NCBI GenBank assembly: GCA_021463645.1
Contig: JAJTYI010000009.1
Coordinates: 93,343-157,342 of the forward strand
Origin: a bacterium
Lineage (GTDB): Bacteria; Patescibacteriota; Dojkabacteria; B142; OLB20
Direction of reading: 5' to 3'
Length of the DNA: 64,000 nt
Part shown: one piece after another, positions 1 through 64,000 of the stretch
Position numbering within the stretch: position 1 is the stretch's first letter
Layout of the letters: the number at the start of each line of letters is the position of its first letter
Notes under the pieces: generated by a model
Database searches by the model: none
What the model was told of the DNA's origin: nothing
Seen by the model: the letters and a program-made list of their open reading frames with translations, nothing else
Program-made: the position numbers and the translations under genes

Positions 1-681
1 TTCTCTAAAACAAAAGAATCAAAGGTGAGGGGATATACACCAGGACGATTTAGCTTTAATGTTAGGGGTGGTAGATGCGAAACATGTAAGGGGGATGGAC
101 TGATTAAAATTGAAATGCAATTTCTTGCTGATGTCTATGTGGAATGTGAACAATGTCATGGGAAAAGATACAACAGAGAAACATTACAAATAGACTTCAA
201 AGGTAAAAATATTTCTGAAGTCTTGGATATGAGTGTGGAAGAAGCCTTGGAATTCTTCACCAATATCCCTGCAATCAAAAACAAATTGATTACCTTGCAA
301 AAAGTTGGACTGGATTATATTCGACTTGGTCAGAGTGCAACTACATTATCTGGAGGTGAGGCACAAAGGATCAAACTTGCGACGGAGTTAAGTAAACGTA
401 GCACAGGAAAAACATTCTACACATTGGATGAACCTACTACAGGGTTACATTTCGAAGATTTAAAAAAATTATTAATAGTCCTTCATTCATTAGTTTTGAA
501 AGGAAATACAGTATTAGTTGTAGAACACAATCTAGATCTGATCAAAACTGCTGATTGGATAATCGATTTGGGTCCTGAAGGAGGAAATGGGGGGGGGGAG
601 ATTATTGCTGAGGGCACTCCATTAGAAGTCAGTAAATTTGACAAAAGTTACACAGGACATTGGCTGGCTAAAATCCTATAA
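1..681 (+). CDS. uvrA: Excinuclease ABC subunit A, C-terminal part (5' end lies outside the window)
   Basis: Frame 1 is open from base 1. Contains the zinc-finger CETCKGDG...[13 protein letters not shown] signature LSGGEAQR and Walker [13 protein letters not shown] of the UvrA C-terminal ATPase module. Stop TAA at 679-681. Confidence 0.93.
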
Positions 682-915
682 AGCGCAACTAGTTTTTGGA
701 TAATACCTTTGTGCGAATCCAATACCTAGACCTCCCCAGTCTACAATACTCAGTTTTCCATCACTATTAATATCTCTACCACCACAAGGTCCATAATCCA
801 CATCCTTGTCTGTACAAGTATTTTTGCCTCTACCATATGCTTTAGCGAATTCAGCTAAATCAGTACTCGTGAAAACACCATCATCATTAATATCTGATTT
901 ACCACAAATATTTCC
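676..915 (-). repeat. Dockerin-like C-terminal cassette, copy 1 (~240 nt)
   Basis: Shares nucleotide runs with the other copies, e.g. gcgcaactagtttttggataata is identical at 683-705 and 7176-7198. Confidence 0.85.
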
Positions 916-1101
916 TTCAACAGGAGGTGTAGGAGTTCGCAATGGTGTCGGAGTATTTGAAACATCTGGTGGTGTGGGTGTTCTAGTAGGAGATGGTGTT
1001 ATAGACGTTCCTATTGTTGGAGTTATACTCGGAGTGGGTGTAGCAACATCTGTAGGTGTTCTATCATCAACTTGTGTTCCTTTAATTAAAATTGCATACA
1101 A
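676..1101 (-). CDS. Pro/Thr linker plus dockerin-like C-terminal module with no signal peptide; probably the detached 3' part of the beta-helix gene 1146..2672
   Basis: The ORF starts at TTG, and its frame is open upstream to 1170. It encodes ...ANIDLGAYNFNQ..., then a PT-rich linker, then the module [13 protein letters not shown]...[11 protein letters not shown]...KTSCAL shared with four downstream genes. Confidence 0.6.
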
Positions 1102-1145
1102 GTCAGGAAAATTCTTACCCTGATTAAAGTTATACGCACCAAGAT

Positions 1146-2672
1146 CTATATTTGCACTCGTTCGGCATTGTTATAAAAATCCAGATCTTGAAATCCCCTG
1201 GTACCTTCTATTTTCCTACCAGAACCAACTGCAGCTGGAAAAGAGTTTATATAAAAATCATTGGGCAGCATAGTTGCGGGATCTAGAATTTGATTAGTTC
1301 CTAGAATTGTCTTCGGAGCAAAATTGGCAACTTTTATTCCATTAGAACTGGAATTATTATTGGTAGAAGTAATATTATTTTCTAAAGTAACTCCTGAGTC
1401 TGAAACAGCTCCGCCAGAAAAACCTTGTCCGTTAACTATATGAATGAGGTTGTTAGCAATTATTATATTTTTTAAATTTCCCGTTCCTTTTGAAACTGTG
1501 ATACCTAGCGCACCGACTCCTCGAACATTGATTATAGTATTGTTTACTACTCGCACATCAATCAAATTGGCTGAGTATTGAGCAGATACAGTTATACCTT
1601 TCGAGCAACCTACAACTACATTATTAGAGACTATGCTACCATAGCCTTCACCCGCCTTAGAAGTAACACCCTCCTCATTTCTAACAACAATGGCAGAACC
1701 ATTACCCTCACTAGAAGGTAATCCACTTTCTTTTAACCAAGCCTCTTTTTCTCCAGTACAAAAAATAAAGTTCGAATCAATTGTAGAATTTATAGGTCCG
1801 TTGAGGTACAAAGCACCATGTGAATTTTCCCATACAAAATTATCTACCACGTCAAAATTTGCAGCACCCATATGAACGTCAAAGCCTTCACCATAGTTTC
1901 TGAAAACGAGAGAGTTTCTTAATGATCCACTTTTTAGTTCATTTATATGTGCACCACCCCCGCCCACAACTCCGTTTTCAGCTCTTCGTCTGATATTGTC
2001 ATAAAGGGCGATGTATTCAAAGTCATTTCTATAACCAGTATTATCTTGATCTGCTCCAGCTTGAAGCCCTGGAACCCAGTTGTGGTAAAGTCTGGCACCC
2101 TTTAACAAAATATTATTGTTGTTGTGTGAGACAAAACCCTTGCCTGATGATCCAGAGACATCGATACCTATGATGGTTACATAATTTGAATAGGAAATAC
2201 CAAATAATGCATCATTTACACATGAATGTTTACCAACTTGGTTTTTGCATGTCGGATCAGGCAGTTCATAGTTTTCACCACCTGTAAAATTTGGCAATCC
2301 ACCACCAGTGTAACCACCAATTTTAATGGGTGCATTGGCAGTACCATTTAGATCTCTAAGTTTTGTGACTTGTTTATAAAGTCCGCCTTTGATACAAATT
2401 GCATCTCCTGGCTTGGCCTTACCCGCGGCGACCCCTACAGTCTTTAAAGATTGTTCTTCCGATGCACCCGTATTTGAATCAGAGCCAGTTAATGACACAT
2501 ACATAGTGCATTCTTCTTTCGGGATTGAGAATATTTGGAATGTAGGATTAGCAACTGAGACAACGGCTTTATTATCAGTTGGACCCCATTCTCTATAAAC
2601 AAGAATACTTGTAACTACCAATAGAACTATCCCAGTAATAAATAATCCTGCCGATAATATTTCTTTTCTCAT
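1146..2672 (-). CDS. Membrane-anchored/secreted right-handed parallel beta-helix protein (DUF1565/pectate-lyase-like); apparently truncated by a frameshift
   Basis: N-terminal TM helix. Motif YVSLTGSDSNTG...KTVGVAAGKAKPGDAICIKGGLY typical of DUF1565 beta-helix proteins. Repeated NN(V/I)xxG/N turns (NNVVVGC, VNNTIIN, IANNLIH). It lacks the linker and C-terminal module that its paralogous neighbours have. Confidence 0.75.
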   Translation of the reverse strand: MRKEILSAGLFITGIVLLVVTSILVYREWGPTDNKAVVSVANPTFQIFSIPKEECTMYVSLTGSDSNTGASEEQSLKTVGVAAGKAKPGDAICIKGGLYKQVTKLRDLNGTANAPIKIGGYTGGGLPNFTGGENYELPDPTCKNQVGKHSCVNDALFGISYSNYVTIIGIDVSGSSGKGFVSHNNNNILLKGARLYHNWVPGLQAGADQDNTGYRNDFEYIALYDNIRRRAENGVVGGGGAHINELKSGSLRNSLVFRNYGEGFDVHMGAANFDVVDNFVWENSHGALYLNGPINSTIDSNFIFCTGEKEAWLKESGLPSSEGNGSAIVVRNEEGVTSKAGEGYGSIVSNNVVVGCSKGITVSAQYSANLIDVRVVNNTIINVRGVGALGITVSKGTGNLKNIIIANNLIHIVNGQGFSGGAVSDSGVTLENNITSTNNNSSSNGIKVANFAPKTILGTNQILDPATMLPNDFYINSFPAAVGSGRKIEGTRGFQDLDFYNNAERVQI

Positions 2673-2720
2673 TTTTTACTATTTCATTTTTTAATTACTC
2701 AATCTCTAAATTTCTTCTCT

Positions 2721-2960
2721 TTATAGAGCACAACTCGTCTTTGGATAATACCTCTGAGCAAAACCAACCCCTGCACCACCGAAGTCAGCAATATTAAGCT
2801 TACCATCTTTATTTACATCTCTTCCTCCACATTGACCGTAATCTACATCCTTATCTGCGCATGTATTCAATCCTCTTCCGTATGCACGAGCGAATTCTGC
2901 AAAATCTGCGATTGTAAATACACCATCATCATTTACATCCGATTTTCCACAATTATTTCC
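2721..2960 (-). repeat. Dockerin-like C-terminal cassette, copy 2
   Basis: Shares runs such as ctctgagcaaaaccaac and ttacatctcttcctccaca with copy 3. Confidence 0.85.
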
Positions 2961-5441
2961 ACTTATAGGTTGTGTTGGAGTAACACTTGGGAATTCTGAA
3001 GGATTTGATGTTCTAGTCGGAGTTGGAGTCAAAGATCCCTGAGGTGGCGTTGGAGTAAAAGTAATATCAACAGAGGTTGGTGTGACAGAATTTGTGACGG
3101 GAGGGGGTGGGGTAGTATCCATACTCCATATAGTGAAATCAACTTCTCCACGTTTAATAATTGAAACAGCCTGATCACTTCTAAATTTCGCAGTAATATT
3201 ACCATTAATTTCTTCTTCTATCATGTCTTTTACAGTTTGCGCACCAGTAGTTTTATTTGTCCATTTTATAAACTTGGAAACAGTGTTTAGTACTATAATA
3301 TTTTTGTTATCACGCAATGCCCATTCAACACTTCCTCCGGGGTTTAAAATGAATATATTTTCTGAATTTTTTACTAACAAGGAATTTCCATCCTCGGATT
3401 TGTGACTTCTTACTGAAACATTTTTTGCATTTCGAATCTCAGCCTGGAAACCCTCTCTTTTATCAATAGCATCTCCGTGACCATCTTCTGGATTAATACC
3501 ATAGAGAGTCAGAGGTTGAGTAGTACCGTTCACTAAGAACCCTCTAAATTTTTCATGATATTTAGAACAACCTCCACCTCCTGATGTAGTACCCCATACA
3601 CGTCCACCACCATTTCCCGTAAAATGATAATCATTTCTCTCGTTTCCGTATTGTAGGTCAGCTGTTCTGCACTTAGATGGTCCCATAGCTCCGAACGTGT
3701 CTGTATGTGCAAAATAGATTATGGAATTTTTCCCTGCTTCCCAATGTATTGCGTCAAAATAGTTATTTCCTTTGCTAGCATCGATAATTATTTCAATATT
3801 AGCCATAGCAGTTGTAGCATTTGCATCATTAACAGTGCGAAGTGCATCAACTCTTTTACCAGGTTTCCATAGTGGATGTACTCTTATCTTTGAAAAATTT
3901 GGAACCACTCCGATTAAATGAGTATCGCTGCCTAGTGTTATGGTGTTTTTAATTGGGTATACGCCACTAGGAACGAATACATACTTAATTGATTTATCAG
4001 CAAATAATTGATTTAACTTTTCAGAATAATCCGGAGCTGAGTCGGGAAGGGGATTGCTCAAAGGTGTTATTCCCCTGTCAACGACATTAACTACACCACT
4101 ACCAGGTGTTTTACTTCTAGAGAGAAGTACATCAGCACTGGGAACTCTACCGTCTTCAATTCCATGCCTCATTCTGATTTTATATGCGTCTGGAGCATTT
4201 ACACTTAGAGAGATTGAAGAGGTATCTTCAAAATAGTCGCTCTGTGTTGTTACTCCTTCGACTAATTTAACTCCAACATTTGGCATAGTATTTGCAAAGA
4301 TATTAACCCTAGCCCAACCTGCAGAGCTCCCTTTATGAGTTTTGTCTTCTGTTTGAATTATATTTTCTGCATTTTTTACAGATACATTTTGGATTGCAAT
4401 TTGCCTACCTTGTAAAGTACTTATGGCAGGTTTATTTGAATTATTCCTTATCTCTATTGTTCCATCCGAAAGCGTATAAGAACCCATATGATATGTTCCA
4501 CTATCATTATAGTTAACACCTTCGGCTTCACCAATGACTGGAGCAGAATCTTTAATAATTTCAAATCCATTTAGTGAGACCGCTGGTCCGCGATGACTTG
4601 TAAAAGCTAAAACTTGCTGATTTTTTAAGACAACATTTGTATAAGCACCCCAACCACCATAACTACCATAAACTCCATACTTGCCTCCGATTATTGTAAT
4701 ATCTTGATTGGTCGAATTAGTCCCGATTGATCCATAAATACCTGCAAATGAGTCAACAGATTCAATAACAATATTACTTAGCGCATTTCTTTGATTTCCT
4801 GTCATTCTGATACCAATTGCATCAGGATTATTCGCCTCCATTACAAATTTTAAATTTTGTATAGAGTTCCCGATTAGCATAGCTGTGTTACCGTTGGTTT
4901 TATTTACGTCAGCTAGCTGATCATTGTAAGGTGGGTCACATTGGGTTTTTCCTACGTCTGCTTTTTCCACGAAATCACAAGCCCACATATGAATCATCGC
5001 TTCCTTATCAGTTCCATTGTGTGTTCTATCGTTGTTGGCATTGTTGTCATTGATAGATCCTGATTTGAGTTTAATTGTAGGAAGCTCACTTGCGGAGGTA
5101 GATCCCATCAAATGGAAAGAGCCACCAACTTCACCAGCTCTATCTTTTAAAGCAACAAGAGTATCTGAGATTAGATAAGTGCCTGGGGGAAAATATGTTA
5201 CAGCATCTTTACGATAAGCATCATCAATAGCATTTTGAATCGCGATAGTGGAATCCTTAACACCTGTTTTATCTGCACCATAAGTTGTTACGTCAAATAA
5301 TCCTATATTTTTAAGTTCTACAGGAGTTACAGTAGCTGCACTTTGATCATCTGGAGCTAAATTTTGTTTAAAAACTATATAAACAACTACGAAAATTGTT
5401 ATGAGTAATAAAAACGATAGGATCGTAAAAATTTTTTTCAT
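2721..5441 (-). CDS. Anchored/secreted GH55-like (pectate_lyase_3, double beta-helix) protein with PT linker and dockerin-like C-terminal module
   Basis: N-terminal TM helix. Two copies of the pectate_lyase_3 entry motif (DVTTYGADKTGVKDSTIAIQNAIDDA... and VVNVVDRGITP...KYVFVPSGVYPIKNTITL). PT linker and C-terminal NNCGKSDVNDDG...GGRDVNKDGKL...KTSCAL. Confidence 0.75.
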   Translation of the reverse strand: MKKIFTILSFLLLITIFVVVYIVFKQNLAPDDQSAATVTPVELKNIGLFDVTTYGADKTGVKDSTIAIQNAIDDAYRKDAVTYFPPGTYLISDTLVALKDRAGEVGGSFHLMGSTSASELPTIKLKSGSINDNNANNDRTHNGTDKEAMIHMWACDFVEKADVGKTQCDPPYNDQLADVNKTNGNTAMLIGNSIQNLKFVMEANNPDAIGIRMTGNQRNALSNIVIESVDSFAGIYGSIGTNSTNQDITIIGGKYGVYGSYGGWGAYTNVVLKNQQVLAFTSHRGPAVSLNGFEIIKDSAPVIGEAEGVNYNDSGTYHMGSYTLSDGTIEIRNNSNKPAISTLQGRQIAIQNVSVKNAENIIQTEDKTHKGSSAGWARVNIFANTMPNVGVKLVEGVTTQSDYFEDTSSISLSVNAPDAYKIRMRHGIEDGRVPSADVLLSRSKTPGSGVVNVVDRGITPLSNPLPDSAPDYSEKLNQLFADKSIKYVFVPSGVYPIKNTITLGSDTHLIGVVPNFSKIRVHPLWKPGKRVDALRTVNDANATTAMANIEIIIDASKGNNYFDAIHWEAGKNSIIYFAHTDTFGAMGPSKCRTADLQYGNERNDYHFTGNGGGRVWGTTSGGGGCSKYHEKFRGFLVNGTTQPLTLYGINPEDGHGDAIDKREGFQAEIRNAKNVSVRSHKSEDGNSLLVKNSENIFILNPGGSVEWALRDNKNIIVLNTVSKFIKWTNKTTGAQTVKDMIEEEINGNITAKFRSDQAVSIIKRGEVDFTIWSMDTTPPPPVTNSVTPTSVDITFTPTPPQGSLTPTPTRTSNPSEFPSVTPTQPISGNNCGKSDVNDDGVFTIADFAEFARAYGRGLNTCADKDVDYGQCGGRDVNKDGKLNIADFGGAGVGFAQRYYPKTSCAL

Positions 5442-5487
5442 TACTATTATTGGAATTTAATAAAATGTAACTATACGATAACGAATT

Positions 5488-5730
5488 TTAATTTATTGCA
5501 CAACTTGTTTTAGGGAAGTATCTCTGAGCAAAACCAACTCCAGCCGCTCCAAAGTCTGCAATATTAAGTTTGCCATCCTTAGTTACATCTCTTCCTCCAC
5601 AAGGGCCGTAATCGACATCTTTGTCTGCACAAGTATTTGTTCCCCTTCCGTAAGCTCTAGCAAATTCAGCAAAGTCTGCAATTGTGAAAACACCATCGTC
5701 ATTTATATCAGCTTTTCCGCAAATATTTCC
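5488..5730 (-). repeat. Dockerin-like C-terminal cassette, copy 3
   Basis: Nucleotide and protein similarity to copies 1, 2, 4 and 5. Confidence 0.85.
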
Positions 5731-7152
5731 AGTTGGGTTAGATGGAGTAGGGGATGGTGTTAGGGATAAATCAATTGAAGGTGTGATCATAATACTCGGA
5801 GTAACTGGCGGTTGTGTAATATTCGTGCTCGGAGTTACTGTCGGAAGTATTGTATTAGAAGGTGTTACAGTTGTTGGTAGTGAAGGTGTACCAGATGTTT
5901 GACTATTACTAAATTCGGTAACACCTTTAGTTACAACTATTTCCTTGTATGAACCATTTACTTTTGTTTTAACTACTTCAAAATCCTTTGAATCAAGAAA
6001 ACCAAGAGTATATGAGTTATTTACCCCTGATAAAAAGCGTGTGTTTTTTGAACGTCCAAAACCGAAAACGGTCATGGTATCCATATCAACATAACCATCT
6101 ATGAATTGGTCATCCTGATGATGTGCTAGGAATAACGACCTATTTAAGGTACCATCTGAGACGTAAATCCATTCTTCTCCAGCTATATCTGTAGTCCACT
6201 CTTGCGAAGCGAAGATTGATGTTCCATCTGACTTAGTAAGTATATCTTTATCTAACTCAAGTGTTCCTCCGGGAGTACCTTCGTATAAAAACCAATAATT
6301 CTTAGTGGACGGTGCTTTTGATACCCTCATATTTGCATACTCTGGATATATATCCCAAATAACTTCCCATTCAGTTCCGACAAAACTTCTAAACGAAGTT
6401 CTTATTGGACCTGAATTCAATATTTCTGTCTGAACGGTGTCACGTCCTGGATGGAAATATCCTCCATCGTTTGGATGAACCATGTTAGGTACGCCGCGGA
6501 AATCCCCATTAGCTCCAGTGCTCTTATTCCAACTTATCCAGTCCTTGCTATCTTTATCAATTAATGTTGCAAAACCACCACCTGTTTTATGGTAATAGTA
6601 TTCCCCATTTGAAGTTTCAATTTTTATGCTCGCATATTCTTTATGAGTAACGTTATCTGTCGTTTTAACGAGTTGGGGAATATTGGCAGATGGGATAGAT
6701 TTGTTTTCGAAGTCAAAATAAAGTTGATAATTTCTTTTTATATTTTTTTGGGTCTCTCCTTGTAATATCCATATAAGTTCTCCTGTCGCATTTGTCAAAG
6801 GATTGAAATTACTAGTTTTTTCAAATTGGAAAGGGACTTCCGCATTAACTACTTCTCCAGCTGAATTGATTTCAACAATCCGGAAAGAATCGGTGTCCAC
6901 ACTCCCTGATTTACTTATTGAGTTAAGAGCAGTTGTAAGGTTAATTGTTACCGCGACTGGTTTATTCGTTCTCGTAAAGTTACCAGAATCGACTTCAAAT
7001 GCAACCCTATAACTCCAACCGTTGTTCCACCACTGTGTTGCTGCTTTGTTATCAATGGGGGCAAGGTTATCTTGAATGTAATATGTTACAAATCCTACTA
7101 CCGAGAGGAAGATCAATAGCATAAACAATAAGATTGGTAATGCTTGTTTCAT
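5488..7152 (-). CDS. Anchored/secreted protein of unknown function with PT linker and dockerin-like C-terminal module
   Basis: N-terminal TM helix. The W..GWSYR beta-sandwich-like start (WWNNGWSYRVAFEVD) resembles secreted carbohydrate-active proteins, but only weakly. PT/S linker and C-terminal GNICGKADINDDG...GGRDVTKDGKL...KTSCAIN. Confidence 0.7.
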   Translation of the reverse strand: MKQALPILLFMLLIFLSVVGFVTYYIQDNLAPIDNKAATQWWNNGWSYRVAFEVDSGNFTRTNKPVAVTINLTTALNSISKSGSVDTDSFRIVEINSAGEVVNAEVPFQFEKTSNFNPLTNATGELIWILQGETQKNIKRNYQLYFDFENKSIPSANIPQLVKTTDNVTHKEYASIKIETSNGEYYYHKTGGGFATLIDKDSKDWISWNKSTGANGDFRGVPNMVHPNDGGYFHPGRDTVQTEILNSGPIRTSFRSFVGTEWEVIWDIYPEYANMRVSKAPSTKNYWFLYEGTPGGTLELDKDILTKSDGTSIFASQEWTTDIAGEEWIYVSDGTLNRSLFLAHHQDDQFIDGYVDMDTMTVFGFGRSKNTRFLSGVNNSYTLGFLDSKDFEVVKTKVNGSYKEIVVTKGVTEFSNSQTSGTPSLPTTVTPSNTILPTVTPSTNITQPPVTPSIMITPSIDLSLTPSPTPSNPTGNICGKADINDDGVFTIADFAEFARAYGRGTNTCADKDVDYGPCGGRDVTKDGKLNIADFGAAGVGFAQRYFPKTSCAIN

Positions 7153-7168
7153 TTTCTATACAATTAAT

Positions 7169-7408
7169 TTATAGTGCGCAACTAGTTTTTGGATAATAAC
7201 GCTGAGCAAAACCAATTCCCTGGGCTCCGAAATCAGCTATATTTAATTTACCATCTCTTGTAACATCTCTTCCACCACAAGGACCATAGTCGACATCCTT
7301 ATCAGCACAAGTATTGGTTCCTCTACCATATGTTTTTGCAAATTCGGAGAAGTCAAATATTGTAAACTGACCATTATTATCTACATCCGCTTTGCCACAT
7401 ATATTACC
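7169..7408 (-). repeat. Dockerin-like C-terminal cassette, copy 4
   Basis: Nucleotide and protein similarity to the other copies. Confidence 0.85.
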
Positions 7409-9901
7409 TGTAATTATTGTAGGTGTTGCACTTGGTGATACAGTTCCACTTACCGGTGGATCTGATGGTGTTATTGTAGGAGTAGATACGATAGGGGTAG
7501 GAGTGTTTGTCGCTTGAGTTACAGGTGTATTACTAGGGTATGTCGAATCTGAGCCATTTACAAAAAGCCACGCTTTTCTATTAAACCAACCAATGGAAAT
7601 GATATCCAAATCACCATCATCATCAATATCTACGAGTTGAGTTCCCACATGGTGATCAATAATATTTTTTGATTGACTATCAACTATGTGTTCAGTCCAG
7701 TTATTTGATTGATCTGACTTTGTTTTGTCTTTATTCTCAAGAATAATAACTCGATTATTTGTTGCTCCTTTATGTTCTCCTAAAACGATATCAAAATCCC
7801 CGTCATTATCAATATCTCCTGAATCCATACTAAAACCCTCTCCACTTATAGAGTAAATAATTGTTCTAGTCCATGTCTGATTGGGATTATTTTCTAGACC
7901 ACCTGGGTTTTTGTAATAAATAATTTCATTACCATTCTCTAAAGAGACAACCGCATCTAGTAAATTCCCTCCTCTGAAATTCTTTAGCACAACCCGATCT
8001 GGAATCCCAGCAGTTAGTCCAGCTAAATTATTATCAACAACATGTTGAGTTAATGAATTTATAGCTCCGTTATTTCTTATCCACTTAGTACCTTGGAAAA
8101 TATCATCATCTCCATCTCCATCGATATCTCCTATAGCTAGTCCTTCGTTTTGACTTTTGATTCCAGTTGGTGTTGTCAATGACCAATTAGTTGATTCGCC
8201 TGATACTTTTAAAAATTGCATATCATGAGTAGCAGGTTTATGCCAAGAAAGAGCTAAATAATTATCAGAACCAATTTGAATCTCTTTAACTCCTTGTGGG
8301 AAATCACCTACAGTAGGGCTTTGAATATTATTCATTAAAGTGAAACTGTTGTTCTCTGATTTTGCCCAGACTAGATCTCTTGAGTTGTGTCTATTTGCAT
8401 CTGTACTTGAAGCAGAAGCACGACTACCGATTAGATCTAGCTTATTGTCACCCCCAAAATTGCCTGCATAGAAAAAGTTGTCAAACCCATTTGTGATTTC
8501 ATTTTTTGTCCAATTTCCAGTAAAAGTAGTTGGCTGTTTCCACCATGAATCCCCTGTGACTATATCTTTTTTTGAATCTCCATCCACATTAACTGCAGTA
8601 ACAGCAAGGATATTTCTATCTGTAACCTCACCAACCAATTTCCTTTCCCAGCTATCTAAACCTCCTCCTCCAACTACAGGCGTTGATGTAGGAGCCGATG
8701 CCCCACCTTCTTGTAATAACACTGCAATATTAGGTGTTTCGAAATTATATGGTTTTGCAAGAATATCAAAATCACCATCTCCATCTAAATCTGCCATTTT
8801 ACCTTCATGCACATCAAGACCACTTTTTACTACGGTAGTTGTCATATTTCCATTCCCATCCCCATACAATATCCTTACTTTAGATTCAGGATTGGCACCA
8901 GCAAGTCTCATCTCAGCTGAGAAAAGATCCATATTCCCATCTTTGTTCACATCCAATATCTGTAACGAATGACCATTTTTTACATCGAAGAGTTTTGTCT
9001 TGACCCATGTCGAGCCATTCCATTGATATTTATCAGCTGTTCCCGTAGTATCTCCAGCACTGAAAACGACTTCAGGTCTCTCCCCCTTTTTTAATTGACC
9101 AACAGCAACTCTCGTAAAATCACGTGTTTCGTCAATTATATTTTTCTGATAGTTTGTTCCACTTGTATGCTTGAACCATAGACCAGCTCCTACAATATCT
9201 AACTTTCCATCTAAATCAATATCAGCAATAGCAAGACCTTCATGCTTATCTGTACTATTAAAAATCTTGGTTATTGTCCATTCTGTAGATGATTTCGGAT
9301 CCGAAGGTATTTCAGCAACAAATAAACCCGGTGCCGTACCTTTTTGATTCCAAAATACTAATTCAGTTTTTCCGTCACCATCTACATCCCCAAATGCCTG
9401 ATCATGGTGTTTGTTCGAACCAGTTGTTTTAATCGTATATCTATTCCACTTTGTATTTTCCGCATAATTTGGATATGGATTTTCCCACCAATAGATTTTA
9501 TTACTAGAGTTATCACCTGCAAAAGACACATCTAAATCTCCATCATTATCGATATCAAAGAAATCTCCTCCTGCCTCTATTGGCAAATTCTCAGAATCTA
9601 TAACAAATTGTTGCCAACCACTTTGTGTTCTTTGATACCAAACTACCGAATTTGCGGCATCTCTAGAAGCTATCACAAAATCATTTATACCATCTTTATT
9701 AATATCTAATATCAAGCTTGCAGTTTGTTGTTGTGATCCTTTTGGAACAGGCAATTGCCCCGCTTTACTTGATAACATAGTCCAACTTACTTCTGCTTTG
9801 TTGTCTTGAGGGCTAAGGTCTCTTGAGTAATAAAAGATGCTAAAACCGAAGAGAATTAATAATATGATTACTAAAATTATTAATTTGACTTGTTTTTTCA
9901 T
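7169..9901 (-). CDS. Anchored/secreted FG-GAP/VCBS-repeat (beta-propeller) protein with PT linker and dockerin-like C-terminal module
   Basis: Many Ca-binding FG-GAP-type loops (DINKDGINDF, DIDNDGDLDV, DVDGDGKTELVF, DIDLDGKLDIV, DLDGDGDFDIL, DIDGDGDDDIF, DIDDDGDLDII). I prefer the ATG at 9901 (MKKQVKLIILV...) over the TTG at 9922 used by the ORF track. C-terminal GNICGKADVDNNG...GGRDVTRDGKL...KTSCAL. Confidence 0.8.
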   Translation of the reverse strand: MKKQVKLIILVIILLILFGFSIFYYSRDLSPQDNKAEVSWTMLSSKAGQLPVPKGSQQQTASLILDINKDGINDFVIASRDAANSVVWYQRTQSGWQQFVIDSENLPIEAGGDFFDIDNDGDLDVSFAGDNSSNKIYWWENPYPNYAENTKWNRYTIKTTGSNKHHDQAFGDVDGDGKTELVFWNQKGTAPGLFVAEIPSDPKSSTEWTITKIFNSTDKHEGLAIADIDLDGKLDIVGAGLWFKHTSGTNYQKNIIDETRDFTRVAVGQLKKGERPEVVFSAGDTTGTADKYQWNGSTWVKTKLFDVKNGHSLQILDVNKDGNMDLFSAEMRLAGANPESKVRILYGDGNGNMTTTVVKSGLDVHEGKMADLDGDGDFDILAKPYNFETPNIAVLLQEGGASAPTSTPVVGGGGLDSWERKLVGEVTDRNILAVTAVNVDGDSKKDIVTGDSWWKQPTTFTGNWTKNEITNGFDNFFYAGNFGGDNKLDLIGSRASASSTDANRHNSRDLVWAKSENNSFTLMNNIQSPTVGDFPQGVKEIQIGSDNYLALSWHKPATHDMQFLKVSGESTNWSLTTPTGIKSQNEGLAIGDIDGDGDDDIFQGTKWIRNNGAINSLTQHVVDNNLAGLTAGIPDRVVLKNFRGGNLLDAVVSLENGNEIIYYKNPGGLENNPNQTWTRTIIYSISGEGFSMDSGDIDNDGDFDIVLGEHKGATNNRVIILENKDKTKSDQSNNWTEHIVDSQSKNIIDHHVGTQLVDIDDDGDLDIISIGWFNRKAWLFVNGSDSTYPSNTPVTQATNTPTPIVSTPTITPSDPPVSGTVSPSATPTIITGNICGKADVDNNGQFTIFDFSEFAKTYGRGTNTCADKDVDYGPCGGRDVTRDGKLNIADFGAQGIGFAQRYYPKTSCAL

Positions 9902-9930
9902 AAGGCAATAATTATCAAACAAAAATTAAT

Positions 9931-10170
9931 CTACAAACTACAGCTTTCTCGGGGATAATATCTTTGAGCAAATCCTATATTGAGAGCACCGAAGTCGACA
10001 ATGTTTAGTTTGCCATCTTTATTGACATCTCGTCCACCACATACTCCATAATCAACAAGCATATCATCACAAAATAGAGTACCGCGACCATAAATTTGGG
10101 CGAATTCTGCGAAGTCTGCAATAGTGAATACACCATCATCATTTACGTCTGCTTTTCCACATGCAACTCC
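9931..10170 (-). repeat. Dockerin-like C-terminal cassette, copy 5 (most divergent)
   Basis: Protein-level conservation of all four Cys and both DxNxDG loops. Confidence 0.8.
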
Positions 10171-11817
10171 AGTTCCTATAGAAGGAACAGGTGTAGATGT
10201 CTGTGTTACTGGTACACCCGTAATAGTTGGGGTAGGTGAAAAAATTGGTGTGACCGTAGCAGTAGGGGATGGTCCTGCTGTTGGAGTGTTAATAATTTCG
10301 GTTGGTGTATTTGTAAAAGTAGGGGTGGGAGTTGCGCTTGGGCTTCCATTTGGTGTTGGAGTTGGACTAGACACAACACCTGGAGTAGGTGTGAAAGTCG
10401 GAGGAAATGTACCAGTCCTAATTATTAAAGCAGGTCCAGGCCACATAACTTCTGCAGCATGATCCTCGGTATCAGCCTTTATCCATACTTTCCCATCAGT
10501 TGCCCCATTTCCTGCCATAAGCGCTGTTTTTGGTACATTATAGTAACTCTGGTGAAAACCGTGATTAACTGCATTGAATTTAGTTGTATAATTGTTATAA
10601 CCCCAATCATATTCTTTTCCGTTCCACGTTCTCCAAAACATTGCAGAATCTGTTATTGAAGTAATATCAAAACCAGCAGGTATTCGCACCCTCACTACGT
10701 CAACAATATTGTTCTTACGAGAGCCAAATCTGGGTGGAACATTTTGAGCATGAAATATCTTTACAGAAGCACCAATCCTATTCAAGGACAAATTGGTTTT
10801 AGGTTGAGTGATATATGTAAGTCCATTAGAACTTTTTATCCTTGCAAATACTTTTATTACACCAGATGCCTGGTCAGGTACATACCTAGTATCCCAATTT
10901 AATGCAAAATCTCCAGGTCCATTTGATGTACCAATGTGATTTGAAATCTCGAAACTTTTTCCTGTTTGAATTTGTTTTGGAGAAAAATAACCTTCATGCC
11001 AATCACTTGTATAACCATCGCCATCCTCATCAACACCTTCATAGTAACCAATATAATCAACCTTTGTTGGACTTATAGAAGTCCCAGATTCAAAACTAAC
11101 CTTTACTTCTGGGTTTTCTCCAAAGCTAGATGGTATGACGACTGAACCCTTTGCTACTTCTCTAGTATTATCTTTGTAATAAATTCTAACTAATACGGAT
11201 GTCCAGCCCCATTGTCCCCAACCTGATGGTGAAGTATGTCCAGTAGTTCCTTCTATAGTGTTTGAGCCTGTGGTAAGGTCTGATTTGTTGATCACTATGC
11301 GTGGATTATCATGATGATAGTAATCATGTGTTTCAGTACTTGGGAGAGTAGGGACATCAGGGATGTTATACCAAGAATTTCCATTTATCCTGAACTTTTC
11401 ATCTTTCGTACCCTTATGTCCACCCCATCTATCGATTATTACCTCAATTTTCTCCACGTCATCATTTAAATCTTCTTGACTTATAGTAAAGGGTTCTTGA
11501 TCGTATATTAAAGAACTAAAAGGGAGGATAGGGTTAGGTAGAAATGCCTTTGCTTCTTCTCTTCCTGCATTTGGATTAGTGACTCTCCAAGGTTTATTTG
11601 CATCAGGCCATTTTAGTTTAATCTCTTTGTACACTGCTCCGAAAGGAGGGTCTTGAGAGGCTGGTGCAACAACCGCAGCAGAAACATCTTCTGGTTCTGA
11701 TGACTCAGGTACTCGCATATAAGTAAAAAGCAGTAAGGAGGAAAGTGATAACAAAAGCACGCCTCCATAAAGCATGGATTTTGCCACTAAGAGTTCATTT
11801 ATATTTTTCATATTCAT
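9931..11817 (-). CDS. Anchored/secreted protein of unknown function with PT linker and dockerin-like C-terminal module
   Basis: N-terminal hydrophobic anchor, ~420-aa unassigned ectodomain, long PT linker, and C-terminal VACGKADVNDDG...GGRDVNKDGKL...RESCSL. Confidence 0.7.
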   Translation of the reverse strand: MNMKNINELLVAKSMLYGGVLLLSLSSLLLFTYMRVPESSEPEDVSAAVVAPASQDPPFGAVYKEIKLKWPDANKPWRVTNPNAGREEAKAFLPNPILPFSSLIYDQEPFTISQEDLNDDVEKIEVIIDRWGGHKGTKDEKFRINGNSWYNIPDVPTLPSTETHDYYHHDNPRIVINKSDLTTGSNTIEGTTGHTSPSGWGQWGWTSVLVRIYYKDNTREVAKGSVVIPSSFGENPEVKVSFESGTSISPTKVDYIGYYEGVDEDGDGYTSDWHEGYFSPKQIQTGKSFEISNHIGTSNGPGDFALNWDTRYVPDQASGVIKVFARIKSSNGLTYITQPKTNLSLNRIGASVKIFHAQNVPPRFGSRKNNIVDVVRVRIPAGFDITSITDSAMFWRTWNGKEYDWGYNNYTTKFNAVNHGFHQSYYNVPKTALMAGNGATDGKVWIKADTEDHAAEVMWPGPALIIRTGTFPPTFTPTPGVVSSPTPTPNGSPSATPTPTFTNTPTEIINTPTAGPSPTATVTPIFSPTPTITGVPVTQTSTPVPSIGTGVACGKADVNDDGVFTIADFAEFAQIYGRGTLFCDDMLVDYGVCGGRDVNKDGKLNIVDFGALNIGFAQRYYPRESCSL

Positions 11818-11891
11818 TTAATTTGAATATTACAATATAGCAATTCAAAAGGAATGAGGCAAAAATACAGAGGGATTAAACAGCTAAATAT

Positions 11892-12767
11892 TTACAGGCT
11901 ATTTATATACTCTTTCAAACTACTCAGAAATTTTTGGTCTTTTGATGCGAGAAGGAGATTTGCTTTTAGCCACCCCTCCACGAAACCACCATCAAGATAT
12001 TCTCCAGTGGTACTATAAACCGTTACAAGGGATTTTTTAGCGAGATTAGTTAAAGTGTCAGTAATCAATAATTCTTTATGTATGGGATTCAATTCTTGAT
12101 TTTCCAAATCATCAAATATTTTCGGTGTAAATATATATTTACTAATATTACATAGATCAGATGGCTCTTCTCCTGGCTCTGGTTTTTCAATTATATTTGT
12201 CAGGTAGTTGTAGTTATTCTCATTTCTTATCTCAGCAACACCATACTTAACCAATAGCTCTTTTGGCCTTTTTACAAATGATGCCAAAGCACTTCCTTTT
12301 GATTGAACAAAGTAATCAATCATTTTCTTTGTTTCAGAGGAGCCATCTCTATTGTAAATAAAGTCATCTCCCATCAGCATTACAAAAGCATCATCTTCAT
12401 CAACATAGGGTCTTGCAAGTTTTAATGGAGTAGCAGTTCCATAAGGATCTTTGGCGGTTTGATTAACAAAAGTGAATTTTGCTTTTGTGTGAAGAATGGA
12501 CAGCTTATCGTACTTTTCCATCTTACCCATTCTTTCGAGGTATTCTTTCACTTCCATTGATTCACTATAGTAGTGTCTTAGCTGTCTGTCTGAATCTTTT
12601 ACGATAAAAATGATTTCCTCAATTCCCGCTTCAATACAGTCATCCACAACATAATCGATCAATGGCTTATTTAATATAGGAATCATTTCCTTCTGAATTG
12701 TTTTTGTTAAGGGAAAGAATCTAGTTCCATAACCTGCCGCTGTTATTACTGCTTTTTTTATTATCAT
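11892..12767 (-). CDS. galU: GalU-family sugar-1-phosphate uridylyltransferase (UTP--glucose-1-phosphate uridylyltransferase-like)
   Basis: KAVITAAGYGTRFFPLTKTIQKEMIPILNKPLIDYVVDDCIEAGIEEIIFIV closely follows the GalU N-terminal consensus (AGxGTRxLPxTKxxPKEMLP). Confidence 0.8.
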   Translation of the reverse strand: MIIKKAVITAAGYGTRFFPLTKTIQKEMIPILNKPLIDYVVDDCIEAGIEEIIFIVKDSDRQLRHYYSESMEVKEYLERMGKMEKYDKLSILHTKAKFTFVNQTAKDPYGTATPLKLARPYVDEDDAFVMLMGDDFIYNRDGSSETKKMIDYFVQSKGSALASFVKRPKELLVKYGVAEIRNENNYNYLTNIIEKPEPGEEPSDLCNISKYIFTPKIFDDLENQELNPIHKELLITDTLTNLAKKSLVTVYSTTGEYLDGGFVEGWLKANLLLASKDQKFLSSLKEYINSL

Positions 12768-12770
12768 AAT

Positions 12771-13472
12771 TTAACCAAATAACTTACTTTTATTATGTAA
12801 TTCTCCTTCAAATTTATTATCTGTTGTAATAATTTCTGTTTTTACTTTTACAAATTTATGAGCAGGAATATATCCACTAATAGTAATTCCTGTACTAATA
12901 AAGGTTTTCATTCCTACCACAGTCCCAGGACTTAACATAACATCACCACCTACTCGTGCTTCTTCTCCAATGATTGCACCAAGTTTGTCCATTCCAGTTT
13001 CAACTTCACCTTTTTCGAAATTCCAGGTGATTGGTTGTTGATCAAATCGTCTATTAGCAGTTTCGGAATGCCCTCCAATTCTGGCCTTAACTCCCATTAT
13101 ACTATCCGCGACTAAATTATGATTTGCGGTTTTTGAACCTGCCATCATTAAACTGTTTTTTACTTCAGAAGCATGTCCAATTACACAATTGTCAGAAATT
13201 ACTGACCCTGGGCGAATATGAACCCCTGGACCAATTTCCACATTATCACCAATATACACTGGTCCTTCAATAAAAGTGAAAGGCCCTATTTGACAGTTAC
13301 TTCCAATATGGACTTTTCCGGTTATTACAATATTTTCAAGTTTTTGTTTATTGTCTGATAAATTTTCGTTCAAGATGTTCTTTAAATCTCGGTTAAGCAT
13401 ATACCAATCAGTCTTATCAAAATAGATTTTAAGGAATTCAACGGTTTCTATTTTATTAAAAATTTGATCCAT
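12771..13472 (-). CDS. Left-handed beta-helix (hexapeptide-repeat) acyltransferase, GlmU C-terminal-domain-like
   Basis: Consecutive hexapeptide turns (IGSNCQIGPFTFIEGPVYIGDNVEIGPGVHIRPGSVISDNCVIG). Lies between glmM and the uridylyltransferase gene. Confidence 0.7.
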   Translation of the reverse strand: MDQIFNKIETVEFLKIYFDKTDWYMLNRDLKNILNENLSDNKQKLENIVITGKVHIGSNCQIGPFTFIEGPVYIGDNVEIGPGVHIRPGSVISDNCVIGHASEVKNSLMMAGSKTANHNLVADSIMGVKARIGGHSETANRRFDQQPITWNFEKGEVETGMDKLGAIIGEEARVGGDVMLSPGTVVGMKTFISTGITISGYIPAHKFVKVKTEIITTDNKFEGELHNKSKLFG

Positions 13473-13474
13473 AA

Positions 13475-14839
13475 TTATTGAGATAATAGTTTTTTAGATA
13501 AAGATGATAAATCTGAACCTGCCTGATCAATTAACTCTTTATTTTCAGCTTCAATCATAATTCTTAGCAGATTTTCTGTTCCAGAAAATCTAGAGTAAAT
13601 TCTCCCTCTTCCGGCAAAACTACTTTCCCATTTTTTGACTGCATCTTGGAACTCATCTAATTCTTCTAATGGTACTTTTTTAGCTATTTCTACATTGAAA
13701 ACTCTTTGAGGATACTTCTCGAAGACATATGCTAGCTCAGATAAAGATTTCTTTTTCTCAATCAAAATTCTCATTACAAGCAATGATGCAAGAGTACCAT
13801 CACCAACCTCACTATAATCTGTGAAAAGAAAATGTCCGGTCTGTTCTCCTCCGAAATTCAGTCCTAATTCCTCACATTTCCATGCAACTGCTCTGTCACC
13901 GTTTGGTACTTTGACGATTTCGATGCCATTTTCAACCAAATGGTTTATTAAAGCTTGGTTACTATATTCAGTAACAACAATAGTATTTTTAGCTAATTCC
14001 CCAGTTTCTTTTAGATATTTTGCCACCATTGCCATTATGTAGTCGCCATCAATTACGTTTCCTTTCTCATCAACCATAATGACCCTATCCCCATCACCAT
14101 CTAGTGCAATTCCTAAGTCTGCTTTCTCATTTAATACAATGTCTTTCAAATTTTCTGGATGTAACGCACCACAATCTTTATTAATATTGTAACCATCAGG
14201 ATCTATTCCAACTTCAATTACTTTTGCTCCTAGTTCTCTGAATACAGTAGGTGAGACTTTGTAGGTAGCACCATTTGCACAATCTACCACTACCTTAAAA
14301 CCTTTTAGTGACATATTTCCTGGGATTGATTTTATAAATTCAATATATCTTCCAGAGACATCCTCAATCCTTTTCGCACGGCCAATTTCATCAGAACCAT
14401 CAAAAGGAAAGTTAAAAAACAAATCTTCTATTTCTAGCTCTTCTTCATCGGTAAATTTCCTTCCATTTGAATGGAATACTTTGATTCCATTATCATGATA
14501 TGGGTTGTGCGAAGCTGTAATCATCACGCCCATGTCTAATGCAAAACTCTGGACAAGATGAGAAATAGCAGGTGTAGGGGCAGGGCCAATTGTCATAACA
14601 TCAACCCCTCGACTAAGAAATCCAGCAGTAAGTGCCTGCTCTATCATGTATCCTGATCTTCTAGTATCTTTCCCAATTATTACCTTATATGCTCTATTTG
14701 GGTTCTTCTCTGTAGTTTTCTTTGTGTATTCAGCCAATGCTTTTCCGAAATTCAAAACAGTTTCTACATCGAGAGGGTAATAATTCGCTTTCCCTCTAAC
14801 ACCATCCGTTTCTCGAAATATTTTTTTCTCTTTTGGCAT
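13475..14839 (-). CDS. glmM: Phosphoglucosamine mutase
   Basis: Active-site loop ITASHNPYHDNGIKVF, metal-binding LDGDGDRV and GEQTGH motifs of the alpha-D-phosphohexomutase family. Operon context with glmS. Confidence 0.88.
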   Translation of the reverse strand: MPKEKKIFRETDGVRGKANYYPLDVETVLNFGKALAEYTKKTTEKNPNRAYKVIIGKDTRRSGYMIEQALTAGFLSRGVDVMTIGPAPTPAISHLVQSFALDMGVMITASHNPYHDNGIKVFHSNGRKFTDEEELEIEDLFFNFPFDGSDEIGRAKRIEDVSGRYIEFIKSIPGNMSLKGFKVVVDCANGATYKVSPTVFRELGAKVIEVGIDPDGYNINKDCGALHPENLKDIVLNEKADLGIALDGDGDRVIMVDEKGNVIDGDYIMAMVAKYLKETGELAKNTIVVTEYSNQALINHLVENGIEIVKVPNGDRAVAWKCEELGLNFGGEQTGHFLFTDYSEVGDGTLASLLVMRILIEKKKSLSELAYVFEKYPQRVFNVEIAKKVPLEELDEFQDAVKKWESSFAGRGRIYSRFSGTENLLRIMIEAENKELIDQAGSDLSSLSKKLLSQ

Positions 14840-14877
14840 TAATCAAACAATAATAAATAATGGATTTAATGATAATA

Positions 14878-16662
14878 CTACTTTACCGTAACACTCTTGG
14901 CAAGATTTCTAGGTTTATCGGGATCATTTCCCAATTCCAATGCCATGAAATATGATATTAACTGAAAAGGTATGACATTTGTCAATGCATCAATTCCTTC
15001 AGATTGAACTGTTGGAATGAAATCATCGAATAAATCGTTGTTTGATTGTCCTACACCAATCACCCAAGCACCTCTCGCTTTTACTTGTGCAGAGGCAGAT
15101 AACATATTTTCTAAATCTTCATCATCCGAACTGATAACAAAAACAGGTGTTCCCTTGTCTACCAAAGCTATTACCCCATGCTTTAATTCTCCGCCAGCAA
15201 ATCCTTCGAAATGTTTATACGTAATTTCCTTAACTTTCAAGGCTGCTTCAAGTGCAATATTAAAATTTTGTCCTCTACCAAGTACGAAGAAATGTTCTTT
15301 TTCAATCAATTTCTTTGAAAGTTTCTTAATCTGTGTAAATAACTCATCAGTGAAATATCCCTCTAAATTATTTGCAGAGTTATGGATTTTCTTTTGCATT
15401 TCGGAATGCTGACTTATGATACTTCCCGCTAGTAGTAATCCCCATGCTTGTTTCGCTGTGAAAGCTTTTGTTGAAGCAACACAAATTTCAGGTCCGGATC
15501 GGCAATAGTATGACAAATCAGACATTCGGCTGGTAGTTGATCCGACCATATTCACTAGACTTGCGATTTTAGAACCTTTCGATTTTGCTAACTCTAATGC
15601 TTCAATTGTATCTGCTGTTTCTCCACTTTGGCTGAACGCTATAACTAAATCGTCTTTAGTGAAAAGATTCTTGTAACTATCCATTTCATAGGCTTTTAGT
15701 TCAATTGCCCTAATACCAGCAATTTTCCTCAAGAAGAATGCTGTTTGACTAGCTGCAAAATATGCAGTACCAGCACCTACTGTATATACAGTTTTTGACT
15801 TTTTAATCTGATTCACCAATGGAAGAAGTTCTTCCGCTGAATATACACTTGCCTCTTTGATTGTATGTTTCTGTTCAACAATTTCTTTTATCATATAATG
15901 GTCAAAACCTTCTTTTGAGATCTCTGTTTGCTTTTCATCAAGAGTTCGTATCTTAAAGTCAATTTCTTCAGAAGTTTCAACATTAAACAACTTAATTTTA
16001 CCTTCTTTGTATTCAATCATCTCCCTATCATTGATGAATATTGCCTTGTTGGTTTTGTCCAAGAAGGATAGGGTATCGGAGGCAAAGAAGAATTCATCAT
16101 CTCCTACACCGACAACCAACGGTGATCCATTTCTGACTGCGACGATTCGTTGATCAACCGTGGAAAGTGCAATGATTGTATTTCTTCCTTTTAATTCAAG
16201 AAAACTTTGTCGAACAGCCTCTTTAAATTTCTTGGTAGTTTTAAGCTTTTCTTCAATTAAATGCACAATTATTTCAGTATCAGTCTCGGTTTCAAATTTA
16301 TAGCCAAGCTTTTTCAGATCTTCTTTTAATTCTTGATAATTTTCTACAATTCCATTCTGCGCTAACACAAAGCTTTTATCGCTTGCATAATGAGGGTGAG
16401 CATTAACATAATTCACACCACCATGTGTCGCCCATCTAGTATGGCCTACACCAATATTTGATTCTGGTAAATCTTTTATTTCCTCTAAATCTCCAATAGC
16501 ACCAACCTTTTTTAAAACATCAATTTTACTACTATTAAGTTTATCTTTCGTCACCACAGCAACTCCCCAGGAATCATAACCTCTATACTCCAACCTTTTT
16601 AGTCCTGAAACTATCATATTACCGGCATTTCTTTTGCCTACATATCCAAAAATACCACACAT
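14878..16662 (-). CDS. glmS: Glutamine--fructose-6-phosphate aminotransferase (isomerizing)
   Basis: N-terminal nucleophile MCGIFGY, two SIS domains, C-terminal ...NLAKSVTVK. Confidence 0.95.
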   Translation of the reverse strand: MCGIFGYVGKRNAGNMIVSGLKRLEYRGYDSWGVAVVTKDKLNSSKIDVLKKVGAIGDLEEIKDLPESNIGVGHTRWATHGGVNYVNAHPHYASDKSFVLAQNGIVENYQELKEDLKKLGYKFETETDTEIIVHLIEEKLKTTKKFKEAVRQSFLELKGRNTIIALSTVDQRIVAVRNGSPLVVGVGDDEFFFASDTLSFLDKTNKAIFINDREMIEYKEGKIKLFNVETSEEIDFKIRTLDEKQTEISKEGFDHYMIKEIVEQKHTIKEASVYSAEELLPLVNQIKKSKTVYTVGAGTAYFAASQTAFFLRKIAGIRAIELKAYEMDSYKNLFTKDDLVIAFSQSGETADTIEALELAKSKGSKIASLVNMVGSTTSRMSDLSYYCRSGPEICVASTKAFTAKQAWGLLLAGSIISQHSEMQKKIHNSANNLEGYFTDELFTQIKKLSKKLIEKEHFFVLGRGQNFNIALEAALKVKEITYKHFEGFAGGELKHGVIALVDKGTPVFVISSDDEDLENMLSASAQVKARGAWVIGVGQSNNDLFDDFIPTVQSEGIDALTNVIPFQLISYFMALELGNDPDKPRNLAKSVTVK

Positions 16663-16699
16663 ATTTGTATTACTAAAAAATTATAAAATGTCGGAGATA

Positions 16700-16860
16700 A
16701 TAGACTTGTAAGCTTTTTTCGATAAACCGATTATCTTGTTACTTACTCAAGGTTGTCTTACGACCTGACAGCACCCGCTGATTTTATCCAAAATGGAAAT
16801 ATTCGATAACTGTCTCCTCGTATCACTCTCTCACATAGTGAGGGAGTGACCATACGCTAT
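16700..16860 (-). ncRNA. glmS ribozyme: glmS ribozyme/riboswitch in the glmS 5' leader
   Basis: The minus strand reads ATA^GCG, then a P1 hairpin (TCACTCCCTCAC/GTGAGAGAGTGA), then the core ACGAGGAGACAGTTATCGAATATTT...ATCAGCGGGTGCTGTCAGGTCGTAAGAC...CCTTGAGTAAGTAACAAG. This matches the conserved A^GCG cleavage site and the GACGAGG, GUUxAUCGAA, GGCGGAUGC and CGUAAG blocks. The GACAG/CTGTC pairing is present. Boundaries are approximate. Confidence 0.75.
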
Positions 16861-17023
16861 AAAAAATTATCAATAAAATCTTAAATACGATTATCTCACA
16901 GTGTTGAAACGTGATTCATTATATTAAATCACAAGTTATATCTTAATATAAAATATTTTGTATATGAAAATTTGCCTAATTCACCGATAGATTGTTATAA
17001 TCATACAGTTTTTCAACAATATT

Positions 17024-17296
17024 ATGGCAAATAGAGACGCACTTACAGGAAAAGGCTCAATGTTCGGAGGACACCGAAAGCACAGACGTGGTTCTTCTGG
17101 AGGAGGAGGAGCATGGTCTTTCCGTGCGCAAACAACCCTTAGACAATGGAAACCAAATCTACGAAAAGTTAGATTAGAGAATGTTATTACAGGTAAAATC
17201 GAAAACTTAAAAATTTCTATGAAAACCTACAAAAAGTTAAGACAGGGATCAGTCGTAGAAAACTACAAACTTTTCGAGAAAACTTCAGTCAAATAA
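17024..17296 (+). CDS. rpmB: 50S ribosomal protein L28 (with Gly-rich insertion)
   Basis: ALTGKG...GHRKH...WKPNLRKVRL...KISMKTYKKLR follows the bL28 pattern (TGK..xxGNxxSH...xxPNL...). Small basic protein. Confidence 0.65.
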   Translation: MANRDALTGKGSMFGGHRKHRRGSSGGGGAWSFRAQTTLRQWKPNLRKVRLENVITGKIENLKISMKTYKKLRQGSVVENYKLFEKTSVK

Positions 17297-17298
17297 TC

Positions 17299-18645
17299 TC
17301 AGTGAAGATATTTTGAAACATATTCCTGAATCGGGAATTTTTTCTCAATGCCATTTCTACTCATATACCGGACTACTCCAAAAACACTTCTTGGAAACCA
17401 AGGTCTATCATGCAAGCCACCGAGTGACCAAGCAATACCGACATAACCGTTCGGATCTCTACCATCAAGTTCATATTTATCGTTTAATTTGATTGCGACT
17501 TCTTGTGCTTCCTCGGGTGATTGTGTCCACTCAAGAATTTTTTTTGCCCAGTACATTCGAATATATCCATGCATTTTCCCGGTCGTAACCATTTCTATTT
17601 GTCCTGCGTTCCATACTTCATCATGAGTTTCAGCATTTTCGAATTGATCTAGTGAATAAAGAAATTCTCGTTTATCAAGTCTGTGTTCGTTTAATGTTTT
17701 TTGTGCCCAATTGGGAAATCCAGCAAAATTGTCGTAATTATCATTATAGTTACAATAATTATCAGCGAGTTCTTTTCTAATAATTAATTCTTCGAGAAAA
17801 ACTTCTGCATCTTCTTGTAAGGGTGAAGAATTTACTTCCAAGGCAATACGTTGCGAAGAAATCTGTCCAAAGTGTAAATATGGAGATAGATTTGATAGTG
17901 CATCCTTGGTCGGATCATTCTTCATATCGGAATAATATTTCAATTTATTTTCAATAAAATCCTCCATGTTAACCAGAGCATTTCTTTCACCTGACTTCAA
18001 CCAATTTACTTTTCCGACATTTCTATTTATTGATAAATCGTCTAAAAGTGATTCAGTAGAAAACCCATTTGAAAACTCAATAGAGTAGGGGTGCTTTGAA
18101 ATTTCTGGAAATTCTGTCAAGTAGTCCGCTAGTTTATTATTAATTTTCGGTCTAATAGTCCTCGCAGAATATTCTTGTTTGTCAGAAGTCACCCAAGCTG
18201 GAACGATATTATGTGAGTCAACTTGCCAAAGAGGAATTTTTATCTCTTTTAGAAGTTTCTCATGCCACTCTTTTGAAATCCTTAACGGAGAGAAGTCTGA
18301 TATGATGCTTCCAGCATTTATTTTAGTTACTAGCGATGGAATAACATCCTCAGGCTTTCCTTTCTTCAATATAAATGGAATATTAAATCTTTTTAATTCA
18401 ACAGAAACTTGCTCCAAACCGCTTAACATGAAATCGAATTGTCGAAGAGTTGCTCCTAGAAAATCGTCTTGTAAGCAAAACAATACGACCAATGGCTGCT
18501 TATGTTTTATTGCACTTGCTTGGGCTACTAATAAGCTCCAATTATCATGAACTCTTTGCTCTCTGGACATCCAATAAATAACTGGTCCATTGATGTAATC
18601 AACATCGTTAAGTTTTCGAATTCGTCTAGGATTAATCTCTTGCAT
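17299..18645 (-). CDS. phr: Deoxyribodipyrimidine photolyase, class II CPD type
   Basis: RIRKLNDVDYINGPVIYWMSREQRVHDNWSLLVAQ N-terminus, and the C-terminal FAD-binding region with MHGYIRMYWAKKILEW and DGRDPNGYVGIAWSLGGLHDRPW. Confidence 0.9.
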   Translation of the reverse strand: MQEINPRRIRKLNDVDYINGPVIYWMSREQRVHDNWSLLVAQASAIKHKQPLVVLFCLQDDFLGATLRQFDFMLSGLEQVSVELKRFNIPFILKKGKPEDVIPSLVTKINAGSIISDFSPLRISKEWHEKLLKEIKIPLWQVDSHNIVPAWVTSDKQEYSARTIRPKINNKLADYLTEFPEISKHPYSIEFSNGFSTESLLDDLSINRNVGKVNWLKSGERNALVNMEDFIENKLKYYSDMKNDPTKDALSNLSPYLHFGQISSQRIALEVNSSPLQEDAEVFLEELIIRKELADNYCNYNDNYDNFAGFPNWAQKTLNEHRLDKREFLYSLDQFENAETHDEVWNAGQIEMVTTGKMHGYIRMYWAKKILEWTQSPEEAQEVAIKLNDKYELDGRDPNGYVGIAWSLGGLHDRPWFPRSVFGVVRYMSRNGIEKKFPIQEYVSKYLH

Positions 18646-19207
18646 TAAGTTTATTTAATTTTGTTACCTCAATATAAGTAAAAAATTTCATTAATGCACC
18701 GAGAACCAAACCACTTTCAATTTTTCTGGAATTGATCATTTCTTTAATTTCTTCAAAAGGAACTTTTTTTATTTCTTTGATTGCTTCGTCTCCTTCACCA
18801 TTTGGTTCGAATGTACCTATTTTAAGATTAGTAGCAATATAAACATGATTATATGTAGTCTCAATCGCCGGGGCGAAGTAAAATTTACCCAAGTCAATCC
18901 ACTGTTCCGCTATAATTTTTCCTTCATTAAATAATTCTTCTTTTGCAACCTTTAATGAATCTTCTCCTTCATGGAGACCTCCTGTGAATAAATTCCATAT
19001 CCATTTATCTATTGGATATTTAAATTCTCTAATGAAATAAATTGAATTGTCTTCATAAGCAAGGACCACTATTCCTGGGATAGCTTCTAGATATGCATAT
19101 TCGCCCTTAACTCCATTTGGATGGATGACTTCATTCTTGATTAACTTCATCCACTTATTCTTAAAAACTTCTTCAGTACTTAATGTTTTCCAAGGGGATT
19201 TACTCAT
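18632..19207 (-). CDS. Nudix hydrolase (ADP-ribose pyrophosphatase-like)
   Basis: Nudix-box-like GGLHEGEDSLKVAKEELFNEGKI; size and layout of the NudF family. Confidence 0.65.
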   Translation of the reverse strand: MSKSPWKTLSTEEVFKNKWMKLIKNEVIHPNGVKGEYAYLEAIPGIVVLAYEDNSIYFIREFKYPIDKWIWNLFTGGLHEGEDSLKVAKEELFNEGKIIAEQWIDLGKFYFAPAIETTYNHVYIATNLKIGTFEPNGEGDEAIKEIKKVPFEEIKEMINSRKIESGLVLGALMKFFTYIEVTKLNKLNARD

Positions 19208-19676
19208 TATTTTGATGCTCCTTTAAGAATTTTATTACTTCTGCAGTATGTCCATTTACACTTACTTTCGGCCACGCTTTAATAATTTTCCCGTTTTCAT
19301 CAATTACGAAAGTAGCTCTTGTCATTCCAAATCCAATCTTTCCAAATATTGATTTCTTCCCCCATGCACCGAATGCCTCGCTCAATGTATGATCGCTATC
19401 GCTCCACAAATCAAATGGTAATTCATGTTTGTCAGCGAATTTCGTGTGAGATTCTATACTGTCTGCACTAACTCCAATAATTTTCGCTCCTAGTTTTTCG
19501 ATTTCAGGATTAAAATCACGAAAATCACACGCTTCTTGTGTGCAACCAGGGGTATTATCTTTTGGATAGAAATACAACACTATTTTCTGTCCTAGAAAAT
19601 CTTGTAATTTAGTGGGGTTTCCATTTGCATCTAATACTTCATGATCTAAGGGCGCCATTTCACCTACTTTTAGCAT
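19200..19676 (-). CDS. bcp: Thioredoxin-dependent peroxiredoxin Bcp
   Basis: YFYPKDNTPGCTQEACDFRD peroxidatic-Cys motif; AhpC/TSA fold length. Confidence 0.9.
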   Translation of the reverse strand: MLKVGEMAPLDHEVLDANGNPTKLQDFLGQKIVLYFYPKDNTPGCTQEACDFRDFNPEIEKLGAKIIGVSADSIESHTKFADKHELPFDLWSDSDHTLSEAFGAWGKKSIFGKIGFGMTRATFVIDENGKIIKAWPKVSVNGHTAEVIKFLKEHQNNE

Positions 19677-19693
19677 TCTAATTACTTAAAAAA

Positions 19694-20152
19694 TTAATTA
19701 GTTATCTGTTCAGCTACTTTTTTGAGTTCCTCATCTGATGCTCTTTTTGCACTATGGGAAGAGAGGTATCCAGGATAAGTTTCATAATAGTCATCAATAT
19801 CCGATTCTATATTTTTCCATTCATCAAGTTTAGTTCCATGCATGGGGAATAACTTGGCATGTATATGATTTACACCGAATCCCTCAAAAATTAATCCGGT
19901 TCTGCCTACATCCTCAAGTTTTTCATCTAAGAGTTTGGCTACTTTTTGACTAGCTTCCATTAACTCTTCGAGAACATCTTCAGGAATCTCAGCGAAGTAA
20001 CTATCGTAATGTTGCTTTGGGATAACTAGTGAAGCACCTTTTGTGTTTGGAAATATATTTAGAAATGCCATAAAGTCATCATCCTCCCAAATCTTATAAC
20101 TGGGAGCTTCGCCTTTGGCAATTTGGCAAAAAATACAATCAGGCAGATGCAT
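19694..20152 (-). CDS. HIT-family nucleotide hydrolase/transferase
   Basis: CIFCQIAKGE N-terminus and the histidine-triad region VNHIHAKLFP, a variant in which the third His position is Lys. Confidence 0.75.
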   Translation of the reverse strand: MHLPDCIFCQIAKGEAPSYKIWEDDDFMAFLNIFPNTKGASLVIPKQHYDSYFAEIPEDVLEELMEASQKVAKLLDEKLEDVGRTGLIFEGFGVNHIHAKLFPMHGTKLDEWKNIESDIDDYYETYPGYLSSHSAKRASDEELKKVAEQITN

Positions 20153-20168
20153 ATTTATTTTTTAATAA

Positions 20169-20537
20169 TTATTTTTTCTTCTTTTTTTTGTCCTTTTTAG
20201 CTTTTTCTTCTTTTCTGACTTCTTCCTTCAAAGCCGCTTCTTTTTTCTTATCAAGTTTATCAAGACCTAATTTCTTTACACCAAAATAAACAATTGCTGC
20301 TAATACTATGAAATCAATCAAATGTGCAACAAAACTACCAACACGTATTTCAGCATCGAGGATTGTGAAAGATAGGGTAGTCAAACCCTGCGCCTTGCCA
20401 AGCAGGATACCTAAGAATGGATTAACGATATCTTGAACAAGAGAGGTAACTAACTGAGTTACAGCAGTACCTAGAATGATACCTACTGCGAGTCCAACAA
20501 CTCCCTGCTCACGAATGAAGTTCATAAAACTTTTCAT
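20169..20537 (-). CDS. mscL: Large-conductance mechanosensitive channel
   Basis: FIREQGVVGLAVGIILGTA... N-terminus, two TM helices, Lys-rich C-terminal tail. Confidence 0.85.
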   Translation of the reverse strand: MKSFMNFIREQGVVGLAVGIILGTAVTQLVTSLVQDIVNPFLGILLGKAQGLTTLSFTILDAEIRVGSFVAHLIDFIVLAAIVYFGVKKLGLDKLDKKKEAALKEEVRKEEKAKKDKKKKKK

Positions 20538-20755
20538 GAAAAAATATTAAGAAATAATTAATGAATAATACCATAGACAAGCTGATTATTTGAAAAAATA
20601 TTAATAGGATGAACCTCGTTAACATGAGATAGTGTCAAATATTTACAGAACTGATATAATGTAGAAGTTAGTTTATTCTGCTTAGTTATTTAGGTTTCCC
20701 CAAGATTTCTAATCCAGTCTAAATTAAGTTTATTTTTTTATTTTTTATTCCTCAA

Positions 20756-21025
20756 ATGGAAAAAAACAAACTTTTCGTAGGCAATGTAGCTTACGCAACA
20801 ACAATCGAGACATTAGTCGCGTTGTTTTCAGAGTATGGTGAAGTAACCGAATCATACAAACCACAAGCAAAAGGTTTCGCATTTATCACATTCAAAAATG
20901 AAGAAGATGCTGCCAAAGCAATGGAAGCTCTTAATGGTAAAGAAGTTGACGGAAGAGAAATCTTCGTTAATGTAGCTAGACCTAGAGAAGAAAGACCAAG
21001 ACGAGATTTTGGAGACAGAAACTAA
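20756..21025 (+). CDS. RRM-domain RNA-binding protein
   Basis: RNP2 KLFVGNV and RNP1 KGFAFITF motifs. Confidence 0.85.
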   Translation: MEKNKLFVGNVAYATTIETLVALFSEYGEVTESYKPQAKGFAFITFKNEEDAAKAMEALNGKEVDGREIFVNVARPREERPRRDFGDRN

Positions 21026-21044
21026 GTCCTTTCTAAATAATCAA

Positions 21045-21073
21045 AAAGACCTTCATTACGAAGGTCTTTTTTT
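21045..21073. terminator. Bidirectional intrinsic terminator between convergent genes
   Basis: Hairpin GACCTTC-attac-GAAGGTC, flanked by an A-run on the left and a T-run on the right. Confidence 0.7.
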
Positions 21074-22934
21074 ATTTCAAGCGGACTTTTACTCTAAGTG
21101 AATTTATAATTACTATAAAATCGATAACCTCTTGAAGGAGTGCGCCAATTGCAGGTACAAAAAGTCCAAAGGCACCGAAGAACATTAATATTGTGCTTAG
21201 GCCCATTCCTATAAAAATTCCCTGTTTAGCAATTTCCAATACTTTTTGGCTTAAAGAATACGTGTAAGATACGCGATCAAAATTACCAGATGTGATAACA
21301 ATATCACCTGCATCAGTTGTTGCATTTGTTCCCAAAACTCCGAAAGCAATTCCAACGTCTGCTTTCGCGAGAGCAGGGGAGTCATTGATTCCATCTCCAA
21401 TCATTACAACAGGATCTTTAGAATTCTTCTTTAATTCTTCAATTTTCTTCATCTTCTCTTCAGGAGAAATTTCTGCAATATAATCCGGTATTGAAAATTT
21501 CTCAGAATACTCCTTTGCTATTGATTCCTTATCACCTGTGAGCATAACCAATTTTTTAATCCCTAAATCCCTTAATATCTTAATTTCTTTAAGTATGTTT
21601 TTCCTGGGTTTATCACTCAATTTAAAACTGGCCAATATTTCTTGCTTTTTGACATCGGCTAAATAGACCAAAATATTACCTTCTGAGGTGGCTTGTGAAT
21701 TAGCTCTTTTAAATTCCTCTGCGTATTCTTTATCAAAATCATTCAGAACATAGTTTTGTTTTCCAAGTTTGTAAAATTCACCATCAACTATTCCAGAAAT
21801 ACCTTTCCCAAAGCTTTCTTTTAAATTCTGTGGACTTACAAGATTTATCTTTTTACTTTTTGCATAGTCTAGGAATCCCTTTGATAATACATGTTCAGAA
21901 TACTGTTCTAATGAAGCAGATATTTTAATAAGTTCTTCGTTGTTGTGACTCTTTGAATAATTATGGATATTAATAATTTGAGGTCTTCCTTCCGTCAATG
22001 TTCCGGTTTTGTCGAATACAAAAGTTTTACTCCTAGCAAGTTGTTCAATAGTTGCACCCGATTTAATAATGACACCTTTTCCAGCACCTTTACTCACGCC
22101 AGAAGCGAACGCAATCGGAGTCGCAAGAATTAAGGGACAAGGAGTTGCAACTACCAGTACGGTTAGAGCTCTTACCGGATCATTTGAGATGAACCATGCC
22201 AATCCTGCGAGCGTAAACGCAAGTAATGTAAACCAAACACTATATCTGTCCGCTAGCCGAACGAATGGAGCACGATCTTTCTCCGCTTGTTCGACCAGTT
22301 TAACAATTTGTTGATATTTACTATTCTGGGAACTCTTCATAACTTTAACTACCACTGCCGACTCTTTGTTGACCACTCCACTGTATACCCAATCGTGTAT
22401 TGTTTTCTCAACAGGAATTGCTTCTCCCGTAATAGTTGACTCATCAAAACTCGAAACGCCTTCTAGAATTATTCCGTCAACAGGAACAATTTCACCTGGC
22501 TTAACAATTACTTCGTCATCAATTTTAACTTTTTCGATGTCAATTCTATCGATAACTCCATTTTTCCTAATTTGTGCAAATCTTGGAGCAAGTGACAAGA
22601 GGTTGTGAAGTTCTTTCTTCGACCTTCTCATAGCATAACTCTCTAAATACTCTCCACCAGATAACATCAAGAGAATCACCGCACCAGCCAAATATTCTCC
22701 TAACAAAAGACTTCCTGTGATGCTAACGAGAGCAATTAAATCGACACCAAATCTTTTATTCAGAATAGAGGAAAAAATATCAACCGTAAGTGGAACGAGA
22801 CCCAATATGATAGACAGTTTCAAGATTGTGTCCGAATTAATTGGGAGAGGAACTATAAATCCAAGCAACCAATAAAATAGAGCCAAAATGGTTGTGAAGG
22901 GGATAACCGTTTTTATTATTTCAATTGTTTTCAT
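21072..22934 (-). CDS. P1B-type heavy-metal-translocating ATPase without an N-terminal metal-binding domain
   Basis: DKTGTLT phosphorylation site, SEHVL (SEHPL-like), GDGINDSPAL hinge, and TM motif VVATPCPLILATP, which is TPC where Cu/Zn pumps have CPC. Confidence 0.85.
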   Translation of the reverse strand: MKTIEIIKTVIPFTTILALFYWLLGFIVPLPINSDTILKLSIILGLVPLTVDIFSSILNKRFGVDLIALVSITGSLLLGEYLAGAVILLMLSGGEYLESYAMRRSKKELHNLLSLAPRFAQIRKNGVIDRIDIEKVKIDDEVIVKPGEIVPVDGIILEGVSSFDESTITGEAIPVEKTIHDWVYSGVVNKESAVVVKVMKSSQNSKYQQIVKLVEQAEKDRAPFVRLADRYSVWFTLLAFTLAGLAWFISNDPVRALTVLVVATPCPLILATPIAFASGVSKGAGKGVIIKSGATIEQLARSKTFVFDKTGTLTEGRPQIINIHNYSKSHNNEELIKISASLEQYSEHVLSKGFLDYAKSKKINLVSPQNLKESFGKGISGIVDGEFYKLGKQNYVLNDFDKEYAEEFKRANSQATSEGNILVYLADVKKQEILASFKLSDKPRKNILKEIKILRDLGIKKLVMLTGDKESIAKEYSEKFSIPDYIAEISPEEKMKKIEELKKNSKDPVVMIGDGINDSPALAKADVGIAFGVLGTNATTDAGDIVITSGNFDRVSYTYSLSQKVLEIAKQGIFIGMGLSTILMFFGAFGLFVPAIGALLQEVIDFIVIINSLRVKVRLK

Positions 22935-23009
22935 ACAAAAGATTATAAAAGTGATATTAGTAATTCTATTATTGAATTATAGCCACAACCACAAATTAAT
23001 GACATCTCT

Positions 23010-23990
23010 TCATATTATGTAATTAAATACAAAACCCAAAACCATAATACCTATTATAGTAATCCCAAAGAATACAAGTAATAGTCGCCAGTTCATAATT
23101 TTCTTCAGGATTAGTGCCTGAGGGATTGATAAAGTTACGGTTGAAGTCATGAATGAAAATACAGAGCCTAAAGGCACACCTTTATTCACTAAAACTTCCA
23201 TTATTGGAATGATACTCATCGAGTTGGCATAAAGAGGTACACCTAGGAGCGTAGCAAATGGTATAACCCACCATGAATCAATGCTTAAGTATTTATTCAC
23301 TAAATTCTCTGGAACAAAGCCGTGAATAATCGCACCTATGGCAACTCCTAAGATTACGTAAGGAAAAATGCTTTTTGTGATTGAGAATCCATCAACCCAA
23401 AAATATTTTAATAATTTTTTGAATGGTACTCGCTGACTTTTATTATTCTCTTTGATTTTATTTGAAGTTTTGAACTTTAGTAAATCTTTATTTATAAACC
23501 TTTGCATATTTAGTTTTTGTATTAATAGACCTCCTGCGATACTAATAATAATCCCCATCATGTTGTAAATAAGGGTGGTTTCCAATCCGAAAATTGCAGG
23601 GAAGACAAATAGCGAGGCTTCGTTAATTAATGGGGAAGCAATTAAAAATGTGAACGTTACTCCAAGAGGAATTCCTGCACCAACAAATCCCAAAAATAAC
23701 GGTATTGAAGAACAAGAACAAAATGGTGTAATCATTCCAAGTACAGCGGCTAAAATATAATCAATCCCATACCATCGTCTTTTCGTAAGTACATCTTTAA
23801 TCCTTTCAACAGGTAAGAAATATCTGGTTACTGCCATGAGAAAACTGATTAACGTAATCAGAAAAAGGATTTTTAGTGAATCATATATAAAAAACTCTAA
23901 AGCGTGTCCGAAATATGAACTGTCCGATATGTTTAAAAGCCCATACGTGAAAAATTTTGCGAAATATTCTAGAGGATAGAAGAGATTCAT
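23010..23990 (-). CDS. Predicted permease (ArsP/DUF318 family)
   Basis: Polytopic membrane protein with the ITPFCSCSSIPLF motif characteristic of this family. Follows a small thioredoxin-like gene and arsR. Confidence 0.7.
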   Translation of the reverse strand: MNLFYPLEYFAKFFTYGLLNISDSSYFGHALEFFIYDSLKILFLITLISFLMAVTRYFLPVERIKDVLTKRRWYGIDYILAAVLGMITPFCSCSSIPLFLGFVGAGIPLGVTFTFLIASPLINEASLFVFPAIFGLETTLIYNMMGIIISIAGGLLIQKLNMQRFINKDLLKFKTSNKIKENNKSQRVPFKKLLKYFWVDGFSITKSIFPYVILGVAIGAIIHGFVPENLVNKYLSIDSWWVIPFATLLGVPLYANSMSIIPIMEVLVNKGVPLGSVFSFMTSTVTLSIPQALILKKIMNWRLLLVFFGITIIGIMVLGFVFNYII

Positions 23991-24229
23991 TTGCTTTGAC
24001 TCAAAATTAAGTCTTTGATTTTTTCAATATTGTTTGTGCTTCCCTCCATTACTGCTTGGCCATCTATCGCGAGCACAGGAGAAGTCATAATTCCCATCTC
24101 AATGATTTTGGAAATGTCGGTGATATATTCCACTTCGTCATCCATACTCAATTCTGCCATTGCCCTTTGTGTTAGCTCAAATAAATTCTTGCATGTTTTA
24201 CAACCGGAACCTAAAACTTGAATTTGCAT
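23987..24229 (-). CDS. Thioredoxin-fold redox-active disulfide protein 2-like
   Basis: 80 aa with a GCKTCK CxxC motif near the N-terminus. Commonly partnered with ArsP-type permeases. Confidence 0.7.
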   Translation of the reverse strand: MQIQVLGSGCKTCKNLFELTQRAMAELSMDDEVEYITDISKIIEMGIMTSPVLAIDGQAVMEGSTNNIEKIKDLILSQSK

Positions 24230-24246
24230 ATCAGATATTTAATAAA

Positions 24247-24537
24247 TTAATTTATATTTAATAGATTTAAATATTCTCTAAGTAAATTTTTGTATTTCCC
24301 GTTGATTACATAAAAAATACGGTTGCCATCTCTCTCAACTTTTAAAAGTTCAACACTAGCTAATTTCTTCAAATGAAAAGATAATAGGTTTCTTGAAATT
24401 CCAAAGTTCCTTGCGAGGTCGCAAACACATATTTTGTCATTACTTAACACTTCGAGGATTCTAGTACGAAGGGGATCACCGAGAGCTTTTATTAGTTCAT
24501 CAATGTTGCTGGTGTTTGATTTTTGTGATTGGGTCAA
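24247..24537 (-). CDS. arsR: ArsR/SmtB-family transcriptional regulator
   Basis: LGDPLRTRILEVL...ICVCDLARNFGISRNLLSFHLKKL wHTH with the CVC metal(loid)-sensing motif. Only a TTG start is available. Confidence 0.85.
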   Translation of the reverse strand: MTQSQKSNTSNIDELIKALGDPLRTRILEVLSNDKICVCDLARNFGISRNLLSFHLKKLASVELLKVERDGNRIFYVINGKYKNLLREYLNLLNIN

Positions 24538-24540
24538 ATC

Positions 24541-24568
24541 AACTATGTAAATATTTACTTACATAGTT
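24541..24568 (-). promoter_or_regulatory. Putative ArsR operator (10-bp perfect inverted repeat, 8-bp spacer)
   Basis: AACTATGTAA-atatttac-TTACATAGTT, immediately upstream of the arsR start. Confidence 0.45.
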
Positions 24569-24586
24569 TAACACTTGAATAAGGAT

Positions 24587-24967
24587 TTACAAGTTTTCTT
24601 TCAAAAATTTATCTAATGCAGATAAATTCTTTAATGTATCGTCATAATAGTATGACACAATTTCTAGGGTCCGAGCACTTTCAACCGCTTCAGGTGTATG
24701 TTCAAAATATACGCAATCTTCAGGTTTTAGATTTTTATCTTTTAATAGTTTTTCGAAAAATGCGGGATCAGTTTTATCAGGTTTGTGTTTTAACGAATAC
24801 AGTTCATAAGGAAGATTTACTAAACCAAGCATTTTGATTTCTTCATCATTTGCATTAGTAAGAATAATTTTGGGATTGGGATATTTTTCTAGGAGTTGAT
24901 ACATTTCATCAAAAACCTTACTATCAAATACGAATGTTTTATATGCATCTACGAGGATTGTTTTCAT
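24587..24967 (-). CDS. HAD-superfamily hydrolase-like protein
   Basis: ILVDAYKTF (DxxxT motif I-like), ILTNAN (motif II), K...D later. Assignment is weak. Confidence 0.45.
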   Translation of the reverse strand: MKTILVDAYKTFVFDSKVFDEMYQLLEKYPNPKIILTNANDEEIKMLGLVNLPYELYSLKHKPDKTDPAFFEKLLKDKNLKPEDCVYFEHTPEAVESARTLEIVSYYYDDTLKNLSALDKFLKENL

Positions 24968-24968
24968 A

Positions 24969-25694
24969 TTAAATTTTGTTTAATTTATTTAAATATTTTA
25001 GCCACACTACATCGTTTTCTAATTTTTCAATATTTGTAAGAGTAAACTTTTTTATTATTAAATCTTTCTGAATATCTCCCTCGAATAATGATGGAGCATC
25101 AGTTCGATTAACTACTAATGGCAATAACAATAGGCTAATCTGATCAATCAAATTTTCATTCATAATAGAACCATTTAAAATACCTCCACCTTCTAAAAGA
25201 ATCCTATCAATTCCAAATTTCGATTTTATCTTTTTAAAAACAATACGAAAATCAATATCTTCCTCTCCTCCAAAAATATATGAAATATTTTTGTCTTGGA
25301 GATAGGATAAATATTCCTTGGGAGTATTTATAGTCACTATCACAACTAAATTGAGGTTTTCTTTGATATTGGAAAACCTAATTGTGTTATCTTTCCATCG
25401 TAGAACACCCTTCGTATCTGTGGTAAATACATTATAATCGTTAGGAATAGAAACGATATAATCTTTATCATCAATTCTACTGCGGATTTTAGGTAGTTCA
25501 ATTGTAAGATTGTCTGCAAATGCTTGCATAGTCACCCTCCCGATTATCCAAGACTTTGCGTTTAGTTTGTCTTCAATTTTTGTATACAAACTAAAATAGT
25601 CATCTAATATATTCTCGCCAGTACCGCTAGTGATTTTGCCATCAAGGGTAGTCATCATGTGACATATTATTTGTGGAAGTTCTGTTTTCGACAT
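24969..25694 (-). CDS. RibD C-terminal domain / dihydrofolate-reductase-like reductase
   Basis: MMTTLDGKITSG... and LLEGGGILNGSIMNENLIDQISLLLLPLV match the RibD_C family pattern. Confidence 0.7.
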   Translation of the reverse strand: MSKTELPQIICHMMTTLDGKITSGTGENILDDYFSLYTKIEDKLNAKSWIIGRVTMQAFADNLTIELPKIRSRIDDKDYIVSIPNDYNVFTTDTKGVLRWKDNTIRFSNIKENLNLVVIVTINTPKEYLSYLQDKNISYIFGGEEDIDFRIVFKKIKSKFGIDRILLEGGGILNGSIMNENLIDQISLLLLPLVVNRTDAPSLFEGDIQKDLIIKKFTLTNIEKLENDVVWLKYLNKLNKI

Positions 25695-25710
25695 TTTATA
25701 ATTAACAAAG

Positions 25711-25774
25711 TTCGGGGACTAGCCTGCCTGTCGGCAGACAGGGGCTCTTTATCCCAGTTTGTGAGGGTCGCCGA
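25711..25774 (-). other. Aberrant tRNA-Gln-like element lacking a T arm (tRNA-derived pseudogene or tRNA-like RNA)
   Basis: Its 5' AATGTTCGGCGA parallels AATGATCGGGGA of the intact tRNA, and its 3' CTAGTCCCCGAA is identical to the intact tRNA 3' end. The interior is GC-rich hairpins (CCTGTC-TGCC-GACAGG). Confidence 0.35.
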
Positions 25775-25867
25775 ACATTACTGCTGATTTATCCCTCCCT
25801 CTATCAGAGGGAGGGAGAACCTAAAAGACAAACTTAAATATTTTAAATTCTCGCATGATTAACAGAC

Positions 25868-25938
25868 TTCGGGGACTAGGGCTCGAACCTAGATTGACGG
25901 CTTCAAAGGCCGATGTCCTACCATTAGACGATCCCCGA
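25868..25938 (-). tRNA. tRNA-Gln: tRNA-Gln (anticodon UUG)
   Basis: A 71-nt cloverleaf folded by hand: acceptor TCGGGGA/TCCCCGA with U1-A72; D arm GTCT-AATGGTA-GGAC; anticodon arm TCGGC-CTTTGAA-GCCGT; T arm CTAGG-TTCGAGC-CCTAG; discriminator A. No encoded CCA. Confidence 0.9.
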
Positions 25939-26006
25939 TCATTTATTACTAATATTATTTATTCAATTATTAATTTCTTAGCTCCCATATAACTCTCTTC
26001 GTTCGT

Positions 26007-26105
26007 TTACGGGACTAATCCCGCAAAACGGGACAAGTTCGTCTATGACTTCTGATTCACTGCGTTTTCAGAAGTCAAGTCCTCATTGAGCTAGACGATC
26101 CCCGA
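26007..26105 (-). other. Aberrant tRNA-Gln(CUG)-like element with a ~17-nt insertion that extends the anticodon stem, and a degenerate T arm
   Basis: The first 14 nt (TCGGGGATCGTCTA) are identical to the intact tRNA. It contains a TTCTGAA loop (CUG anticodon), but TTGACTTCTGA/TCAGAAGTCAT forms an 11-bp hairpin (26045-26078). The 3' end TTAGTCCCGTAAA is a degenerate copy of CTAGTCCCCGAAG. Confidence 0.35.
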
Positions 26106-26147
26106 ATATTCTTAACTGGGAAATTATATCTTATTGAAATGAAACTA

Positions 26148-27197
26148 TCAATTCACTGTCGGGGAATCACCAGAAAGTTGTGGTGGTTTGTTATCACCCA
26201 ACATAGAATTTGTTCGGTCGGAAGGTAATGCAGAAAAACTACCGTTTTCTGCTGATGTGGTCTCTGATGGATATACATTTATCGATCTTTGGTCAACATA
26301 ATTAGGTTGTTCGGTTGTCGGTGGTGTTTGATATGCAGGGGATTGTCCAATATTAAAATGGAAGTTTTGTCCCTGAGGTTGAGTAGTATATGTAGGTGGC
26401 ACGGATTGGTAGCTTGGTTGATTAGATGCAGAAGTATTTGGATTTTGATAGTTACCATTTACACCTTCTTGATAACCTGTTGATGGCTGTGTGTTATAAC
26501 CTCCTCCTGCTGATGGAGGAGGAACTGGTTCTGCTAACTTCTGTTCTTTTGCAGGTAAATTTGATTCAGGTTTTTTCACGGGTGTGGGTGTTGCAAGAGT
26601 TGCTTTTTTCAGAGTAGAAATCAAGATATCGCTTAAAACATCGAAAATTATAACCACAACAATCGCAATAAGTGTAGATATTTCCAGTAGGAAAGTTGCA
26701 TCAGCACCAAATTCATAAGTCGGCAATAGACCTGTGAATGGTTTATAGACAATACTTGAAGCACTATAGATAAATTGCACAAAATCAGCTGTTTCTGATG
26801 CACCTGTTAATTTCAAGATGAATCTGAACCCAAGGAAAAATTCAATCACTTTAAAAATCACATCCAAAACTTCTTTTACACGATTTATAGTGCTGGTAGC
26901 ACTAATAGAAGTTAAAGATTTTGAGAGTATCCCTGCTAGGAGCGTATAAACAATAACCGCTACAACCGAGTGTGTTTCAAATATCAAGTTGCTTGCGTCA
27001 GGAGCAATAACAGGGTAAATTCCTTCGAAGACTCCTACAAAATACGAAGATAAGTCATACCAGAAGACTGCGAATTGCGAGACTTCGTTTGCACCAAGTA
27101 ACTTGAGTAAAATGCGTACAATTATTATGGCAACAATCACACTTAACGTGATATAAACTCCCACTTTTAGTTTTACTTTTATTGATTCTAAATTCAT
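26148..27197 (-). CDS. Membrane protein with two YggT-like repeats and a Q/N/P/Y/S-rich low-complexity tail
   Basis: Internal duplication (RILLKLLGANEVSQFAVFWYDLSSYFVGVFEGIYP and RFILKLTGASETADFVQFIYSASSIVYKPFTGLLP). The C-terminal ~145 aa are compositionally biased. Confidence 0.55.
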   Translation of the reverse strand: MNLESIKVKLKVGVYITLSVIVAIIIVRILLKLLGANEVSQFAVFWYDLSSYFVGVFEGIYPVIAPDASNLIFETHSVVAVIVYTLLAGILSKSLTSISATSTINRVKEVLDVIFKVIEFFLGFRFILKLTGASETADFVQFIYSASSIVYKPFTGLLPTYEFGADATFLLEISTLIAIVVVIIFDVLSDILISTLKKATLATPTPVKKPESNLPAKEQKLAEPVPPPSAGGGYNTQPSTGYQEGVNGNYQNPNTSASNQPSYQSVPPTYTTQPQGQNFHFNIGQSPAYQTPPTTEQPNYVDQRSINVYPSETTSAENGSFSALPSDRTNSMLGDNKPPQLSGDSPTVN

Positions 27198-27261
27198 CTA
27201 ATATAAATTAATATAATTCTGAACAACTTGCAATATTTAATAAATTTAATGTAATATCTTT

Positions 27262-27408
27262 TTAAGTGAATCAGAGTAGTGAAAACTGATAAAATTTTTG
27301 GCAAAAACTAAATATTCTTCACAAGTTGTCCTGTATAGCAGGGAACACGGGTGGAACCGCTTTTTTATAAAGTCCCGAACTCAGTTTTTGAGTAAGGACT
27401 TTTTTTAT
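27262..27408 (+). promoter_or_regulatory. T-box: Glycine-specific T-box riboswitch leader (GGC specifier) with intrinsic terminator
   Basis: Stem I base GTGAA (27266-70) pairs with TTCAC (27318-22) and encloses the hairpin TCAG-AGTAGTGAAAA-CTGA. The specifier-loop GGC at 27300-02 is followed by A. Stem III is TCCTG-tatag-CAGGGA. T-box sequence AACACGGGTGGAACCGC ends at 27360. Terminator AAAGTCC...GGACTTT plus a T-run spans 27369-27408. A possible promoter is TTGCAA (27228) -18- TAATAT (27252). Confidence 0.72.
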
Positions 27409-27424
27409 TTTTTAATAATTTTAA

Positions 27425-28831
27425 ATGAACGATGACAATAAATTAGAGAAAGTTGTGGCTATGTCGAAAAGACGTGGATTTATCTTTCCATCTTCTGAAA
27501 TCTACGGAGGACTTGCTAATACATATGATTTCGGACCATATGGGACGATGTTGAAAGAGAACATAAGGCAACTATGGATAAAGAAATTTGTAAACGAAAA
27601 TGACAATATTCATCAAATAGATTCTAGTGTAATAATCAACCCGGCAGTTTGGGAAGCTAGTGGACACGTTTCAAACTTCGCTGATGTTATGGTAGAGGAT
27701 ATCGAAAATAAAAAAAGATATAGGGCAGACCATATAATTGAAGATTATTACGAAAAAAAGGGGGAAGAAATAAAAGTTGATGGAAAATCAGCAGAGGAAC
27801 TTGATGAGATAATAAAATCACAAGAAATCAAAAGCCCAGACGGCAACAAATTCACAGACGCAAAGAAATACAACACACTATTTGAAACAGAGATTGGAAT
27901 AATTTCGGGTTCGAAAAACAAAGCGTACTTGAGAGGTGAAATTGCACAAGGAATTTTTATGAACTACAAAAACATTATTGATTCAATACATCCTAAACTT
28001 CCTTTTGGTATAGCTCAGACTGGTAAAGCATTTCGTAATGAAATAACAGCAGGGAAGTTTACATTTAGAACTCTTGAATTTGATTTGATGGAATTCGAGT
28101 ATTTCTTTGACAATAACAAAGAGGATTGGAATGAATTGTTTGAATATTGGAAGACTCAGGTTGAAGAATTTGCTATAAGCATCGGGATAAACACGGATAG
28201 TTTCAGATGGAGAGCTCATGAAGAATTCGAATTATCACATTATTCATCGAGAACGGAGGATTTGGAATATATATTCCCATGGGGACCCAAAGAATTGTTT
28301 GCTATTGCATACAGAACTGATTTTGATTTAAAAAATCACCAAGAAAAATCCGGAAAAAGTTTAGAATATGTGTATCCTGATGGATCGAAAATTATTCCAC
28401 ACGTAATTGAGCCAACGTTTGGTTTATCACGAGCAATCACGGTTGTCTTGATGAATGCATATCACGAAGAAGAGATTCAAGGAGAAAATGGATTAACTGG
28501 AAAAAGTAGGGTAGTACTGAAATTAGCTAAGAATTTAGCACCAATCAAACTTTCAATTTTCCCTCTTCAAAAGGACGAGAAAATACAATCCATAGCAAAA
28601 GATATTTATAATAATATTAGAGAGAAATTCTCTGCAGAATACCAAGATTCTGGTAATATTGGGAAAATGTATCGAAAGCAAGATGAGATTGGAACTCCTT
28701 ATTGCGTTACTGTAGACTATGAGACAATCGAAGATAAAAAAGTAACAGTCAGAGACAGAGACACGATGAAACAAGAGAGAGTGGAAATCGATAAACTTGA
28801 AGATTACATAACAAAAGGTTTAACGCAATAA
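27425..28831 (+). CDS. glyQS: Glycine--tRNA ligase (dimeric class II GlyQS type)
   Basis: RRGFIFPSSEIYGGLANTYDFGPYGTMLKENI N-terminus, class II motifs (FRNEITAGKFTFRTLEF, EPTFGLSR), and a C-terminal anticodon-binding domain. Confidence 0.93.
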   Translation: MNDDNKLEKVVAMSKRRGFIFPSSEIYGGLANTYDFGPYGTMLKENIRQLWIKKFVNENDNIHQIDSSVIINPAVWEASGHVSNFADVMVEDIENKKRYRADHIIEDYYEKKGEEIKVDGKSAEELDEIIKSQEIKSPDGNKFTDAKKYNTLFETEIGIISGSKNKAYLRGEIAQGIFMNYKNIIDSIHPKLPFGIAQTGKAFRNEITAGKFTFRTLEFDLMEFEYFFDNNKEDWNELFEYWKTQVEEFAISIGINTDSFRWRAHEEFELSHYSSRTEDLEYIFPWGPKELFAIAYRTDFDLKNHQEKSGKSLEYVYPDGSKIIPHVIEPTFGLSRAITVVLMNAYHEEEIQGENGLTGKSRVVLKLAKNLAPIKLSIFPLQKDEKIQSIAKDIYNNIREKFSAEYQDSGNIGKMYRKQDEIGTPYCVTVDYETIEDKKVTVRDRDTMKQERVEIDKLEDYITKGLTQ

Positions 28832-28839
28832 TTAAACAA

Positions 28840-28865
28840 AAGACCCGCGCGAAGCGCGGGTCTTA
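28840..28865. terminator. Intrinsic terminator hairpin between convergent glyQS and htrA
   Basis: GC-rich stem AGACCCGCGC-gaa-GCGCGGGTCT in an AT-rich context. Confidence 0.7.
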
Positions 28866-28883
28866 ACTTTAAATGGACCTCAA

Positions 28884-30143
28884 TTAATTGAATTCGTTCC
28901 TATCTGCTATAGTGACTTTGATTGTCTCACTTTCTCCATCACGTATTACAACAATATCGACTTCCTCTCCAATTTTCGACCTCTGTATCAGATTTAATAG
29001 TGATTCGTCCTCTAAATCTTTGCCAGCAAATTGCACTATAACATCACCTTCAACAATTCCAGCAGTTGCTGCAGGACTATTTTCTACTACATTCATCACA
29101 ATTGCACCAACTACTCCTTCGTTTTTGTAGAACACTAATCTTCTTTGATATTCAACCCCGAGGAAAGGTAATCTAAAATCACCAAATTCGTTCAACTCTT
29201 GAATTCTTTGTTTTACAAGATTGATAGGAAGTGCGAAAGAAAGGTTATCAGCTCCACTAATTGTCGCAAAATTAACTCCAACAACTTCACCATTGGAGTT
29301 GAGTAGAGGACCTCCTGAATTACCTGGATTGATTGCAGCATCGGTTTGTATTACATCAAAATGAGTACGAGATGAAAATCTGTAGTAATCATCAGATAAT
29401 TCAACTTCTCTATTTAGCGCGCTAATTGAGCCTACAGTAACTGTATTTGATAACGAACCAAGAGGATTTCCAATTGCTATTGCAGTCTGACCAACTTTTA
29501 TATTTGTAGAATCACCTAATGGGAGGACCTTTAAATCCGTTTTGGGTAATTTTAATAATGCAATATCATTTACTTCATCTCTATAAATCTTCTCGACTTG
29601 TATTGGATCGCTTTCTTCTCCAACGACAACGAAGAAGTCTGTTGCATCACCACCGGAAACAACATGTTGATTAGTGACAACAAGACCATTGCTCGAAACT
29701 ACAAATCCGCTCCCAATAATCTGATCAGCAGCATTCGTCCCTCCTGCAATTCCAATCCCAACAACAGAGTCAGAGCTCTCAGCTACAACTTTGGTAACTA
29801 CGCTCTCTAAATCAGTAACCATTATATTTTGATCGTCCTTCTCCTCGTACGAATAGTCTTCGTTTCCATCTACAACTGAAGTTTTACCATCGCAAGAGAA
29901 TCTATCCCATAGTACTGATTCTTCTTGTACTGTAGAGCATAACCAAGTATTCATATAACCACCCAACCAGAGAAAACCGATTAAGGATGCAAGTATGCCA
30001 ATACTAAGGAAAAACAGAATGAGTTTGATTAAAAGTTTTTTAAAGCTGGATTTATGTTTTACTTCTACCGAAGGTGTTTCTTCACTTATCGAGGAATTAG
30101 TTTGAGTGACTTCATCTTGGAACTCTATATCTTTTTTATCCAT
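28884..30143 (-). CDS. htrA: HtrA/DegP-family serine protease with PDZ domain, N-terminal membrane anchor
   Basis: Catalytic triad context VVTNQHVV, NDIALLKL, GNSGGPLLNSNGEVVGVN. C-terminal PDZ (VVENSPAATAGIVEGDVIVQFAG). Confidence 0.9.
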   Translation of the reverse strand: MDKKDIEFQDEVTQTNSSISEETPSVEVKHKSSFKKLLIKLILFFLSIGILASLIGFLWLGGYMNTWLCSTVQEESVLWDRFSCDGKTSVVDGNEDYSYEEKDDQNIMVTDLESVVTKVVAESSDSVVGIGIAGGTNAADQIIGSGFVVSSNGLVVTNQHVVSGGDATDFFVVVGEESDPIQVEKIYRDEVNDIALLKLPKTDLKVLPLGDSTNIKVGQTAIAIGNPLGSLSNTVTVGSISALNREVELSDDYYRFSSRTHFDVIQTDAAINPGNSGGPLLNSNGEVVGVNFATISGADNLSFALPINLVKQRIQELNEFGDFRLPFLGVEYQRRLVFYKNEGVVGAIVMNVVENSPAATAGIVEGDVIVQFAGKDLEDESLLNLIQRSKIGEEVDIVVIRDGESETIKVTIADRNEFN

Positions 30144-30224
30144 ATGATAATAATCTAATAAATTAGTGGAAATATTCTAGCACAAAAATTATGAACTTTT
30201 TGTGAAGTGGAGATTCAATAATAA

Positions 30225-31916
30225 CTATATTTTGGAAGGAGAATTTTTTCTCTTTCTTAGATATACTAACCCAGTCAACGTAATTATTACAGGGATACTA
30301 GCAGAGTTTACAGCCTTATAGATGTTTTTGTCTTCGTTATCAAGTGCCTCAAGTGGTCTCGTAGTAACACCTTTTGCACGTATTGAACTTAAGTCATTTG
30401 AATTTGCCATCCAATCAACAAGGTTCAAAAATAATACAGGATTCTGTTCGTTTGCATTAATAAAACTATCACTCACAAAGTCTGAATCCCCGAAAACAAC
30501 TAACCTTATGTTCTCGGCAGAATCAATTCTTTCATTTTCGTCTGTTCTTTCATCACTTTTACCGGTATCTGCCAAAGTAGGTATATCTTTATCCTTGTAT
30601 GCAGAATCAATTTTACCCTCTACAAGGTATGAAATTGTGTATTTTTTCTGATCTGAAGGGGAAAATTCCTTAAAGTCAATATTAATAACTTCTCCAGATT
30701 CTTCCCATGCTAGATTTGTTGTTGTGATTAGCTCGGTGTAATCCAAGCCATCTTTTTCATTTTTTGTAAGGGGGTTAGTCCAAAGGAAAGTACTCGCTTG
30801 AAGCGTATTTAGTGGAGGAATCTCTCTATTTATTCCCTCGTCTGTAGCCAATACCCAGTATGGATAGGCTATCTGATCAAACCCATTAATAATTGGAGTA
30901 AATGACTCATCGAGTAAGACTTTTGTTTCTACTGTTATTCCATAATTTTCCAAGAATGTATTTAGATTACTTTCTGTCTTTGTCAGAACCGGTGAGTTTG
31001 CACCCAGTTTCAATAGATCTTCAAGTACAAGAAGATTTCCACCATTCATAAGATATTGGTCTAGTTCGAATTTATCTCTATCATCAAGAGGTGCACTTGG
31101 TGCAACAACTACAACAACTGGAAATTCATCTACATTTATTGGTTTTCCACTTGAGAGATCGATTTCCTCAACTCCGTATTGTCTCCCTAATACTTCTTCT
31201 ATGGTAGTTAAACTACTTAATATTGATTGTGACTGTGCTGGTATTCCTGTCTCAGACTCTTCACTCTCAGGACTAGGAAATTTTGAGTAAAAGCCAATTT
31301 TCTTCTTGTCGTCAGATGCAGTGAGCTTTAATATTCTTGAAGTCGTTTCATACTCTAAATTATCTACAGAGGCAACCACTGGAATCACCTCTGTTACGTC
31401 ATCTTTAACGAAAGCTACACCTAGGAAACCCTGTGCAACTGAAAATTTGTCTTGTCCGTATTCACTGAATTGTATTTGTCGAATACCTTTGGTTTGTGCA
31501 CTTGTCTCAAAATCACTTGCTTGAGGATCTTTTATATCTAAGACTACTTTTCCATTTGAAGTTTTTGCGTACTCCTCGAGTAAATCAAGAACATTTTGTT
31601 TTGCTTCTGCAAGGTTGGGAGGAATATTATCCGAAAAATAGACTTCGATTATCACATTTTCTTCAAGTTCACTTATTATATCTTTTGTTGTTTGGCTTAT
31701 TGAGAAGTTTTGTGAGTCAGTAGTGTCTATTCTTACAAAATATTGAAGAGACAGGTAATTTATAAGAATCAGAACAATAACTGTAAGTATTAATATCGCT
31801 TTGTTACTCTTAAAATTATTCAGAATAGAACTGATATTTATTTTCTTAAATGTTTTTAATAATGACTTAACATTAGGTACTTCAATTTTTTTTATTTTTG
31901 GAATAGTAATCTTCAT
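30225..31916 (-). CDS. GldG-like ABC-transporter auxiliary component (ABC_transp_aux family)
   Basis: N- and C-terminal TM anchors, a large extracytoplasmic domain, and translational coupling to an ABC-2 permease and ATPase. Confidence 0.65.
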   Translation of the reverse strand: MKITIPKIKKIEVPNVKSLLKTFKKINISSILNNFKSNKAILILTVIVLILINYLSLQYFVRIDTTDSQNFSISQTTKDIISELEENVIIEVYFSDNIPPNLAEAKQNVLDLLEEYAKTSNGKVVLDIKDPQASDFETSAQTKGIRQIQFSEYGQDKFSVAQGFLGVAFVKDDVTEVIPVVASVDNLEYETTSRILKLTASDDKKKIGFYSKFPSPESEESETGIPAQSQSILSSLTTIEEVLGRQYGVEEIDLSSGKPINVDEFPVVVVVAPSAPLDDRDKFELDQYLMNGGNLLVLEDLLKLGANSPVLTKTESNLNTFLENYGITVETKVLLDESFTPIINGFDQIAYPYWVLATDEGINREIPPLNTLQASTFLWTNPLTKNEKDGLDYTELITTTNLAWEESGEVINIDFKEFSPSDQKKYTISYLVEGKIDSAYKDKDIPTLADTGKSDERTDENERIDSAENIRLVVFGDSDFVSDSFINANEQNPVLFLNLVDWMANSNDLSSIRAKGVTTRPLEALDNEDKNIYKAVNSASIPVIITLTGLVYLRKRKNSPSKI

Positions 31917-32635
31917 TTACCTTTATTTTGAATTTTATTAAAACTAAAAAGCGTAACCATAAAAGTGAGAATCATCACCGAAATGTAATAGAGAACATCT
32001 CTCGAGTCTAAAACACCGCGCGCAATAGATCTGAAATGTGCTCCGAGCCCAATGAACTCCATAATTTGATGATATCTTGCAGGAATAACCTTTAGAACAT
32101 CTTCCTCTCCAACTAAATATAAAATTGCAAGTAAAAACGAAGATATGATAAATGCGATAATCTGGTTTTTGCTATTAACTGATATTGCCAAACCAATGAT
32201 AATGTAAACTGAAGCAACAAGTAACAATCCAAGATATGCCGTCGCTGTTTGCCCGATATCAGGATTTCCCAGATAATTGACTGTGATAAACGCTGGAAGA
32301 GTAGTTAGAAGCATAAAAAATGCAATTACAAGATTACTAAAGAATTTCCCAAAAATTATCTGTAATTTTGTAACAGGTAGAGTCATTAAAACTTCAAGTG
32401 TGCCATTTTTGAGCTCTTCTGCAAAACTTCTCATCGTAAGTGCAGGAATGATTATAATCCAAATCAATGGAATGAATTCGAAAAGTTTTCTAAGATTCGC
32501 TTGATTGTCAACAAATACGTTTCTACTAAAATAAACACCAATCATTAATGCAAACACTCCAATCACAATGTAAGCGACTGGACTTGAAAAATATTCTCTT
32601 AACTCTTTTTTTGTAATATTAAATGTTTGTTTCAC
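31913..32635 (-). CDS. ABC-2 type transporter permease (GldF-like)
   Basis: Six-TM protein overlapping both neighbours by 4 nt. Confidence 0.7.
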   Translation of the reverse strand: MKQTFNITKKELREYFSSPVAYIVIGVFALMIGVYFSRNVFVDNQANLRKLFEFIPLIWIIIIPALTMRSFAEELKNGTLEVLMTLPVTKLQIIFGKFFSNLVIAFFMLLTTLPAFITVNYLGNPDIGQTATAYLGLLLVASVYIIIGLAISVNSKNQIIAFIISSFLLAILYLVGEEDVLKVIPARYHQIMEFIGLGAHFRSIARGVLDSRDVLYYISVMILTFMVTLFSFNKIQNKGK

Positions 32636-33546
32636 TTTGTAAGTTGTTTAAATAGATTTTCTAAATTATTACTTTCAGTATTTAACCTCCTGAGTATCCA
32701 TTTCGATTTTACTGCTGTCTTATAGATGTCAATTGATGCAGTTTCCGGATCCGTTGATATAACTTCGTAAGTATTAAATGTTTTTGACTTTGAGGATAGC
32801 TCTATACTCATAATCGATTTATTTCCAACCAATTTCTCTCTAAAACTATTCAAATTAGCATCGGATTCTACAATAATTCGTGTCCCTTTTATGTGTTTTT
32901 TACTAATTTCTGATGCTTTTCCACTTGCAACTATTTCTCCTTTATTGATAATAATCAATTCATCAGCTATTGACTCAACTTCTGATAATACATGGGAACT
33001 AAATAAAACAGTCTTTTCTTTTCCAACATTTTTAATTAGTTCTAGAATTTCAGACTTTTGATTCGGATCAAGACCTGTAGAAGGTTCGTCTAGAATTAGA
33101 TATTCAGGGCTTCCAATTAAAGCTTTAGCTAAACCTACTCTCTGTTTATAACCTTTTGATAGTTCATTAATTTCTTTTTTGAGAACTGATGTAAGACCAC
33201 ACTCTACGGCAAGTTTTTTTAAATCATCTTTATCACTATTTTTTACATTATTAATCATCAAAAGAAATTCGTCTACGCGCATATTGTCGTATAGGGGATT
33301 GTTCTCTGGGAGATAGCCAATTTTTGAGGAAATATCAATTTTATTCTCTAATAAATCTTTACCTTCGTATGAGACGGTACCTGAATCAGCATATAAATAA
33401 CCTGTCATTATTCTCATTGCAGTAGTTTTACCAGCACCATTAGGACCTAGAAATCCATAAATAATACCGGGCTTTAGAGAAAAACTAACATCCTGCAATG
33501 CGATTGTATCACCATATTTTTTGCTTACAGATTCTACTTTAATCAT
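32632..33546 (-). CDS. ABC transporter ATP-binding protein (GldA/CcmA-like)
   Basis: Walker A GPNGAGKTT, signature LSKGYKQR, Walker B LILDEPSTGLD. Confidence 0.9.
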   Translation of the reverse strand: MIKVESVSKKYGDTIALQDVSFSLKPGIIYGFLGPNGAGKTTAMRIMTGYLYADSGTVSYEGKDLLENKIDISSKIGYLPENNPLYDNMRVDEFLLMINNVKNSDKDDLKKLAVECGLTSVLKKEINELSKGYKQRVGLAKALIGSPEYLILDEPSTGLDPNQKSEILELIKNVGKEKTVLFSSHVLSEVESIADELIIINKGEIVASGKASEISKKHIKGTRIIVESDANLNSFREKLVGNKSIMSIELSSKSKTFNTYEVISTDPETASIDIYKTAVKSKWILRRLNTESNNLENLFKQLTK

Positions 33547-33685
33547 TTACAGTGGAGTAAAACATTTGACTAGAAATGAATTATAACCATACTCAGATTT
33601 CTATTGCAAGAATTTCATCTATATTCCCATCAATTAGTTTATCTAAAGAGCATTTCCGGGACAAATATTAATTTCAGTTATTTGC

Positions 33686-33726
33686 TTGACAGTTTTAGTT
33701 TGCAGGTATAATATATGAACGTTCAT
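33686..33726 (+). promoter_or_regulatory. Promoter (TTGACA / TATAAT-TAATAT) overlapping a 12-bp palindromic ArsR/SmtB-type operator
   Basis: TTGACA at 33686-91, TATAAT at 33707-12 (15-nt spacer) or TAATAT at 33709-14 (17-nt spacer). The perfect palindrome ATGAACGTTCAT at 33715-26 lies 10 nt before the regulator ATG. Confidence 0.55.
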
Positions 33727-33736
33727 TCATATATCT

Positions 33737-34042
33737 ATGTCGGAAATAATTTTAAAAAAAACCAGTATTTTGAAAATACTTGCAGATCCGTCAAGATATA
33801 AAATATTAGAGCTACTGATTAATTCAAACGGCAAACTTTGTGTCGGAGATATAGCAGAACAGTCAAAAAATTCACCATCTGCAGTATCACATCAATTAGC
33901 AAAGCTTGAATCAGCTGGGTTGATTAGTCCTTCAAGAAATGGACAACAAATATGCTACCGTTTAGAAAGTAACGAACAAGTAGATATTGTTTTAAAAATT
34001 ATGAAAACCTTAAGTACAAAAAATTTATATTCAATTAATTAA
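33737..34042 (+). CDS. ArsR/SmtB-family transcriptional regulator
   Basis: ILADPSRYKILELL...LCVGDIAEQSKNSPSAVSHQLAKLESAGLI wHTH. Confidence 0.85.
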   Translation: MSEIILKKTSILKILADPSRYKILELLINSNGKLCVGDIAEQSKNSPSAVSHQLAKLESAGLISPSRNGQQICYRLESNEQVDIVLKIMKTLSTKNLYSIN

Positions 34043-34066
34043 TTTATTATTTTATAAGGAGTAATT

Positions 34067-34384
34067 ATGAACGTAACAGATCAAAATTATAAAGAAGAAG
34101 TATTAGACTTCGATGGGGTGGTATTAGTTGATTTCTGGGCTCCGTGGTGTGGACCTTGCAGAATTCAAGGACCTATTGTCGAAGACTTAGCGGAAAAGAT
34201 GAAATCTAACCCAAAGGTGAAGATTGCTAAACTCGACACGGACCAAAATCCAAATGTATCTATGGCAAATCAAATCTTTAGTATTCCTACACTTATCATC
34301 TATAAAAACGGTGAGGTAGCAGATAAATTAGTTGGTTTGAGAAGCCCAGAAGAATTAGAGCAAAAGATTAAAGAACTGCTATAA
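34067..34384 (+). CDS. trxA: Thioredoxin
   Basis: WAPWCGPCR active site; 105 aa. Confidence 0.93.
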   Translation: MNVTDQNYKEEVLDFDGVVLVDFWAPWCGPCRIQGPIVEDLAEKMKSNPKVKIAKLDTDQNPNVSMANQIFSIPTLIIYKNGEVADKLVGLRSPEELEQKIKELL

Positions 34385-34405
34385 TAATGCAGTTATATCT
34401 AAAAA

Positions 34406-35734
34406 ATGAGTCAATCGAATAATTATCAACCAAGAACACTTCAAGGTTTCAACGACTACTTTGCAAACGATGTCCGAATTAGAGAATATACCAAGAATCT
34501 ATTTCGGACATCTTTTCAAAAATATGGGTTTGAACCATTAGAAACGCCTGCCCTTGAGTTTAGTGAGCTTATGCTCGGTCAAAGTGGAGAAGAAGCGGAG
34601 AAACAATATTATCGCTTCAGAGACAACGGAGATAGAGATGTAATGCTCAAATTTGAAGTGATGATTTCGATGTGTCGTGCAATTGCTCAGTCTTATAACG
34701 AGATTGTTTTTCCTTACAAGAGATATCAAATCCAAAATGTATGGAGAGCCGAGAAAGTCCAAAAGGGAAGATACCGTGAGTTCACTCAAATGGATGCTGA
34801 TATTCTCGGAACAGAATCAATGTTAGCTGATGCAGAAATCATCCAGATGGGAATTGAAGTAATCAAAATGCTAGGTTTTGAAGATTTTTCGGCCCGTATT
34901 AGCAACAGAAAATTTTTAGAAGGATTAGCTCAGTATTACAAAATCGATAAATCTAAATACTACGGCTTTTTTATGACAATTGATAAACTCGAGAAAGTTG
35001 GAAAAGATGCGGTGATTGCGGAACTCGTGGAAAGAAGAGATATAGAAACTCAAATTGCAAATGACAGTATTAACACATTAGTAAAAGGTAGTGAAATCAA
35101 TGATTTTAAAGAAACAATTAGATTCTTTGAGAGTACATTAGGACAAACCGAAATTGGTGAAGAAGCACTAAGTGAGATATCTCAAATAATAGATTATCTT
35201 TTCTCAGTAGGCATTGATAGCAAATATTATAAATTTGATCCTACTATTGCTAGAGGATTAGCGTCATACACTGGACCGGTATGGGAATTCACTGTTTACG
35301 ATGGAGGGGTAGGCTCCATTGCAGGAGGAGGTAGGTACGATAAAGCTATCGAAAAATATATTGGTAAAAATATTCCTGCAACTGGAATTTCATTTGGTCT
35401 AGAACGTATTTCGGACATTATTAAGTCTAGAAATATGTATAATCCTCAAAATGACTTAAAAGTATTAGTGACTGTTTTTTCCGAAGATGTAAAAAGCAAA
35501 TCAATTGAAGTAGCGAATGAATTAAGAAACAAGGATATTCCAACAATGCTTTATCCAGAGATTGCGAAATTAGAAAAACAATTTAAATATGCTGACAGGA
35601 AAAACATTCCCTATGTGATAGTAATAGGTCCTGATGAATTATCCTCTAACACAGTTCAACTAAAAGACATGTTAAACAGAACTCAAAATCAGATGGATTT
35701 AGAAAATTTATACAAGACAGTAAGCTCTAACTAG
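34406..35734 (+). CDS. hisS: Histidine--tRNA ligase
   Basis: Class II motifs (RYREFTQMDADILG, GGGRYD, ATGISFGLERI) plus a C-terminal anticodon-binding domain, so HisS rather than HisZ. Confidence 0.88.
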   Translation: MSQSNNYQPRTLQGFNDYFANDVRIREYTKNLFRTSFQKYGFEPLETPALEFSELMLGQSGEEAEKQYYRFRDNGDRDVMLKFEVMISMCRAIAQSYNEIVFPYKRYQIQNVWRAEKVQKGRYREFTQMDADILGTESMLADAEIIQMGIEVIKMLGFEDFSARISNRKFLEGLAQYYKIDKSKYYGFFMTIDKLEKVGKDAVIAELVERRDIETQIANDSINTLVKGSEINDFKETIRFFESTLGQTEIGEEALSEISQIIDYLFSVGIDSKYYKFDPTIARGLASYTGPVWEFTVYDGGVGSIAGGGRYDKAIEKYIGKNIPATGISFGLERISDIIKSRNMYNPQNDLKVLVTVFSEDVKSKSIEVANELRNKDIPTMLYPEIAKLEKQFKYADRKNIPYVIVIGPDELSSNTVQLKDMLNRTQNQMDLENLYKTVSSN

Positions 35735-36599
35735 AATGTTCTTTAAGAAATATTCTAGGAATCCGTTTTTTGGGTAGATATGTTTTTAATGTATATGAAA
35801 GCAATTCTATAAACCCAGGATCTACCTTTTTCGAATATACAATAAACGGATCTTTCCGAATTACTCTTAGTTTCCATTTATCAAGTCTAGTAGCATACTG
35901 TATAGGTCTTCTGTATCTTCTTGGAATAAATTTATATCCTTTTTCACCAATACCAACCCATTCTTCGAATCTATCAAATTGTAAATTCATGAAGTTTTTA
36001 AAGTCTTCTGGCTGTTTGATTATGATTTCATAATCTAGACTTTCTAAATTGAATTTTCGCAAATCTGATTTTGGAAAATACTGCCTCCCTAATTGTAAAT
36101 CCTCGTTTATATCACGTATGAAGTTTATCCATTGTGCTGATCTACCTAGATATTTCGCTGTCTTATATGCATCTGCTGGTAAATCGAGTACTTTGCACAT
36201 AAATAATCCAATTACTTCTGCCACTCCATATGAATATTCTAAAGTATCCTCTAGTGTATTATAAGTTTTACCACTTTGGTCCATCAACATACTTTCAAAC
36301 AATGCTTCAACCCATTCATCCTTAATCCCTTTCTCCTTTTTAATTCGGACAAATTCCTGAATAAGCTTAACATCTGAATGCTTGGTTTCTAATATTTTAT
36401 AATATTCCGCACGTATTTCATCAAAACTTAACTCTGTTTTTTCAGGTTCGTCAATTGAGTCATCAACAAATCTACAAAAGTTGTAAACTGCAGTAACATC
36501 TTCACGAATTTGAGATGGGAATCCAATTGCACTAAAAAAATATCTTTTACTTCCTTTATAAAATCGAGTGAAAAATTGTATCTTTTCTATTATTTTCAT
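35727..36599 (-). CDS. crtB: Phytoene/dehydrosqualene synthase family protein
   Basis: Asp-rich motifs CRFVDDSIDE and RDINEDLQLGRQYFP of the squalene/phytoene synthase family. Confidence 0.85.
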   Translation of the reverse strand: MKIIEKIQFFTRFYKGSKRYFFSAIGFPSQIREDVTAVYNFCRFVDDSIDEPEKTELSFDEIRAEYYKILETKHSDVKLIQEFVRIKKEKGIKDEWVEALFESMLMDQSGKTYNTLEDTLEYSYGVAEVIGLFMCKVLDLPADAYKTAKYLGRSAQWINFIRDINEDLQLGRQYFPKSDLRKFNLESLDYEIIIKQPEDFKNFMNLQFDRFEEWVGIGEKGYKFIPRRYRRPIQYATRLDKWKLRVIRKDPFIVYSKKVDPGFIELLSYTLKTYLPKKRIPRIFLKEHSS

Positions 36600-38080
36600 T
36601 AAATTGGATGATCCTTCATAATTAATTTTTCAGTCGTTTCAGCTGTTAGTAATACTCCAGGTACTCCCGCTCCAGGATGTGTGCTGGCACCAACCAAGTA
36701 GAGATTTTCAACATCTTCACTTCTGTTATGAGGTCGGAAGTTGGCACTTTGGAATAATGTTGGTTGCACTCCCCAAGCACTTCCTAGGTAATTATTTCTT
36801 TCTGAAAGAAAATCCATCGGTGTGAATACTTCCAGAAAATCAATATTTTTCTGTAAATCTTTCATGCCAAAGTCATTCTCCAAAAAGTTGAGTACTCTTC
36901 TTGTAAACCTATCTTTCTCAACTTTCCAGTCAACATCAGCTTTGAGATTTGGAGTAGGAATCAAAACATACATTGATTCACAACCTTCAGGAGCCATTGA
37001 ACTATCGGTTTTAGTTGGAACATGTAGATACATCGAAAAATCATCCGCCAGTATTTTATTTTCAAAAATATCATCAATTAGTCCTTTGTATCTTTCGGAT
37101 AAAATCAAAGTATGATGCATCAATTCTGGATATTGTTTTTTTGTACCAATGTAGGCAAGATAACAACTCATAGAATATTTCATCTTATTTACATTATCTT
37201 TCTTCCATTTAGTGAGTTTATCTTGTTCAATTAAATCTTTGTACGTGTGAGCGAAGTGAGTATTTGAAACAACTAGGTCAAATTTTTCTTCACCATTTTT
37301 TGTTTTAACACCAACAGCTTTTCCATCCTCTATAATAATTCTATGGACTTCAGTTGAAGTCTTCACGATTCCTCCATGCTTTTTGAAAACTTTCTCTAGT
37401 GCCTCAATCAAAGAATACATTCCGCCTTCTGTAAACCAAACTCCTCCGACTTTCTCAAGATATGGAATCATCAGGTATAAAGAAGGAGAGTTAAAAGGAC
37501 TACCTCCAATAAACAATGGATGGAAAGAAAAGATGAATCTGCTCCTGAAATCCTTGAAGAAAAATTTGACGTTAGTATAGCAAGATAACATTGATTTTGT
37601 GCTGATTATTTTGGGCGCCGCCTTGAAAAAGTCCTTCATTGATAAAAATGGTTGTGAGCCCATCCTGTCCGAAATAACTATTTTGTATAATTTAGAAGAA
37701 TATTCCATAAACTTATCATATGCTTTCGCATCATCTTTATTGAATTTTGCTAATTGACTTTTCATCGCATCGCTATCACCGTTGTAATCTATGAATGTTT
37801 TATCGTGAAAATAGATTCGATAATATGGATCTAGTGGAATGTACTCTAGATATTTTTCTCTTTCTTCACCAGTCGATTTAAAAACATCATCGATTATTTC
37901 GGTAGCCGTAATTAAGGAAGGCCCCATATCAAAAGTATATCCATCTTTCTTAAGCTGGTAAGCGTGACCTCCCACTTTTTCTTGTTTCTCGTAGATTGTT
38001 ACTTTGTAGCCACGACCTTGTAATCGCACAGCTAAGGCTAATCCACCAAATCCCGAACCAATTATTGCTACTGTTTTCAT
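36599..38080 (-). CDS. crtI: Phytoene desaturase (CrtI family)
   Basis: N-terminal FAD fold VAIIGSGFGGLALAVRL...YEKQEKVGGHAY, and C-terminal LYLVGASTHPGAGVPGVL. Confidence 0.88.
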   Translation of the reverse strand: MKTVAIIGSGFGGLALAVRLQGRGYKVTIYEKQEKVGGHAYQLKKDGYTFDMGPSLITATEIIDDVFKSTGEEREKYLEYIPLDPYYRIYFHDKTFIDYNGDSDAMKSQLAKFNKDDAKAYDKFMEYSSKLYKIVISDRMGSQPFLSMKDFFKAAPKIISTKSMLSCYTNVKFFFKDFRSRFIFSFHPLFIGGSPFNSPSLYLMIPYLEKVGGVWFTEGGMYSLIEALEKVFKKHGGIVKTSTEVHRIIIEDGKAVGVKTKNGEEKFDLVVSNTHFAHTYKDLIEQDKLTKWKKDNVNKMKYSMSCYLAYIGTKKQYPELMHHTLILSERYKGLIDDIFENKILADDFSMYLHVPTKTDSSMAPEGCESMYVLIPTPNLKADVDWKVEKDRFTRRVLNFLENDFGMKDLQKNIDFLEVFTPMDFLSERNNYLGSAWGVQPTLFQSANFRPHNRSEDVENLYLVGASTHPGAGVPGVLLTAETTEKLIMKDHPI

Positions 38081-38084
38081 TTTA

Positions 38085-38810
38085 TTATTGAACTAGATTA
38101 TATTTTTTGAATAAAACAACAAATATTAAAATACTTATAATTACCGGGATATACATACCAAGCTTAATACTCAGAAAAGTCCAAAGTAGTAGATTTCCTA
38201 AGTAAATCATAATTAGATATTTGTTTTCTAGTGTTCGTTTTCCAAGAAAGAAAAATACAACTAATGAAGAGACAATGGCAGAAAAAATCCAACCCATAAA
38301 ATTTAAGAATGGCACATCGTAATACATTCCAGGTTTTTCCCAAATCCAGAATCCTAATCCAGTTGCAACAGGATCAAAAACTAAATCCAAAAGAAGAAGT
38401 AATATTACTGTGTAAATAATCTTATATATCCTATTTTTTGTGATGAATTCACTTAATGAGTATGCACTAATCACAAGAGACGGCCAAATTAAAAAAACTG
38501 TATATGGAACAATATCTGCTATCTTATAACCCATCAAGTCCGAATAACTAAATCGCGAGTATGGAAATCCAGTTTTAATACTAAGAGTTTCAATAAGTAA
38601 TCCGTAAATTCCTACTATCATGAAAACAGTTACCGCTGTTCTTAGGTTAGAAGATTTGTATAAGATGTAAAATCCTATACATCCTAATGCTAGTAAAATA
38701 ATTTGTAACATTAGCGGAAATAGGGCGAAGTCCTTGGTAAGATAAATCAAAGGAGCACTTATTACGTTTACAATTAAAACAGCCTTAATTTCATTTAGAG
38801 AAACTTTCAT
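38085..38810 (-). CDS. cruF: Polytopic membrane protein, putative carotenoid hydratase (CruF/Caroten_synth-like)
   Basis: ~7 TM helices and the size of the family. The position between a UbiA-type elongase gene and crtI mirrors crtD-lyeJ-cruF clusters. The assignment is mainly contextual. Confidence 0.5.
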   Translation of the reverse strand: MKVSLNEIKAVLIVNVISAPLIYLTKDFALFPLMLQIILLALGCIGFYILYKSSNLRTAVTVFMIVGIYGLLIETLSIKTGFPYSRFSYSDLMGYKIADIVPYTVFLIWPSLVISAYSLSEFITKNRIYKIIYTVILLLLLDLVFDPVATGLGFWIWEKPGMYYDVPFLNFMGWIFSAIVSSLVVFFFLGKRTLENKYLIMIYLGNLLLWTFLSIKLGMYIPVIISILIFVVLFKKYNLVQ

Positions 38811-39664
38811 TTATAGAGATTGATTACAAATATAATTGAAAATATAAAGCCTACAATAAAATTTATATAAGGGAAAAACCAATATGTTTTATTAATATCA
38901 AATTTCTTGAGATTTAAATTTAACAAAGGGAGAGCAGGGTAAACAAGTAAGATTAATGTGAAAGGAAACAAATACCCTGTATTTAAAATCCATAGAAATG
39001 CTACTAACCATAAAATATTACAAACTACGAGTGAAACATTTTTCCCTAAAAGAATTGCAGTGGTTTTAAGTCCTGCCTTCTTGTCTGCTTCGATGTCGGG
39101 GATTGCAGAATATAGGTGCATGGCGACTGGAAAGATAAACAATATTGGGAGAATTTGTAAATTTGGAAGGGTAGGGGTATTAATCAAAAAACCAATAATT
39201 CCAGGGAATGCATAGAAAATATTACTCAGTGAATCGATAAACGGTCTTTTCTTGAATCTTGCAGGTGGAAGACTATATGATCCACCTAATATCATAAAGA
39301 GAATCAACCATATTGAGATTTGCGGAATAGCATACGAGATTAATAAGGATAGAATAACAACTACAATTACTCCGTATAAAAGATACTTCTTATGTGATGC
39401 TTCTAATAAATTTTCTTGCATACCTTTTTTAGGATTAAACTTATCAGTATCTTCATCAGCTAAATCGTTTACTCCATATACAAATAGGTTGGCAGGAAAA
39501 ATAAAAAACAATAGGAGAATAATAAATCTCCAATCTAGTAATGCTGTTGGATCTGGTTCTTGTAGTCCTGCAAAGAATCCAAATAAAAATGTCCCAAATA
39601 AATACGACCAAAATTTCGGTCTAGAAGTTTTATAAAAAAATCTGATTAAGTTATTTTTTCTCAT
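38807..39664 (-). CDS. lyeJ: UbiA-family prenyltransferase, lycopene elongase (LyeJ/CrtEb)-like
   Basis: N-terminal TSRPKFWSY, Asp-rich motifs NDLADEDTDKFNPKK and IPDIEADKKAGLKT, ~8 TM helices. Flanked by carotenoid genes. Confidence 0.65.
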   Translation of the reverse strand: MRKNNLIRFFYKTSRPKFWSYLFGTFLFGFFAGLQEPDPTALLDWRFIILLLFFIFPANLFVYGVNDLADEDTDKFNPKKGMQENLLEASHKKYLLYGVIVVVILSLLISYAIPQISIWLILFMILGGSYSLPPARFKKRPFIDSLSNIFYAFPGIIGFLINTPTLPNLQILPILFIFPVAMHLYSAIPDIEADKKAGLKTTAILLGKNVSLVVCNILWLVAFLWILNTGYLFPFTLILLVYPALPLLNLNLKKFDINKTYWFFPYINFIVGFIFSIIFVINLYK

Positions 39665-41150
39665 TTAATTCGTCGGAAATTTTATCAGATAAAATTCGTG
39701 CTGAAGCAACACAAGCGGATAAACCAGAGCCTGGATGAACATATTGACCTGTATAGTATAGATTATCCAACTTCTTGCTTTTATAACCCACTCTTAAGAA
39801 TCCTGTTTGTTTGAGATTGTTTGCTAAACCAAGAGCAGTACCTTTATAAGCATGGAAATCCTGTTTAAAATCGTTAACAGTAAAAATCTTTTTGTAGATT
39901 ATGTCATATTTAATTTCTTCCCCGATTACACCTTCAAAGTGCCTAATAATTTTATCGAAATATGTAATTCTCAAATTGTCATTATCCTCTACACCAGCGG
40001 GGATAGGAACTGTAAAGAATAAGTTTTCACTATTTGAAGGTGCGACAGTAGGGTCAGTTTTGCTCGGAGCACATACATAATATGCTGGCTTCTGTGGCCA
40101 AATATTAGTATCACTGAATCCTTTGAAATGCTCCTTCCAATCTCTATCTAGAAACAAATTGTGGTGTTGAAGATTTTTCAGTTTTTTATTAACACCTAAA
40201 TATACTATAAATGCTGAAGCACCAATTTTCTTGCTTGACCAGTATTTTTCATCGTATGTTTGATATTTTTTATCCAGAATTTCAAGTTCTGTGTGAGCAT
40301 AGTCTCCATTCATAACAACTAAATCTGTAGATTCCTTTTGTCCGCCACTACTTATAACCGAAGTAATATTTTTGTCCGAATAATTGAACCCAGATACGTC
40401 AAAATTAAATTTATACTCTACTCCTAATTTCTTGCTCAATTTATAGATAGACGTGAAGAGCTTTCCTATACCACCTTTGGGGTAATACACTCCTTTCTTG
40501 TAATCAGCATATGACATCATTGCGTATAACCCAGGAGCATCCTCAGGATGCGAACCAAGTAAAGCCACGCCATATTGAATAATTCTTTTTAATTCCTCAG
40601 TTTTAAAATATCTTGAGCAGAGCTTCTCATAGTTAGAGAACAAATCACTTGCTGAAATCCCTTTGAATTCCTTTAACAGGGATCTGTCCATCAGAACTTT
40701 GCGTGAGGTCAAGTCTTTATAGAAAAGTTTTCCGACAAGTACTTTATATAATTTCTCTGATTTTTCTAGATACTTTCTAAAATTCTCTCCAGAACCAGGC
40801 TCAATGTCCTCAAATATTTTTATATTTTCTTCGATATCTGTACTTATATCTACAACTTTACCTTTTGGTAAAAAAACTCTGTATGATGGGTCCAGCTTCA
40901 CAAGTTCTAGATAATCATTGATATCTGCATCGAAGAGTTTAAAGAAATCGTCAAAAACCTCAGGTAATAAATACCAAGATGGTCCCATATCAAAGATGAA
41001 GTCATTAGCTTTTAAGACTCTTCCTCTTCCACCATAAATTGAATTTTTCTCAACAACCGTTACGTCATATTTGTCTTTTGCTAGCAAACAAGCGATGGAC
41101 ATGCCTGAAATGCCTGCACCGACGACAATAGCTTTTTGTTTCTTTTTCAA
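39651..41150 (-). CDS. crtD: CrtI-family carotenoid desaturase (CrtD-like 3,4-desaturase)
   Basis: FAD fold AIVVGAGISGMSIACLLAK...VVEKNSIYGGRG and C-terminal LYYTGQYVHPGSGLSA. Second CrtI paralog in the cluster. Confidence 0.75.
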   Translation of the reverse strand: MKKKQKAIVVGAGISGMSIACLLAKDKYDVTVVEKNSIYGGRGRVLKANDFIFDMGPSWYLLPEVFDDFFKLFDADINDYLELVKLDPSYRVFLPKGKVVDISTDIEENIKIFEDIEPGSGENFRKYLEKSEKLYKVLVGKLFYKDLTSRKVLMDRSLLKEFKGISASDLFSNYEKLCSRYFKTEELKRIIQYGVALLGSHPEDAPGLYAMMSYADYKKGVYYPKGGIGKLFTSIYKLSKKLGVEYKFNFDVSGFNYSDKNITSVISSGGQKESTDLVVMNGDYAHTELEILDKKYQTYDEKYWSSKKIGASAFIVYLGVNKKLKNLQHHNLFLDRDWKEHFKGFSDTNIWPQKPAYYVCAPSKTDPTVAPSNSENLFFTVPIPAGVEDNDNLRITYFDKIIRHFEGVIGEEIKYDIIYKKIFTVNDFKQDFHAYKGTALGLANNLKQTGFLRVGYKSKKLDNLYYTGQYVHPGSGLSACVASARILSDKISDELNEKK

Positions 41151-41200
41151 TACGTGATAAAATAATCCAATAGAGTATTTTAACTGTTTTAGATATTATA

Positions 41201-42901
41201 GTGAAGACAAATTACGAAGAAGTGAGAAAGGAAAACACCCCCCCACATGTAAAATTATGCACACTCTCAGGAAATAGCGAAGTAGGTAGAAATTGTTCTT
41301 TCATTGAAGATCGACAAAATATAATCGTGATTGATGCGGGGTTGTCGTTCCCCGAACAAGAGCTTTTTGGAATTGATTACCTAATCCCAAATCTCGAATA
41401 TTTGAGTAAAAACAAACACAAAGTTCGAGCTATTTTCATAACCCACGGACACTTAGACCACATCGGAGCATTACCATTCATATTACCTCTTTTGGGATAC
41501 CCCAAAGTCTATGCTGGTAGTTTTGCAAGTGAATTAATCAAACAAAAACTTAAAGAATACAAAATACTTGATAAAACGAGACTTATAGTAGTCAAAAGAA
41601 ATACCGAAATTCAAATTGGAAGGATGAAGGTGACCTTCATCGGTGTTACCCATAGTATTCCTCATGCATTCTCGATTTTTGTCGAAACATTAGCAGGAAA
41701 TATTTTTTTCTCAGGAGACTTTAAGATTGACGAAACCCCAGCTAATGAGCAACAAACAGATTATCAAAAACTTAGAAGTCTACAAGGCAGGATAGACCTA
41801 GCTCTAATAGAAAGTACAAATTCTAGTTCGGCTGGCAAATCCACTTCAGAGACAGAGGTATCAGAAACCATCGAAGAATTACTTCGTAGTGCATCTGGGC
41901 GAGTAATCGTTGCTTCATTTGCATCTCAAGTCTCTAGGTTGTATGTAGTTAGCAAAACAGCCTCTAAGCTCGATAAGAAAGTATTACTTTTGGGCAGAAG
42001 CTTGAAAGATGCATTCAGAATAGCGAAAGAGCTTAAGTATATTGACCTTCCAGAATCATTATTTATCACTCATAATGACCTGAGTAAATATCCTGACAAT
42101 AAGATTGTGATTCTGTGCACTGGTAGTCAGGGGGAGCAATTCGGTGCTTTAAGTCTATTATCAAAAGGTGAGAATCGGTTTGTGAAAATCAAAGCTGGTG
42201 ATAGAGTCATTTTATCTTCTTCTGAAATCCCTGGAAACGAATATAAAATAGGTCGAATGACTGACAGACTTGTTAAATTGGGTGTCGAGTTGATTACTAA
42301 TAAATTAGATACTGTTCATGCCACTGGTCATGGACTACAAGAAGATGTAAAAACAATGTTTGAGATGATTAGACCAAAAAATATCATGCCTATACACGGG
42401 ACATTAACAATGCGCTACTTCAATAAACGTAACTTTATTGGATGGGGTATGAAAAGTGATTCTATCCACCTCACAGATGATGGACAAGTATGGGAAGTAA
42501 GTAAAAACCTCATAAGACGAGGAAAAGCAATACAATCAAAGCCAGTAATGATTGATGCAATGGGTATTAGTGATTTAGGCGAAGTAGTACTTAGAGATAG
42601 GGAAGTTCTGGCAGAATATGGAATGATTTGTATGGTTATAAACCTGAGCCATAAAACTAAAAAAATAATTGGAAGGATTAGATTCGCCTCGCGAGGCTTC
42701 ATTTATATGAACAAGTCTGAGGAGCTCTTAAAGGAAATTGAAAATGAAATTTATTCAGTTCATAATGGATGGTTGGAAGATTCTAGAAAGAACAATAAAC
42801 TAGAAATTAACAAATTCAAAGAAGCACTGTCAAAACACATCTCAAAATTCCTTTACAAGAAGACCAAACGTGAACCGTTAATTATGATAGTCATAATTTA
42901 A
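41201..42901 (+). CDS. rnj: Ribonuclease J
   Basis: Metallo-beta-lactamase motif ITHGHLDHIGALPF, beta-CASP region, C-terminal domain. GTG start. Confidence 0.88.
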   Translation: MKTNYEEVRKENTPPHVKLCTLSGNSEVGRNCSFIEDRQNIIVIDAGLSFPEQELFGIDYLIPNLEYLSKNKHKVRAIFITHGHLDHIGALPFILPLLGYPKVYAGSFASELIKQKLKEYKILDKTRLIVVKRNTEIQIGRMKVTFIGVTHSIPHAFSIFVETLAGNIFFSGDFKIDETPANEQQTDYQKLRSLQGRIDLALIESTNSSSAGKSTSETEVSETIEELLRSASGRVIVASFASQVSRLYVVSKTASKLDKKVLLLGRSLKDAFRIAKELKYIDLPESLFITHNDLSKYPDNKIVILCTGSQGEQFGALSLLSKGENRFVKIKAGDRVILSSSEIPGNEYKIGRMTDRLVKLGVELITNKLDTVHATGHGLQEDVKTMFEMIRPKNIMPIHGTLTMRYFNKRNFIGWGMKSDSIHLTDDGQVWEVSKNLIRRGKAIQSKPVMIDAMGISDLGEVVLRDREVLAEYGMICMVINLSHKTKKIIGRIRFASRGFIYMNKSEELLKEIENEIYSVHNGWLEDSRKNNKLEINKFKEALSKHISKFLYKKTKREPLIMIVII

Positions 42902-43510
42902 TCAGTGACCGCCTAGAAAGCACTTTGACGTATCATGTCTCTTTGCTGTGCAATAATATCTCCCATAAAGAACCAGACTTTGACTTAGAAATCCCCACTT
43001 ATCTCTAGGGAATAATTCCATCAAGTCTTTTTCGATTTTGTCAGGGTTAGAATTATTAGTTAATCCCAATAATCTGGATATTCTAATCACGTGTGTATCA
43101 ACTGCTATCCCTTCATTTTTACCAAAAGCATTATATAGGACTACATTTGCAGTTTTTCTTGCTACTCCAGGGAGTTTTATTAATTCTCGCATTTCATCTG
43201 GTACTTTCCCATCAAATTCTTCAACAATTTTTTTAGCCGTAGCAATTATTTTCTTTGTTTTTTGGTTATAAAAACCTGTAGAAAATATAATCTTAGCAAC
43301 TTCATCTTGACTTGCTTCACTCATCTCTCTGGGGGTAGGGAAGCGTCCAAATAGAACAGGTGTGACTTTATTAACTCTAGCGTCTGTACATTGTGCAGAT
43401 AGAATTGTCGCTACTAATAATTGGAAGGGATCTTTGAAATCAAGCTCAGACTTTGCATCAGGAAATTTTTCCTCTAACTTATCCAATACGCCGTTAATAT
43501 TAATCACCAT
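42902..43510 (-). CDS. nth: Endonuclease III-like HhH-GPD DNA glycosylase, lacking the complete Fe-S cluster loop
   Basis: DPFQLLVATILSAQCTDARVNKVT and the HhH LPGVARKTANVV...DTHV match Nth. The C-terminus ends YYCTAKRHDTSKCFLGGH with only 2 of the 4 cluster Cys. Confidence 0.8.
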   Translation of the reverse strand: MVININGVLDKLEEKFPDAKSELDFKDPFQLLVATILSAQCTDARVNKVTPVLFGRFPTPREMSEASQDEVAKIIFSTGFYNQKTKKIIATAKKIVEEFDGKVPDEMRELIKLPGVARKTANVVLYNAFGKNEGIAVDTHVIRISRLLGLTNNSNPDKIEKDLMELFPRDKWGFLSQSLVLYGRYYCTAKRHDTSKCFLGGH

Positions 43511-46500
43511 ATCTGATAGTAATGGAGTTTAGTGCAGGCGATTGTAATTGATCTGATTCTATCAACAACCTGTATTGTATAAATTGTTTCCCTTGAATTA
43601 CTTTAGGTAATACGTAACCTTCGTTTGTACCGCTAAGAGTAAAGAACGTTCCTCTGGTGCCATCTGGACCATACCATTCTTCGTTTGAGAGGTTGCTAGA
43701 ACTACCCGATCTAATCTGAATCTTTATTTCACCACCATTTTTAGCTTCATCCCATACGATTGAATGATAATATTTTACAGGAGTTCCCATATCTTTTACT
43801 TCTGATAAATATTCCCCATATTTAGCATAACCACTAGGTAATGCTTCACCTTGCATCAAGGTAAGTTCTTCATTTGTGGAATCGGAAGTGATATAGACAT
43901 ACTCAGAACCTACACCGTTCTTCGCGATTTTAATGTCAGTGGCTTTAATATTAGTTCCAATACTATATGAACACTGGAGTCCATCAATAATATTGTATAC
44001 ATGATATTGATTAGTCGCAGAATATCCGGCAGTAGCGAAGTTATTATTATCTAATCCAACTATTCCTAATGGCGACATATTCACAGAATTAATACCAGTA
44101 ACGAGATCAAGTGAATTATCTATTAAAATATCAAATGAGTAGATGTCTGGGATATGTTCTGTTCCATCAGCGGCGACATAAAACCTTGGAAGTATACTTG
44201 TTGTCGTATCCAAATCTAATCCTTTTCCACTTACTACTCCATCAAAACCAGTTAATCCAAATTCTGAGGTGCTAAGTAGAGTAGTACATGCAAGCTGACC
44301 GCATTCAGTTGCTGTTGCACTAATATATTTATGTCCTGGTGGAAGCGTTAAACCAGTAATTACTTTAGGTGTGATACTGAAATTGTATGTCGGACTTCCT
44401 GCTCTACTGATTTCAGTGTGGATATGATTTGCACCTTCTCCAAAACCTGTATCATCACTGGAGGCGCTCGAGTAGAAATCTAGTCGATAATACTTCCCAC
44501 TTTCACTCTGGAAACCTCCATAAACTGATAATGTTGTCCCCACATATGTCGCTTTCGTCAACACAGGGAAATTCTGTAAATTATTTGGACCATCTCCTGC
44601 TAATGTCGAATCAGTATCACCTTTATCATTGAAACTCACTTTGTCACCAGTTGATGTTCTAAGATTGATTCCCATACCGGTGTTGTCATAAATACTATTT
44701 TCAATAATCGTATTATTTTCTGAGCTATTATTACCGACAATTGAGATTCCATCACTAGCATTGTTTCTAATAGTATTTTCTCGAATAAGTGAATTTTTTG
44801 TTCCAGAAAGATAAACGCCATAACTTGAATTTCTTGCAATTATGTTTCCGTCTGCAGGGTTTGTTCCTCCTATGACATTGTTCGTTGCAACTGGAGAGAT
44901 AAATTGTATTCCATATTTATTACCTAGATTGGCATCAGATGAATTCGTACCGATGTAATTGGATTTTATGGAGATTCCTGAGATTGGTGAACCATATCCA
45001 TAAATTCCAGCACCTCTAACTGCTCCAATTATTATGTTGTTCGTTACAGTTGCAGTTGAGAAGGTGGACCCATTACTTGAGAATAATACTACTCCATAAG
45101 TAGAATCCATTAACTTTGCATTTCCAGCTCTATTGATTCCGATGTAGTTATTATCGACTGTAATTCCTGAAATTGCACCAGTCGTAGTACTTAAGGAATA
45201 AATTCCAGAATTCACAGCAACAATCTGATTATAAGATATGTTGAGATTTGAAACCTTAGTAACTTTAATTCCATCGTAATTAGTAACTTGATTTGCGCCA
45301 GTTTTATCCACCCCGATGTAATTAGCCTCAATGACATTGTCATTGCTTCCTGATGTACCTGCGATGTAGTTTATACCACTCGCACCATTACCTGATATTA
45401 CATTACATACACCTGTACAACTGGCAGGCAGACTATTTAAATCTGCATCTCCAATTTCTATGCTTGTTGAATTATCAATTTCAATACCTGCTGTCGTGTT
45501 TCCTCGTGAATACTCACCAGCCTTATTGGTACCAATATAATTTCCTTGAACTACGTTGGTATTCGAAGATTTGATTTGTAAACCAATATAATTACCACTT
45601 ATGATATTACCTTGACCTGCGGCAGAACCTCCGATAGTATTTCCAGTCGAAGTTGATTCTAAAGTAATACCGCTTTCACTATTGCCCACGATGGTAACAC
45701 CATCTTGAGCAAGTCCGATTATATTACATTGAACAGTTCCTCCTGTGCTTGATGTGTAGTTAATCCCCCTAGAGAATCCATGAATCACTAGACCTTTTAC
45801 TATGCCTCCTGTGGTACTGGAGAAAGACAGTCCTGGACTACTAAGGTTAGCACCTGCTAACACGACTCTTAAATCTTTTGTTGTGCAGTCTGAACCAGTT
45901 TGAGTTGTTCCATCAATCTGGAGTGAGTTTGTTATCGTAGGAAGAGCACTCGATAGACTGATGGTATGTGGTCCGGTCCCAGGAATATTAAAGATAATCT
46001 TGTCAGCATTGGTAGTAGAATTTGCTTCTTGTATCGCTGCCCTCAAAGTACATTTACCTGAAGCCGTATAACAATCTAAATCTCCGATATCAGCATCACT
46101 TTCATCTAGTGTTGAATTTACTACATATCTTCTTGCGTCAGGGTCCCCAAAAATTGTAAAATCATCAATCGCACCCATCGCAGGCTCAGTACCAGTATTA
46201 TGTAGATTTCCAATATAAAGAGTAGGGTTGCCAACCATATCACTAAATACAGTTCCTGTTTTTGTTGGTGTAGGTCTTTCGTTGTCCAAAAATAATTTCA
46301 AGTCATCAGGAGTACTTTTTGTTCTATCCCATTCAGCTCTAATCTTTGTCCAGTTTCCCAATTTCCAATATGATGACCAGTTTGCATATGGAATTTGAAT
46401 GCTCTTAGTCGAGGTGGCATGAGTATACTCTAACCAAAGAGGACTTGATCCACTTTGTTTATAAAGTCTGAATTGATTTGAGTCATCAACTCTAACATTG

Positions 46501-49500
46501 AATAAAGTAACATTCTGTGCGACTGACGAAGAAACATCAGGTTTATAATAAAATTCTATAGCTCCCATGTCTTTTTTGAAACTAACTGGGGGTGTTGAGT
46601 AGGGGATAGCCCCAACCGCTGCATATTCTGAACTTGCATCTATTTTCACACTATCTCCAGTAACTCCAGATACAAATGTCAAGTTTTGAGCAGTGACACC
46701 TTTCCCCACAACCGGAGTGGTTAATGCAGCAACATCATTCATTGTTGAGTACCATATAGGATCAGCGGAAGTCCTAGAAACGGGAGTTGGAGATGGAGTA
46801 GGTGTCAAACCTGCCCCGATACCCCAAATCTGAAATTCACTAATATTTCCTCTTGCTATAGCTGCGGCATTCGGGTAATAGTCCGAACTACCAATTGTTA
46901 ACATGATAGCATTTTCGAAATTGTAAGGATTCATAACTTGAACAGTAGTTTTCGTTGGTTCTACTGTTTCCCAACTAGTACCATTATGATAAGTAATAAA
47001 TAACTTAAGTTTTTCTGCTTCCGTGGGAGCGTAATAATCCCATTCAGCTGAAAATTTCATCCATTTATCAATAGTCCAGTAACTGCTATAATTTGTAGCT
47101 GAAATTCGAGTTCTTCTGTTATCGATGACACCAGTTCCACTACTATTACATTGTCCACCAGTACCAATACAACTGGCATCATAACTGAATTCTAAAATAT
47201 TATTATTTGCATTATTCTTTTTTACTAAACTTATGTTATCTGTCGATCTGGTCCTAAGTTTAAATAATGTCATATCATTATTTCTTGTATATGCAACCGC
47301 TGGTTTATACCAAAATTCGGCTCTACCTTGAAATTTGTCATAATCTTGCCCTTGGATATCTATTAGTATATTCGACTGGCTAGCATTAAAAACAGCTGCC
47401 GATCTAGCTTCTGGAAGTCCATCGGTTGCAAAAGTTACATTGTATACTGAAGTTGGTGTAGTGCCTATTACAGGTTGCCAAGCAGCTGTAGGATTTGATA
47501 ACGTCGAATACCATAATATGCTCATAGCAGGTACCGGAGTTGGGGTTGGACTAAGTGCAAGTACAGTTGGGGTAGGCATATTGACAGAGTAACCATATAT
47601 TCTAAAATCATCTATGCGACCTCTTGCAAATGAGTTGAGATAAGTAGGATCCCCAGCTATGTATAATGTAGAAACATCTGTGATTGGAGTAGCAACCGTG
47701 TTTAAATGTGTATGTTCAGGTTCTATAAGTGGTCCATTATTTGTACTCATAAATAGCCGTAGTTCATTATCTTGATCAAGTGCAGTATTATAATAGATAT
47801 CGAAAAAAATCCATTCTCCACCACTCCATGAAAACGCAGTGCTTGGAATTGTCATTAAATTATAATTAGTAGCACCGTGTGCAGTTGCATAATAATGCAA
47901 TTCTAGATTTAAACCTTTTTTCTTAAAAGTGATTCTATTTGTTGAATTCGAATATAATTGAAAATAGTTTCCGTTTTCATTATCTGTTGAAGCAAACTCC
48001 GGATTGAAATGAAAGCTTACTCTGCCACTAGTTTCATTAACCTCTGCATCAGAAACATTTGAAATGATTCTACTACCTGTACTTTTCCAATTGAACTTTA
48101 CAGCCTTATTGCTTGCGCCACCTGGCGAATATGGGGAACCAGCAAGAAAAACATAGCTTCCCGAAATTGTCCCTGCTGTACCTCTCACGGGATTTTGTAT
48201 TGCAGAAACACTATCGATTGTTGAGTACCATATAGGCGTAGGAGTTGCTGTAGGCGCTACACTCGGTGTAGGCGTAATTGTTGGTGTCAAAGTCGGAGAT
48301 GGTGTTGGCGTAATTGTAGGAGTTGGAATCACGGTTGTAGTGAACATTCTGTATTCATCAATACTACCCAATGCACTATAATCTCCATTTTCTGTTCTAT
48401 TTCCTACATATACTCGAAGAGGATTTGGCTCGGATGTAATATTATCTCCAAGAATTTTGAATTCTTGATTTGTATGAGTTGGTTGAACTCCATTTATATA
48501 AATTTTTAGCTGTTCTGCCAAACTCAACGATGGATTGTCGTTCCAGGTTATCCTAAAGAACATCCATTCTCCATCATTCCAATAAGAATCATAATTTGCT
48601 AGGGCTATAGTTTCTTCTCCACCACAAGATGTTTGACAATGGTAAGAAAAAGCGAGAGCATTGCCGTTGGCATTATCTCTTTTATATAGTCGAATCTCTT
48701 CGTTATCATTTTGCCTAATGCTGAATAGATTTATTTCTGCATTATGGTTTGCCTCGTATATCGGCCTATAATAGAATTCAACCGCACCTTCATTTAAAGA
48801 ATAGTGAATTCCTTGAGTTCCTTCGATGTAAAGACTTTTACCTGCACCATCAAAATAAAGAGCACTTTCATATTCTGCAGGACCATCTATAAATGAAGCT
48901 CCCGAGAATACCCCAGGAACATCCCCAATAGCAGGTGTAGTAACTGCTTCCATACTATCAAAAGTTGAATACCAACTAGCTTGTCCTGAATTCTGCCGAA
49001 AAACTGGTGTGGGAGCAGGAGTTCCAACTGGTGTTGCTTGAGGCTGTGCTACATCATGGTAAATCGTGAAGTCGTCTATCCTTCCGTTTGCTTCATTAGT
49101 ACCAGTAGGTGATGAATTTCCTATATAGATAAATGTAGGATTTAAGATAGAAGAAGGGTTAATTGAAGACGAATTTCGAGTCATTGGCAACTCGACTTCA
49201 TCAACAAGGATTAGAAGTTGTTCGTTGATCGGAGCATAAGCATTCCAATGAATAGTGAAATTGACCCAATCATCAGCCGCAAATGCGTAATCAGCTCCTG
49301 AAATTAAAACCTCTGCATCACCACAATATGCACATTTATATAGTAAAGATAAACTGTCATTGGCATCATTGAGCTTTTTAAATTCAATTTTGTTGTTTGC
49401 ATCACCAAATATACTAAAAAAAGTCATTTCCTTATTTGTCGTATGCGCCTCCAGTGGAGAATACATAAATTCTATAGTACCTTTATCTAATTTAACGTCT

Positions 49501-50459
49501 TCCCCCACAACGGGATTAGAAATCCTAACCACTTCATTATCAGCATTAAAGCGAGCGGAAATTATATCGTAAGAATAATCTTCGTCTACAACAATATTCT
49601 GCGTAACATAATCTACTCCGTTTAATGCTTCGCCTGCAGAACCGGATACTGGATTACTTATATCTGAAGCATTGTCCATTGTTGAATACCAACCAATTGC
49701 CCCAAATCCAAATGCTTCAGTTTCTTCATTTACTTGATTGAAAAAGATGTTCTGACTAAAGAGAACACTTAAAGTAAGTAAAGTTGTCATAACTATACCT
49801 ATAGAGCCTGCAATAGCAGTAGGATAGTGTTTTCTCCTAAGTAAAGTTAAATTTCTCCTTTCTTGTTTTACATTTGAATCAATAACACGTTTATTAAATA
49901 CATAATTTATTAATAGTAAAAAGGAGAGTAATAGTTCTTTAAACCCAATAACAAACAAATTTATCAGTTTCGAGAGGAGTTCATTCTTCTCAAACCTTTG
50001 CTTTACGACATCAAGATCATTCGCTGATTTAATAATCCAAGTTGTTAGTTTTGGGTATTTATAATTAACTTTATTCTCAATTTTTAAAACATCTGATAAT
50101 TCTTTGACTAAGCTCTTAACAAAGTTCTTGGAGGACTTATTTAACACTGAAAAATTATCGGGTACCCTAATTTTTTGCGATTTTTCAACTAGTACAAAAA
50201 CTTTAACTTTACTTGTATGGAATTTCTTATTAGTCAAAAGGAAGTATAGTAGTTCATTCCCGCTATATTTGGGAAGGGTAGTGTCTACTATAATGATTTC
50301 TGGATGTGTGACATAAACAAAACCTAATCCTTCAATACCATTCTGAGAAGTGTATAAATCGAATTTAACGTTATTATTTTTTGCAAGATTGTCTAAAACA
50401 ATTTTTAGTGTCTCTCGAATTGCGAAGTTATTGTCTATTAATACTATATTCTTTTCCAT
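43500..50459 (-). CDS. Giant (2319 aa) receiver-like domain / 2xTM / 5x LamG-like repeats / CSLREA right-handed beta-helix surface protein; last gene of the pilus operon
   Basis: aa 4-~120 are CheY-like (IIIVDTTLPKYSGNELL). TM helices sit near aa 163-188 and 214-238. Five ~200-aa repeats each start xxWYST(M/F/I/L) and end G(R/S/A)IDDF(T/R)I(Y/F), separated by PT linkers. The CSLREA-type motif GKCTLRAAIQEAN is at nt 46032-46055. There are many NxIGxN/G beta-helix turns, and GPNNLQNFPVL. The start abuts the stop of the upstream pilin gene. Confidence 0.85.
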   Translation of the reverse strand: MEKNIVLIDNNFAIRETLKIVLDNLAKNNNVKFDLYTSQNGIEGLGFVYVTHPEIIIVDTTLPKYSGNELLYFLLTNKKFHTSKVKVFVLVEKSQKIRVPDNFSVLNKSSKNFVKSLVKELSDVLKIENKVNYKYPKLTTWIIKSANDLDVVKQRFEKNELLSKLINLFVIGFKELLLSFLLLINYVFNKRVIDSNVKQERRNLTLLRRKHYPTAIAGSIGIVMTTLLTLSVLFSQNIFFNQVNEETEAFGFGAIGWYSTMDNASDISNPVSGSAGEALNGVDYVTQNIVVDEDYSYDIISARFNADNEVVRISNPVVGEDVKLDKGTIEFMYSPLEAHTTNKEMTFFSIFGDANNKIEFKKLNDANDSLSLLYKCAYCGDAEVLISGADYAFAADDWVNFTIHWNAYAPINEQLLILVDEVELPMTRNSSSINPSSILNPTFIYIGNSSPTGTNEANGRIDDFTIYHDVAQPQATPVGTPAPTPVFRQNSGQASWYSTFDSMEAVTTPAIGDVPGVFSGASFIDGPAEYESALYFDGAGKSLYIEGTQGIHYSLNEGAVEFYYRPIYEANHNAEINLFSIRQNDNEEIRLYKRDNANGNALAFSYHCQTSCGGEETIALANYDSYWNDGEWMFFRITWNDNPSLSLAEQLKIYINGVQPTHTNQEFKILGDNITSEPNPLRVYVGNRTENGDYSALGSIDEYRMFTTTVIPTPTITPTPSPTLTPTITPTPSVAPTATPTPIWYSTIDSVSAIQNPVRGTAGTISGSYVFLAGSPYSPGGASNKAVKFNWKSTGSRIISNVSDAEVNETSGRVSFHFNPEFASTDNENGNYFQLYSNSTNRITFKKKGLNLELHYYATAHGATNYNLMTIPSTAFSWSGGEWIFFDIYYNTALDQDNELRLFMSTNNGPLIEPEHTHLNTVATPITDVSTLYIAGDPTYLNSFARGRIDDFRIYGYSVNMPTPTVLALSPTPTPVPAMSILWYSTLSNPTAAWQPVIGTTPTSVYNVTFATDGLPEARSAAVFNASQSNILIDIQGQDYDKFQGRAEFWYKPAVAYTRNNDMTLFKLRTRSTDNISLVKKNNANNNILEFSYDASCIGTGGQCNSSGTGVIDNRRTRISATNYSSYWTIDKWMKFSAEWDYYAPTEAEKLKLFITYHNGTSWETVEPTKTTVQVMNPYNFENAIMLTIGSSDYYPNAAAIARGNISEFQIWGIGAGLTPTPSPTPVSRTSADPIWYSTMNDVAALTTPVVGKGVTAQNLTFVSGVTGDSVKIDASSEYAAVGAIPYSTPPVSFKKDMGAIEFYYKPDVSSSVAQNVTLFNVRVDDSNQFRLYKQSGSSPLWLEYTHATSTKSIQIPYANWSSYWKLGNWTKIRAEWDRTKSTPDDLKLFLDNERPTPTKTGTVFSDMVGNPTLYIGNLHNTGTEPAMGAIDDFTIFGDPDARRYVVNSTLDESDADIGDLDCYTASGKCTLRAAIQEANSTTNADKIIFNIPGTGPHTISLSSALPTITNSLQIDGTTQTGSDCTTKDLRVVLAGANLSSPGLSFSSTTGGIVKGLVIHGFSRGINYTSSTGGTVQCNIIGLAQDGVTIVGNSESGITLESTSTGNTIGGSAAGQGNIISGNYIGLQIKSSNTNVVQGNYIGTNKAGEYSRGNTTAGIEIDNSTSIEIGDADLNSLPASCTGVCNVISGNGASGINYIAGTSGSNDNVIEANYIGVDKTGANQVTNYDGIKVTKVSNLNISYNQIVAVNSGIYSLSTTTGAISGITVDNNYIGINRAGNAKLMDSTYGVVLFSSNGSTFSTATVTNNIIIGAVRGAGIYGYGSPISGISIKSNYIGTNSSDANLGNKYGIQFISPVATNNVIGGTNPADGNIIARNSSYGVYLSGTKNSLIRENTIRNNASDGISIVGNNSSENNTIIENSIYDNTGMGINLRTSTGDKVSFNDKGDTDSTLAGDGPNNLQNFPVLTKATYVGTTLSVYGGFQSESGKYYRLDFYSSASSDDTGFGEGANHIHTEISRAGSPTYNFSITPKVITGLTLPPGHKYISATATECGQLACTTLLSTSEFGLTGFDGVVSGKGLDLDTTTSILPRFYVAADGTEHIPDIYSFDILIDNSLDLVTGINSVNMSPLGIVGLDNNNFATAGYSATNQYHVYNIIDGLQCSYSIGTNIKATDIKIAKNGVGSEYVYITSDSTNEELTLMQGEALPSGYAKYGEYLSEVKDMGTPVKYYHSIVWDEAKNGGEIKIQIRSGSSSNLSNEEWYGPDGTRGTFFTLSGTNEGYVLPKVIQGKQFIQYRLLIESDQLQSPALNSITIRYGD
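46146..49697 (-). repeat. Five tandem LamG/ConA-like lectin domain repeats within the giant ORF
   Basis: Repeat starts at aa 257, 496, 744, 983 and 1236 (WYST motif), with conserved FYY(K/R)P, LF..R and IDDFxIY blocks. Confidence 0.8.
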
Positions 50460-53204
50460 TTACAAGAATGCTTCTAATAATAAATTATTCACCCTTGGTG
50501 TCGGAGTTATACCGTTTGTAACGTCCATCACACCGAAGTTACCATCTTCTCCTAGTCCCAATAGATAAAGCTGATTTGAATTTAGTTTCATATCAACTAT
50601 ATTTCTCAATTTCAGTCCACCAATTGTTGATAAGTTCTTAGCACTAACGTAAGTATTTGTAGTAGGATTGAATTGGATTACATAACTGTCTTGAATAGCA
50701 AAACCTCGAGTATCGTTTGCTATGACTACTCCCTGAGTATCATCATTTGAAGCCAAGCCGAAATTGATAATGTTATGTGTGTTTGTATCCAGATTGAAAA
50801 CAACTATATCTTTTGTTGGATTAGAGGTTGACATATACAGTCGATTATTATATTTGTAAATATCGTTCACTCTATATTTCGCATTACCTGCAATTAATGC
50901 TGGATCAGAGGCTTCACCGCCTGCTAAGGTGCTACCTCTCCATCCGTGTTTCCCCTGATAACTAAAATCATAAACTGTTTGATCGACAGAATTCACAACA
51001 TTCATCCTCCAATAACCAATTAAGCCAGCATCGTTTCGATTTATTTCTGTTTGATATGATTTAACTATCTCATTTTGAGATAACGCACGATTGTATATAC
51101 GAACATCATCCATGTCTATCACCGCACCGTTAGTTAATGCTGTGTTATTTCCAAAACGTAGTTGCTGAGTTGTTCCTGTAACTGGTGAGAGACTAGTATA
51201 AGTATCAGTTAAGGGGCTGGCTCCATTAATATACATAGTTCCAGTACCGCCTGATATGACAACCGCAATATGTCTCCAGTTAGAATCAGAAATTGTATTA
51301 TTGTCTTCAATAATTAGATTTTCCGAGCCGAAATGAGTAAATCTCAGTTTATTGGGTATTGTAAATGATAAAAACCAACCAGTAGTTGAACCGTTAGAAA
51401 AATCTAAAATTCTATCAAAAGAATCTTGAGATGTATCATTTGACCTGAACCAAGTCATTATAGTCATATCATTTTGTACATTCCATTTAGAACTATAGTC
51501 AACCGCAACCACATCCCCACCGTCAAATCTAAGCCCACCCGAGCTCGTATTGTTATCCCAACCGACTGTGTCGATTATTGATTCTGTCATGGAAGGAGGA
51601 AAAGCACCATTCGCGAATCTTTCTAAATAGAGGGCTCTTGAATGTTCACCCTCTGTAGTGTTGTGTTGAGCAACATAGATATTGTCAGAGGAAGGCCTGT
51701 ATAGACAATCTTCATGATTAATTACACTTTGCTGACCTGTTAAAATTGCGGATTTATTTGAAAGATAAGTGCTTAGTAATGTTATAGATGTTGGTGATAG
51801 AAGTCTATTATTTGACAAGTTAAGACCTGGAGTAGGAAGCCCATTGATATTACTTAAATTAGCTATATTTGTAGGAATATGACATGTAAGCGTATTATTA
51901 TTCAAATACAATATATTCAAAGCAGTTAATCGTCCTATAGATGGTGGAATTTGGCCATCTAACTGATTAGACGATAAATTTAAAGTTGTTAAAGCTGTGT
52001 TGTTTCCAATGGTCTTTGGAATTACTCCATCCAGTTGATTACTACTCAGATTCAATGTGGTTAAACTAGTCAACCGTCCAATTTGTGGTGGAATTGGCCC
52101 TGTAATAGAATTCCCAGACAGATTCAATGTTGTTAGGCTTGTTAGGTTTCCCAATTCTGTTGGCAATGTTCCAGTGAGATTGTTACCTATTAAACTTATA
52201 GATGTTATGTTTGTTCCTGAACACCCAACACCGTTCCAACCGGAACACGGATTGGCATTTGCTTTCCAACCAGTATTGTTTGTCCAAGAAGTTCCGTTTG
52301 TACTATCGAAAAGTCTTAACAGACTTTCACATTGTGTAATAGTAGTTCCCGTACCAGTACATATCGAAGGGTTGCTGTTGTTTATTACAGGCATTACTGG
52401 TGAAGCAGGGGCGGGCGCGTTTGTCGGTATAGGACCAGTCAGTGAAGGTTCATACATTTCATAATCAATAGCACCACTTGGAGCGCTATTTGTAGCAATA
52501 GCTTGTGTGCTTCCAGAACCTACTGGAAATAAATCGTAGGATTTTGTAGTTATATTATCTGTTATTACACACCAGTCAGAGTTCGCCATACTAGAGGAAG
52601 AAGTAATCTGTACACTATCATTTTCTACTTTTGTATTTGTGAGTACTGGAGGAGGATTAGAGAAAGTGTAATCATCATATTCTGTCCAACTAGTACTTGA
52701 CCAATTCGTCAAAAAATAGTTTTCTGTGAGTTGTTGGGTATTATTGAAAATATCTGTCCAAGATGCAACAACGATAACTTTGATTGTATCAGGGTCGTTT
52801 CCATCACTTGCGGGAACAAGCTCACCTGAATCTCGATCTGCTTTTTTGAAGTATACTTGATATGTCACTCCATTATTTACTTTTGTACCAAAATTTATTT
52901 GAATTTTATTATTGATGACATCAACAACTCTCGAATCTGAACCATCAGGATCTTGATCGAAGTATCTTATCATTTCTGACCATGAGGAACTTTTAATTGA
53001 ATATAAGCTATTTATGGTGTCTTTGATTACCAAGCCTGCTTCAAGTCTTGTTCTGTCGTTTTGTCTAGAACGAAATGCATCTATTGCCAAACCAAAATTT
53101 GCAGTTACTACAATACCGAAGATAGCCAAAGCAAGTAGTAATTCAACTAGGGAGAAACCTTTATATATTTTTTTGTTTATTTTAATTTTTAATTGATTAC
53201 CCAT
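50460..53204 (-). CDS. Large minor pilin: prepilin N-terminus + LRRNT/plant-type LRR domain + LamG domain + C-terminal beta-rich region
   Basis: Class III signal KKIYKG|FSLVELLLALAIFGIVV. LRR N-cap CESLLRLFDSTNGTSWTNNTGW...NPCSGWNGVGC followed by ~5 24-residue LxxLxLSxNxLxGxIPxxIGxLxx repeats (nt ~51795-52337). LamG with LRFDGGD...DDVRIYNRALSQNEI (nt ~51054-51572). Confidence 0.85.
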   Translation of the reverse strand: MGNQLKIKINKKIYKGFSLVELLLALAIFGIVVTANFGLAIDAFRSRQNDRTRLEAGLVIKDTINSLYSIKSSSWSEMIRYFDQDPDGSDSRVVDVINNKIQINFGTKVNNGVTYQVYFKKADRDSGELVPASDGNDPDTIKVIVVASWTDIFNNTQQLTENYFLTNWSSTSWTEYDDYTFSNPPPVLTNTKVENDSVQITSSSSMANSDWCVITDNITTKSYDLFPVGSGSTQAIATNSAPSGAIDYEMYEPSLTGPIPTNAPAPASPVMPVINNSNPSICTGTGTTITQCESLLRLFDSTNGTSWTNNTGWKANANPCSGWNGVGCSGTNITSISLIGNNLTGTLPTELGNLTSLTTLNLSGNSITGPIPPQIGRLTSLTTLNLSSNQLDGVIPKTIGNNTALTTLNLSSNQLDGQIPPSIGRLTALNILYLNNNTLTCHIPTNIANLSNINGLPTPGLNLSNNRLLSPTSITLLSTYLSNKSAILTGQQSVINHEDCLYRPSSDNIYVAQHNTTEGEHSRALYLERFANGAFPPSMTESIIDTVGWDNNTSSGGLRFDGGDVVAVDYSSKWNVQNDMTIMTWFRSNDTSQDSFDRILDFSNGSTTGWFLSFTIPNKLRFTHFGSENLIIEDNNTISDSNWRHIAVVISGGTGTMYINGASPLTDTYTSLSPVTGTTQQLRFGNNTALTNGAVIDMDDVRIYNRALSQNEIVKSYQTEINRNDAGLIGYWRMNVVNSVDQTVYDFSYQGKHGWRGSTLAGGEASDPALIAGNAKYRVNDIYKYNNRLYMSTSNPTKDIVVFNLDTNTHNIINFGLASNDDTQGVVIANDTRGFAIQDSYVIQFNPTTNTYVSAKNLSTIGGLKLRNIVDMKLNSNQLYLLGLGEDGNFGVMDVTNGITPTPRVNNLLLEAFL

Positions 53205-53581
53205 TCAGTTGCTGTAATATCTGCTATTGTCTTTTGAGTATTATAACTAGATGACCGATATTGACTTTCAACGTTTATAACCCGATTATTACCGCTAGTT
53301 TTTGCAACTGTTGCAGAACATTCACGTTCTGCGTCTATCACAACGGAGAAACTTTCTGTCGTAGTATTTGCATAGGCTGGGTTATTTCTACTAATTTTAT
53401 AGTATGCTTCTTCCAAACATGTAAAAGCGGTATTCTGAGCATAGATTTGATTTGTATAGCTTGTCGTGGAATTTGCAAAGTCCAACGCTTGGAAAATTAA
53501 AACAATTGCAGTGAAGACAAATAATGCCGAAAATACCAAAACAGTGGTTAATGCAACGTTCCCTCTAAGGTTTTCCATCAA
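53189..53581 (-). CDS. PilX-N-like pilus assembly/minor pilin protein
   Basis: N-terminus LRGNVALTTVLVFSALFVFTAIVL resembles the PilX N-terminal domain (RGxxLxxxLxxL). 4-nt overlap with the upstream pilin gene. Confidence 0.5.
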   Translation of the reverse strand: MMENLRGNVALTTVLVFSALFVFTAIVLIFQALDFANSTTSYTNQIYAQNTAFTCLEEAYYKISRNNPAYANTTTESFSVVIDAERECSATVAKTSGNNRVINVESQYRSSSYNTQKTIADITATEWVIN

Positions 53582-54081
53582 TCAAAAATATATGAATTTG
53601 TGAATTCGTTACTAATGGAGTTATCAGCTCTAGATCTGATTCCCACAGTAATCTCCACACCTATATTAGTATCGCTATTATCTAGAATTTCTTCAAGTAA
53701 AAATTTGGTAACTTCAACATCGTTCCTTGTGATTTGTTTGGTTATAGCACCATCGAAAAACTGTAGCCTTGCGTCACTTGTGGCAAAATCAGATACAGTA
53801 TAGTTAATATTAGTAGGACCTGTTAAATACAAGGCTCCATTATTATTATTAAAAATAGTTGATCCCCCAATAGACGTTGTTCTTTCAAAACTATCTTCAA
53901 AATGTTGTGATAATAAAATTATCGCTCGATCAATTTTTAATGCTTCTCCTGAAAGTTGGTTATTATCTTCAACAAAAAAGAAAAAATTAATCATAACAAC
54001 AAAAAACATCCCAAATATTGCAAGATACACGAGAACCTCAATTAACGTCATTCCTTTTAGTTTCTTTCTGTCGAAAATCAT
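53578..54081 (-). CDS. Minor (pseudo)pilin with prepilin-type N-terminal cleavage/methylation motif
   Basis: KKLKG|MTLIEVLVYLAIFGMFF. Confidence 0.8.
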   Translation of the reverse strand: MIFDRKKLKGMTLIEVLVYLAIFGMFFVVMINFFFFVEDNNQLSGEALKIDRAIILLSQHFEDSFERTTSIGGSTIFNNNNGALYLTGPTNINYTVSDFATSDARLQFFDGAITKQITRNDVEVTKFLLEEILDNSDTNIGVEITVGIRSRADNSISNEFTNSYIFD

Positions 54082-55226
54082 TAGTTTATATAATAATTAA
54101 TTAAACCTTCTGAGTTTATTTCTACAAAAACTACGGAACTTCCATTAACAATATTAAAAGAAGTCGTAGAATTTGGTTTGAAACTACCTTCATCAAAATT
54201 AATAATTTTTTTTGCTGGCGAAATCACATTGGATTTGACACCATTAGAAAAAGGAAAATCAGTTTTTGTAAATTTTCGTTGATTATAATTATACAAGTTG
54301 GTGACATCTGTTGATGTTAAGTTTAGGTTATAGATTCTAAGCTCATCGATATCACCAGACCAATTTCTGATATTACTTTGTGCACCACCAAAATTCAAGG
54401 AACCTATTCGAACGGGGAAAGTAGAGGTACCAGTTAAACCCCCTTTTGATGCTGAACCTACTTGGGCTCCATTTAAATAAAGATACATCATTGAACCATC
54501 CCAAGTCGCAACTGCATGGTACCATGTATTAATGGCTAATACCCCCGATGTTACACCTACATAACTTGCTCCTCCTAAATAGTATTCCAATCGGTCTGTA
54601 CTTGTGTTTAATCTCAAGATAAAAGTTGTCCCAGACGAATTTGCGGACTCTTTGGCCACTATGTACCTTAAGCTGTCCTCACCCCCAACAAGAGTGTTTG
54701 TGCGGAACCATACAGATACAGCCAAACTGTTCTCATTATTTAAATTACTAAGAGGTACAGTATCAACCTCAACACCATTGTTGTCTTGGAAAGCAATATA
54801 ATCTCCAATCCCATCAAATTTTGCACTATTACCGAATCCTTCACTAGAAAGTGTGGTGTCTAATTTAGGAGTACCATGGTTACCATTTCCTGAAGCATCA
54901 TATATTTCGTCGTTTACTCCATTCCATAAGTTCTCGTTAAACTTCCAATAACCTACTAATCCATCTGTAGCAAGATCCTCGTCAACCGAAGTAATGAGGG
55001 AGTAACCTGTTTCTCTCACCTCTACACTATAAGCCTTCCCATTCTTAAACGAATTTGCGTTCTGTTGGGCATTGAATATCGCACTACTAACTTCTGCGGC
55101 TGCATCATACGCCCTGTTGTCCGTGATTTGCCTAATACTATATGGAACGGCTAGAACAGATACAAAGCCTGTGATAGCTATCACTATCAGCATCTCAAGT
55201 AATGTAAAGCCTTTCATTGAAAGCAT
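54081..55226 (-). CDS. Minor pilin with C-terminal LamG (ConA-like lectin) domain
   Basis: MLSMKG|FTLLEMLIVIAITGFV prepilin motif. LamG_3 hallmarks GLVGYWKFNE, DASGNGNHGT, AKFDGIGDY, IDELRIYNLNLTSTDV. Confidence 0.85.
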   Translation of the reverse strand: MLSMKGFTLLEMLIVIAITGFVSVLAVPYSIRQITDNRAYDAAAEVSSAIFNAQQNANSFKNGKAYSVEVRETGYSLITSVDEDLATDGLVGYWKFNENLWNGVNDEIYDASGNGNHGTPKLDTTLSSEGFGNSAKFDGIGDYIAFQDNNGVEVDTVPLSNLNNENSLAVSVWFRTNTLVGGEDSLRYIVAKESANSSGTTFILRLNTSTDRLEYYLGGASYVGVTSGVLAINTWYHAVATWDGSMMYLYLNGAQVGSASKGGLTGTSTFPVRIGSLNFGGAQSNIRNWSGDIDELRIYNLNLTSTDVTNLYNYNQRKFTKTDFPFSNGVKSNVISPAKKIINFDEGSFKPNSTTSFNIVNGSSVVFVEINSEGLINYYIN

Positions 55227-56311
55227 TAAAGTTGGTTAATATTTCCTGTTAATTGATAAATTGGACCCACGATTGAAATTGCTAGAACTGCAACCATTAA
55301 TCCAATAAAAATCAATAATAAAGGTTCGATGATTGTACTCATATTATTTGTCATTTCTTCAACCTCTTCTGCATAGAAATCATACAAATATAGTAGGTTG
55401 TCTTCTAAAGTTGCTGTTTTTTCACCTACACTTATCATTTTTACATATAGTGGGGGGAACTGCTTCGGATATCTTCCCAAAACTTCAGCAACGTTCTTAC
55501 CTCTTTGCACTTCTTGTCTTAATGTTTCAAAGATTTGGGCATAAACTACATTACTTGTTGTTGTTGAAGTAATTTTCAATGCATCAGCCAAAGGGATACC
55601 ACTTTCTAGAAGAATTCCCAGGGTCCTGGAAAATGTAGCTAATATATTTTTCACTACTAACTCTTTAATTATTGGGATTTTCAACATCAACTTATCCTTG
55701 AAGTCTGTCCCTGTTTTTGTCTTGAAGAATCGATGACCAACATAAACTATCACAGCCAAAGCGATTGCCAAAAATATAATGTTTGTTCGTATAAAATTCG
55801 AAAAGTTCAATACGAACATTGTAAGGGCAGGGGGATCTTCAAACGCATTAAACAATCCTTCCATCTTAGGTAAGATGAAATAAATCACTCCTAACATTTC
55901 AAAAGATGTCAGGAGCAAGATGATGACTGGATAGACCATAGCACCTTTTACTTTTCTCAAGAGTTCGTAATTTTTCTTCAAGAAAACAGCTAAGAAATTT
56001 AGGTTTTTCTCGAGCGTTCCCCCTTGCTCTCCAACTTCAATAATCGAAATAATTACTTCAGAAAATATATTTGGATATTTCCTCATAGCTGAAGATGTAT
56101 TCTTACCGGTTCGAACATCTTTCAAGATTTCCCCATATGCTTCACGAAGTTTTGGATCTGGTGATTGCTGACTGATTACTTCGAGAGTATCTTCTAGTGA
56201 AAGTCCCGACTCTAACATTACCGCAAGATGCCTAATCGATAAAGCTAAATCGACCTGAGAAACTTTATGAAACAAATATATCGTCTTGTCGTTGGATAAT
56301 TTTATTTCCAT
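55226..56311 (-). CDS. pilC: Type IV pilus / type II secretion platform protein (PilC/GspF family)
   Basis: Two T2SSF repeats, three TM segments, C-terminal GPIYQL. Confidence 0.9.
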   Translation of the reverse strand: MEIKLSNDKTIYLFHKVSQVDLALSIRHLAVMLESGLSLEDTLEVISQQSPDPKLREAYGEILKDVRTGKNTSSAMRKYPNIFSEVIISIIEVGEQGGTLEKNLNFLAVFLKKNYELLRKVKGAMVYPVIILLLTSFEMLGVIYFILPKMEGLFNAFEDPPALTMFVLNFSNFIRTNIIFLAIALAVIVYVGHRFFKTKTGTDFKDKLMLKIPIIKELVVKNILATFSRTLGILLESGIPLADALKITSTTTSNVVYAQIFETLRQEVQRGKNVAEVLGRYPKQFPPLYVKMISVGEKTATLEDNLLYLYDFYAEEVEEMTNNMSTIIEPLLLIFIGLMVAVLAISIVGPIYQLTGNINQL

Positions 56312-56339
56312 TTAATTTTGATAATTTTAATTAACAAAT

Positions 56340-57848
56340 TTATTGCTTAAGTGCAGTGACTCTCATGATTTCTTCTAAACTCGTAACTCCTGTTTTGACT
56401 GCGTTTACTCCATCTTCAACAATTAACTTCATTCCATTTTCTCTCGCAACTTTGAACACGTCATCAATATTTTCTCTTTCAGAAATCATCCTTCGTATTT
56501 TCTCTGTCACCTCTAGAATTTCAAAGAGACCGAATCTTCCCTGGAAACCACTATCGCCACATGTTTCACAACCAGCCTCTTGATAAACAACATCTCCGAC
56601 TTTGAAATGCATTGCGATATCTTGCCTGATTTTGTTTATCCGTGTTAATTCTTCTTGATCGATGGTGTATTGTTTTTTACATTTTTCACACAATTTCCTA
56701 GCCAATCTCTGGGCAATAACAATATTTAGAGTTGAGGCAACAAGGAAAGGCTCAACATCCATATCAATCAACCTAGGAATTGTTGAAATTGAATCATTTG
56801 TATGCAAGGAGGACAAAACCAAGTGCCCCGTAAGAGCAGCATTGGTGGCTATATTTGCAGTTTCCGCGTCTCGAATCTCTCCAATCATTATAATATCTGG
56901 ATCTTGTCTCAAAATAGAACGAAGTCCCGAGGCAAAAGTCAGGTTAGCTTTATTATTTACTTGTATATGATTTACTCCATCAATACTATACTCCACAGGA
57001 TCCTCAACAGTTGTGATATTTACATCCCTTGAGTTTAATTTCTGCAAAATTGCATATAGACTGGTGGTTTTACCAGAACCAGTAGGACCGACTGCTAGAA
57101 TCATTCCGTAAGGACGCTTATAACTTTTCTCAACCACAAGTTGGTCAGCATCCGACATACCCAACGAACTAAAAGTGAAGGATTTACCTTCTTTGATTAA
57201 CAACCTCATTACTACTTTCTCCCCAGCGCTAGTAGGAAGAATGGAGATACGAGTATCGATTTTCTTATTTTCAATAATAAATCTGATTCTACCGTCCTGA
57301 GGCGCGAAATGCTCGTCAGTACGCATCTTCGCAGCGACTTTAATTCTGAACAATAAGGATTCTTGAATATCTTTGCCGACTTGTAATACATCTTTAAGCA
57401 AACCATCAATTCTAAATCTTACGACAACAACTTCTTCGTGTGGCTCAATATGAATATCAGATGTTTTAGCCTTTATGGCTTGCTTAACTATGTAATTGAT
57501 AAGTTCAACAATATTTAACTCGCTGCCATCTTTCGGTTTCTCGATAGTCTGTATCTTTTTCGCTGGTGGTTGGCTTTCAGGCCCAGGATCAGCATCTTTT
57601 TTTTGTTCAGATTGGTTTACATCTCCAGTCTGCGTTGATACTGCTGGATTTTGAGGTGCGACCGAACCCGGCGTTATCGGATTTGCAGGAGTCTGTGCAA
57701 CAGGATTCGTTGTTTGTGAAGGAGTAACAGAGTTATTTTGATTTTGAACTGTAGATGTGGGAGATGGAGTAGAGGACCCCATAGATGTGGGCACTTGGCC
57801 TGTAGTCGTGTTTACAGTCTGAGAATTTTGGGCAGTTGATCCGGACAT
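56340..57848 (-). CDS. pilB: Type IV pilus assembly ATPase (PilB/GspE family) with a ~100-aa low-complexity N-terminal extension
   Basis: Walker A GPTGSGKTT, Asp/His boxes, tetracysteine CEKCKK...CETCGDSG. The N-terminus is S/T/P/Q/N-rich. Confidence 0.92.
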   Translation of the reverse strand: MSGSTAQNSQTVNTTTGQVPTSMGSSTPSPTSTVQNQNNSVTPSQTTNPVAQTPANPITPGSVAPQNPAVSTQTGDVNQSEQKKDADPGPESQPPAKKIQTIEKPKDGSELNIVELINYIVKQAIKAKTSDIHIEPHEEVVVVRFRIDGLLKDVLQVGKDIQESLLFRIKVAAKMRTDEHFAPQDGRIRFIIENKKIDTRISILPTSAGEKVVMRLLIKEGKSFTFSSLGMSDADQLVVEKSYKRPYGMILAVGPTGSGKTTSLYAILQKLNSRDVNITTVEDPVEYSIDGVNHIQVNNKANLTFASGLRSILRQDPDIIMIGEIRDAETANIATNAALTGHLVLSSLHTNDSISTIPRLIDMDVEPFLVASTLNIVIAQRLARKLCEKCKKQYTIDQEELTRINKIRQDIAMHFKVGDVVYQEAGCETCGDSGFQGRFGLFEILEVTEKIRRMISERENIDDVFKVARENGMKLIVEDGVNAVKTGVTSLEEIMRVTALKQ

Positions 57849-57970
57849 TAAAAATAACTAATACTAACAAATATTAAACCAAAGTTTGGAGATGGTATCA
57901 AGTGAATACTTTAATCTTACGGAAAATTTATATTTCCCCTATACACCAAACCTTAGTTTCTTATACAAAA

Positions 57971-58381
57971 TTATCTCGTTAATGTTATCCTTTCTCCATC
58001 CAAATTTGGAGCATATATAGTCAACTGTCCTGCAGGAGAGTTGTAACAAATATTGTAATACGGGGAGTCTCCACCTTTTGGATCAGTTGGATATTCAGCC
58101 ATATATCCATTCTCTAATAACTTGGGAGCGATATCTAACGATGGAAAGGGTACGCCATTCGTAAAATCAGGCTTTCCGCCTGCGCATACAGGGAGGGGCA
58201 TTCCACCAGAATAGGTCAATGAATCCGATACACCCTCTTCTTGTATCATATACATATTAATTGAAGACATGATTTGAGACATTTCTGATGTCCTTTCGGA
58301 ATTTCTTGCCGCTTCAAAATTTGAAGAGGGGTTTAAAGTAAATACGAAGAAGGAAAAGATTAATGTTAATAGTCCAAACAT
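57971..58381 (-). CDS. Pilin paralog lacking the prepilin leader / G-FTLIE cleavage motif
   Basis: LNPSSNFEAARNSERTSEMSQIMSSINMYM aligns with LNPTASFAKARDSERQTEMAQIFTAINRYV of the major pilin, and YPTDPKGG aligns with MPTDPTAG. The N-terminus is just MFGLLTLIFSFFVFT, and no upstream in-frame extension supplies the motif. Confidence 0.65.
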   Translation of the reverse strand: MFGLLTLIFSFFVFTLNPSSNFEAARNSERTSEMSQIMSSINMYMIQEEGVSDSLTYSGGMPLPVCAGGKPDFTNGVPFPSLDIAPKLLENGYMAEYPTDPKGGDSPYYNICYNSPAGQLTIYAPNLDGERITLTR

Positions 58382-58430
58382 GCTGATAAATATTAATATA
58401 ATATAACTTATCGTTTTTATTAATTTAAAG

Positions 58431-58460
58431 CAAAAAAAGAGGAGCCGAAGCTCCTCTTTC
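58431..58460 (-). terminator. Intrinsic terminator after the major pilin gene
   Basis: On the minus strand: AGAGGAGC-ttcg-GCTCCTCT followed by a 7-nt U-run. Confidence 0.8.
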
Positions 58461-58476
58461 TAATTTTCACTTTTAG

Positions 58477-58920
58477 TTATCTAACCATCGATATTCTAGC
58501 AGTCGAAGTCTCCTTGGCAGGAGCAATAAGTCTCATTGGTCCTGCGGTTCCAGATACATAACAAACCTTATATTGTGCACCTGCTGTAGGATCTGTAGGC
58601 ATTGCCTGTAAGTATCCACCAGTTGTAAGGGTTGTTGCAAATGCTGCTGGGAAATCAGGATTTCCTGTCCATTCAGGAGCTGTTCCCAAACATACATCTA
58701 TTCCCGTGATTCCATCTGCTGAGTTACCATCCACTACATATCTGTTTATTGCTGTAAATATCTGAGCCATTTCTGTTTGTCTTTCTGAATCCCTCGCCTT
58801 TGCGAAACTGGCGGTTGGATTTAATGCAATAATCGTAACGGCTGCCAAAATAGCAATCAAACCGATTACAATCAAAATTTCAATTAATGTAAAACCTTTT
58901 AGGTCTGTAACTTTTCTCAT
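58477..58920 (-). CDS. pilA: Major type IV pilin
   Basis: MRKVTDLKG|FTLIEILIVIGLIAILAAV class III signal with Glu5. 147 aa with its own promoter and terminator. First gene of the cluster. Confidence 0.9.
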   Translation of the reverse strand: MRKVTDLKGFTLIEILIVIGLIAILAAVTIIALNPTASFAKARDSERQTEMAQIFTAINRYVVDGNSADGITGIDVCLGTAPEWTGNPDFPAAFATTLTTGGYLQAMPTDPTAGAQYKVCYVSGTAGPMRLIAPAKETSTARISMVR

Positions 58921-58962
58921 TTAAATAATAAATAAAAATTAAATAAAAACTTACTTAAGAAT

Positions 58963-58991
58963 ATGTTAGGAACATATCAATCACATGTCAA
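58963..58991 (-). promoter_or_regulatory. Putative sigma-70-type promoter of the major pilin gene
   Basis: On the minus strand, TTGACA (58991-58986), a 17-nt spacer, then TAACAT (58968-58963). Confidence 0.4.
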
Positions 58992-59058
58992 GGATTTTTT
59001 ATAATTTGTTAATTAATCATATCTATCTTAAAATCATAACTACATTTATTAATGCGCT

Positions 59059-60825
59059 ATGCCAAACATTTTAAAAATAATTAAACTCTCCAAACCCCTC
59101 CACGGTGTGATTCTTAGTATGTCTTTCCTAATTGTCTTTGGTGTATTTCTTGATTTACTCACACCTTTTGTCTCAAAGTTCATAATTGACGAAATTGTTT
59201 TGAAAATACAGGGCGAAGTAGCAGATACCGATAAAATTATCTTTTTGATTGTATTTGGTTTCGTACTTTCTCTCACGAAAAACGCATTAGACGCTTATAG
59301 TAGTAGAAAAGGTGATCACTTAGCCGGGGAACTTGAAAAATTCTTAACAAACAAATTCTATTATCAGATATTAACTTTGCCTCAAACATACTTTGATTCG
59401 GAATTGTCTGGGAAAATTATCAACCAACTAGGTAGGGGTATTAAGTCCATCAAAAATTTCTTTAACACAGCAACAAATTTCATAATTCCCTCGATTCTGC
59501 AAAGCATTTTTATAATAATCACTCTCGCTTATTATAGTGTTCCAATCGCTCTACTTACCGCAGGTATTTTCCCAATTTATCTTTACTTAACTTCCATATC
59601 AGCAAAGCGATGGGGTAAAGAAGAAGAGAAGAAAAATAAAATTGAAGATATCACTCGTGGAAGGATTCAGGAAGTAATCACAAATATAAAGGTTGTAAAA
59701 AGTTTTACCAATGAATTACCTGAATCTATTTTTGTTTCCGAGAAAATTAATAAAATTAATAAAATATATGCAAGACAAAGTAAGAATTATCACCTAATTG
59801 ATTTCGCTAGAAACTCGGGAGTGACATTTTTGATGATTGCTATATATTCAATAATCTTTTATATGACTTTTGAGGGTAGATTTAGCATCGGAGTAATGGT
59901 TTTGATTATCCAACTACTTGATCAAGCCAGAAGACCACTCTACGCAATGTCATATATCCTCACTCAAGTTCAAACCGCCGAAGCTGGCTCGAAAGAATTT
60001 ATAGAAATCCTAGATTTACCTCAAGGTGAGGAACTAAAATCAAAGTCATCATACCAAAAAGTAAAAAATCCTCAATTAACATTTGAAAATGTGAGTTTCC
60101 ACTACAAAGATTCGGAAGATGTCTTAAAATCCATTTCAGCCAAACTTGGTCCGGACGAGAAAGTCGCCTTAGTGGGACATAGTGGAGCAGGGAAATCGAC
60201 ACTTGTAAACTTAATATTACGTTTCTACGAACCTCAAAGCGGTGAAATCAAATTAAATGGAGAATTATACAATGAACTTGATCAGCAATTTATACGAAAT
60301 AATGTTGCTTTGGTATTTCAAGAAAACGAACTATTTTCGACAACCATTAAAGAAAATGTGGCATACGGAATAAAAGCAACTAATGAGGAAGTTACAAAAG
60401 CTCTGAAGCAGGCAAATGCTTGGGACTTTGTTGAGAAACTTCCGAAGAAACTTAATGCAGAAGTAGGGGAGAGAGGAGTGAAATTATCAGGAGGTCAGAA
60501 GCAGAGAATACAAATTGCACGCGCAATCCTCAAAAATGCGCCAATTTTGATTCTCGATGAAGCGACTAGTAATCTTGACTCAAAATCTGAAGAAGCCGTT
60601 CAAGATGCACTCGAATATTTAATGAAAGATAAACTCGTGATCATAATCGCTCACAGATTTTCTACAATTCAAAATGTAGACAAAATTATCGTTCTACACA
60701 AAGGTAAAATCGCCGATATGGGAACTCCTGGTGAGCTAGCAAGAAAGGATGGAGTCTATTCAGAATTATTACAATATCAAATCGAAGGGAATAAGAAGCT
60801 GTTAAAGAAATACGAGCTGTATTAA
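59059..60825 (+). CDS. ABC exporter, fused permease/ATPase (MsbA/multidrug type)
   Basis: Six-TM ABC_membrane domain, Walker A GHSGAGKST, signature LSGGQKQR, Walker B ILILDEATS. Confidence 0.9.
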   Translation: MPNILKIIKLSKPLHGVILSMSFLIVFGVFLDLLTPFVSKFIIDEIVLKIQGEVADTDKIIFLIVFGFVLSLTKNALDAYSSRKGDHLAGELEKFLTNKFYYQILTLPQTYFDSELSGKIINQLGRGIKSIKNFFNTATNFIIPSILQSIFIIITLAYYSVPIALLTAGIFPIYLYLTSISAKRWGKEEEKKNKIEDITRGRIQEVITNIKVVKSFTNELPESIFVSEKINKINKIYARQSKNYHLIDFARNSGVTFLMIAIYSIIFYMTFEGRFSIGVMVLIIQLLDQARRPLYAMSYILTQVQTAEAGSKEFIEILDLPQGEELKSKSSYQKVKNPQLTFENVSFHYKDSEDVLKSISAKLGPDEKVALVGHSGAGKSTLVNLILRFYEPQSGEIKLNGELYNELDQQFIRNNVALVFQENELFSTTIKENVAYGIKATNEEVTKALKQANAWDFVEKLPKKLNAEVGERGVKLSGGQKQRIQIARAILKNAPILILDEATSNLDSKSEEAVQDALEYLMKDKLVIIIAHRFSTIQNVDKIIVLHKGKIADMGTPGELARKDGVYSELLQYQIEGNKKLLKKYELY

Positions 60826-60829
60826 TTCC

Positions 60830-61003
60830 TTATATTTGCATGACCTGTTCCTGTGGATTCTTTAAGTACAATCCACTTCCTCCCAATCCGAATAATGGCA
60901 TGTTATGTACTACAGCACCAGTAGCTACTATGAGTTGCACTCTCATTCTTCGTTGTTCCGCAGTTTCGTGTTCCGGACTATCGACTTGTTGTAGATACTC
61001 CAT
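60830..61003 (-). CDS. Hypothetical small protein (57 aa), uncertain
   Basis: ATG at 61003 to TAA at 60830: MEYLQQVDSPEHETAEQRRMRVQLIVATGAVVHNMPLFGLGGSGLYLKNPQEQVMQI. Locally GC-richer than the surrounding spacer. No recognisable RBS or homology. Confidence 0.25.
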   Translation of the reverse strand: MEYLQQVDSPEHETAEQRRMRVQLIVATGAVVHNMPLFGLGGSGLYLKNPQEQVMQI

Positions 61004-61025
61004 AAGAAGAAATTAATAAATAAAA

Positions 61026-61043
61026 AAGAGCCCGTAGGCTCTT
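61026..61043. terminator. Stem-loop AAGAGCC-cgta-GGCTCTT (U-run only on the minus-strand side)
   Basis: 7-bp GC-rich hairpin preceded on the plus strand by an A-run. It could terminate the ABC exporter transcript, or act on the minus strand upstream of the small ORF. Confidence 0.4.
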
Positions 61044-61209
61044 GATTAAATGGTTATAGTAATTATGTCGCTTTTTTCTTCTATAAAGATATGGTTTCAA
61101 ATTATATTTCTCTATAGTTTCTATAAAAACGCAATTAAGTCCAAATAATCACACCAGAAAACACTTTTAATACTATTTTTGGTATCATTAGCTATATTAA
61201 TTTTCCGAA

Positions 61210-61896
61210 ATGAATTTAACCAACAAAACTATATTAATCACAGGTGGAAGTGAAGGACTAGGCTTTGCATTAGCCAAGGAATTACTATCTCAGAAATCAG
61301 AAGTAATAATCTGTGGTCGCAGTAGAGAGAAATTAAACGATGCTTCAAAAAAATTAAATTCTAATAAACTTCGCACCTTTGTTTGTGATGTCTCAGACTA
61401 TAACCAAGTTCAAATGATGGTTAAAAACATTACAAATTTAGATATTCTTATAAATAATGCTGGAATCTTTATGGAGTCACCAATCGAATCTAGCAACCCT
61501 TCTGAAATTTCGAATGTCATTAATGTCAATGTGAAAGGCGTCATCTACGTCACCAAAGCATGTATACCTTTATTAAAAAGACGGAAAGAAAGTTACCTCT
61601 TAAATATCTCGTCTACAAAAGGAATCGAAGGAGAAGAGAACCTAAGTGTTTATTCTGCTAGTAAGTTTGCAGTGCAAGGTTTTACAGAATCTCTTCAACT
61701 TGAGCTGAAAGAAACTAATATAAAAGTATTTGGATTTTACCCAGCGAGTATGGATACTACTTTTCATTTGAAAACAGGAGTCGTCAGGGACAGGTCAAAT
61801 TGGATGACAGTTGAGGAAGTTGCGGAAGTTATTGGCTTTGCTCTTAGTAGGCCTGACCCAATGATGTTTGATAAACTTGTTCTTAGAAATAAATGA
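61210..61896 (+). CDS. Short-chain dehydrogenase/reductase (SDR) family oxidoreductase
   Basis: TGGSEGLG cofactor motif, NNAG, and catalytic YSASKFAV. Confidence 0.88.
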   Translation: MNLTNKTILITGGSEGLGFALAKELLSQKSEVIICGRSREKLNDASKKLNSNKLRTFVCDVSDYNQVQMMVKNITNLDILINNAGIFMESPIESSNPSEISNVINVNVKGVIYVTKACIPLLKRRKESYLLNISSTKGIEGEENLSVYSASKFAVQGFTESLQLELKETNIKVFGFYPASMDTTFHLKTGVVRDRSNWMTVEEVAEVIGFALSRPDPMMFDKLVLRNK

Positions 61897-63233
61897 ACTT
61901 CAACGAAGTCGAAAAATATCTATATTCCAGAATCAAAGATAAAATTGATATCGGGTATAGTGCTGGCTTTAGTCTGGAACGTGTCAAATACACACTTGAA
62001 TTATTAGGTAATCCACAAGAGAAAATCAAAATCATCCATATTGCTGGAACATCTGGCAAAGGTTCAACTGCAAGTTTTATTAGCAAGCTTCTCACAGCAC
62101 ACGGATTTAAAACAGGTCTAACACTCTCACCTCATATACAAGATATTAGAGAAAGATTGCAAATCAATAACGAACTTATTGATAAGAATATCTTCGCGAA
62201 TAATTTCACCTTCTTGCTAACAACTTTTGATAATGTTGAAAAATCCAGCTATGGATCTTTAAGTTACTTCGAGACGATTATATGTCTCGCTTATTACACA
62301 TTTTGGAAAGAGAACGTTGATTATGCTGTTATTGAAACTGGGCTAGGTGGCACATATGATGCTACTAATTGCATTTCCAATCCAGGGAAAGTTTCTGTTA
62401 TTACTAAAATCGGATTTGATCATATGAAAATATTAGGGAATACTCTTTATGAAATAGCTCGGAATAAAGCCGGGATTATAGGAGAGAAACAACACGTCAT
62501 TTATCTTTCACAACTTCATACAAATAAAGTAATCAAAAACAAAATTGAAGAAATGCATTCCAGCGGAGAAGAGATAAAAATCGATGAGTTGATTAAAATA
62601 TACGAAGAAAAATTTGATTTCCACTCAAAAGATTTTGATATATCTGGAATTTCAATTAAAAATACTCCGGAGTATCAAATCGAGAATTTCGTACTCGCAG
62701 TTAAAACTATTAACTATTTATCTTATAGGGATAATTGGAAGACCAGAGAAGATATATTGAGAAAAACATTTGAAGACTTTAATTTCTCGGGTAGATTTGA
62801 GCTTATCGAGTCAGAAGGGGTGAAATATATTTTAGATGGTGCTCACAATAAACAGAAGATGGAAGCATTCGTTTCTAGTTTAAGTAAAAAATACCCTGCC
62901 ACAAAATTTACTATGATTATCGCTTTTAAAGCCGATAAAGATGTGGCTTCAATGTTGGAGATATTATTACCTTATCCTCAAGATATCTATATCACAAGTT
63001 TTAACACAGACAATCAAGATATTTCCCACAAATCTTTCCCTGCAAATGATATCAAGGTCCTGCTTCAATCTCGAAACTTTAGCGGAAATGTGAAATTCGA
63101 ACCAGGAATCAACAATATAATAAAAGAACTGAAATTAATATATTCCAACCCAAATATACCGATTGTAGTGACAGGCTCACTTTATCTAGTAAGTGAATTT
63201 AAGAAACACTTACTTAATAAACACCAGCAATGA
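61893..63233 (+). CDS. folC: Folylpolyglutamate synthase / dihydrofolate synthase (Mur ligase family)
   Basis: IIHIAGTSGKGSTASF P-loop, ETGLGGTYDATN, DGAHN. Confidence 0.85.
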   Translation: MNFNEVEKYLYSRIKDKIDIGYSAGFSLERVKYTLELLGNPQEKIKIIHIAGTSGKGSTASFISKLLTAHGFKTGLTLSPHIQDIRERLQINNELIDKNIFANNFTFLLTTFDNVEKSSYGSLSYFETIICLAYYTFWKENVDYAVIETGLGGTYDATNCISNPGKVSVITKIGFDHMKILGNTLYEIARNKAGIIGEKQHVIYLSQLHTNKVIKNKIEEMHSSGEEIKIDELIKIYEEKFDFHSKDFDISGISIKNTPEYQIENFVLAVKTINYLSYRDNWKTREDILRKTFEDFNFSGRFELIESEGVKYILDGAHNKQKMEAFVSSLSKKYPATKFTMIIAFKADKDVASMLEILLPYPQDIYITSFNTDNQDISHKSFPANDIKVLLQSRNFSGNVKFEPGINNIIKELKLIYSNPNIPIVVTGSLYLVSEFKKHLLNKHQQ

Positions 63234-63588
63234 GAAACTTGGCGTTATTCATCATAACTGCGTCACCAATAGTTTTCCCTATGAGTTCTATATAGTTTTT
63301 AGCATCGACAAAGAACACTTCGCCCACTTTAGTTGAGAGAAGTTGAACACGAGAACCAATGCTTACAATCATCTGTTTGTGCAGATTTCTATTTAGAAGT
63401 TGTTTTTGGACTTTAAGGAATGTGATGTTTTGTTTTTTCTTTGAAGCTTTAACTAAAAGTAATAAGTACTTTGAATTTTGAAGTGAGCGTTTTTCGATTT
63501 TCAGTTTTTTCTCAATAATTTTGAGTGAACTTGTTTCTGATTTAATAAGAGTATTAATTTCTTGCACAATCTTTCTTGTATAGGGCAT
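63214..63588 (-). CDS. Hypothetical protein (weak GreA/GreB C-terminal-domain-like)
   Basis: I prefer the ATG at 63588 (MPYTRK...) over the TTG at 63615. A coiled-coil-like N-half is followed by SIGSRVQLL...LIGKTIGDAV, reminiscent of the GreA C-terminal domain. The GDLSENAEY motif is absent. Confidence 0.35.
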   Translation of the reverse strand: MPYTRKIVQEINTLIKSETSSLKIIEKKLKIEKRSLQNSKYLLLLVKASKKKQNITFLKVQKQLLNRNLHKQMIVSIGSRVQLLSTKVGEVFFVDAKNYIELIGKTIGDAVMMNNAKFLIAGVY

Positions 63589-63707
63589 TTCTAAATAATT
63601 AAAAATTAGATACAAAATCTAAAACGATTTCGAGGATTTTGGTCACTTAAAATTTAAGTTATTTACAATTTCGTTTATAATTAAGTTATCACTAAACAAT
63701 TTCCGTA

Positions 63708-63863
63708 ATGAAGAAAAAAGAAAAGAATAAATTTAAAGGACCAATGATTGTTTTTGGAATATTTGTGTTTATATCTTTGTTTTGGGGTATAATTCAATTA
63801 ATCTCATTTGTGTTTCTATTGCGTGAGATTCCAGATCTTCTAGATTTATTTTTATTAAAATAG
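63708..63863 (+). CDS. Small (51 aa) single-TM protein upstream of a P-type ATPase
   Basis: MKKKEKNKFKGPMIVFGIFVFISLFWGIIQLISFVFLLREIPDLLDLFLLK. It ends 2 nt before the ATPase start. Confidence 0.4.
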   Translation: MKKKEKNKFKGPMIVFGIFVFISLFWGIIQLISFVFLLREIPDLLDLFLLK

Positions 63864-63865
63864 TT

Positions 63866-64000
63866 ATGGTCGATCACGGATTAACTGAAACACAAGCAAC
63901 AACACTGCTTGAAACACACGGTCCAAATGTCATCGAAGAAACAAAAGCAGTTAGTCCTATCAAAATATTCCTTGCACAGTTAACAAGCCCACTAATTTTT
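63866..64000 (+). CDS. Cation-transporting P-type ATPase, N-terminal fragment (continues beyond the window)
   Basis: MVDHGLTETQATTLLETHGPNVIEETKAVSPIKIFLAQLTSPLIF matches the Cation_ATPase_N pattern (GLTxxEAxxRLxxxGPNxLxxxK...F..QF..PLI). Confidence 0.75.
   Translation, partial: MVDHGLTETQATTLLETHGPNVIEETKAVSPIKIFLAQLTSPLIF

Follow-up and report, generated by a model that had tools for sequence, protein, structure and literature searches.

A 64,000-nucleotide stretch of DNA from a member of the Dojkabacteria (assembly GCA_021463645.1, contig JAJTYI010000009.1, positions 93,343 to 157,342; hereafter the window) carries an array of five tandem genes, P1 to P5, whose products share a short motif behind an N-terminal hydrophobic helix. 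Does this motif process, sort, or anchor these proteins? An earlier note on the same DNA had suggested that it may be a dedicated processing, sorting, or maturation signal of this protein family. Most CPR/Patescibacteria have not been cultured, and attachment to their hosts is thought to depend on surface proteins.

Translation of the minus strand bore out the shared motif: P-x-D-x-x-A was found in all five array proteins, 4-10 residues past a hydrophobic helix of 19-24 residues (Table 1). Counted from the predicted cut, Pro at -6 and Ala at -1 were each present in 5/5 window genes; the -3 residue was N in P1, P3, and P4, Q in P2, and V in P5. The +1 residues from P1 to P5 were V, A, A, E, and A, and Pro did not occur at this position. 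The c-region comprised 10-13 polar residues and the total leader 35-47 residues. These data support a functional, conserved element whose position past the helix is constant. The motif coordinates given in the earlier note were correct at their upper ends for P2 to P5, but for P1 the upper end lay 3 nt inside the first (Trp) codon; all lower ends coincide with the conserved Ala codon and omit the last codon of the nine-residue strings quoted with them. For P4, the ATG at 9901 was taken as the start; the ORF list instead begins at an upstream TTG (9922).

Table 1. Leaders, motif cores, and C-terminal modules of the array genes in the window.
Feature	Position	Strand	Sequence or content	Parts or remarks	Basis
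P1 leader	2565-2672	(-)	MRKEILSAGLFITGIVLLVVTSILVYREWGPTDNKA, then V at +1	n-region MRKE; h-region 22 residues; c-region REWGPTDNKA	translation
P1 motif core	2565-2582	(-)	PTDNKA	predicted cut past Ala36	
P2 leader	5337-5441	(-)	...YIVFKQNLAPDDQSA, then A at +1	n-region MKK; h-region 21 residues; c-region KQNLAPDDQSA	translation
P2 motif core	5337-5354	(-)	PDDQSA	predicted cut past Ala35	
P3 leader	7042-7152	(-)	...TYYIQDNLAPIDNKA, then A at +1	n-region MKQ; h-region ~24 residues; c-region QDNLAPIDNKA	translation
P3 motif core	7042-7059	(-)	PIDNKA	predicted cut past Ala37	
P4 leader	9794-9901	(-)	from ATG 9901: ...FYYSRDLSPQDNKA, then E at +1	n-region MKKQVK; h-region 19 residues; c-region SRDLSPQDNKA	translation
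P4 motif core	9794-9811	(-)	PQDNKA		
P5 leader	11677-11817	(-)	...FTYMRVPESSEPEDVSA, then A at +1	n-region longer; h-region 21 residues; c-region RVPESSEPEDVSA	translation
P5 motif core	11677-11694	(-)	PEDVSA	canonical V-S-A site	
P1 passenger	1146-2672	(-)	beta-helix		
P1 C-terminal module	676-915			equivalent to P2 module; out of frame	alignment A1
P2 C-terminal module	2721-2960	(-)	79 aa, four Cys, two EF-hand-like loops	dockerin-like	
P3 C-terminal module	5488-5730			equivalent to P2 module	alignment A1
P4 C-terminal module	7169-7408			equivalent to P2 module	alignment A1
P5 C-terminal module	9931-10170			equivalent to P2 module	alignment A1

The regular expression P.D..A gave exactly five matches in the 43 window ORFs of ≥150 aa (19,352 residues), all of them post-helix sites of the array. 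The probability of one match per 15-residue window is ~0.002 on the basis of composition, and a chance origin was rejected on these grounds; the five array genes are paralogues and thus not independent trials for this estimate. A DNA-level repeat was rejected because the motif codons differ synonymously between the genes (Pro CCA/CCC/CCT, Asp GAT/GAC, Ala GCC/GCA/GCT). Hence, conservation acts at the protein level. The leaders have otherwise diverged to 19-53% identity (alignment A3). A control scan of metagenome DNA for APEDSSA (TCN Ser codons) returned at least 81 matches attributable to chance; these lay predominantly in contigs of mid to high GC content, and among the matches listed none was located behind a TM helix. 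A protein search with a profile of 20 leaders recovered only a truncated P1 orthologue; leaders are not long enough to reach useful E-values in a search of whole databases.

Absence from further family members had been named as evidence against the proposed signal. The motif was found in all full-length members at four Dojkabacteria genome-contig loci (L001-L004, two MAGs) and on a related metagenome contig (L012), furthermore in many distant relatives. All Dojkabacteria relatives have Ala at -1. The motif of the P1 orthologue in L001 is unchanged; the P2 paralogues in L003 read LSPEDQSA and LSPEDQNA, and the P4 orthologues LSPQDNKA (L002) and LSPEDKSA (L003). A protein nearly identical to P5 was also found (P0007), and the P5 orthologue in L002 reads TETEDVSA, without Pro at -6. 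The -3 residue is Asn, Gln, or Asp in P1 to P4 and their Dojkabacteria relatives, and mostly Ser or Thr in relatives outside this genome. Altogether, 48 motif instances behind a TM helix are spread over many passenger families. The leader ends at a modular boundary: in L003, a P3-type leader (~80% nucleotide identity) is common to two adjacent genes with unrelated mature parts, and the similarity stops right past ...DNKA. Additionally, fused proteins contain internal copies of the leader that follow a TM hairpin.

The motif was also present in 36/36 CPR-like trypsin-like (S1) proteases, the one protein family that provides evidence outside the dockerin-bearing proteins. Here, the conserved Ala directly precedes [I/L/V]xGG. 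Scripted counts gave Ala at -1 in 35/36, Ser at -3 in 30/36, Asp at -4 in 26/36, and Pro at -6 in 25/36; they include P0092, which was mis-anchored by a match of the regex to its TM helix and is counted by eye in the 36/36 (DSFA↓ITGG, the arrow marking the junction). Residues 44-230 of P0158 correspond to positions 3-206 of the Pfam Trypsin model, so that Ile42 is model position 1, and the residue after the motif Ala aligns with IVGG of neutrophil elastase. Chymotrypsin-fold proteases are active only when this first residue is a free N-terminus. S1 homologues of ordinary bacteria, including Streptomyces, carry classical signals that end at the same junction with SAHA↓IVGG, SAQA↓IVGG, or PASA↓ITGG. 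Since the motif Ala abuts an obligatory free N-terminus and A-x-A stands at the junction of the homologues, the motif appears to be the c-region of a cleaved signal. Among the 36 proteases, 23 have a C-terminal TM anchor and no dockerin-like module (one of them, P0173, labelled Dojkabacteria), which contradicts the suggested specificity for proteins with the C-terminal module. Because the motif occurs on proteins outside the family in related candidate-phyla bacteria, it is most likely an ordinary signal in a variant typical of the lineage, not a family-specific sorting tag.

Comparison with 168 experimentally verified Gram-positive signal peptides (PMC2638155, additional file 2) revealed agreement at most positions. 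Verified sites have a maximum of Pro at P6 (17%), Ala at P1 (84%), a preference for Ser, Gln, and Lys at P2, and Ala (36%), Asp (11%), or Glu (9.5%) at P1' (PMC2638155); the motif agrees in Pro -6, Ala -1, Lys/Ser/Gln -2, and Ala/Asp/Glu +1. The length of Gram-positive signal peptides (median 30, second peak 41; PMC2638155) covers a range that includes the array leaders. In contrast, Asp is found at P4 in only 4% of the verified sites (PMC2638155), and at P3 Asn accounts for 0%, Gln for 0.6%, and Asp for 0%; the -3 residue is thus indeed atypical, as had been noted before. A small or aliphatic uncharged -3 residue is lacking in 4/5 window genes but present in most relatives outside this genome and in the class as a whole. 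No alternative canonical cleavage site is located nearby in P3 and P4, which counts against SPase I. Classical V/A-x-A signals with a shorter h-region (~13-14 residues) and c-region (~5-6 residues) coexist in the same genomes; therefore, the motif leader is a distinct leader class.

A box E regex for an SPase I gene had no match in ~0.3 Mb of sampled CPR DNA, a weak negative as only this regex was used, and no peptidase gene was found beside any of the arrays. Nothing requires a dedicated enzyme, since most motif positions correspond to SPase I preferences and the -3 residue outside this genome is mostly Ser/Thr. Of the proposed dedicated processing signal, a cleavage site very probably stands, but the dedicated enzyme and the family specificity are unsupported.

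Further signal classes were considered. A lipoprotein signal (SPase II) was rejected because leaders and first mature residues contain no Cys, a Tat signal because the n-regions MKK, MRKE, MKQ, and MNMKN lack a twin arginine, a type IV prepilin signal because G↓F/M-x-x-x-E before the helix is absent from the array, and a C-terminal sorting signal on sequence grounds. The prepilin motif does occur in other window genes, e.g., at 58477-58920 (KGFTLIEIL) and 54081-55226 (KGFTLLEML). NCBIfam models of SipW-cognate, YSIRK, and KxYKxGKxW signals gave no match at E ≤ 1 for the five array proteins. Literature searches, judged by titles and abstracts, found no paper with an evident account of this kind of motif in CPR.

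The passengers of the array are varied and enzyme-like (beta-helix, pectate-lyase-like, FG-GAP), and the C-terminal modules of the array genes are near-identical (75-89% identity, alignment A1); in P2, a Pro/Thr-rich linker precedes the module. A 1-nt deletion at ~1160-1181 cuts the P1 passenger off from linker and module (ORF 676-1101); the intact orthologue in L001 comprises 666 aa. Pfam Dockerin_1 scored 17 bits in P5 and in the P1 module ORF and up to 21.6 bits in relatives from other contigs (cut-off 22.9), NCBIfam dockerin_GC 11-16 (cut-off 29); the top PDB sequence match was the cellulosomal dockerin 2y3n_B (E = 5e-4). No cohesin was found. The sole candidate partner is an uncharacterised 'A-domain' (A5), which adjoins or is fused to dockerin genes in other genomes; it was not found in the window and, tested as a cohesin, had no Pfam and no PDB sequence match.

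We consider it likely that the motif forms the c-region in a Sec-type signal peptide which is cut past the conserved Ala, most probably by SPase I. An array protein would begin with a short basic n-region and an unusually long h-region (19-24 residues), followed by the polar c-region of 10-13 residues, in which Pro at -6 breaks the helix and Asp and Ala occupy -4 and -1. It would be threaded through the membrane with its N-terminus in and its C-terminus out, and a membrane peptidase, most probably type I signal peptidase, would cleave right past this Ala. The freed enzyme may then be held at the cell surface via its dockerin-like module, a job that the C-terminal TM helix would take over in the module-less S1 proteases. 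In evolution the leader behaves as a module of its own, which extends to the predicted cut and recurs in front of mature proteins unrelated to each other. Speculatively, Asp -4 and other acidic residues might help to fix the N-in/C-out topology.

Alternatively, the long leader could form a class of its own that exports or sorts enzymes for surface display and is cut at the same Ala by a specialised peptidase, either a second SPase I paralogue whose S3 pocket is polar or a protease unrelated to SPase I. This is rather unlikely. The two leader classes side by side in the same genomes, the long c-region, and the residues Asp -4 and Asn/Gln -3, atypical for SPase I, are in its favour. Long leaders were furthermore seen only on dockerin-bearing proteins and TM-anchored S1 proteases in the ~0.3 Mb of sampled CPR DNA; this sampling, however, was biased to neighbourhoods of dockerin and S1 genes. 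Against it, the arrays lack an adjoining peptidase gene, SPase I preferences fit most motif positions, Ser or Thr stands at -3 outside Dojkabacteria, and NCBIfam has neither a model for such a signal nor a match. It is likewise improbable that CPR hold a second dedicated leader class which marks surface-display enzymes by P-x-D-x-S/x-A behind a long helix and a polar spacer, and which is served by a specialised peptidase with a polar S3 pocket in parallel to A-x-A signals. If true, the internal leader copies would be programmed cleavage sites splitting a precursor into a membrane-anchored and a dockerin-tagged part.

It appears very unlikely that the helix stays uncleaved as a signal anchor, with the motif as a conserved juxtamembrane stalk, e.g., a contact site for a partner. 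Although 19-24 hydrophobic residues suffice to span the membrane and motif-less single-pass anchored proteins are encoded nearby (e.g., the HtrA-like gene 28884-30143), the S1 proteases would be left without a free [I/L/V]xGG N-terminus, and the leader similarity ends exactly at Ala. Presumably, a second, C-terminal attachment module would also be of little use to a protein fixed at its N-terminus. Finally, the motif can hardly be a functionless remnant left by recent duplication or conversion of the array genes, or an element acting at the DNA/RNA level. The array genes are indeed tandem paralogues with near-identical C-terminal modules, but their leaders have diverged, the motif codons vary synonymously, and its persistence in distant relatives as well as in another protein family contradicts such an origin.

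As the c-region of a cleaved signal, the motif would explain how array proteins are both membrane-targeted and attached via a C-terminal module. It provides a simple sequence rule for spotting exported, surface-displayed CPR enzymes whose leader helices standard predictors may class as uncleaved anchors, and it predicts exact mature N-termini. Asn/Gln at -3 together with Asp at -4 flag a possible shift in signal-peptidase specificity.

Array leaders resemble Sec-type Gram-positive signal peptides in that a basic n-region is followed by a hydrophobic h-region and a polar c-region, and the motif of the S1 proteases sits at the same junction as the A-x-A signals of their homologues. They differ in a near-invariant Asp at -4, in the -3 residue, which in this genome is Asn, Gln, or Asp, and in the long h- and c-regions. 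Moreover, their c-region is a recognisable motif across unrelated proteins, whereas ordinary signal peptides lack such conservation. YSIRK-G/S, KxYKxGKxW, and SipW-cognate TasA-type leader motifs mark a subset of a lineage's secreted or surface proteins, with ordinary signals alongside; these motifs are located in the n/h-region or differ in sequence from the array motif. The array leaders are similar to such YSIRK-type special classes in that a leader motif is found on a protein subset and ordinary signals in the same genome, but unlike for the SipW-cognate class, no dedicated peptidase was found. The C-terminal module differs from cellulosomal dockerins by scores below the Pfam and NCBIfam cut-offs and by four conserved Cys; the array proteins share the overall build of cellulosomal enzymes, which consist of signal peptide, catalytic domain, linker, and dockerin.

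The window has a GC content of about 35%, and its nearest relatives are Candidatus Dojkabacteria MAGs of the CPR/Patescibacteria lineage. Each product of the five array genes (P1-P5) consists of an N-terminal hydrophobic helix, a differing passenger (beta-helix/NosD-like, pectate-lyase-like, unknown, FG-GAP, and unknown), a Pro/Thr-rich linker, and a C-terminal module of 79-80 residues in which four Cys are conserved and two loops are EF-hand-like; copies are 75-89% identical. Dockerin likeness of the module is weak: scores for Pfam Dockerin_1 and NCBIfam dockerin_GC were below their cut-offs, and the top PDB sequence match was a cellulosomal dockerin (E = 5e-4). Comparison with an intact 666-aa orthologue revealed a deletion in the P1 gene, which is thus split; this reflects either pseudogene status or an error in the sequencing.

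Checked translations placed five core motifs 4-10 residues past a hydrophobic stretch of 19-24 residues, confirming the earlier note's claim of a shared motif at a constant place relative to the helix. P.D..A matched only these five array sites in the 43 window ORFs of ≥150 aa; for any one stretch of 15 residues, a match would arise by chance with a probability of about 0.002.

Features of the window and of sampled loci (loci named where outside the window)
Feature	Position	Strand	Remark
Five tandem array genes	676-11817	-	translations
P1 gene	676-2672	-	1-nt deletion near 1160-1181 cuts P1 off from linker and module
P1 motif PTDNKA	2565-2582	-	checked translation
P2 motif PDDQSA	5337-5354	-	checked translation
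P3 motif PIDNKA	7042-7059	-	checked translation
P4 motif PQDNKA	9794-9811	-	checked translation
P5 motif PEDVSA	11677-11694	-	checked translation
HtrA-type gene	28884-30143		only protease-like gene of the window
Carotenoid-type cluster	35727-41150	-	Pfam
Type IV pilus-like cluster	43500-58920	-	by eye, translations
P1 orthologue	L001 826-2826		intact, 666 aa
Adjacent genes	L003 3078-4760, 4720-6414		near-identical leaders, unrelated mature proteins
Classical short signal	L012 19063-20283		...GEVLA|Q
Classical short signal	L006 3434-4930		...GEAEA|Q
Classical short signal	L008 9384-10004		...SKLFA|V; two-Cys domain
Classical short signals	several L013 genes
Two-Cys domain genes	L010 9351-9983; L013 2655-3365, 20554-21153, 21113-21775

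Two other clusters lie in the window. The carotenoid-type cluster comprises genes for a squalene/phytoene synthase, two CrtI-like amine-oxidase-family proteins, Caroten_synth, and a UbiA prenyltransferase; as an impression only, it would be unexpected in a small CPR-like genome. The pilus-like cluster has PilB- and PilC-like members as well as several genes of prepilin type with G|FTLxE, and adjoins genes for putative surface proteins of 2319 aa and 914 aa.

A scan with one genome per species detected the module in two Dojkabacteria MAGs (loci L001-L004), where every full-length family member carried the motif (e.g., WGPTDNKA, LSPQDNKA, LSPEDKSA, LAPIDNKA, LSPQDNEA, LSPEDQNA, LSPEDQSA, LSPQDNQA, RAPQDDSA, LAPEDNSA); three further copies were found on the related metagenome contig L012. 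An exhaustive profile search with the module yielded 156 proteins. P.[DE]..A was seen in 48 instances immediately after a TM-like segment, on many passenger types. Among 31 module relatives (E ≤ 1e-10, N-terminal helix present), 17 had the strict motif and eight a relaxed form; the broader consensus reads [A/S]-P-[E/D/x]-D-[S/T]-S-A, and a literature search judged by titles and abstracts turned up no article evidently describing it. Large enzymes (P0009, P0017, P0026, P0035, P0040, P0046, P0048, P0054, P0062, P0066, P0084, P0096, P0130) carry an internal helix and motif in the order enzyme, 'VLG[V/A/I]S'-like stretch, TM1, Lys-rich loop, TM2, SP.D.SA, small domain, Pro/Thr linker, and dockerin-like module. 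If this motif is also cut, two surface proteins would arise from one precursor.

Three search matches were trypsin-like (S1) proteases in which the motif runs directly into I-x-G-G, and a search with the protease part added 33 CPR-like homologues. Ala immediately preceded [I/L/V]xGG in all 36, with P0092 judged by eye because the script had matched its TM helix; scripted counts, this mis-anchored row included, were Ser at -3 in 30/36, Asp at -4 in 26/36, and Pro at -6 in 25/36. Asp at -4 occurred in 1/53 non-CPR controls. Only 13 of the 36 proteases have the module and the other 23 a C-terminal TM anchor (among them P0173, labelled Dojkabacteria); the motif is thus not specific to module-bearing proteins, contrary to what had been supposed.

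We consider the motif to be probably the c-region of a Sec-type signal peptide that is removed by a cut behind the Ala, most probably by SPase I. In the Pfam Trypsin model, the residue following the motif Ala corresponds to position 1; it aligns with IVGG of neutrophil elastase. As is established for the chymotrypsin fold, the activating salt bridge requires that the N-terminus at this residue be free; hence cleavage of the S1 proteases directly after the conserved Ala is strongly implied. The helix is quite unlikely to be an uncleaved anchor. In homologues from ordinary bacteria (Streptomyces included), a classical signal ends at this junction, as in SAHA|IVGG, SAQA|IVGG, and PASA|ITGG. In the L003 pair, leaders share about 80% nucleotide identity through ...GATAATAAAGCA (D-N-K-A) and are unrelated beyond; on comparison, the pair shows leader shuffling with its breakpoint at the predicted cut site, and the leader is a module ending there. 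Codons for the motif Pro, Asp, and Ala vary synonymously, so selection acts at the protein level; that the motif is a functionless relic is very improbable.

Processing by a specialised peptidase, for a distinct leader class, is a less likely reading. Classical short signals coexist with the long leader in the same genomes, and the latter occurred only on dockerin-bearing proteins and S1 proteases (about 0.3 Mb of sampled DNA, biased to their neighbourhoods). No peptidase genes were found beside any array, and a regex for SPase I box E gave no match in the same DNA. Genes directly adjoining dockerin-bearing genes in L008, L010, and L013 encode a classical A-x-A signal, a two-Cys domain of about 130 aa (alignment A5), and a C-terminal TM helix. 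This domain matched nothing in Pfam or PDB, and the window lacks it. It is fused upstream of TM, motif, and dockerin part in P0063, P0071, P0073, P0075, P0076, P0079, and P0089; we regard it as a candidate for the module's membrane-anchored partner.

Compared with the 168 verified signal peptides of Gram-positive bacteria in additional file 2 of PMC2638155, the predicted SPase I site agrees at P6 (Pro maximum, 17%), P1 (Ala, 84%), P2 (Ser, Gln, Phe, and Lys preferred), and P1' (Ala 36%, Asp 11%, Ser 10.7%, Glu 9.5%). It differs at P4, where Asp makes up 4% of the verified sites, and, as regards this genome, at P3, where Asn, Gln, or Asp make up 0-0.6%; the -3 residue is atypical, as had been noted. 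No alternative canonical site lies near the motif of array proteins P3 and P4; S-A-A occurs one residue downstream in proteins P2 and P5, and S-V-A five residues downstream in protein P1. Perhaps Dojkabacteria possess an SPase I with a more permissive S3 pocket. The leaders, 35-47 residues in length, fall within the range of Gram-positive signal peptides, with long h- and c-regions.

Follow-up and report, generated by a model that had tools for sequence, protein, structure and literature searches.

A five-gene operon with the gene content of a bacterioruberin-type C50 carotenoid pathway in Candidatus Dojkabacteria

Operon organization and proposed pathway

The locus examined here raises the question of whether a CPR bacterium, belonging to a group thought to be host-dependent for lipids and most building blocks, encodes a C50 carotenoid pathway of its own. 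The 64,000-nucleotide stretch of DNA that we analysed (hereafter the window) comes from a Candidatus Dojkabacteria bacterium (CPR/Patescibacteria) and carries, on the minus strand at 35727-41150, five tightly packed genes coding for a CrtD-type desaturase, a LyeJ-family prenyltransferase, a CruF-family protein, CrtI and CrtB, all within a compact 5.4 kb. The ORF list and Pfam/NCBIfam searches place these five ORFs exactly where a preliminary description had located a carotenoid cluster, and its statement that neighbouring genes overlap or lie within 5 nt of each other is true of all four junctions (from crtD to crtB, overlaps of 14 and 4 nt, a gap of 4 nt and a further overlap of 1 nt). The same description claimed the gene set and gene order of bacterioruberin-type C50 pathways, and the crtD-lyeJ-cruF triad together with crtI and crtB supports this. 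Because the HMM matches are strong and the arrangement is conserved across independent assemblies, chance is not a concern. The 3' end of crtB overlaps the convergent hisS gene by 8 nt, and at the other end crtD and the RNase J gene diverge from a 50-bp intergenic region (41151-41200), the probable, predicted promoter region of the operon. A single weak sigma-70-like match was found for this intergenic region (minus strand, 41205-41177; TTCACT-17-TAAAAT, 9/12), and promoter-like matches across the region showed no enrichment relative to shuffled sequence.

Judging from these gene families, the operon is likely functional and likely leads from GGPP to an acyclic bacterioruberin-type C50 carotenoid, by enzymatic steps that can be predicted as follows. 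CrtB would convert two GGPP to phytoene, with GGPP coming from a synthase whose gene would lie elsewhere in the genome, and CrtI would convert phytoene to lycopene. The LyeJ-family prenyltransferase would add, at both ends of the molecule, a C5 unit from DMAPP onto C-2 with hydration of the 1,2 bond, and the CrtD-type desaturase would put in the 3,4 double bonds. The CruF-family protein would hydrate the added isopentenyl groups to give a tetra-hydroxy C50 product, whose hydroxyl groups would all come from water. The likely role of such a product would be that of a membrane-spanning polar carotenoid, stiffening the membrane and protecting it from oxidants and light.

Desaturases and the CruF-like protein

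The two desaturases of the operon fall into separate clades, CrtD/CrtID and CrtI. The first gene of the operon (39651-41150, minus strand; 499 aa, TTG start, N-terminal GAGISG FAD-binding motif) codes for a CrtD-like protein whose best NCBIfam match is NF058655 (CrtID) with 570 bits, below the equivalog cutoff of 640; the cluster desaturases of haloarchaea, a methanogen, Saccharibacteria, Thorarchaeota and Armatimonadota score 648-769 bits on the same model. It also matches PF01593 and, with 409 bits, TIGR02734. In a neighbour-joining tree it lies inside the clade that holds haloarchaeal CrtD, with the CrtI clade set apart at 100% bootstrap. The crtI gene (36599-38080, minus strand; 493 aa, N-terminal GSGFGG FAD-binding motif) codes for a phytoene desaturase that matches TIGR02734 (crtI_fam) with 533 bits (cutoff 238). 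CrtI-type desaturases require an electron acceptor (O2 or quinone), and quinones are usually absent from CPR bacteria; both points count against a C50 pathway in this host.

Between lyeJ and crtI, the cruF gene (38085-38810, minus strand; 241 aa) codes for a putative C50 isopentenyl side-chain hydratase. A search with the Caroten_synth HMM (PF04240), suggested in the preliminary description, gave a strong signal of 151 bits (cutoff 25) covering profile positions 5-208 of 209, and a hydropathy scan predicted about 7-8 TM segments, in line with the seven proposed earlier. The two best NCBIfam matches are the archaeal CruF model TIGR03460, which ranks first, and NF041333, but the protein stays under both bisanhydrobacterioruberin-hydratase equivalog cutoffs (119 vs 155 and 94 vs 300 bits, respectively) and reaches 79 bits on the gamma-carotene 1'-hydroxylase CruF model.

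These scores bear on the alternative that the operon makes an acyclic C45/C50 carotenoid other than bacterioruberin, such as bisanhydrobacterioruberin-like diols or a product of altered hydration, with the CruF-like protein serving as a 1,2-hydratase or acting on another substrate. In its favour, cruF is also less conserved than any other gene in the operon (67% identity to the relative locus L007 vs 93-97% for its neighbours). In addition, cruF was not seen within the flanks examined at 44 of 80 LyeJ-family loci (the best 80 of at least 583 matching stretches in species-representative genomes, on which our homolog survey is based), and therefore the family often works without CruF. Nevertheless, the top match of the CruF-like protein is still the archaeal bacterioruberin-type model, the 4-nt overlap of lyeJ and cruF is the haloarchaeal arrangement, and cruF is under purifying selection. 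We thus give this alternative some weight but think it rather unlikely.

The prenyltransferase belongs to the LyeJ family

The lyeJ gene (38807-39664, minus strand; 285 aa) codes for a UbiA-type protein (82 bits on PF01040) that matches NF009516 (PRK12875), the NCBIfam family holding the haloarchaeal lycopene elongases, with 265 bits against a curated cutoff of 205; LyeJ proteins of cultured Haloarcula, Haladaptatus and Halopiger reach 441-451 bits on this model. The possibility, raised at the outset, that the protein might cluster with quinone or heme prenyltransferases is not borne out by the HMM scores. The motifs NDLADEDTD (residues 66-74) and DIEAD (190-194) are present as first described, following the pattern N66-D67-xx-D70-x-D72-T73-D74 and D190-xxx-D194, and N66, D67, D70, T73, D74, D190 and D194 are invariant in an alignment of 49 homologs. 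In the tree, the protein lies among all PRK12875 members, and a long branch parts this group from the Arthrobacter elongase. The deep nodes are poorly separated, and therefore the tree does not place the window LyeJ as a specific sister of the characterised enzymes. From its sequence, we infer that it is a putative LyeJ-type enzyme catalysing C5 addition to lycopene and hydration of the 1,2 bond.

Other families were considered for this protein and rejected. On the actinobacterial elongase model NF009608 (PRK13105, Arthrobacter-type) it scores 112 bits, below the cutoff of 217, whereas the Arthrobacter elongase scores 469. On the quinone, heme, chlorophyll and tocopherol families (UbiA, MenA, MqnP, ChlG/BchG and HPT) it scores 19-55 bits against cutoffs of 180-555, with 20-32 bits for MenA, 19-36 for UbiA and 28-33 for ChlG/BchG; its best non-carotenoid match is homogentisate phytyltransferase (55 bits, cutoff 226).

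If the prenyltransferase acted on a substrate other than lycopene, the operon might yield only hydroxylated acyclic C40 carotenoids of the rhodopin/didehydrorhodopin type through CruF and CrtD. CruF and CrtD alone do give C40 pathways in other bacteria (deinoxanthin, myxol), and to our knowledge lycopene elongation in the LyeJ family has been characterised biochemically for haloarchaeal members only. Against this stand the LyeJ-family score above cutoff and the low scores on quinone, chlorophyll and tocopherol models, the overlap of the gene with both crtD and cruF, the intact Asp motifs under purifying selection, and the linkage of homologs to crt genes at 76 of the 80 loci (best 80 of at least 583). 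A product limited to C40 is therefore improbable.

Conservation, selection and distribution

Six independent assemblies carry the operon intact and with identical sequence, and relatives whose LyeJ identity falls to as little as 55% have it in the same hisS-rnj slot of the chromosome, with the hisS/rnj-flanked operon found on 92-255 kb contigs in several species. Relative to L007, dN/dS is 0.07 for crtD, 0.06 for lyeJ, 0.085 for cruF, 0.04 for crtI and 0.12 for crtB, similar to the values of housekeeping neighbours; the five-gene operon is under strong purifying selection. In L102, an equally related lineage, the operon is absent from the same slot, and therefore it is an accessory module. Allele patches were also observed in cruF and crtB.

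Being absent from the L102 slot, the operon is dispensable, and neither a regulator nor a GGPP synthase lies nearby; it might thus be silent, orphaned or mis-binned (a recent transfer island or a contaminant contig, with no precursors), in which case no pigment would be made. However, its GC content (31-34%) fits that of the window (31-39%), it lies flanked by hisS and rnj within long contigs of several species, and dN/dS values of 0.04-0.12 over lineages diverged to 55% identity argue for long-term function, so that we regard this explanation as very doubtful.

The preliminary description had called such a pathway unexpected in a metabolically reduced lineage, which is overstated. Patescibacteria account for 19 of the 80 best LyeJ-family loci (of at least 583), at least nine Patescibacteria groups besides this one have LyeJ-family clusters, and lyeJ, crtD and cruF were already reported in Patescibacteria by Haro-Moreno et al. 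in 2023 (PMC9948471); the Dojkabacteria operon is therefore not unprecedented. As a separate observation, strict anaerobes (methanogens, Asgard archaea and DPANN) commonly carry the LyeJ-family module.

CrtB chain length and GGPP supply

The last gene, crtB (35727-36599, minus strand; 290 aa, Asp-rich DDSID and DINED motifs), codes for a putative phytoene synthase that matches SQS_PSY (PF00494) with 143 bits and reaches no CrtB equivalog cutoff in NCBIfam. Its Ala24 aligns opposite Phe26 of S. aureus CrtM, the chain-length position, where replacement of the bulky Phe reportedly allows CrtM to accept GGPP (Umeno et al. 2002). The protein thus combines an SQS_PSY domain with a small residue at the chain-length position, as for C40 CrtB vs C30 CrtM, and Ser, Thr or Ala is found there in 70/70 cluster-linked CrtB homologs, including 21/21 with an embedded GGPP synthase. 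An FPP-derived, CrtM-like C30 pathway with elongation of diapolycopene would account for the missing GGPP synthase in an organism whose only requirement is FPP, for undecaprenyl phosphate, and the top PDB matches of CrtB are indeed C30 dehydrosqualene synthases (CrtM; E ~1e-15), but this reading is hardly credible given the small residue at the chain-length position, a best-scoring CrtM entry that is itself a variant with Ala at the Phe26 position, and an operon CrtI that is 60-64% identical to the C40 phytoene desaturases of Calditrichia, Kapabacteria and Saccharibacteria.

That no GGPP synthase is visible, as noted initially, holds within the window: four GGPP synthases from such clusters, used as tblastn queries, gave nothing beyond noise at E<=10, and no polyprenyl synthase was found among the window ORFs scanned with Pfam/NCBIfam (four ORFs were annotated via the identical contig L001). 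A GGPP synthase is embedded at 12 of the 19 Patescibacteria loci and at 24 of the 80 overall (best 80 of at least 583 stretches). Supply of the precursor is plausible, since mevalonate-pathway enzymes are known from Dojkabacteria (PMC6107057) and C10-C20 isoprenoid synthesis has been described across CPR classes (PMC9166423).

Comparison with known carotenoid systems

The closest parallel in layout is the haloarchaeal crtD-lyeJ-cruF module, which we take to be HVO_2528-2526 in Haloferax. In Haloarcula japonica it is reportedly c0507-c0505 (Yang et al. 2015), and the Lye of Halobacterium salinarum is said to have been described by Dummer et al. in 2011. The window operon and this module share the same three families in the same gene order with crtB nearby, and the haloarchaeal LyeJ is likewise a PRK12875 member. 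The crtD-lyeJ-cruF order is also found in Haloarcula, Haladaptatus and Halopiger loci and in RefSeq-annotated clusters of Halocatena and Halarchaeum. Identities between the window proteins and the haloarchaeal ones are 36-38% for LyeJ, ~38% for CrtD and ~28-33% for CruF. The hosts differ (a reduced-genome bacterium vs a halophilic archaeon), as does the desaturase complement: the window operon contains a separate bacterial-type CrtI, whereas the cluster desaturase of Halobacteria is now annotated as a bifunctional CrtID, and the Haloferax crtD mutant is white. The haloarchaeal bacterioruberin pathway is summarised in PMC13061102.

Among Patescibacteria, these three families have been predicted, with an identical inferred product, in Baikalibacteria and Saccharibacteria of Lake Baikal, but there the genes are dispersed: either cruF is remote from lyeJ and crtD, or the genes sit on different reads (PMC9948471). 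In the Dojkabacteria case, five genes, crtI and crtB among them, form one translationally coupled operon, for which there is also evidence from synteny and selection. Clusters of the form crtID-crtB-GGPPS-lyeJ (with or without cruF) are common in other Patescibacteria, Armatimonadota, DPANN archaea and methanogens; they resemble the window operon in the LyeJ family, the CrtD/CrtID clade and the adjacent crtB. They have one desaturase and often an embedded GGPPS, with cruF in only 4 of the 19 Patescibacteria loci (best 80 of at least 583), whereas the window operon has two desaturases, a cruF and no GGPP synthase. In actinobacterial C50 clusters (crtE-crtB-crtI-...-crtEb; e.g., locus L087 of Arthrobacter sp. 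StoSoilB13), with which the Corynebacterium decaprenoxanthin pathway is grouped, a UbiA-family elongase likewise lies among crtB and crtI. The Arthrobacter elongase, however, belongs to a different family (PRK13105) and is 28% identical to the window prenyltransferase, and the window cluster contains a CruF.

Possible significance

If functional, the operon would represent rare autonomous membrane chemistry in CPR bacteria, yielding a polar carotenoid that spans the membrane, and the C50 pigment, if made, could reveal uncultured Dojkabacteria optically, through its absorbance or Raman signal. A broader reading, which we put forward only tentatively, is that an ultra-small, lipid-auxotrophic CPR lineage synthesises for itself a C50 tetra-ol carotenoid that spans the membrane, from an operon that behaves as a recombining accessory module present or absent at the fixed hisS-rnj slot, and that carotenoids of the bacterioruberin type serve primarily as oxygen-independent membrane lipids rather than as haloarchaeal sunscreens. 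The last part would be implied by the occurrence of the LyeJ module in strict anaerobes. If this is true, CPR bacteria would for the first time have been shown to make a pigment or a membrane-reinforcing lipid. In our survey, the LyeJ family extends far beyond the "haloarchaea plus a few Actinobacteria" of reviews and takes in methanogens and Asgard archaea. The photolyase ORF at 17299-18645 in the window, first described as class II, is indeed a class II CPD photolyase (TIGR00591, 616 bits, cutoff 550); as a sign of a light-exposed lifestyle it is plausible, circumstantial evidence.

Family assignment of the operon genes

We assigned the operon's ORFs to families by Pfam and NCBIfam profile searches with curated cutoffs, and all five minus-strand ORFs lie exactly where the preliminary description had placed them. 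The first is a crtD-like member of the CrtI desaturase family (39651-41150, 499 aa), whose best match is the NCBIfam 'CrtID' model NF058655 with 570 bits (cutoff 640). It is followed by a LyeJ-family UbiA prenyltransferase (38807-39664, 285 aa; best match NF009516/PRK12875, 265 bits, cutoff 205), a CruF-like gene (38085-38810, 241 aa), crtI (36599-38080, 493 aa; crtI_fam TIGR02734, 533 bits, cutoff 238) and crtB (35727-36599, 290 aa; SQS_PSY PF00494, 143 bits, cutoff 26). The CruF-like protein, for which a Caroten_synth search had been proposed, matches PF04240 with 151 bits (cutoff 25), and its best NCBIfam match is archaeal CruF TIGR03460 with 119 bits (cutoff 155). Adjacent genes overlap by 14 nt (crtD/lyeJ), 4 nt (lyeJ/cruF) and 1 nt (crtI/crtB), cruF and crtI lie 4 nt apart, and a promoter/terminator scan</replace> gave nothing beyond shuffled expectation. 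With crtD, lyeJ and cruF in this sequence, the operon begins like the haloarchaeal module. Overall, the operon is well supported by sequence evidence, and a C50 product is predicted for it.

Identity of the prenyltransferase

The motifs NDLADEDTD and DIEAD are present in the prenyltransferase as first read, and their Asp/Asn positions are invariant in 49 homologs. The enzyme had been called 'LyeJ/CrtEb-like', and it scores above the cutoff of PRK12875, the family that holds haloarchaeal LyeJ. It reaches only 112 bits (cutoff 217) on PRK13105, a different family, which includes the elongase from a C50-type cluster of Arthrobacter (GGPPS-crtB-crtI-...-elongase) with 469 bits. PRK12875 scores are 441-451 bits for the genes in the lyeJ position of cultured Haloarcula, Haladaptatus and Halopiger, and 264-344 bits for homologs from a cultured Methanobacterium, a Thorarchaeote, a Saccharibacterium and an Armatimonadote. 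A role in quinone, chlorophyll or tocopherol synthesis is not indicated, with at most 55 bits on the respective prenyltransferase models. In a neighbour-joining tree built from vectorised distances and leaving out Corynebacterium CrtEb, the window enzyme groups within PRK12875, distant from the Arthrobacter enzyme; together with its Dojkabacteria relatives it forms a clade with 98% support. Deep nodes of this tree are unresolved, and the enzyme is thus not specifically sister to the haloarchaeal ones.

Genomic context provides a strong tie between the PRK12875-type family and carotenoid function. Among the 80 best LyeJ-family loci of species-representative genomes, taken from at least 583 matching stretches, 76 have crt genes beside the LyeJ homolog, and two plasmid-borne haloarchaeal homologs lie within RefSeq-annotated crtI-prenyltransferase-cruF-crtB clusters. 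The plasmid search for comparators yielded haloarchaeal clusters and one Arthrobacter locus only.

Desaturases and phytoene synthase

In a tree of cluster-linked desaturases the two window copies part: the upstream one belongs to the CrtD/CrtID clade, the downstream one to a distinct CrtI clade. On the CrtID model, haloarchaeal CrtD adjoining lyeJ reaches 740-769 bits, and in many other clusters the sole desaturase reaches 648-696 bits. The high haloarchaeal scores fit with the white phenotype of the Haloferax HVO_2528 mutant (PMC8305020) and with a recent pathway scheme using the haloarchaeal CrtD/CrtID enzyme for lycopene formation (PMC13358004). No relevant source paper for the CrtID model emerged from the literature search, and the model's meaning is derived indirectly, from that mutant and from the above-cutoff scores of haloarchaeal CrtD.

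A database-wide search gave 60-64% identity between the window CrtI and its counterparts in Calditrichia, Kapabacteria and Saccharibacteria, and judged by sequence it is a conventional bacterial phytoene desaturase. An Asgard origin of the operon was considered, as the window CrtI appears sister to Thorarchaeota CrtI with 100% bootstrap when cluster-linked desaturases alone are compared, but it is ruled out by the Thorarchaeota enzyme being 43% identical versus the 60-64% in those three bacterial groups. The seeming sisterhood is a sampling artefact.

Ala24 of the window CrtB aligns opposite Phe26 of S. aureus CrtM, and the top-scoring PDB CrtM entry is a variant with Ala at that position. According to work by Umeno and co-workers from 2002, exchanging Phe26 for a small residue reportedly enables CrtM to use GGPP. 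Ser, Thr or Ala occupies the equivalent position in 70 of 70 cluster-linked CrtB homologs, including all 21 whose cluster also encodes a GGPP synthase. The small residue in CrtB and its homologs favours a C40 backbone, which is the better reading for the operon pathway.

Predicted pathway and GGPP supply

Taking the bacterioruberin pathway of Haloarcula japonica as template (Yang et al. 2015, in the summary given by PMC13061102), we infer the same steps for the operon enzymes. CrtB would convert GGPP to phytoene and CrtI phytoene to lycopene; the LyeJ homolog would then add C5 units and hydrate the 1,2-bonds, CrtD would introduce the 3,4 double bonds, and CruF would hydrate the side chains to give bacterioruberin, with no step requiring O2 for the hydroxyl groups. 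HMM scans and tblastn with four cluster-linked GGPP synthases detected no polyprenyl diphosphate synthase within the 64-kb window, in agreement with the first reading; GGPP would have to come from elsewhere in the genome. Such a supply is plausible, since mevalonate-pathway enzymes were reported in Dojkabacteria (PMC6107057) and C10-C20 isoprenoid synthesis across CPR classes (PMC9166423).

Host, conservation and selection

The view that a metabolically reduced lineage carries these genes proved right: window 30810-47664 has 89% DNA identity to a contig (255 kb) from Candidatus Dojkabacteria bacterium AMR_MDS_5875, and the closest named proteins are likewise from Dojkabacteria, within the CPR/Patescibacteria. 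The record names JAGQLL01 and WANG18-1 may hint at a wastewater or activated-sludge habitat; neither the names of cluster members nor a literature search by run and assembly accession pointed to any habitat.

The operon is identical across six independent assemblies, and its GC content is like that of the surroundings. Against the sister species, dN/dS is 0.04-0.12 for all five genes, similar to the adjoining RNase J, HisRS and thioredoxin. Relatives with LyeJ identities of 88%, 63%, 57% and 55% carry the operon in the same slot, in the order giant surface protein, endonuclease III, RNase J, five crt genes, HisRS, thioredoxin, ArsR and ABC transporter. In L102, a related lineage at equal distance whose RNase J is 71% identical, the flanks are the same but a single 151-aa PNPOx-like gene takes the place of the operon; this 'empty site' shows in the comparison of L102 7188-10725 with window 34406-42901. 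HisRS of L102 is only 29% identical to that of the window, compared with 59-64% in crt-bearing relatives, and has RPE at the place of KFE in the window enzyme. Based on this divergence, the variable segment seems to include hisS. No crt genes were found near RNase J in more distant Dojkabacteria/WS6, where synteny differs. The operon is an accessory module.

Within the operon, cruF (38085-38810) and crtB (35727-36599) show patches of recombination. Compared with the sister species (L007), cruF has 67% protein identity and dS of about 2.6, versus 93-97% and dS of 0.1-0.7 for the flanking crt genes, and crtB has 91.8% nucleotide identity in a strain that is identical over lyeJ-cruF-crtI (L001/L002 comparison).

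Cluster layouts in other lineages

The cluster contains a polyprenyl (GGPP-type) diphosphate synthase in 24 of the 80 best LyeJ-family loci, typically between crtB and lyeJ (e.g., L009 6901-7986, L017 6946-8007, L081 6940-7998 and 21 further loci). These synthases have DDIMD and (K/R)DDxLG motifs, and their best NCBIfam matches are IdsA/GGPP synthase-like; crtID-crtB-GGPPS-lyeJ is thus a self-contained module. The 19 Patescibacteria-labelled loci typically combine one CrtID-type desaturase, crtB, a GGPP synthase (12/19) and lyeJ, with CruF in 4 and a second desaturase in 2 of them. In contrast, the window operon has cruF, two desaturases and no GGPP synthase, a layout that is unusual for CPR because CruF and a second desaturase are rare there. 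Haro-Moreno et al. (2023, PMC9948471) had already described lyeJ, crtD and cruF from Patescibacteria; in that study the genes were unclustered and a role in cold membranes was proposed, whereas the window genes form a tight operon. Our literature search found no paper connecting Dojkabacteria with a carotenoid pathway.

Judging from the tree, the taxonomic labels of some MAG contigs look doubtful. They include L009, L014, L021, L034, L072 and L083 ('uncultured Gammaproteobacteria') and L010 (Saccharibacteria). L009 groups with the Magasanikbacteria sequence L047 with 82% bootstrap, and the other five 'Gammaproteobacteria' fall among Patescibacteria sequences with low support. L010, a 2.6-kb contig, lies inside the Dojkabacteria clade, and its CrtI is 70% identical to that of the window.

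Complete LyeJ-family carotenoid clusters also occur in strict anaerobes, including the cultured Methanobacterium sp. ACI-7 (L077, NZ_CP166866.1 80824-97621; crtID 5653-7110, crtB 7167-7952, lyeJ 8001-8798 and cruF 9011-9571). MAGs of Methanolobus, Methanocalculus, Methanospirillum, Methanomassiliicoccales, Bathyarchaeia and Thor-, Hermod- and Heimdallarchaeota carry them as well (further strict-anaerobe loci: L035, L038, L057, L063, L080, L018, L041, L064 and L078). Their desaturases score above the CrtID cutoff and their elongases above the PRK12875 cutoff. Methanogens and Asgard archaea thus commonly carry the LyeJ-family module, and our literature search retrieved no description of C50 carotenoid clusters for either group.

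Other features of the window

The class II photolyase first read at 17299-18645 (minus strand) holds up, with 616 bits on TIGR00591 (cutoff 550). It belongs to a minus-strand row of stress and repair genes (17299-20537) that also comprises a NUDIX hydrolase, AhpC/peroxiredoxin, a HIT protein and MscL. Endonuclease III (42902-43510) is separated from the crt operon by one gene, RNase J. As circumstantial evidence, this row and endonuclease III fit oxidative or UV stress.

A glmS ribozyme at 16697-16869 on the minus strand (Rfam RF00234, 47 bits, gathering score 37) points to a bacterium; downstream of it are the GlmS gene (14878-16662, minus strand) and then phosphoglucosamine mutase-like and GlmU-like genes. 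The 2319-aa secreted or surface protein (43500-50459, minus strand) has repeated modules and beta-helix-like regions, and its position is conserved in relatives. Next to it, at 50460-58920 on the same strand, come type IV pilus genes (PilB- and PilC-like) and genes for pilin-like proteins, which bear N-terminal methylation motifs followed by LamG and LRR domains.

Follow-up and report, generated by a model that had tools for sequence, protein, structure and literature searches.

Does a type IV pilus operon whose accessory subunits carry lectin-type domains encode a filament for the recognition of host surfaces, and does the giant surface protein encoded at its end belong to that filament? Both questions are raised by a locus of Candidatus Dojkabacteria (CPR/Patescibacteria), which lies within the 64,000 nucleotides of chromosomal DNA analysed here (the window). 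Host recognition and attachment by episymbionts of this group are largely unknown, and the foremost candidates for this role are type IV pili (T4P) that carry lectin-like subunits at the tip. We consider it probable, at roughly 0.75, that the block is a chromosomal type IV pilus assembly operon with lectin and LRR modules at the filament tip, and that the giant protein is an adhesin of the cell body.

Gene layout and assembly machinery

All pilus genes and the giant gene lie on the reverse strand, with the open reading frames and coordinates given by the initial annotation. The major pilin (147 aa, 58477-58920) matches N_methyl (3.3e-5), TIGR02532 and pilins in the PDB, and begins with the class III signal peptide MRKVTDLKG/FTLIE (Gly-1, Phe+1, Glu+5). 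The promoter and terminator previously assigned to it were recovered as a sigma-70-like site, TTGACA-17-TAACAT (58963-58991, 10/12 consensus matches), and an intrinsic terminator 3' of the gene (58434-58461; GC-rich 12-bp stem followed by a T-run). It should be noted that the promoter is a consensus match only, since promoter-like sites overall are not more frequent than in shuffled sequences. This highly variable pilin (58% amino acid identity to its counterpart at the related locus L007, versus 91% for PilB) would thus be transcribed from its own promoter-like site and stop at the strong terminator. A pilin paralog follows (136 aa, 57971-58381; alignment with pilins) that lacks the first 17 residues, comprising the leader and FTLIEILIV, and keeps the globular domain and both cysteines. 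It had been placed inside the tightly spaced block and instead sits 122 nt upstream of pilB, outside it. It was judged to be neither a pseudogene in decay nor a silent cassette, because the identical truncation is kept in three lineages (it is found in L007 and L027 as well) and because pN against L007 (0.23) is well below pS (0.75), indicating that the gene is under selection.

The machinery genes downstream encode a PilB/GspE-type extension ATPase (502 aa, 56340-57848; T2SSE 2.9e-126) and a PilC/GspF platform protein (361 aa, 55226-56311; T2SSF 3.1e-58, two domains in two stretches). The ATPase has a Walker A motif (GPTGSGKT), a tetracysteine motif (CxxC...CxxC) and a low-complexity N-terminal 100 aa; it scores 511 bits with the GspE and 488 bits with the PilB models of NCBIfam, compared with just 172 bits for the PilT family, and matches GspE/PilB structures in the PDB at 1e-109 to 1e-102. 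The platform protein scores 244 bits with GspF and 234 bits with PilC. Four pilin-like genes follow, and N_methyl/TIGR02532 signatures in the 147-, 381-, 167- and 914-aa proteins identify these as type IV filament pilins.

As first reported, no PilM/N/O/P/Q, PilT or prepilin peptidase was detected by Pfam among the other open reading frames of at least 100 aa in the window; likewise, these proteins, with peptidase A24 standing for PilD, were not found in the Pfam-annotated syntenic neighbours of relatives (10-kb flanks). The absence of pilD, pilM/N/O and pilT therefore describes the locus, that is, the window and the relatives' 10-kb flanks, and not the organism. Since prepilin peptidase, PilM/N/O and PilT are missing from the window, the locus does not by itself demonstrate a complete pilus machine; PilD and any PilM/N/O or PilT would have to be encoded elsewhere in the genome. 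The lack of a secretin had been presented as a trait of this operon, but PilQ is missing throughout CPR bacteria, consistent with a non-Gram-negative envelope (PMC6744442), and its absence is normal here; CPR cells without an outer membrane would need no secretin.

The description of the block as translationally coupled, with overlaps or gaps of 0-16 nt, holds for most junctions. From nth-giant up to pilC-pilB the gaps are -11, 0, -16, -4, -1, -1 and +28 nt, the last exceeding the described range. The tight block also runs on beyond the giant gene into nth (endonuclease III family, 42902-43510; HhH-GPD in syntenic orthologs), which has the same orientation, an unrelated function and an 11-nt overlap with the giant's stop codon. 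Close spacing is therefore no sign of a common function; an argument from spacing for co-transcription of giant and pilins would wrongly take in nth. Gaps of 16 nt or less occur in 15 of the 29 other same-strand gene pairs in the window, and because about half of these pairs are equally tight, small gaps were rejected as proof of a functional operon.

Minor pilins and their binding modules

The claim that minor pilins carry LamG and LRR modules is solidly supported for two subunits, which are modular pilins in the sense of Raynaud et al. 2021. The 381-aa minor pilin (54081-55226; Gly-1, Phe+1, Glu+5) combines N_methyl and a weakly GspH/ComGE-like N-terminus (NCBIfam) with Laminin_G_3 (1.6e-23, 84.0 bits). 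Alignment with orthologs places the LamG module at residues ~82-318 (54273-54983), inserted between the N-terminal ~80 and the C-terminal ~60 residues. Orthologs at L002, L003 and L009 are 148-161 aa long and have no LamG segment, and the one at L008 is a LamG version, 38% identical. The 914-aa minor pilin (50460-53204) consists of an N_methyl pilin module, an LRR block at residues ~330-470 (51795-52217; LRR_1 2.2e-16, with LRR_14, LRR_8 and LRR_4), a Laminin_G_3 module at residues 562-713 (51066-51521; 5.5e-21, 75.7 bits) and a C-terminal ~200 aa with no assigned domain. Both Laminin_G_3 scores exceed the Pfam gathering threshold of 27.6 bits. At least 12 full-length orthologs of the 914-aa pilin were retained (P0042-P0052, P0056) from a search otherwise swamped by unrelated LRR proteins.

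Between these two genes lie those of a 167-aa minor pilin (KG/MTLIE, 53578-54081; N_methyl 3.7e-6, weak GspI-like match in NCBIfam), whose L009 ortholog carries an insertion of ~310 aa, and of a 130-aa pilin-like protein (LRG/NVALT, 53189-53581) recognized by its sequence motif and ortholog alignment, with no match in Pfam or NCBIfam. The latter has two conserved cysteines, and in all five orthologs Gly-1 is kept and Glu5 is missing. GspK likewise lacks Glu5, and the 130-aa protein may be a GspK/PilX-type subunit. Three of the four pilin-like genes thus encode canonical Gly-1/Glu+5 signal peptides. Purifying selection acts on the pilins (dN/dS 0.06-0.32).

If type IV filament biology as established elsewhere applies, these four subunits would assemble into a priming complex of the HIJK type, from which the filament is nucleated and which comes to lie at its tip; the LamG and LRR modules would therefore be displayed there, potentially as adhesins for glycans or proteins of the host cell surface. 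The mapping onto H, I, J and K draws on gene count as well as on N-terminal matches that are weak and below family cut-offs, which counts against it. LamG and LRR are, moreover, generic binding folds, and binding-site residues are not conserved across the ConA-like superfamily. Close relatives differ in which minor pilins have gained or lost a binding module, while their machinery genes hardly vary. Such gain and loss fits what diversifying pressure on adhesive tip modules should produce, and variable modules on constant machinery are the pattern expected of host-range-determining adhesins. Streptococcus sanguinis PilC and Saccharibacteria PilX1/PilX2 make it plausible, by analogy, that these lectin-type modular pilins recognise glycans or hosts, and the idea is not new.

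The giant surface protein and its family

The 2319-aa giant (43500-50459, ortholog comparison) comprises, from N- to C-terminus, a receiver-like domain, a membrane anchor, five LamG-like repeats, a CSLREA beta-helix and an all-beta C-terminus; the first two had been overlooked by the initial annotation. Residues 1-130 (50070-50459) match the receiver (REC) family PF00072 at 6.4e-4 and 20.3 bits, below its gathering score of 30.2 bits. A profile of the N-terminal family matches Spo0F, PhoP and CheY at 8e-8, PF00072 matches are precomputed for several orthologs and paralogs, and D9, D59 and K108 are invariant. Judged from sequence, the domain probably adopts a receiver fold, but its competence for phosphorylation is doubtful: DN replaces DD at the acidic pair and a valine stands where many orthologs have threonine, so that it may not be phosphorylatable. 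Hydropathy and alignment predict a membrane anchor at residues 212-236 (49752-49826), and the Arg/Lys-rich loop preceding it suggests an N-in/C-out topology by the positive-inside rule. The giant would thus have type II membrane topology, with the receiver-like domain in the cytoplasm and a single anchor, followed by the repeats, the beta-helix and an all-beta tip.

The five repeats (residues 253-1447, 46119-49703; Pfam, AF2) are homologous to each other and joined by Pro/Thr-rich linkers. Scanned singly with Laminin_G_3, repeats 1-3 match (8.6e-5, 2.4e-6 and 9.4e-4) and repeats 4 and 5 do not; repeat 2 (28.2 bits) passes the threshold of 27.6, and repeats 1 and 3 score 23.2 and 19.8. Across eight giant orthologs, Laminin_G_3 is found in 20 of 40 repeat instances at E<=0.01, and no other family recurs. 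A profile of the 40 repeats gave no match to PDB sequences at E<=1; fold comparison alone worked, the AF2 model of repeat 2 (pLDDT 91.3) matching ConA-like lectin jelly rolls. Membership of the ConA-like/LamG superfamily is therefore supported, and membership of Laminin_G_3 is borderline. The repeat profile does not match the LamG modules of the pilins, and by sequence the repeats are a separate subfamily; a profile-profile comparison of the two by hhalign gave a probability of 2.9%, from alignments that are too shallow. The seven LamG copies initially counted in the operon thus stand at superfamily level, and at family level resolve into two canonical and five divergent copies.

The repeats are followed by a CSLREA cap and right-handed beta-helix (residues 1445-1946, 44622-46127; TIGR04214 4.2e-7, Beta_helix 2.9e-8, NosD 9.2e-8) and an all-beta region (residues 1947-2319, 43503-44621). 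The AF2 model of the C-terminal 375 aa (pLDDT 75.8) has three beta subdomains and matches nothing in the PDB convincingly (TM 0.25 or less), propellers included. Pfam likewise gave no match to the PilY1 C-terminal beta-propeller (IPR008707) in the giant or the 914-aa pilin, and no class III signal peptide was found in the giant.

Fifteen full-length orthologs (44-96% identity) are named CSLREA or right-handed beta-helix repeat proteins by NCBI and JGI. A word-indexed search with the N-terminal 250 aa returned two fragments, and an exhaustive profile search was used instead. The N-terminal module heads ~176 clusters (50% identity) of mostly giant proteins, with several copies per genome, always at residues 1-~250 and mostly in proteins of 1000-4258 aa. 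The giant would accordingly be one of a family of giant surface proteins, specific to this clade, that have the N-terminal module in common. Paralogs occur at at least 11 loci without pilus genes (L004-L006, L024, L028-L030, L032, L034/35, L041, L043), and among the groups with this module only the giant's own orthologous group lies behind pilus genes. The suggestion that the giant is an accessory pilus subunit was not upheld: it has no class III signal peptide, and its receiver and anchor are common to paralogs at pilus-free loci. It is a membrane-anchored surface protein and not a pilus subunit. No description of a family headed by a receiver-like cytoplasmic domain was found in literature titles and abstracts, and this family is the more original by-product of the analysis and may deserve its own study.

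The large genes are, as predicted, co-conserved with pilB and pilC in every clade relative examined, with the same gene order (L002, L003, L007, L008, L009, L026 and L027), and at all nine loci of the clade, down to 44% identity of the giant, a gap of 0-1 nt separates the large pilin gene from the start of the giant gene. This co-conservation is confounded: collinearity is preserved to the same degree for the neighbouring housekeeping genes (ABC exporter, nth, RNase J), and the coupling of nth is just as tight. Most likely, the giant is an adhesin of the cell body; it would be expressed together with the pilus genes and may cooperate with the pilus.

Alternative readings and known systems

Close functional ties between giant and pilus are asserted by a reading in which the giant is a true pilus partner, either as the membrane-anchored equivalent of PilY1 in a monoderm or as an adhesin for docking, with the receiver coupling adhesion to the machinery. 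In diderm operons pilY1 follows the minor pilin genes, and the giant holds the same place at every locus of the clade; the LamG theme is common to giant and pilins, and stand-alone REC genes adjoin pilB in L012. Set against this are the missing pilin signal peptide and beta-propeller, the N-terminal module common to paralogs at pilus-free loci, the equally collinear flanks with an nth overlap as tight, and the separate subfamily of the repeats, and we regard such a partnership as unlikely. Identity with PilY1 itself was rejected on its defining feature, the absent propeller. Somewhat less probable still is the bolder proposal of an undescribed, clade-restricted class of receiver-anchored adhesins under cis control that act with the pilus as a PilY1 analogue. 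If it were true, surface adhesins of 1000-4000 aa would have their state controlled in cis by a cytoplasmic receiver domain. The lectin-tipped pilus would be the first to touch a host cell, after which the giant LamG/beta-helix protein would lock the cells together; the giant behind the minor pilins would in that case correspond functionally to PilY1, in a monoderm cell and with inside-out control built in.

The filament might instead be a competence (Com-type) pilus serving chiefly DNA uptake, with the lectin and LRR modules secondary. The order of ATPase, platform and small pilins resembles comGA-GG, pilT and pilMNO are missing from the locus, there are weak ComGD/GE/GF-like N-terminal matches, and CPR bacteria are thought to depend on DNA and nucleotide uptake, with pili linked to competence (PMC6744442). 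However, the equivalog scores fall under their cut-offs (ComGA 247.4 versus 300 bits, ComGB 155.6 versus 240 bits) and below those for GspE/PilB and GspF/PilC, the operon core does not include the major pilin, and lectin and LRR folds, the kinds grafted here, are not known as DNA-binding modules. DNA uptake and adhesion are, besides, not mutually exclusive, and a chiefly Com-type function appears improbable. A type II secretion-like pseudopilus exporting the giant or other cargo is far more remote. Among NCBIfam models, those of GspE, GspF and GspG/H/I score highest, yet all stay below equivalog cut-offs; the giant has its own N-terminal membrane anchor, and the modular lectin pilins point to adhesion. 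This reading was rejected on defining features, as neither the secretin GspD nor GspC/L/M was found by Pfam among open reading frames of at least 100 aa in the window, and CPR bacteria have no outer membrane (PMC6744442). An adhesive, lectin/LRR-tipped type IV pilus with the giant as a cell-body adhesin remains the preferred reading.

Known systems resemble this locus in part. The large non-pilin gene directly after the minor pilins recalls the PilY1/PilC adhesin of diderm T4aP, and variable N-terminal binding modules are a further feature to set alongside those of the giant; in contrast to PilY1, the giant is anchored by its own N-terminus, has a cytoplasmic receiver-like domain and no IPR008707 propeller, and its paralogs are not pilus-linked. 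Its CSLREA cap and Beta_helix/NosD repeats are those of CSLREA/right-handed beta-helix surface proteins (TIGR04214, PF13229), whereas the receiver-like domain, anchor and five LamG-like repeats before the helix fall outside that description. Four pilin-like genes in a row after machinery genes, one without Glu5 (as in GspK) and one much larger and modular, recall the GspH-I-J-K, PilH-I-J-K and FimU-PilV-W-X sets, with weak GspH-like and GspI-like matches that are confined to the N-terminal helix and below family cut-offs. Unlike in GspK, the subunit without Glu5 is the smallest (130 aa) and the bulky one keeps Glu5, the reverse arrangement.

The S. sanguinis T4P is likewise monoderm-type and secretin-free, with binding modules grafted onto minor pilins at an expected tip position: PilB (vWA) and PilC (ConA-like lectin, LamG superfamily) form a tip complex with PilA, within which the PilC lectin module binds glycans, and pilin plus PF13385 is the commonest modular-pilin architecture, with 229 proteins (PMC8179133, PMC9934059). 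The Dojkabacteria locus differs in that the LamG of the 381-aa pilin is inserted inside the pilin fold instead of appended, the 914-aa pilin joins LRR and LamG C-terminally (an LRR-only pilin occurs once in that survey), there are four minor pilins instead of three, and pilT, pilD and pilMNO are absent from the locus; sequence similarity is limited to the N-terminal helix and generic fold. Within CPR, the T4P-1 and T4P-2 of Nanosynbacter lyticus TM7x also combine small major pilins with elaborate minor pilins and show fast pilin divergence, and in the part of the account drawn on here (PMC11623550), lectin-like minor pilins of Saccharibacteria mediate host binding, PilX1 and PilX2 having jelly-roll or propeller modules that resemble lectins. 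According to the same part of that account, the TM7x loci include PilM/N/O, PilT and PilD, PilX1/PilX2 have no predicted PilD signal peptides, in contrast to the canonical ones of the 381-aa and 914-aa pilins, and no giant receiver-anchored protein is noted. The lectin/LRR-tipped design is thus already known in CPR and the current picture of such pili is unchanged; to it this locus adds a well-resolved Dojkabacteria example of a probable lectin-tipped pilus.

Layout and conservation of the pilus locus

Reading of open reading frames (ORFs) in the window reveals a single co-directional minus-strand gene series at 42.9-59.0 kb. From its upstream end, the series encodes the 147-aa major pilin (58477-58920; N_methyl), a 136-aa pilin paralog (57971-58381), PilB (56340-57848; T2SSE, Pfam 2.9e-126), PilC (55226-56311; T2SSF, 3.1e-58), four minor-pilin-like proteins of 381 aa (54081-55226; Laminin_G_3, 1.6e-23), 167 aa (53578-54081), 130 aa (53189-53581) and 914 aa (50460-53204; Laminin_G_3, 5.5e-21, along with several LRR families), a giant surface protein of 2319 aa (43500-50459), and the endonuclease III family protein Nth (42902-43510). 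Pfam places N_methyl in four of the pilins. The major pilin gene is preceded by a TTGACA-17-TAACAT site and followed by a terminator with a 12-bp stem. Neither Pfam searches of all other window ORFs of at least 100 aa nor the Pfam annotation of syntenic neighbours gave any PilM/N/O/P/Q, PilT or prepilin peptidase. The only part of PilB recognised by Pfam is the T2SSE core (residues 112-496); in residues 1-100 (57549-57848, minus strand) a Gln/Thr/Ser/Pro-rich low-complexity stretch replaces the usual N-terminal GspE/PilB domains.

The genes, domains and missing machinery listed in the initial annotation are thus as described, but the block is less tight than stated. Intergenic gaps, from nth upwards, are -11, 0, -16, -4, -1, -1, +28, +122 and +95 nt. 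The pilC-pilB gap is therefore 28 nt, and the paralog, previously counted inside the block, lies outside it, 122 nt from pilB. Nor does the tight series end at the giant, as had been proposed; it extends into the unrelated DNA-repair gene nth, whose start overlaps the giant stop codon by 11 nt, with an identical overlap in the same-clade locus L002. Spacing of the translational-coupling type thus joins unrelated genes in this genome, and of the remaining same-strand pairs in the window, half are spaced just as closely.

The PilB relatives in GTDB genomes come from Dojkabacteria MAGs (L007 and L008) and from MAGs of the same clade. Across seven same-clade pilus loci (L002, L003, L007, L008, L009, L026, and L027) one order is kept: a divergent ABC exporter, major pilin, PilB, PilC, minor pilins 1 and 2, the 130-aa protein, the large LRR/LamG pilin, the giant, nth, and RNase J. 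The large genes are therefore co-conserved with pilB and pilC, as the initial annotation had supposed, and we regard the block as a real, well-conserved Dojkabacteria type IV pilus operon with lectin- and LRR-bearing, putatively tip-located pilins. A JGI contig (3300009868; L001) compared with window positions 43001-59200 is 100% identical over the 4366 nt that run from pilB up to where the 167-aa pilin gene starts, then 93% identical after a 58-nt gap and 75% further along; the pattern reflects either strain mosaicism or a chimeric assembly.

Other features of the window lie outside the operon. A five-gene carotenoid-type cluster (35727-41150, minus strand) between HisRS and RNase J encodes a phytoene/squalene synthase, two CrtI-like amine oxidases, a Caroten_synth protein, and a UbiA prenyltransferase. 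Because L002 and L003 have nothing at the corresponding position, the cluster appears to be an insertion specific to this lineage; genes for pigment synthesis are not known to be common in CPR genomes. Together with a DNA photolyase gene (17299-18645, minus strand; PF00875, 2.8e-33), the cluster hints at a light-exposed habitat. A glmS ribozyme (16697-16869, minus strand; Rfam RF00234, 47.4 bits) is located directly upstream of glmS (14878-16662).

Pilin modules and the history of the operon

Three minor pilins carry the Gly-1/Glu+5 pair. In the 130-aa protein, the conserved N-terminus reads (R/K)G|N-V-A-L-T and is devoid of Glu5 in all five orthologs, recalling the Glu5-less member of the GspH-I-J-K-type priming set; GspH-like and GspI-like matches among the minor pilins are weak and below cut-offs. 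The LamG module of the 381-aa pilin (residues ~82-318) is an insertion, as its orthologs in L002, L003 and L009 are only 148-161 aa long and align to its two ends, while the L008 ortholog is a LamG version with merely 38% identity. Likewise, the 167-aa minor pilin has a 477-aa ortholog in L009 (7322-8755) with a different insertion of ~310 aa, which starts with a long Pro/Thr linker and matches no Pfam family, and the large pilin of L003 bears an extra segment labelled Toxin_R_bind_N in a precomputed annotation table. The minor pilins of this clade thus gain, lose, and exchange binding modules, whereas PilB and PilC remain nearly constant (73-95% identical).

Between the window (50460-57848) and L007, synonymous divergence reaches 1.2-1.3 in pilB and pilC but lies at 0.29-0.69 in the four genes for minor pilins, and the major pilin shows 58% amino acid identity against 91% for PilB. 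These far lower minor pilin values, along with the divergent major pilin, suggest a mosaic history, with recombination and cassette exchange inside the operon.

Missing from the 136-aa paralog are precisely the leader and the 9 residues that begin the mature protein, and it cannot be processed by prepilin peptidase. That it is debris is ruled out by the presence of the same truncated form in L007 (9459-9869) and L027 (2094-2504), making three lineages, and by a pN of 0.23 well below a pS of 0.75, which indicates purifying selection. The paralog is thus a maintained gene.

The giant and its relatives

The giant contains exactly five repeats of ~230 aa (residues 253-478, 490-717, 738-965, 977-1222, and 1230-1447) connected by Pro/Thr-rich linkers. 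Scanned singly against Laminin_G_3, repeats 1, 2 and 3 match at 8.6e-5, 2.4e-6 and 9.4e-4, and repeats 4 and 5 give no match. Among 40 repeat instances from eight giant orthologs, 20 match this family (best 1.9e-8) and no other family recurs. For repeat 2, an AF2 model derived from an alignment of ortholog repeats (pLDDT 91.3) matches the lectin-like jelly-roll subdomain of the clostridial neurotoxin binding domain, sialidase CBM40 modules, and the thrombospondin N-terminal domain (E about 1e-7, TM 0.53-0.63). On the basis of the ortholog matches and this predicted fold, the repeats are assigned to the ConA-like/LamG superfamily. The repeat profile does not match the pilins and hhalign of the repeats against the pilin LamG modules is weak, so the repeats form a separate subfamily. 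The seven LamG copies of the initial annotation accordingly comprise two pilin modules recognised by Laminin_G_3 and five giant repeats that belong at superfamily level.

Residues 1-130 of the giant are receiver-like (PF00072, 6.4e-4, below cut-off). An N-terminal profile of 247 positions aligns with Spo0F, PhoP, and CheY at 8e-8, and the alignment includes the Lys, the Asp pair, and the phospho-acceptor Asp (IIVDTTLPKYSG); in the window giant itself, the acidic pair reads DN rather than DD, and Val takes the place of Thr. Beyond this domain, an amphipathic hydrophobic segment leads into a loop rich in Arg and Lys and then a hydrophobic helix (212-236). By the positive-inside rule, this helix would be an N-in/C-out anchor, and the Pro/Thr linkers would fit an extracellular stalk. 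Past the repeats, the chain continues with a CSLREA cap (TIGR04214, 4.2e-7), a right-handed beta-helix, and 375 final residues that are all-beta and yield no fold match when the AF2 model is compared with known structures.

Fifteen full-length orthologs of the giant (44-96% identity) include one named by NCBI as a Candidatus Dojkabacteria protein. Searched against 1.84 billion representatives, the N-terminal profile recovers 176 clusters (E<=1e-30); the match invariably covers residues 1-~250, and most of the proteins are 1000-4258 aa long. Near the giant paralogs in L004, L005, L006, L024, L028, L029, L030, L032, L034/35, L041, and L043 there is neither a PilB or PilC gene nor any pilin gene. 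Several of these loci contain two or three receiver-anchored giants in tandem (L004 10001-20188, L024 616-13498, and L029 5713-20557), adjoining cysS in L004 and L024. These tandem copies, and the fact that L024 and L002 come from the same sample, indicate that there are probably several family members per genome. A run of five large genes elsewhere in the window (1146-11817, minus strand; 508-917 aa) likely encodes surface proteins, with Beta_helix/NosD, pectate-lyase-like, and FG-GAP repeat domains; two of the five have no Pfam match, and the receiver-anchor N-terminus is absent from all five.

Two readings of the giant can be weighed. It could be a functional part of the pilus, and its start does lie 0-1 nt past the large pilin in each of the seven same-clade loci. 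Position alone is no proof of such a link, since the housekeeping flanks are as collinear in relatives as the pilus genes and tight spacing is common in this genome; the giant also has neither a pilin signal peptide nor a propeller of PilY1, the tip adhesin of diderm pili. Judging from the distribution of the N-terminal profile and the paralog loci devoid of pilus genes, the giant belongs to a family of receiver-anchored surface proteins specific to this clade, and a single orthologous group of this family has a fixed position at the operon's 3' end. We therefore consider a functional link between giant and pilus unlikely.

Comparison with known pilus systems

The lack of a secretin, initially named as a feature of the operon, is the default for CPR bacteria, which generally have type IV pilus genes but no PilQ, consistent with a non-Gram-negative envelope (PMC6744442). 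Modular pilins are likewise widespread, with >1200 proteins in 264 architectures; a pilin with PF13385 is the commonest of these (229 proteins), and LRR is joined to a pilin in a single case (PMC8179133 and its Dataset S1). In S. sanguinis, a ConA-like lectin module of PilC binds glycans within a tip complex (PMC9934059), and PilX1 and PilX2, two minor pilins of Saccharibacteria that resemble lectins, have a part in host binding (PMC11623550). Other CPR lineages (L012, L017, L018, and L020) also have pilB-pilC followed by pilin-like proteins of ~970-1400 aa. In L012, a more distant Patescibacteria MAG, these are 1400 aa and at least 1346 aa long, and two stand-alone receiver-domain genes (3127-3992; PF00072, 3.5e-16 and 5.8e-24) lie directly upstream of pilB. 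A lectin-type pilus for glycan or host recognition, as initially proposed, would thus be a reasonable reading, but the concept is already established. What goes beyond known examples is the intra-fold LamG insertion in one pilin, the rare LRR-LamG pilin, and the receiver-anchored giant as a neighbour of pilus genes.
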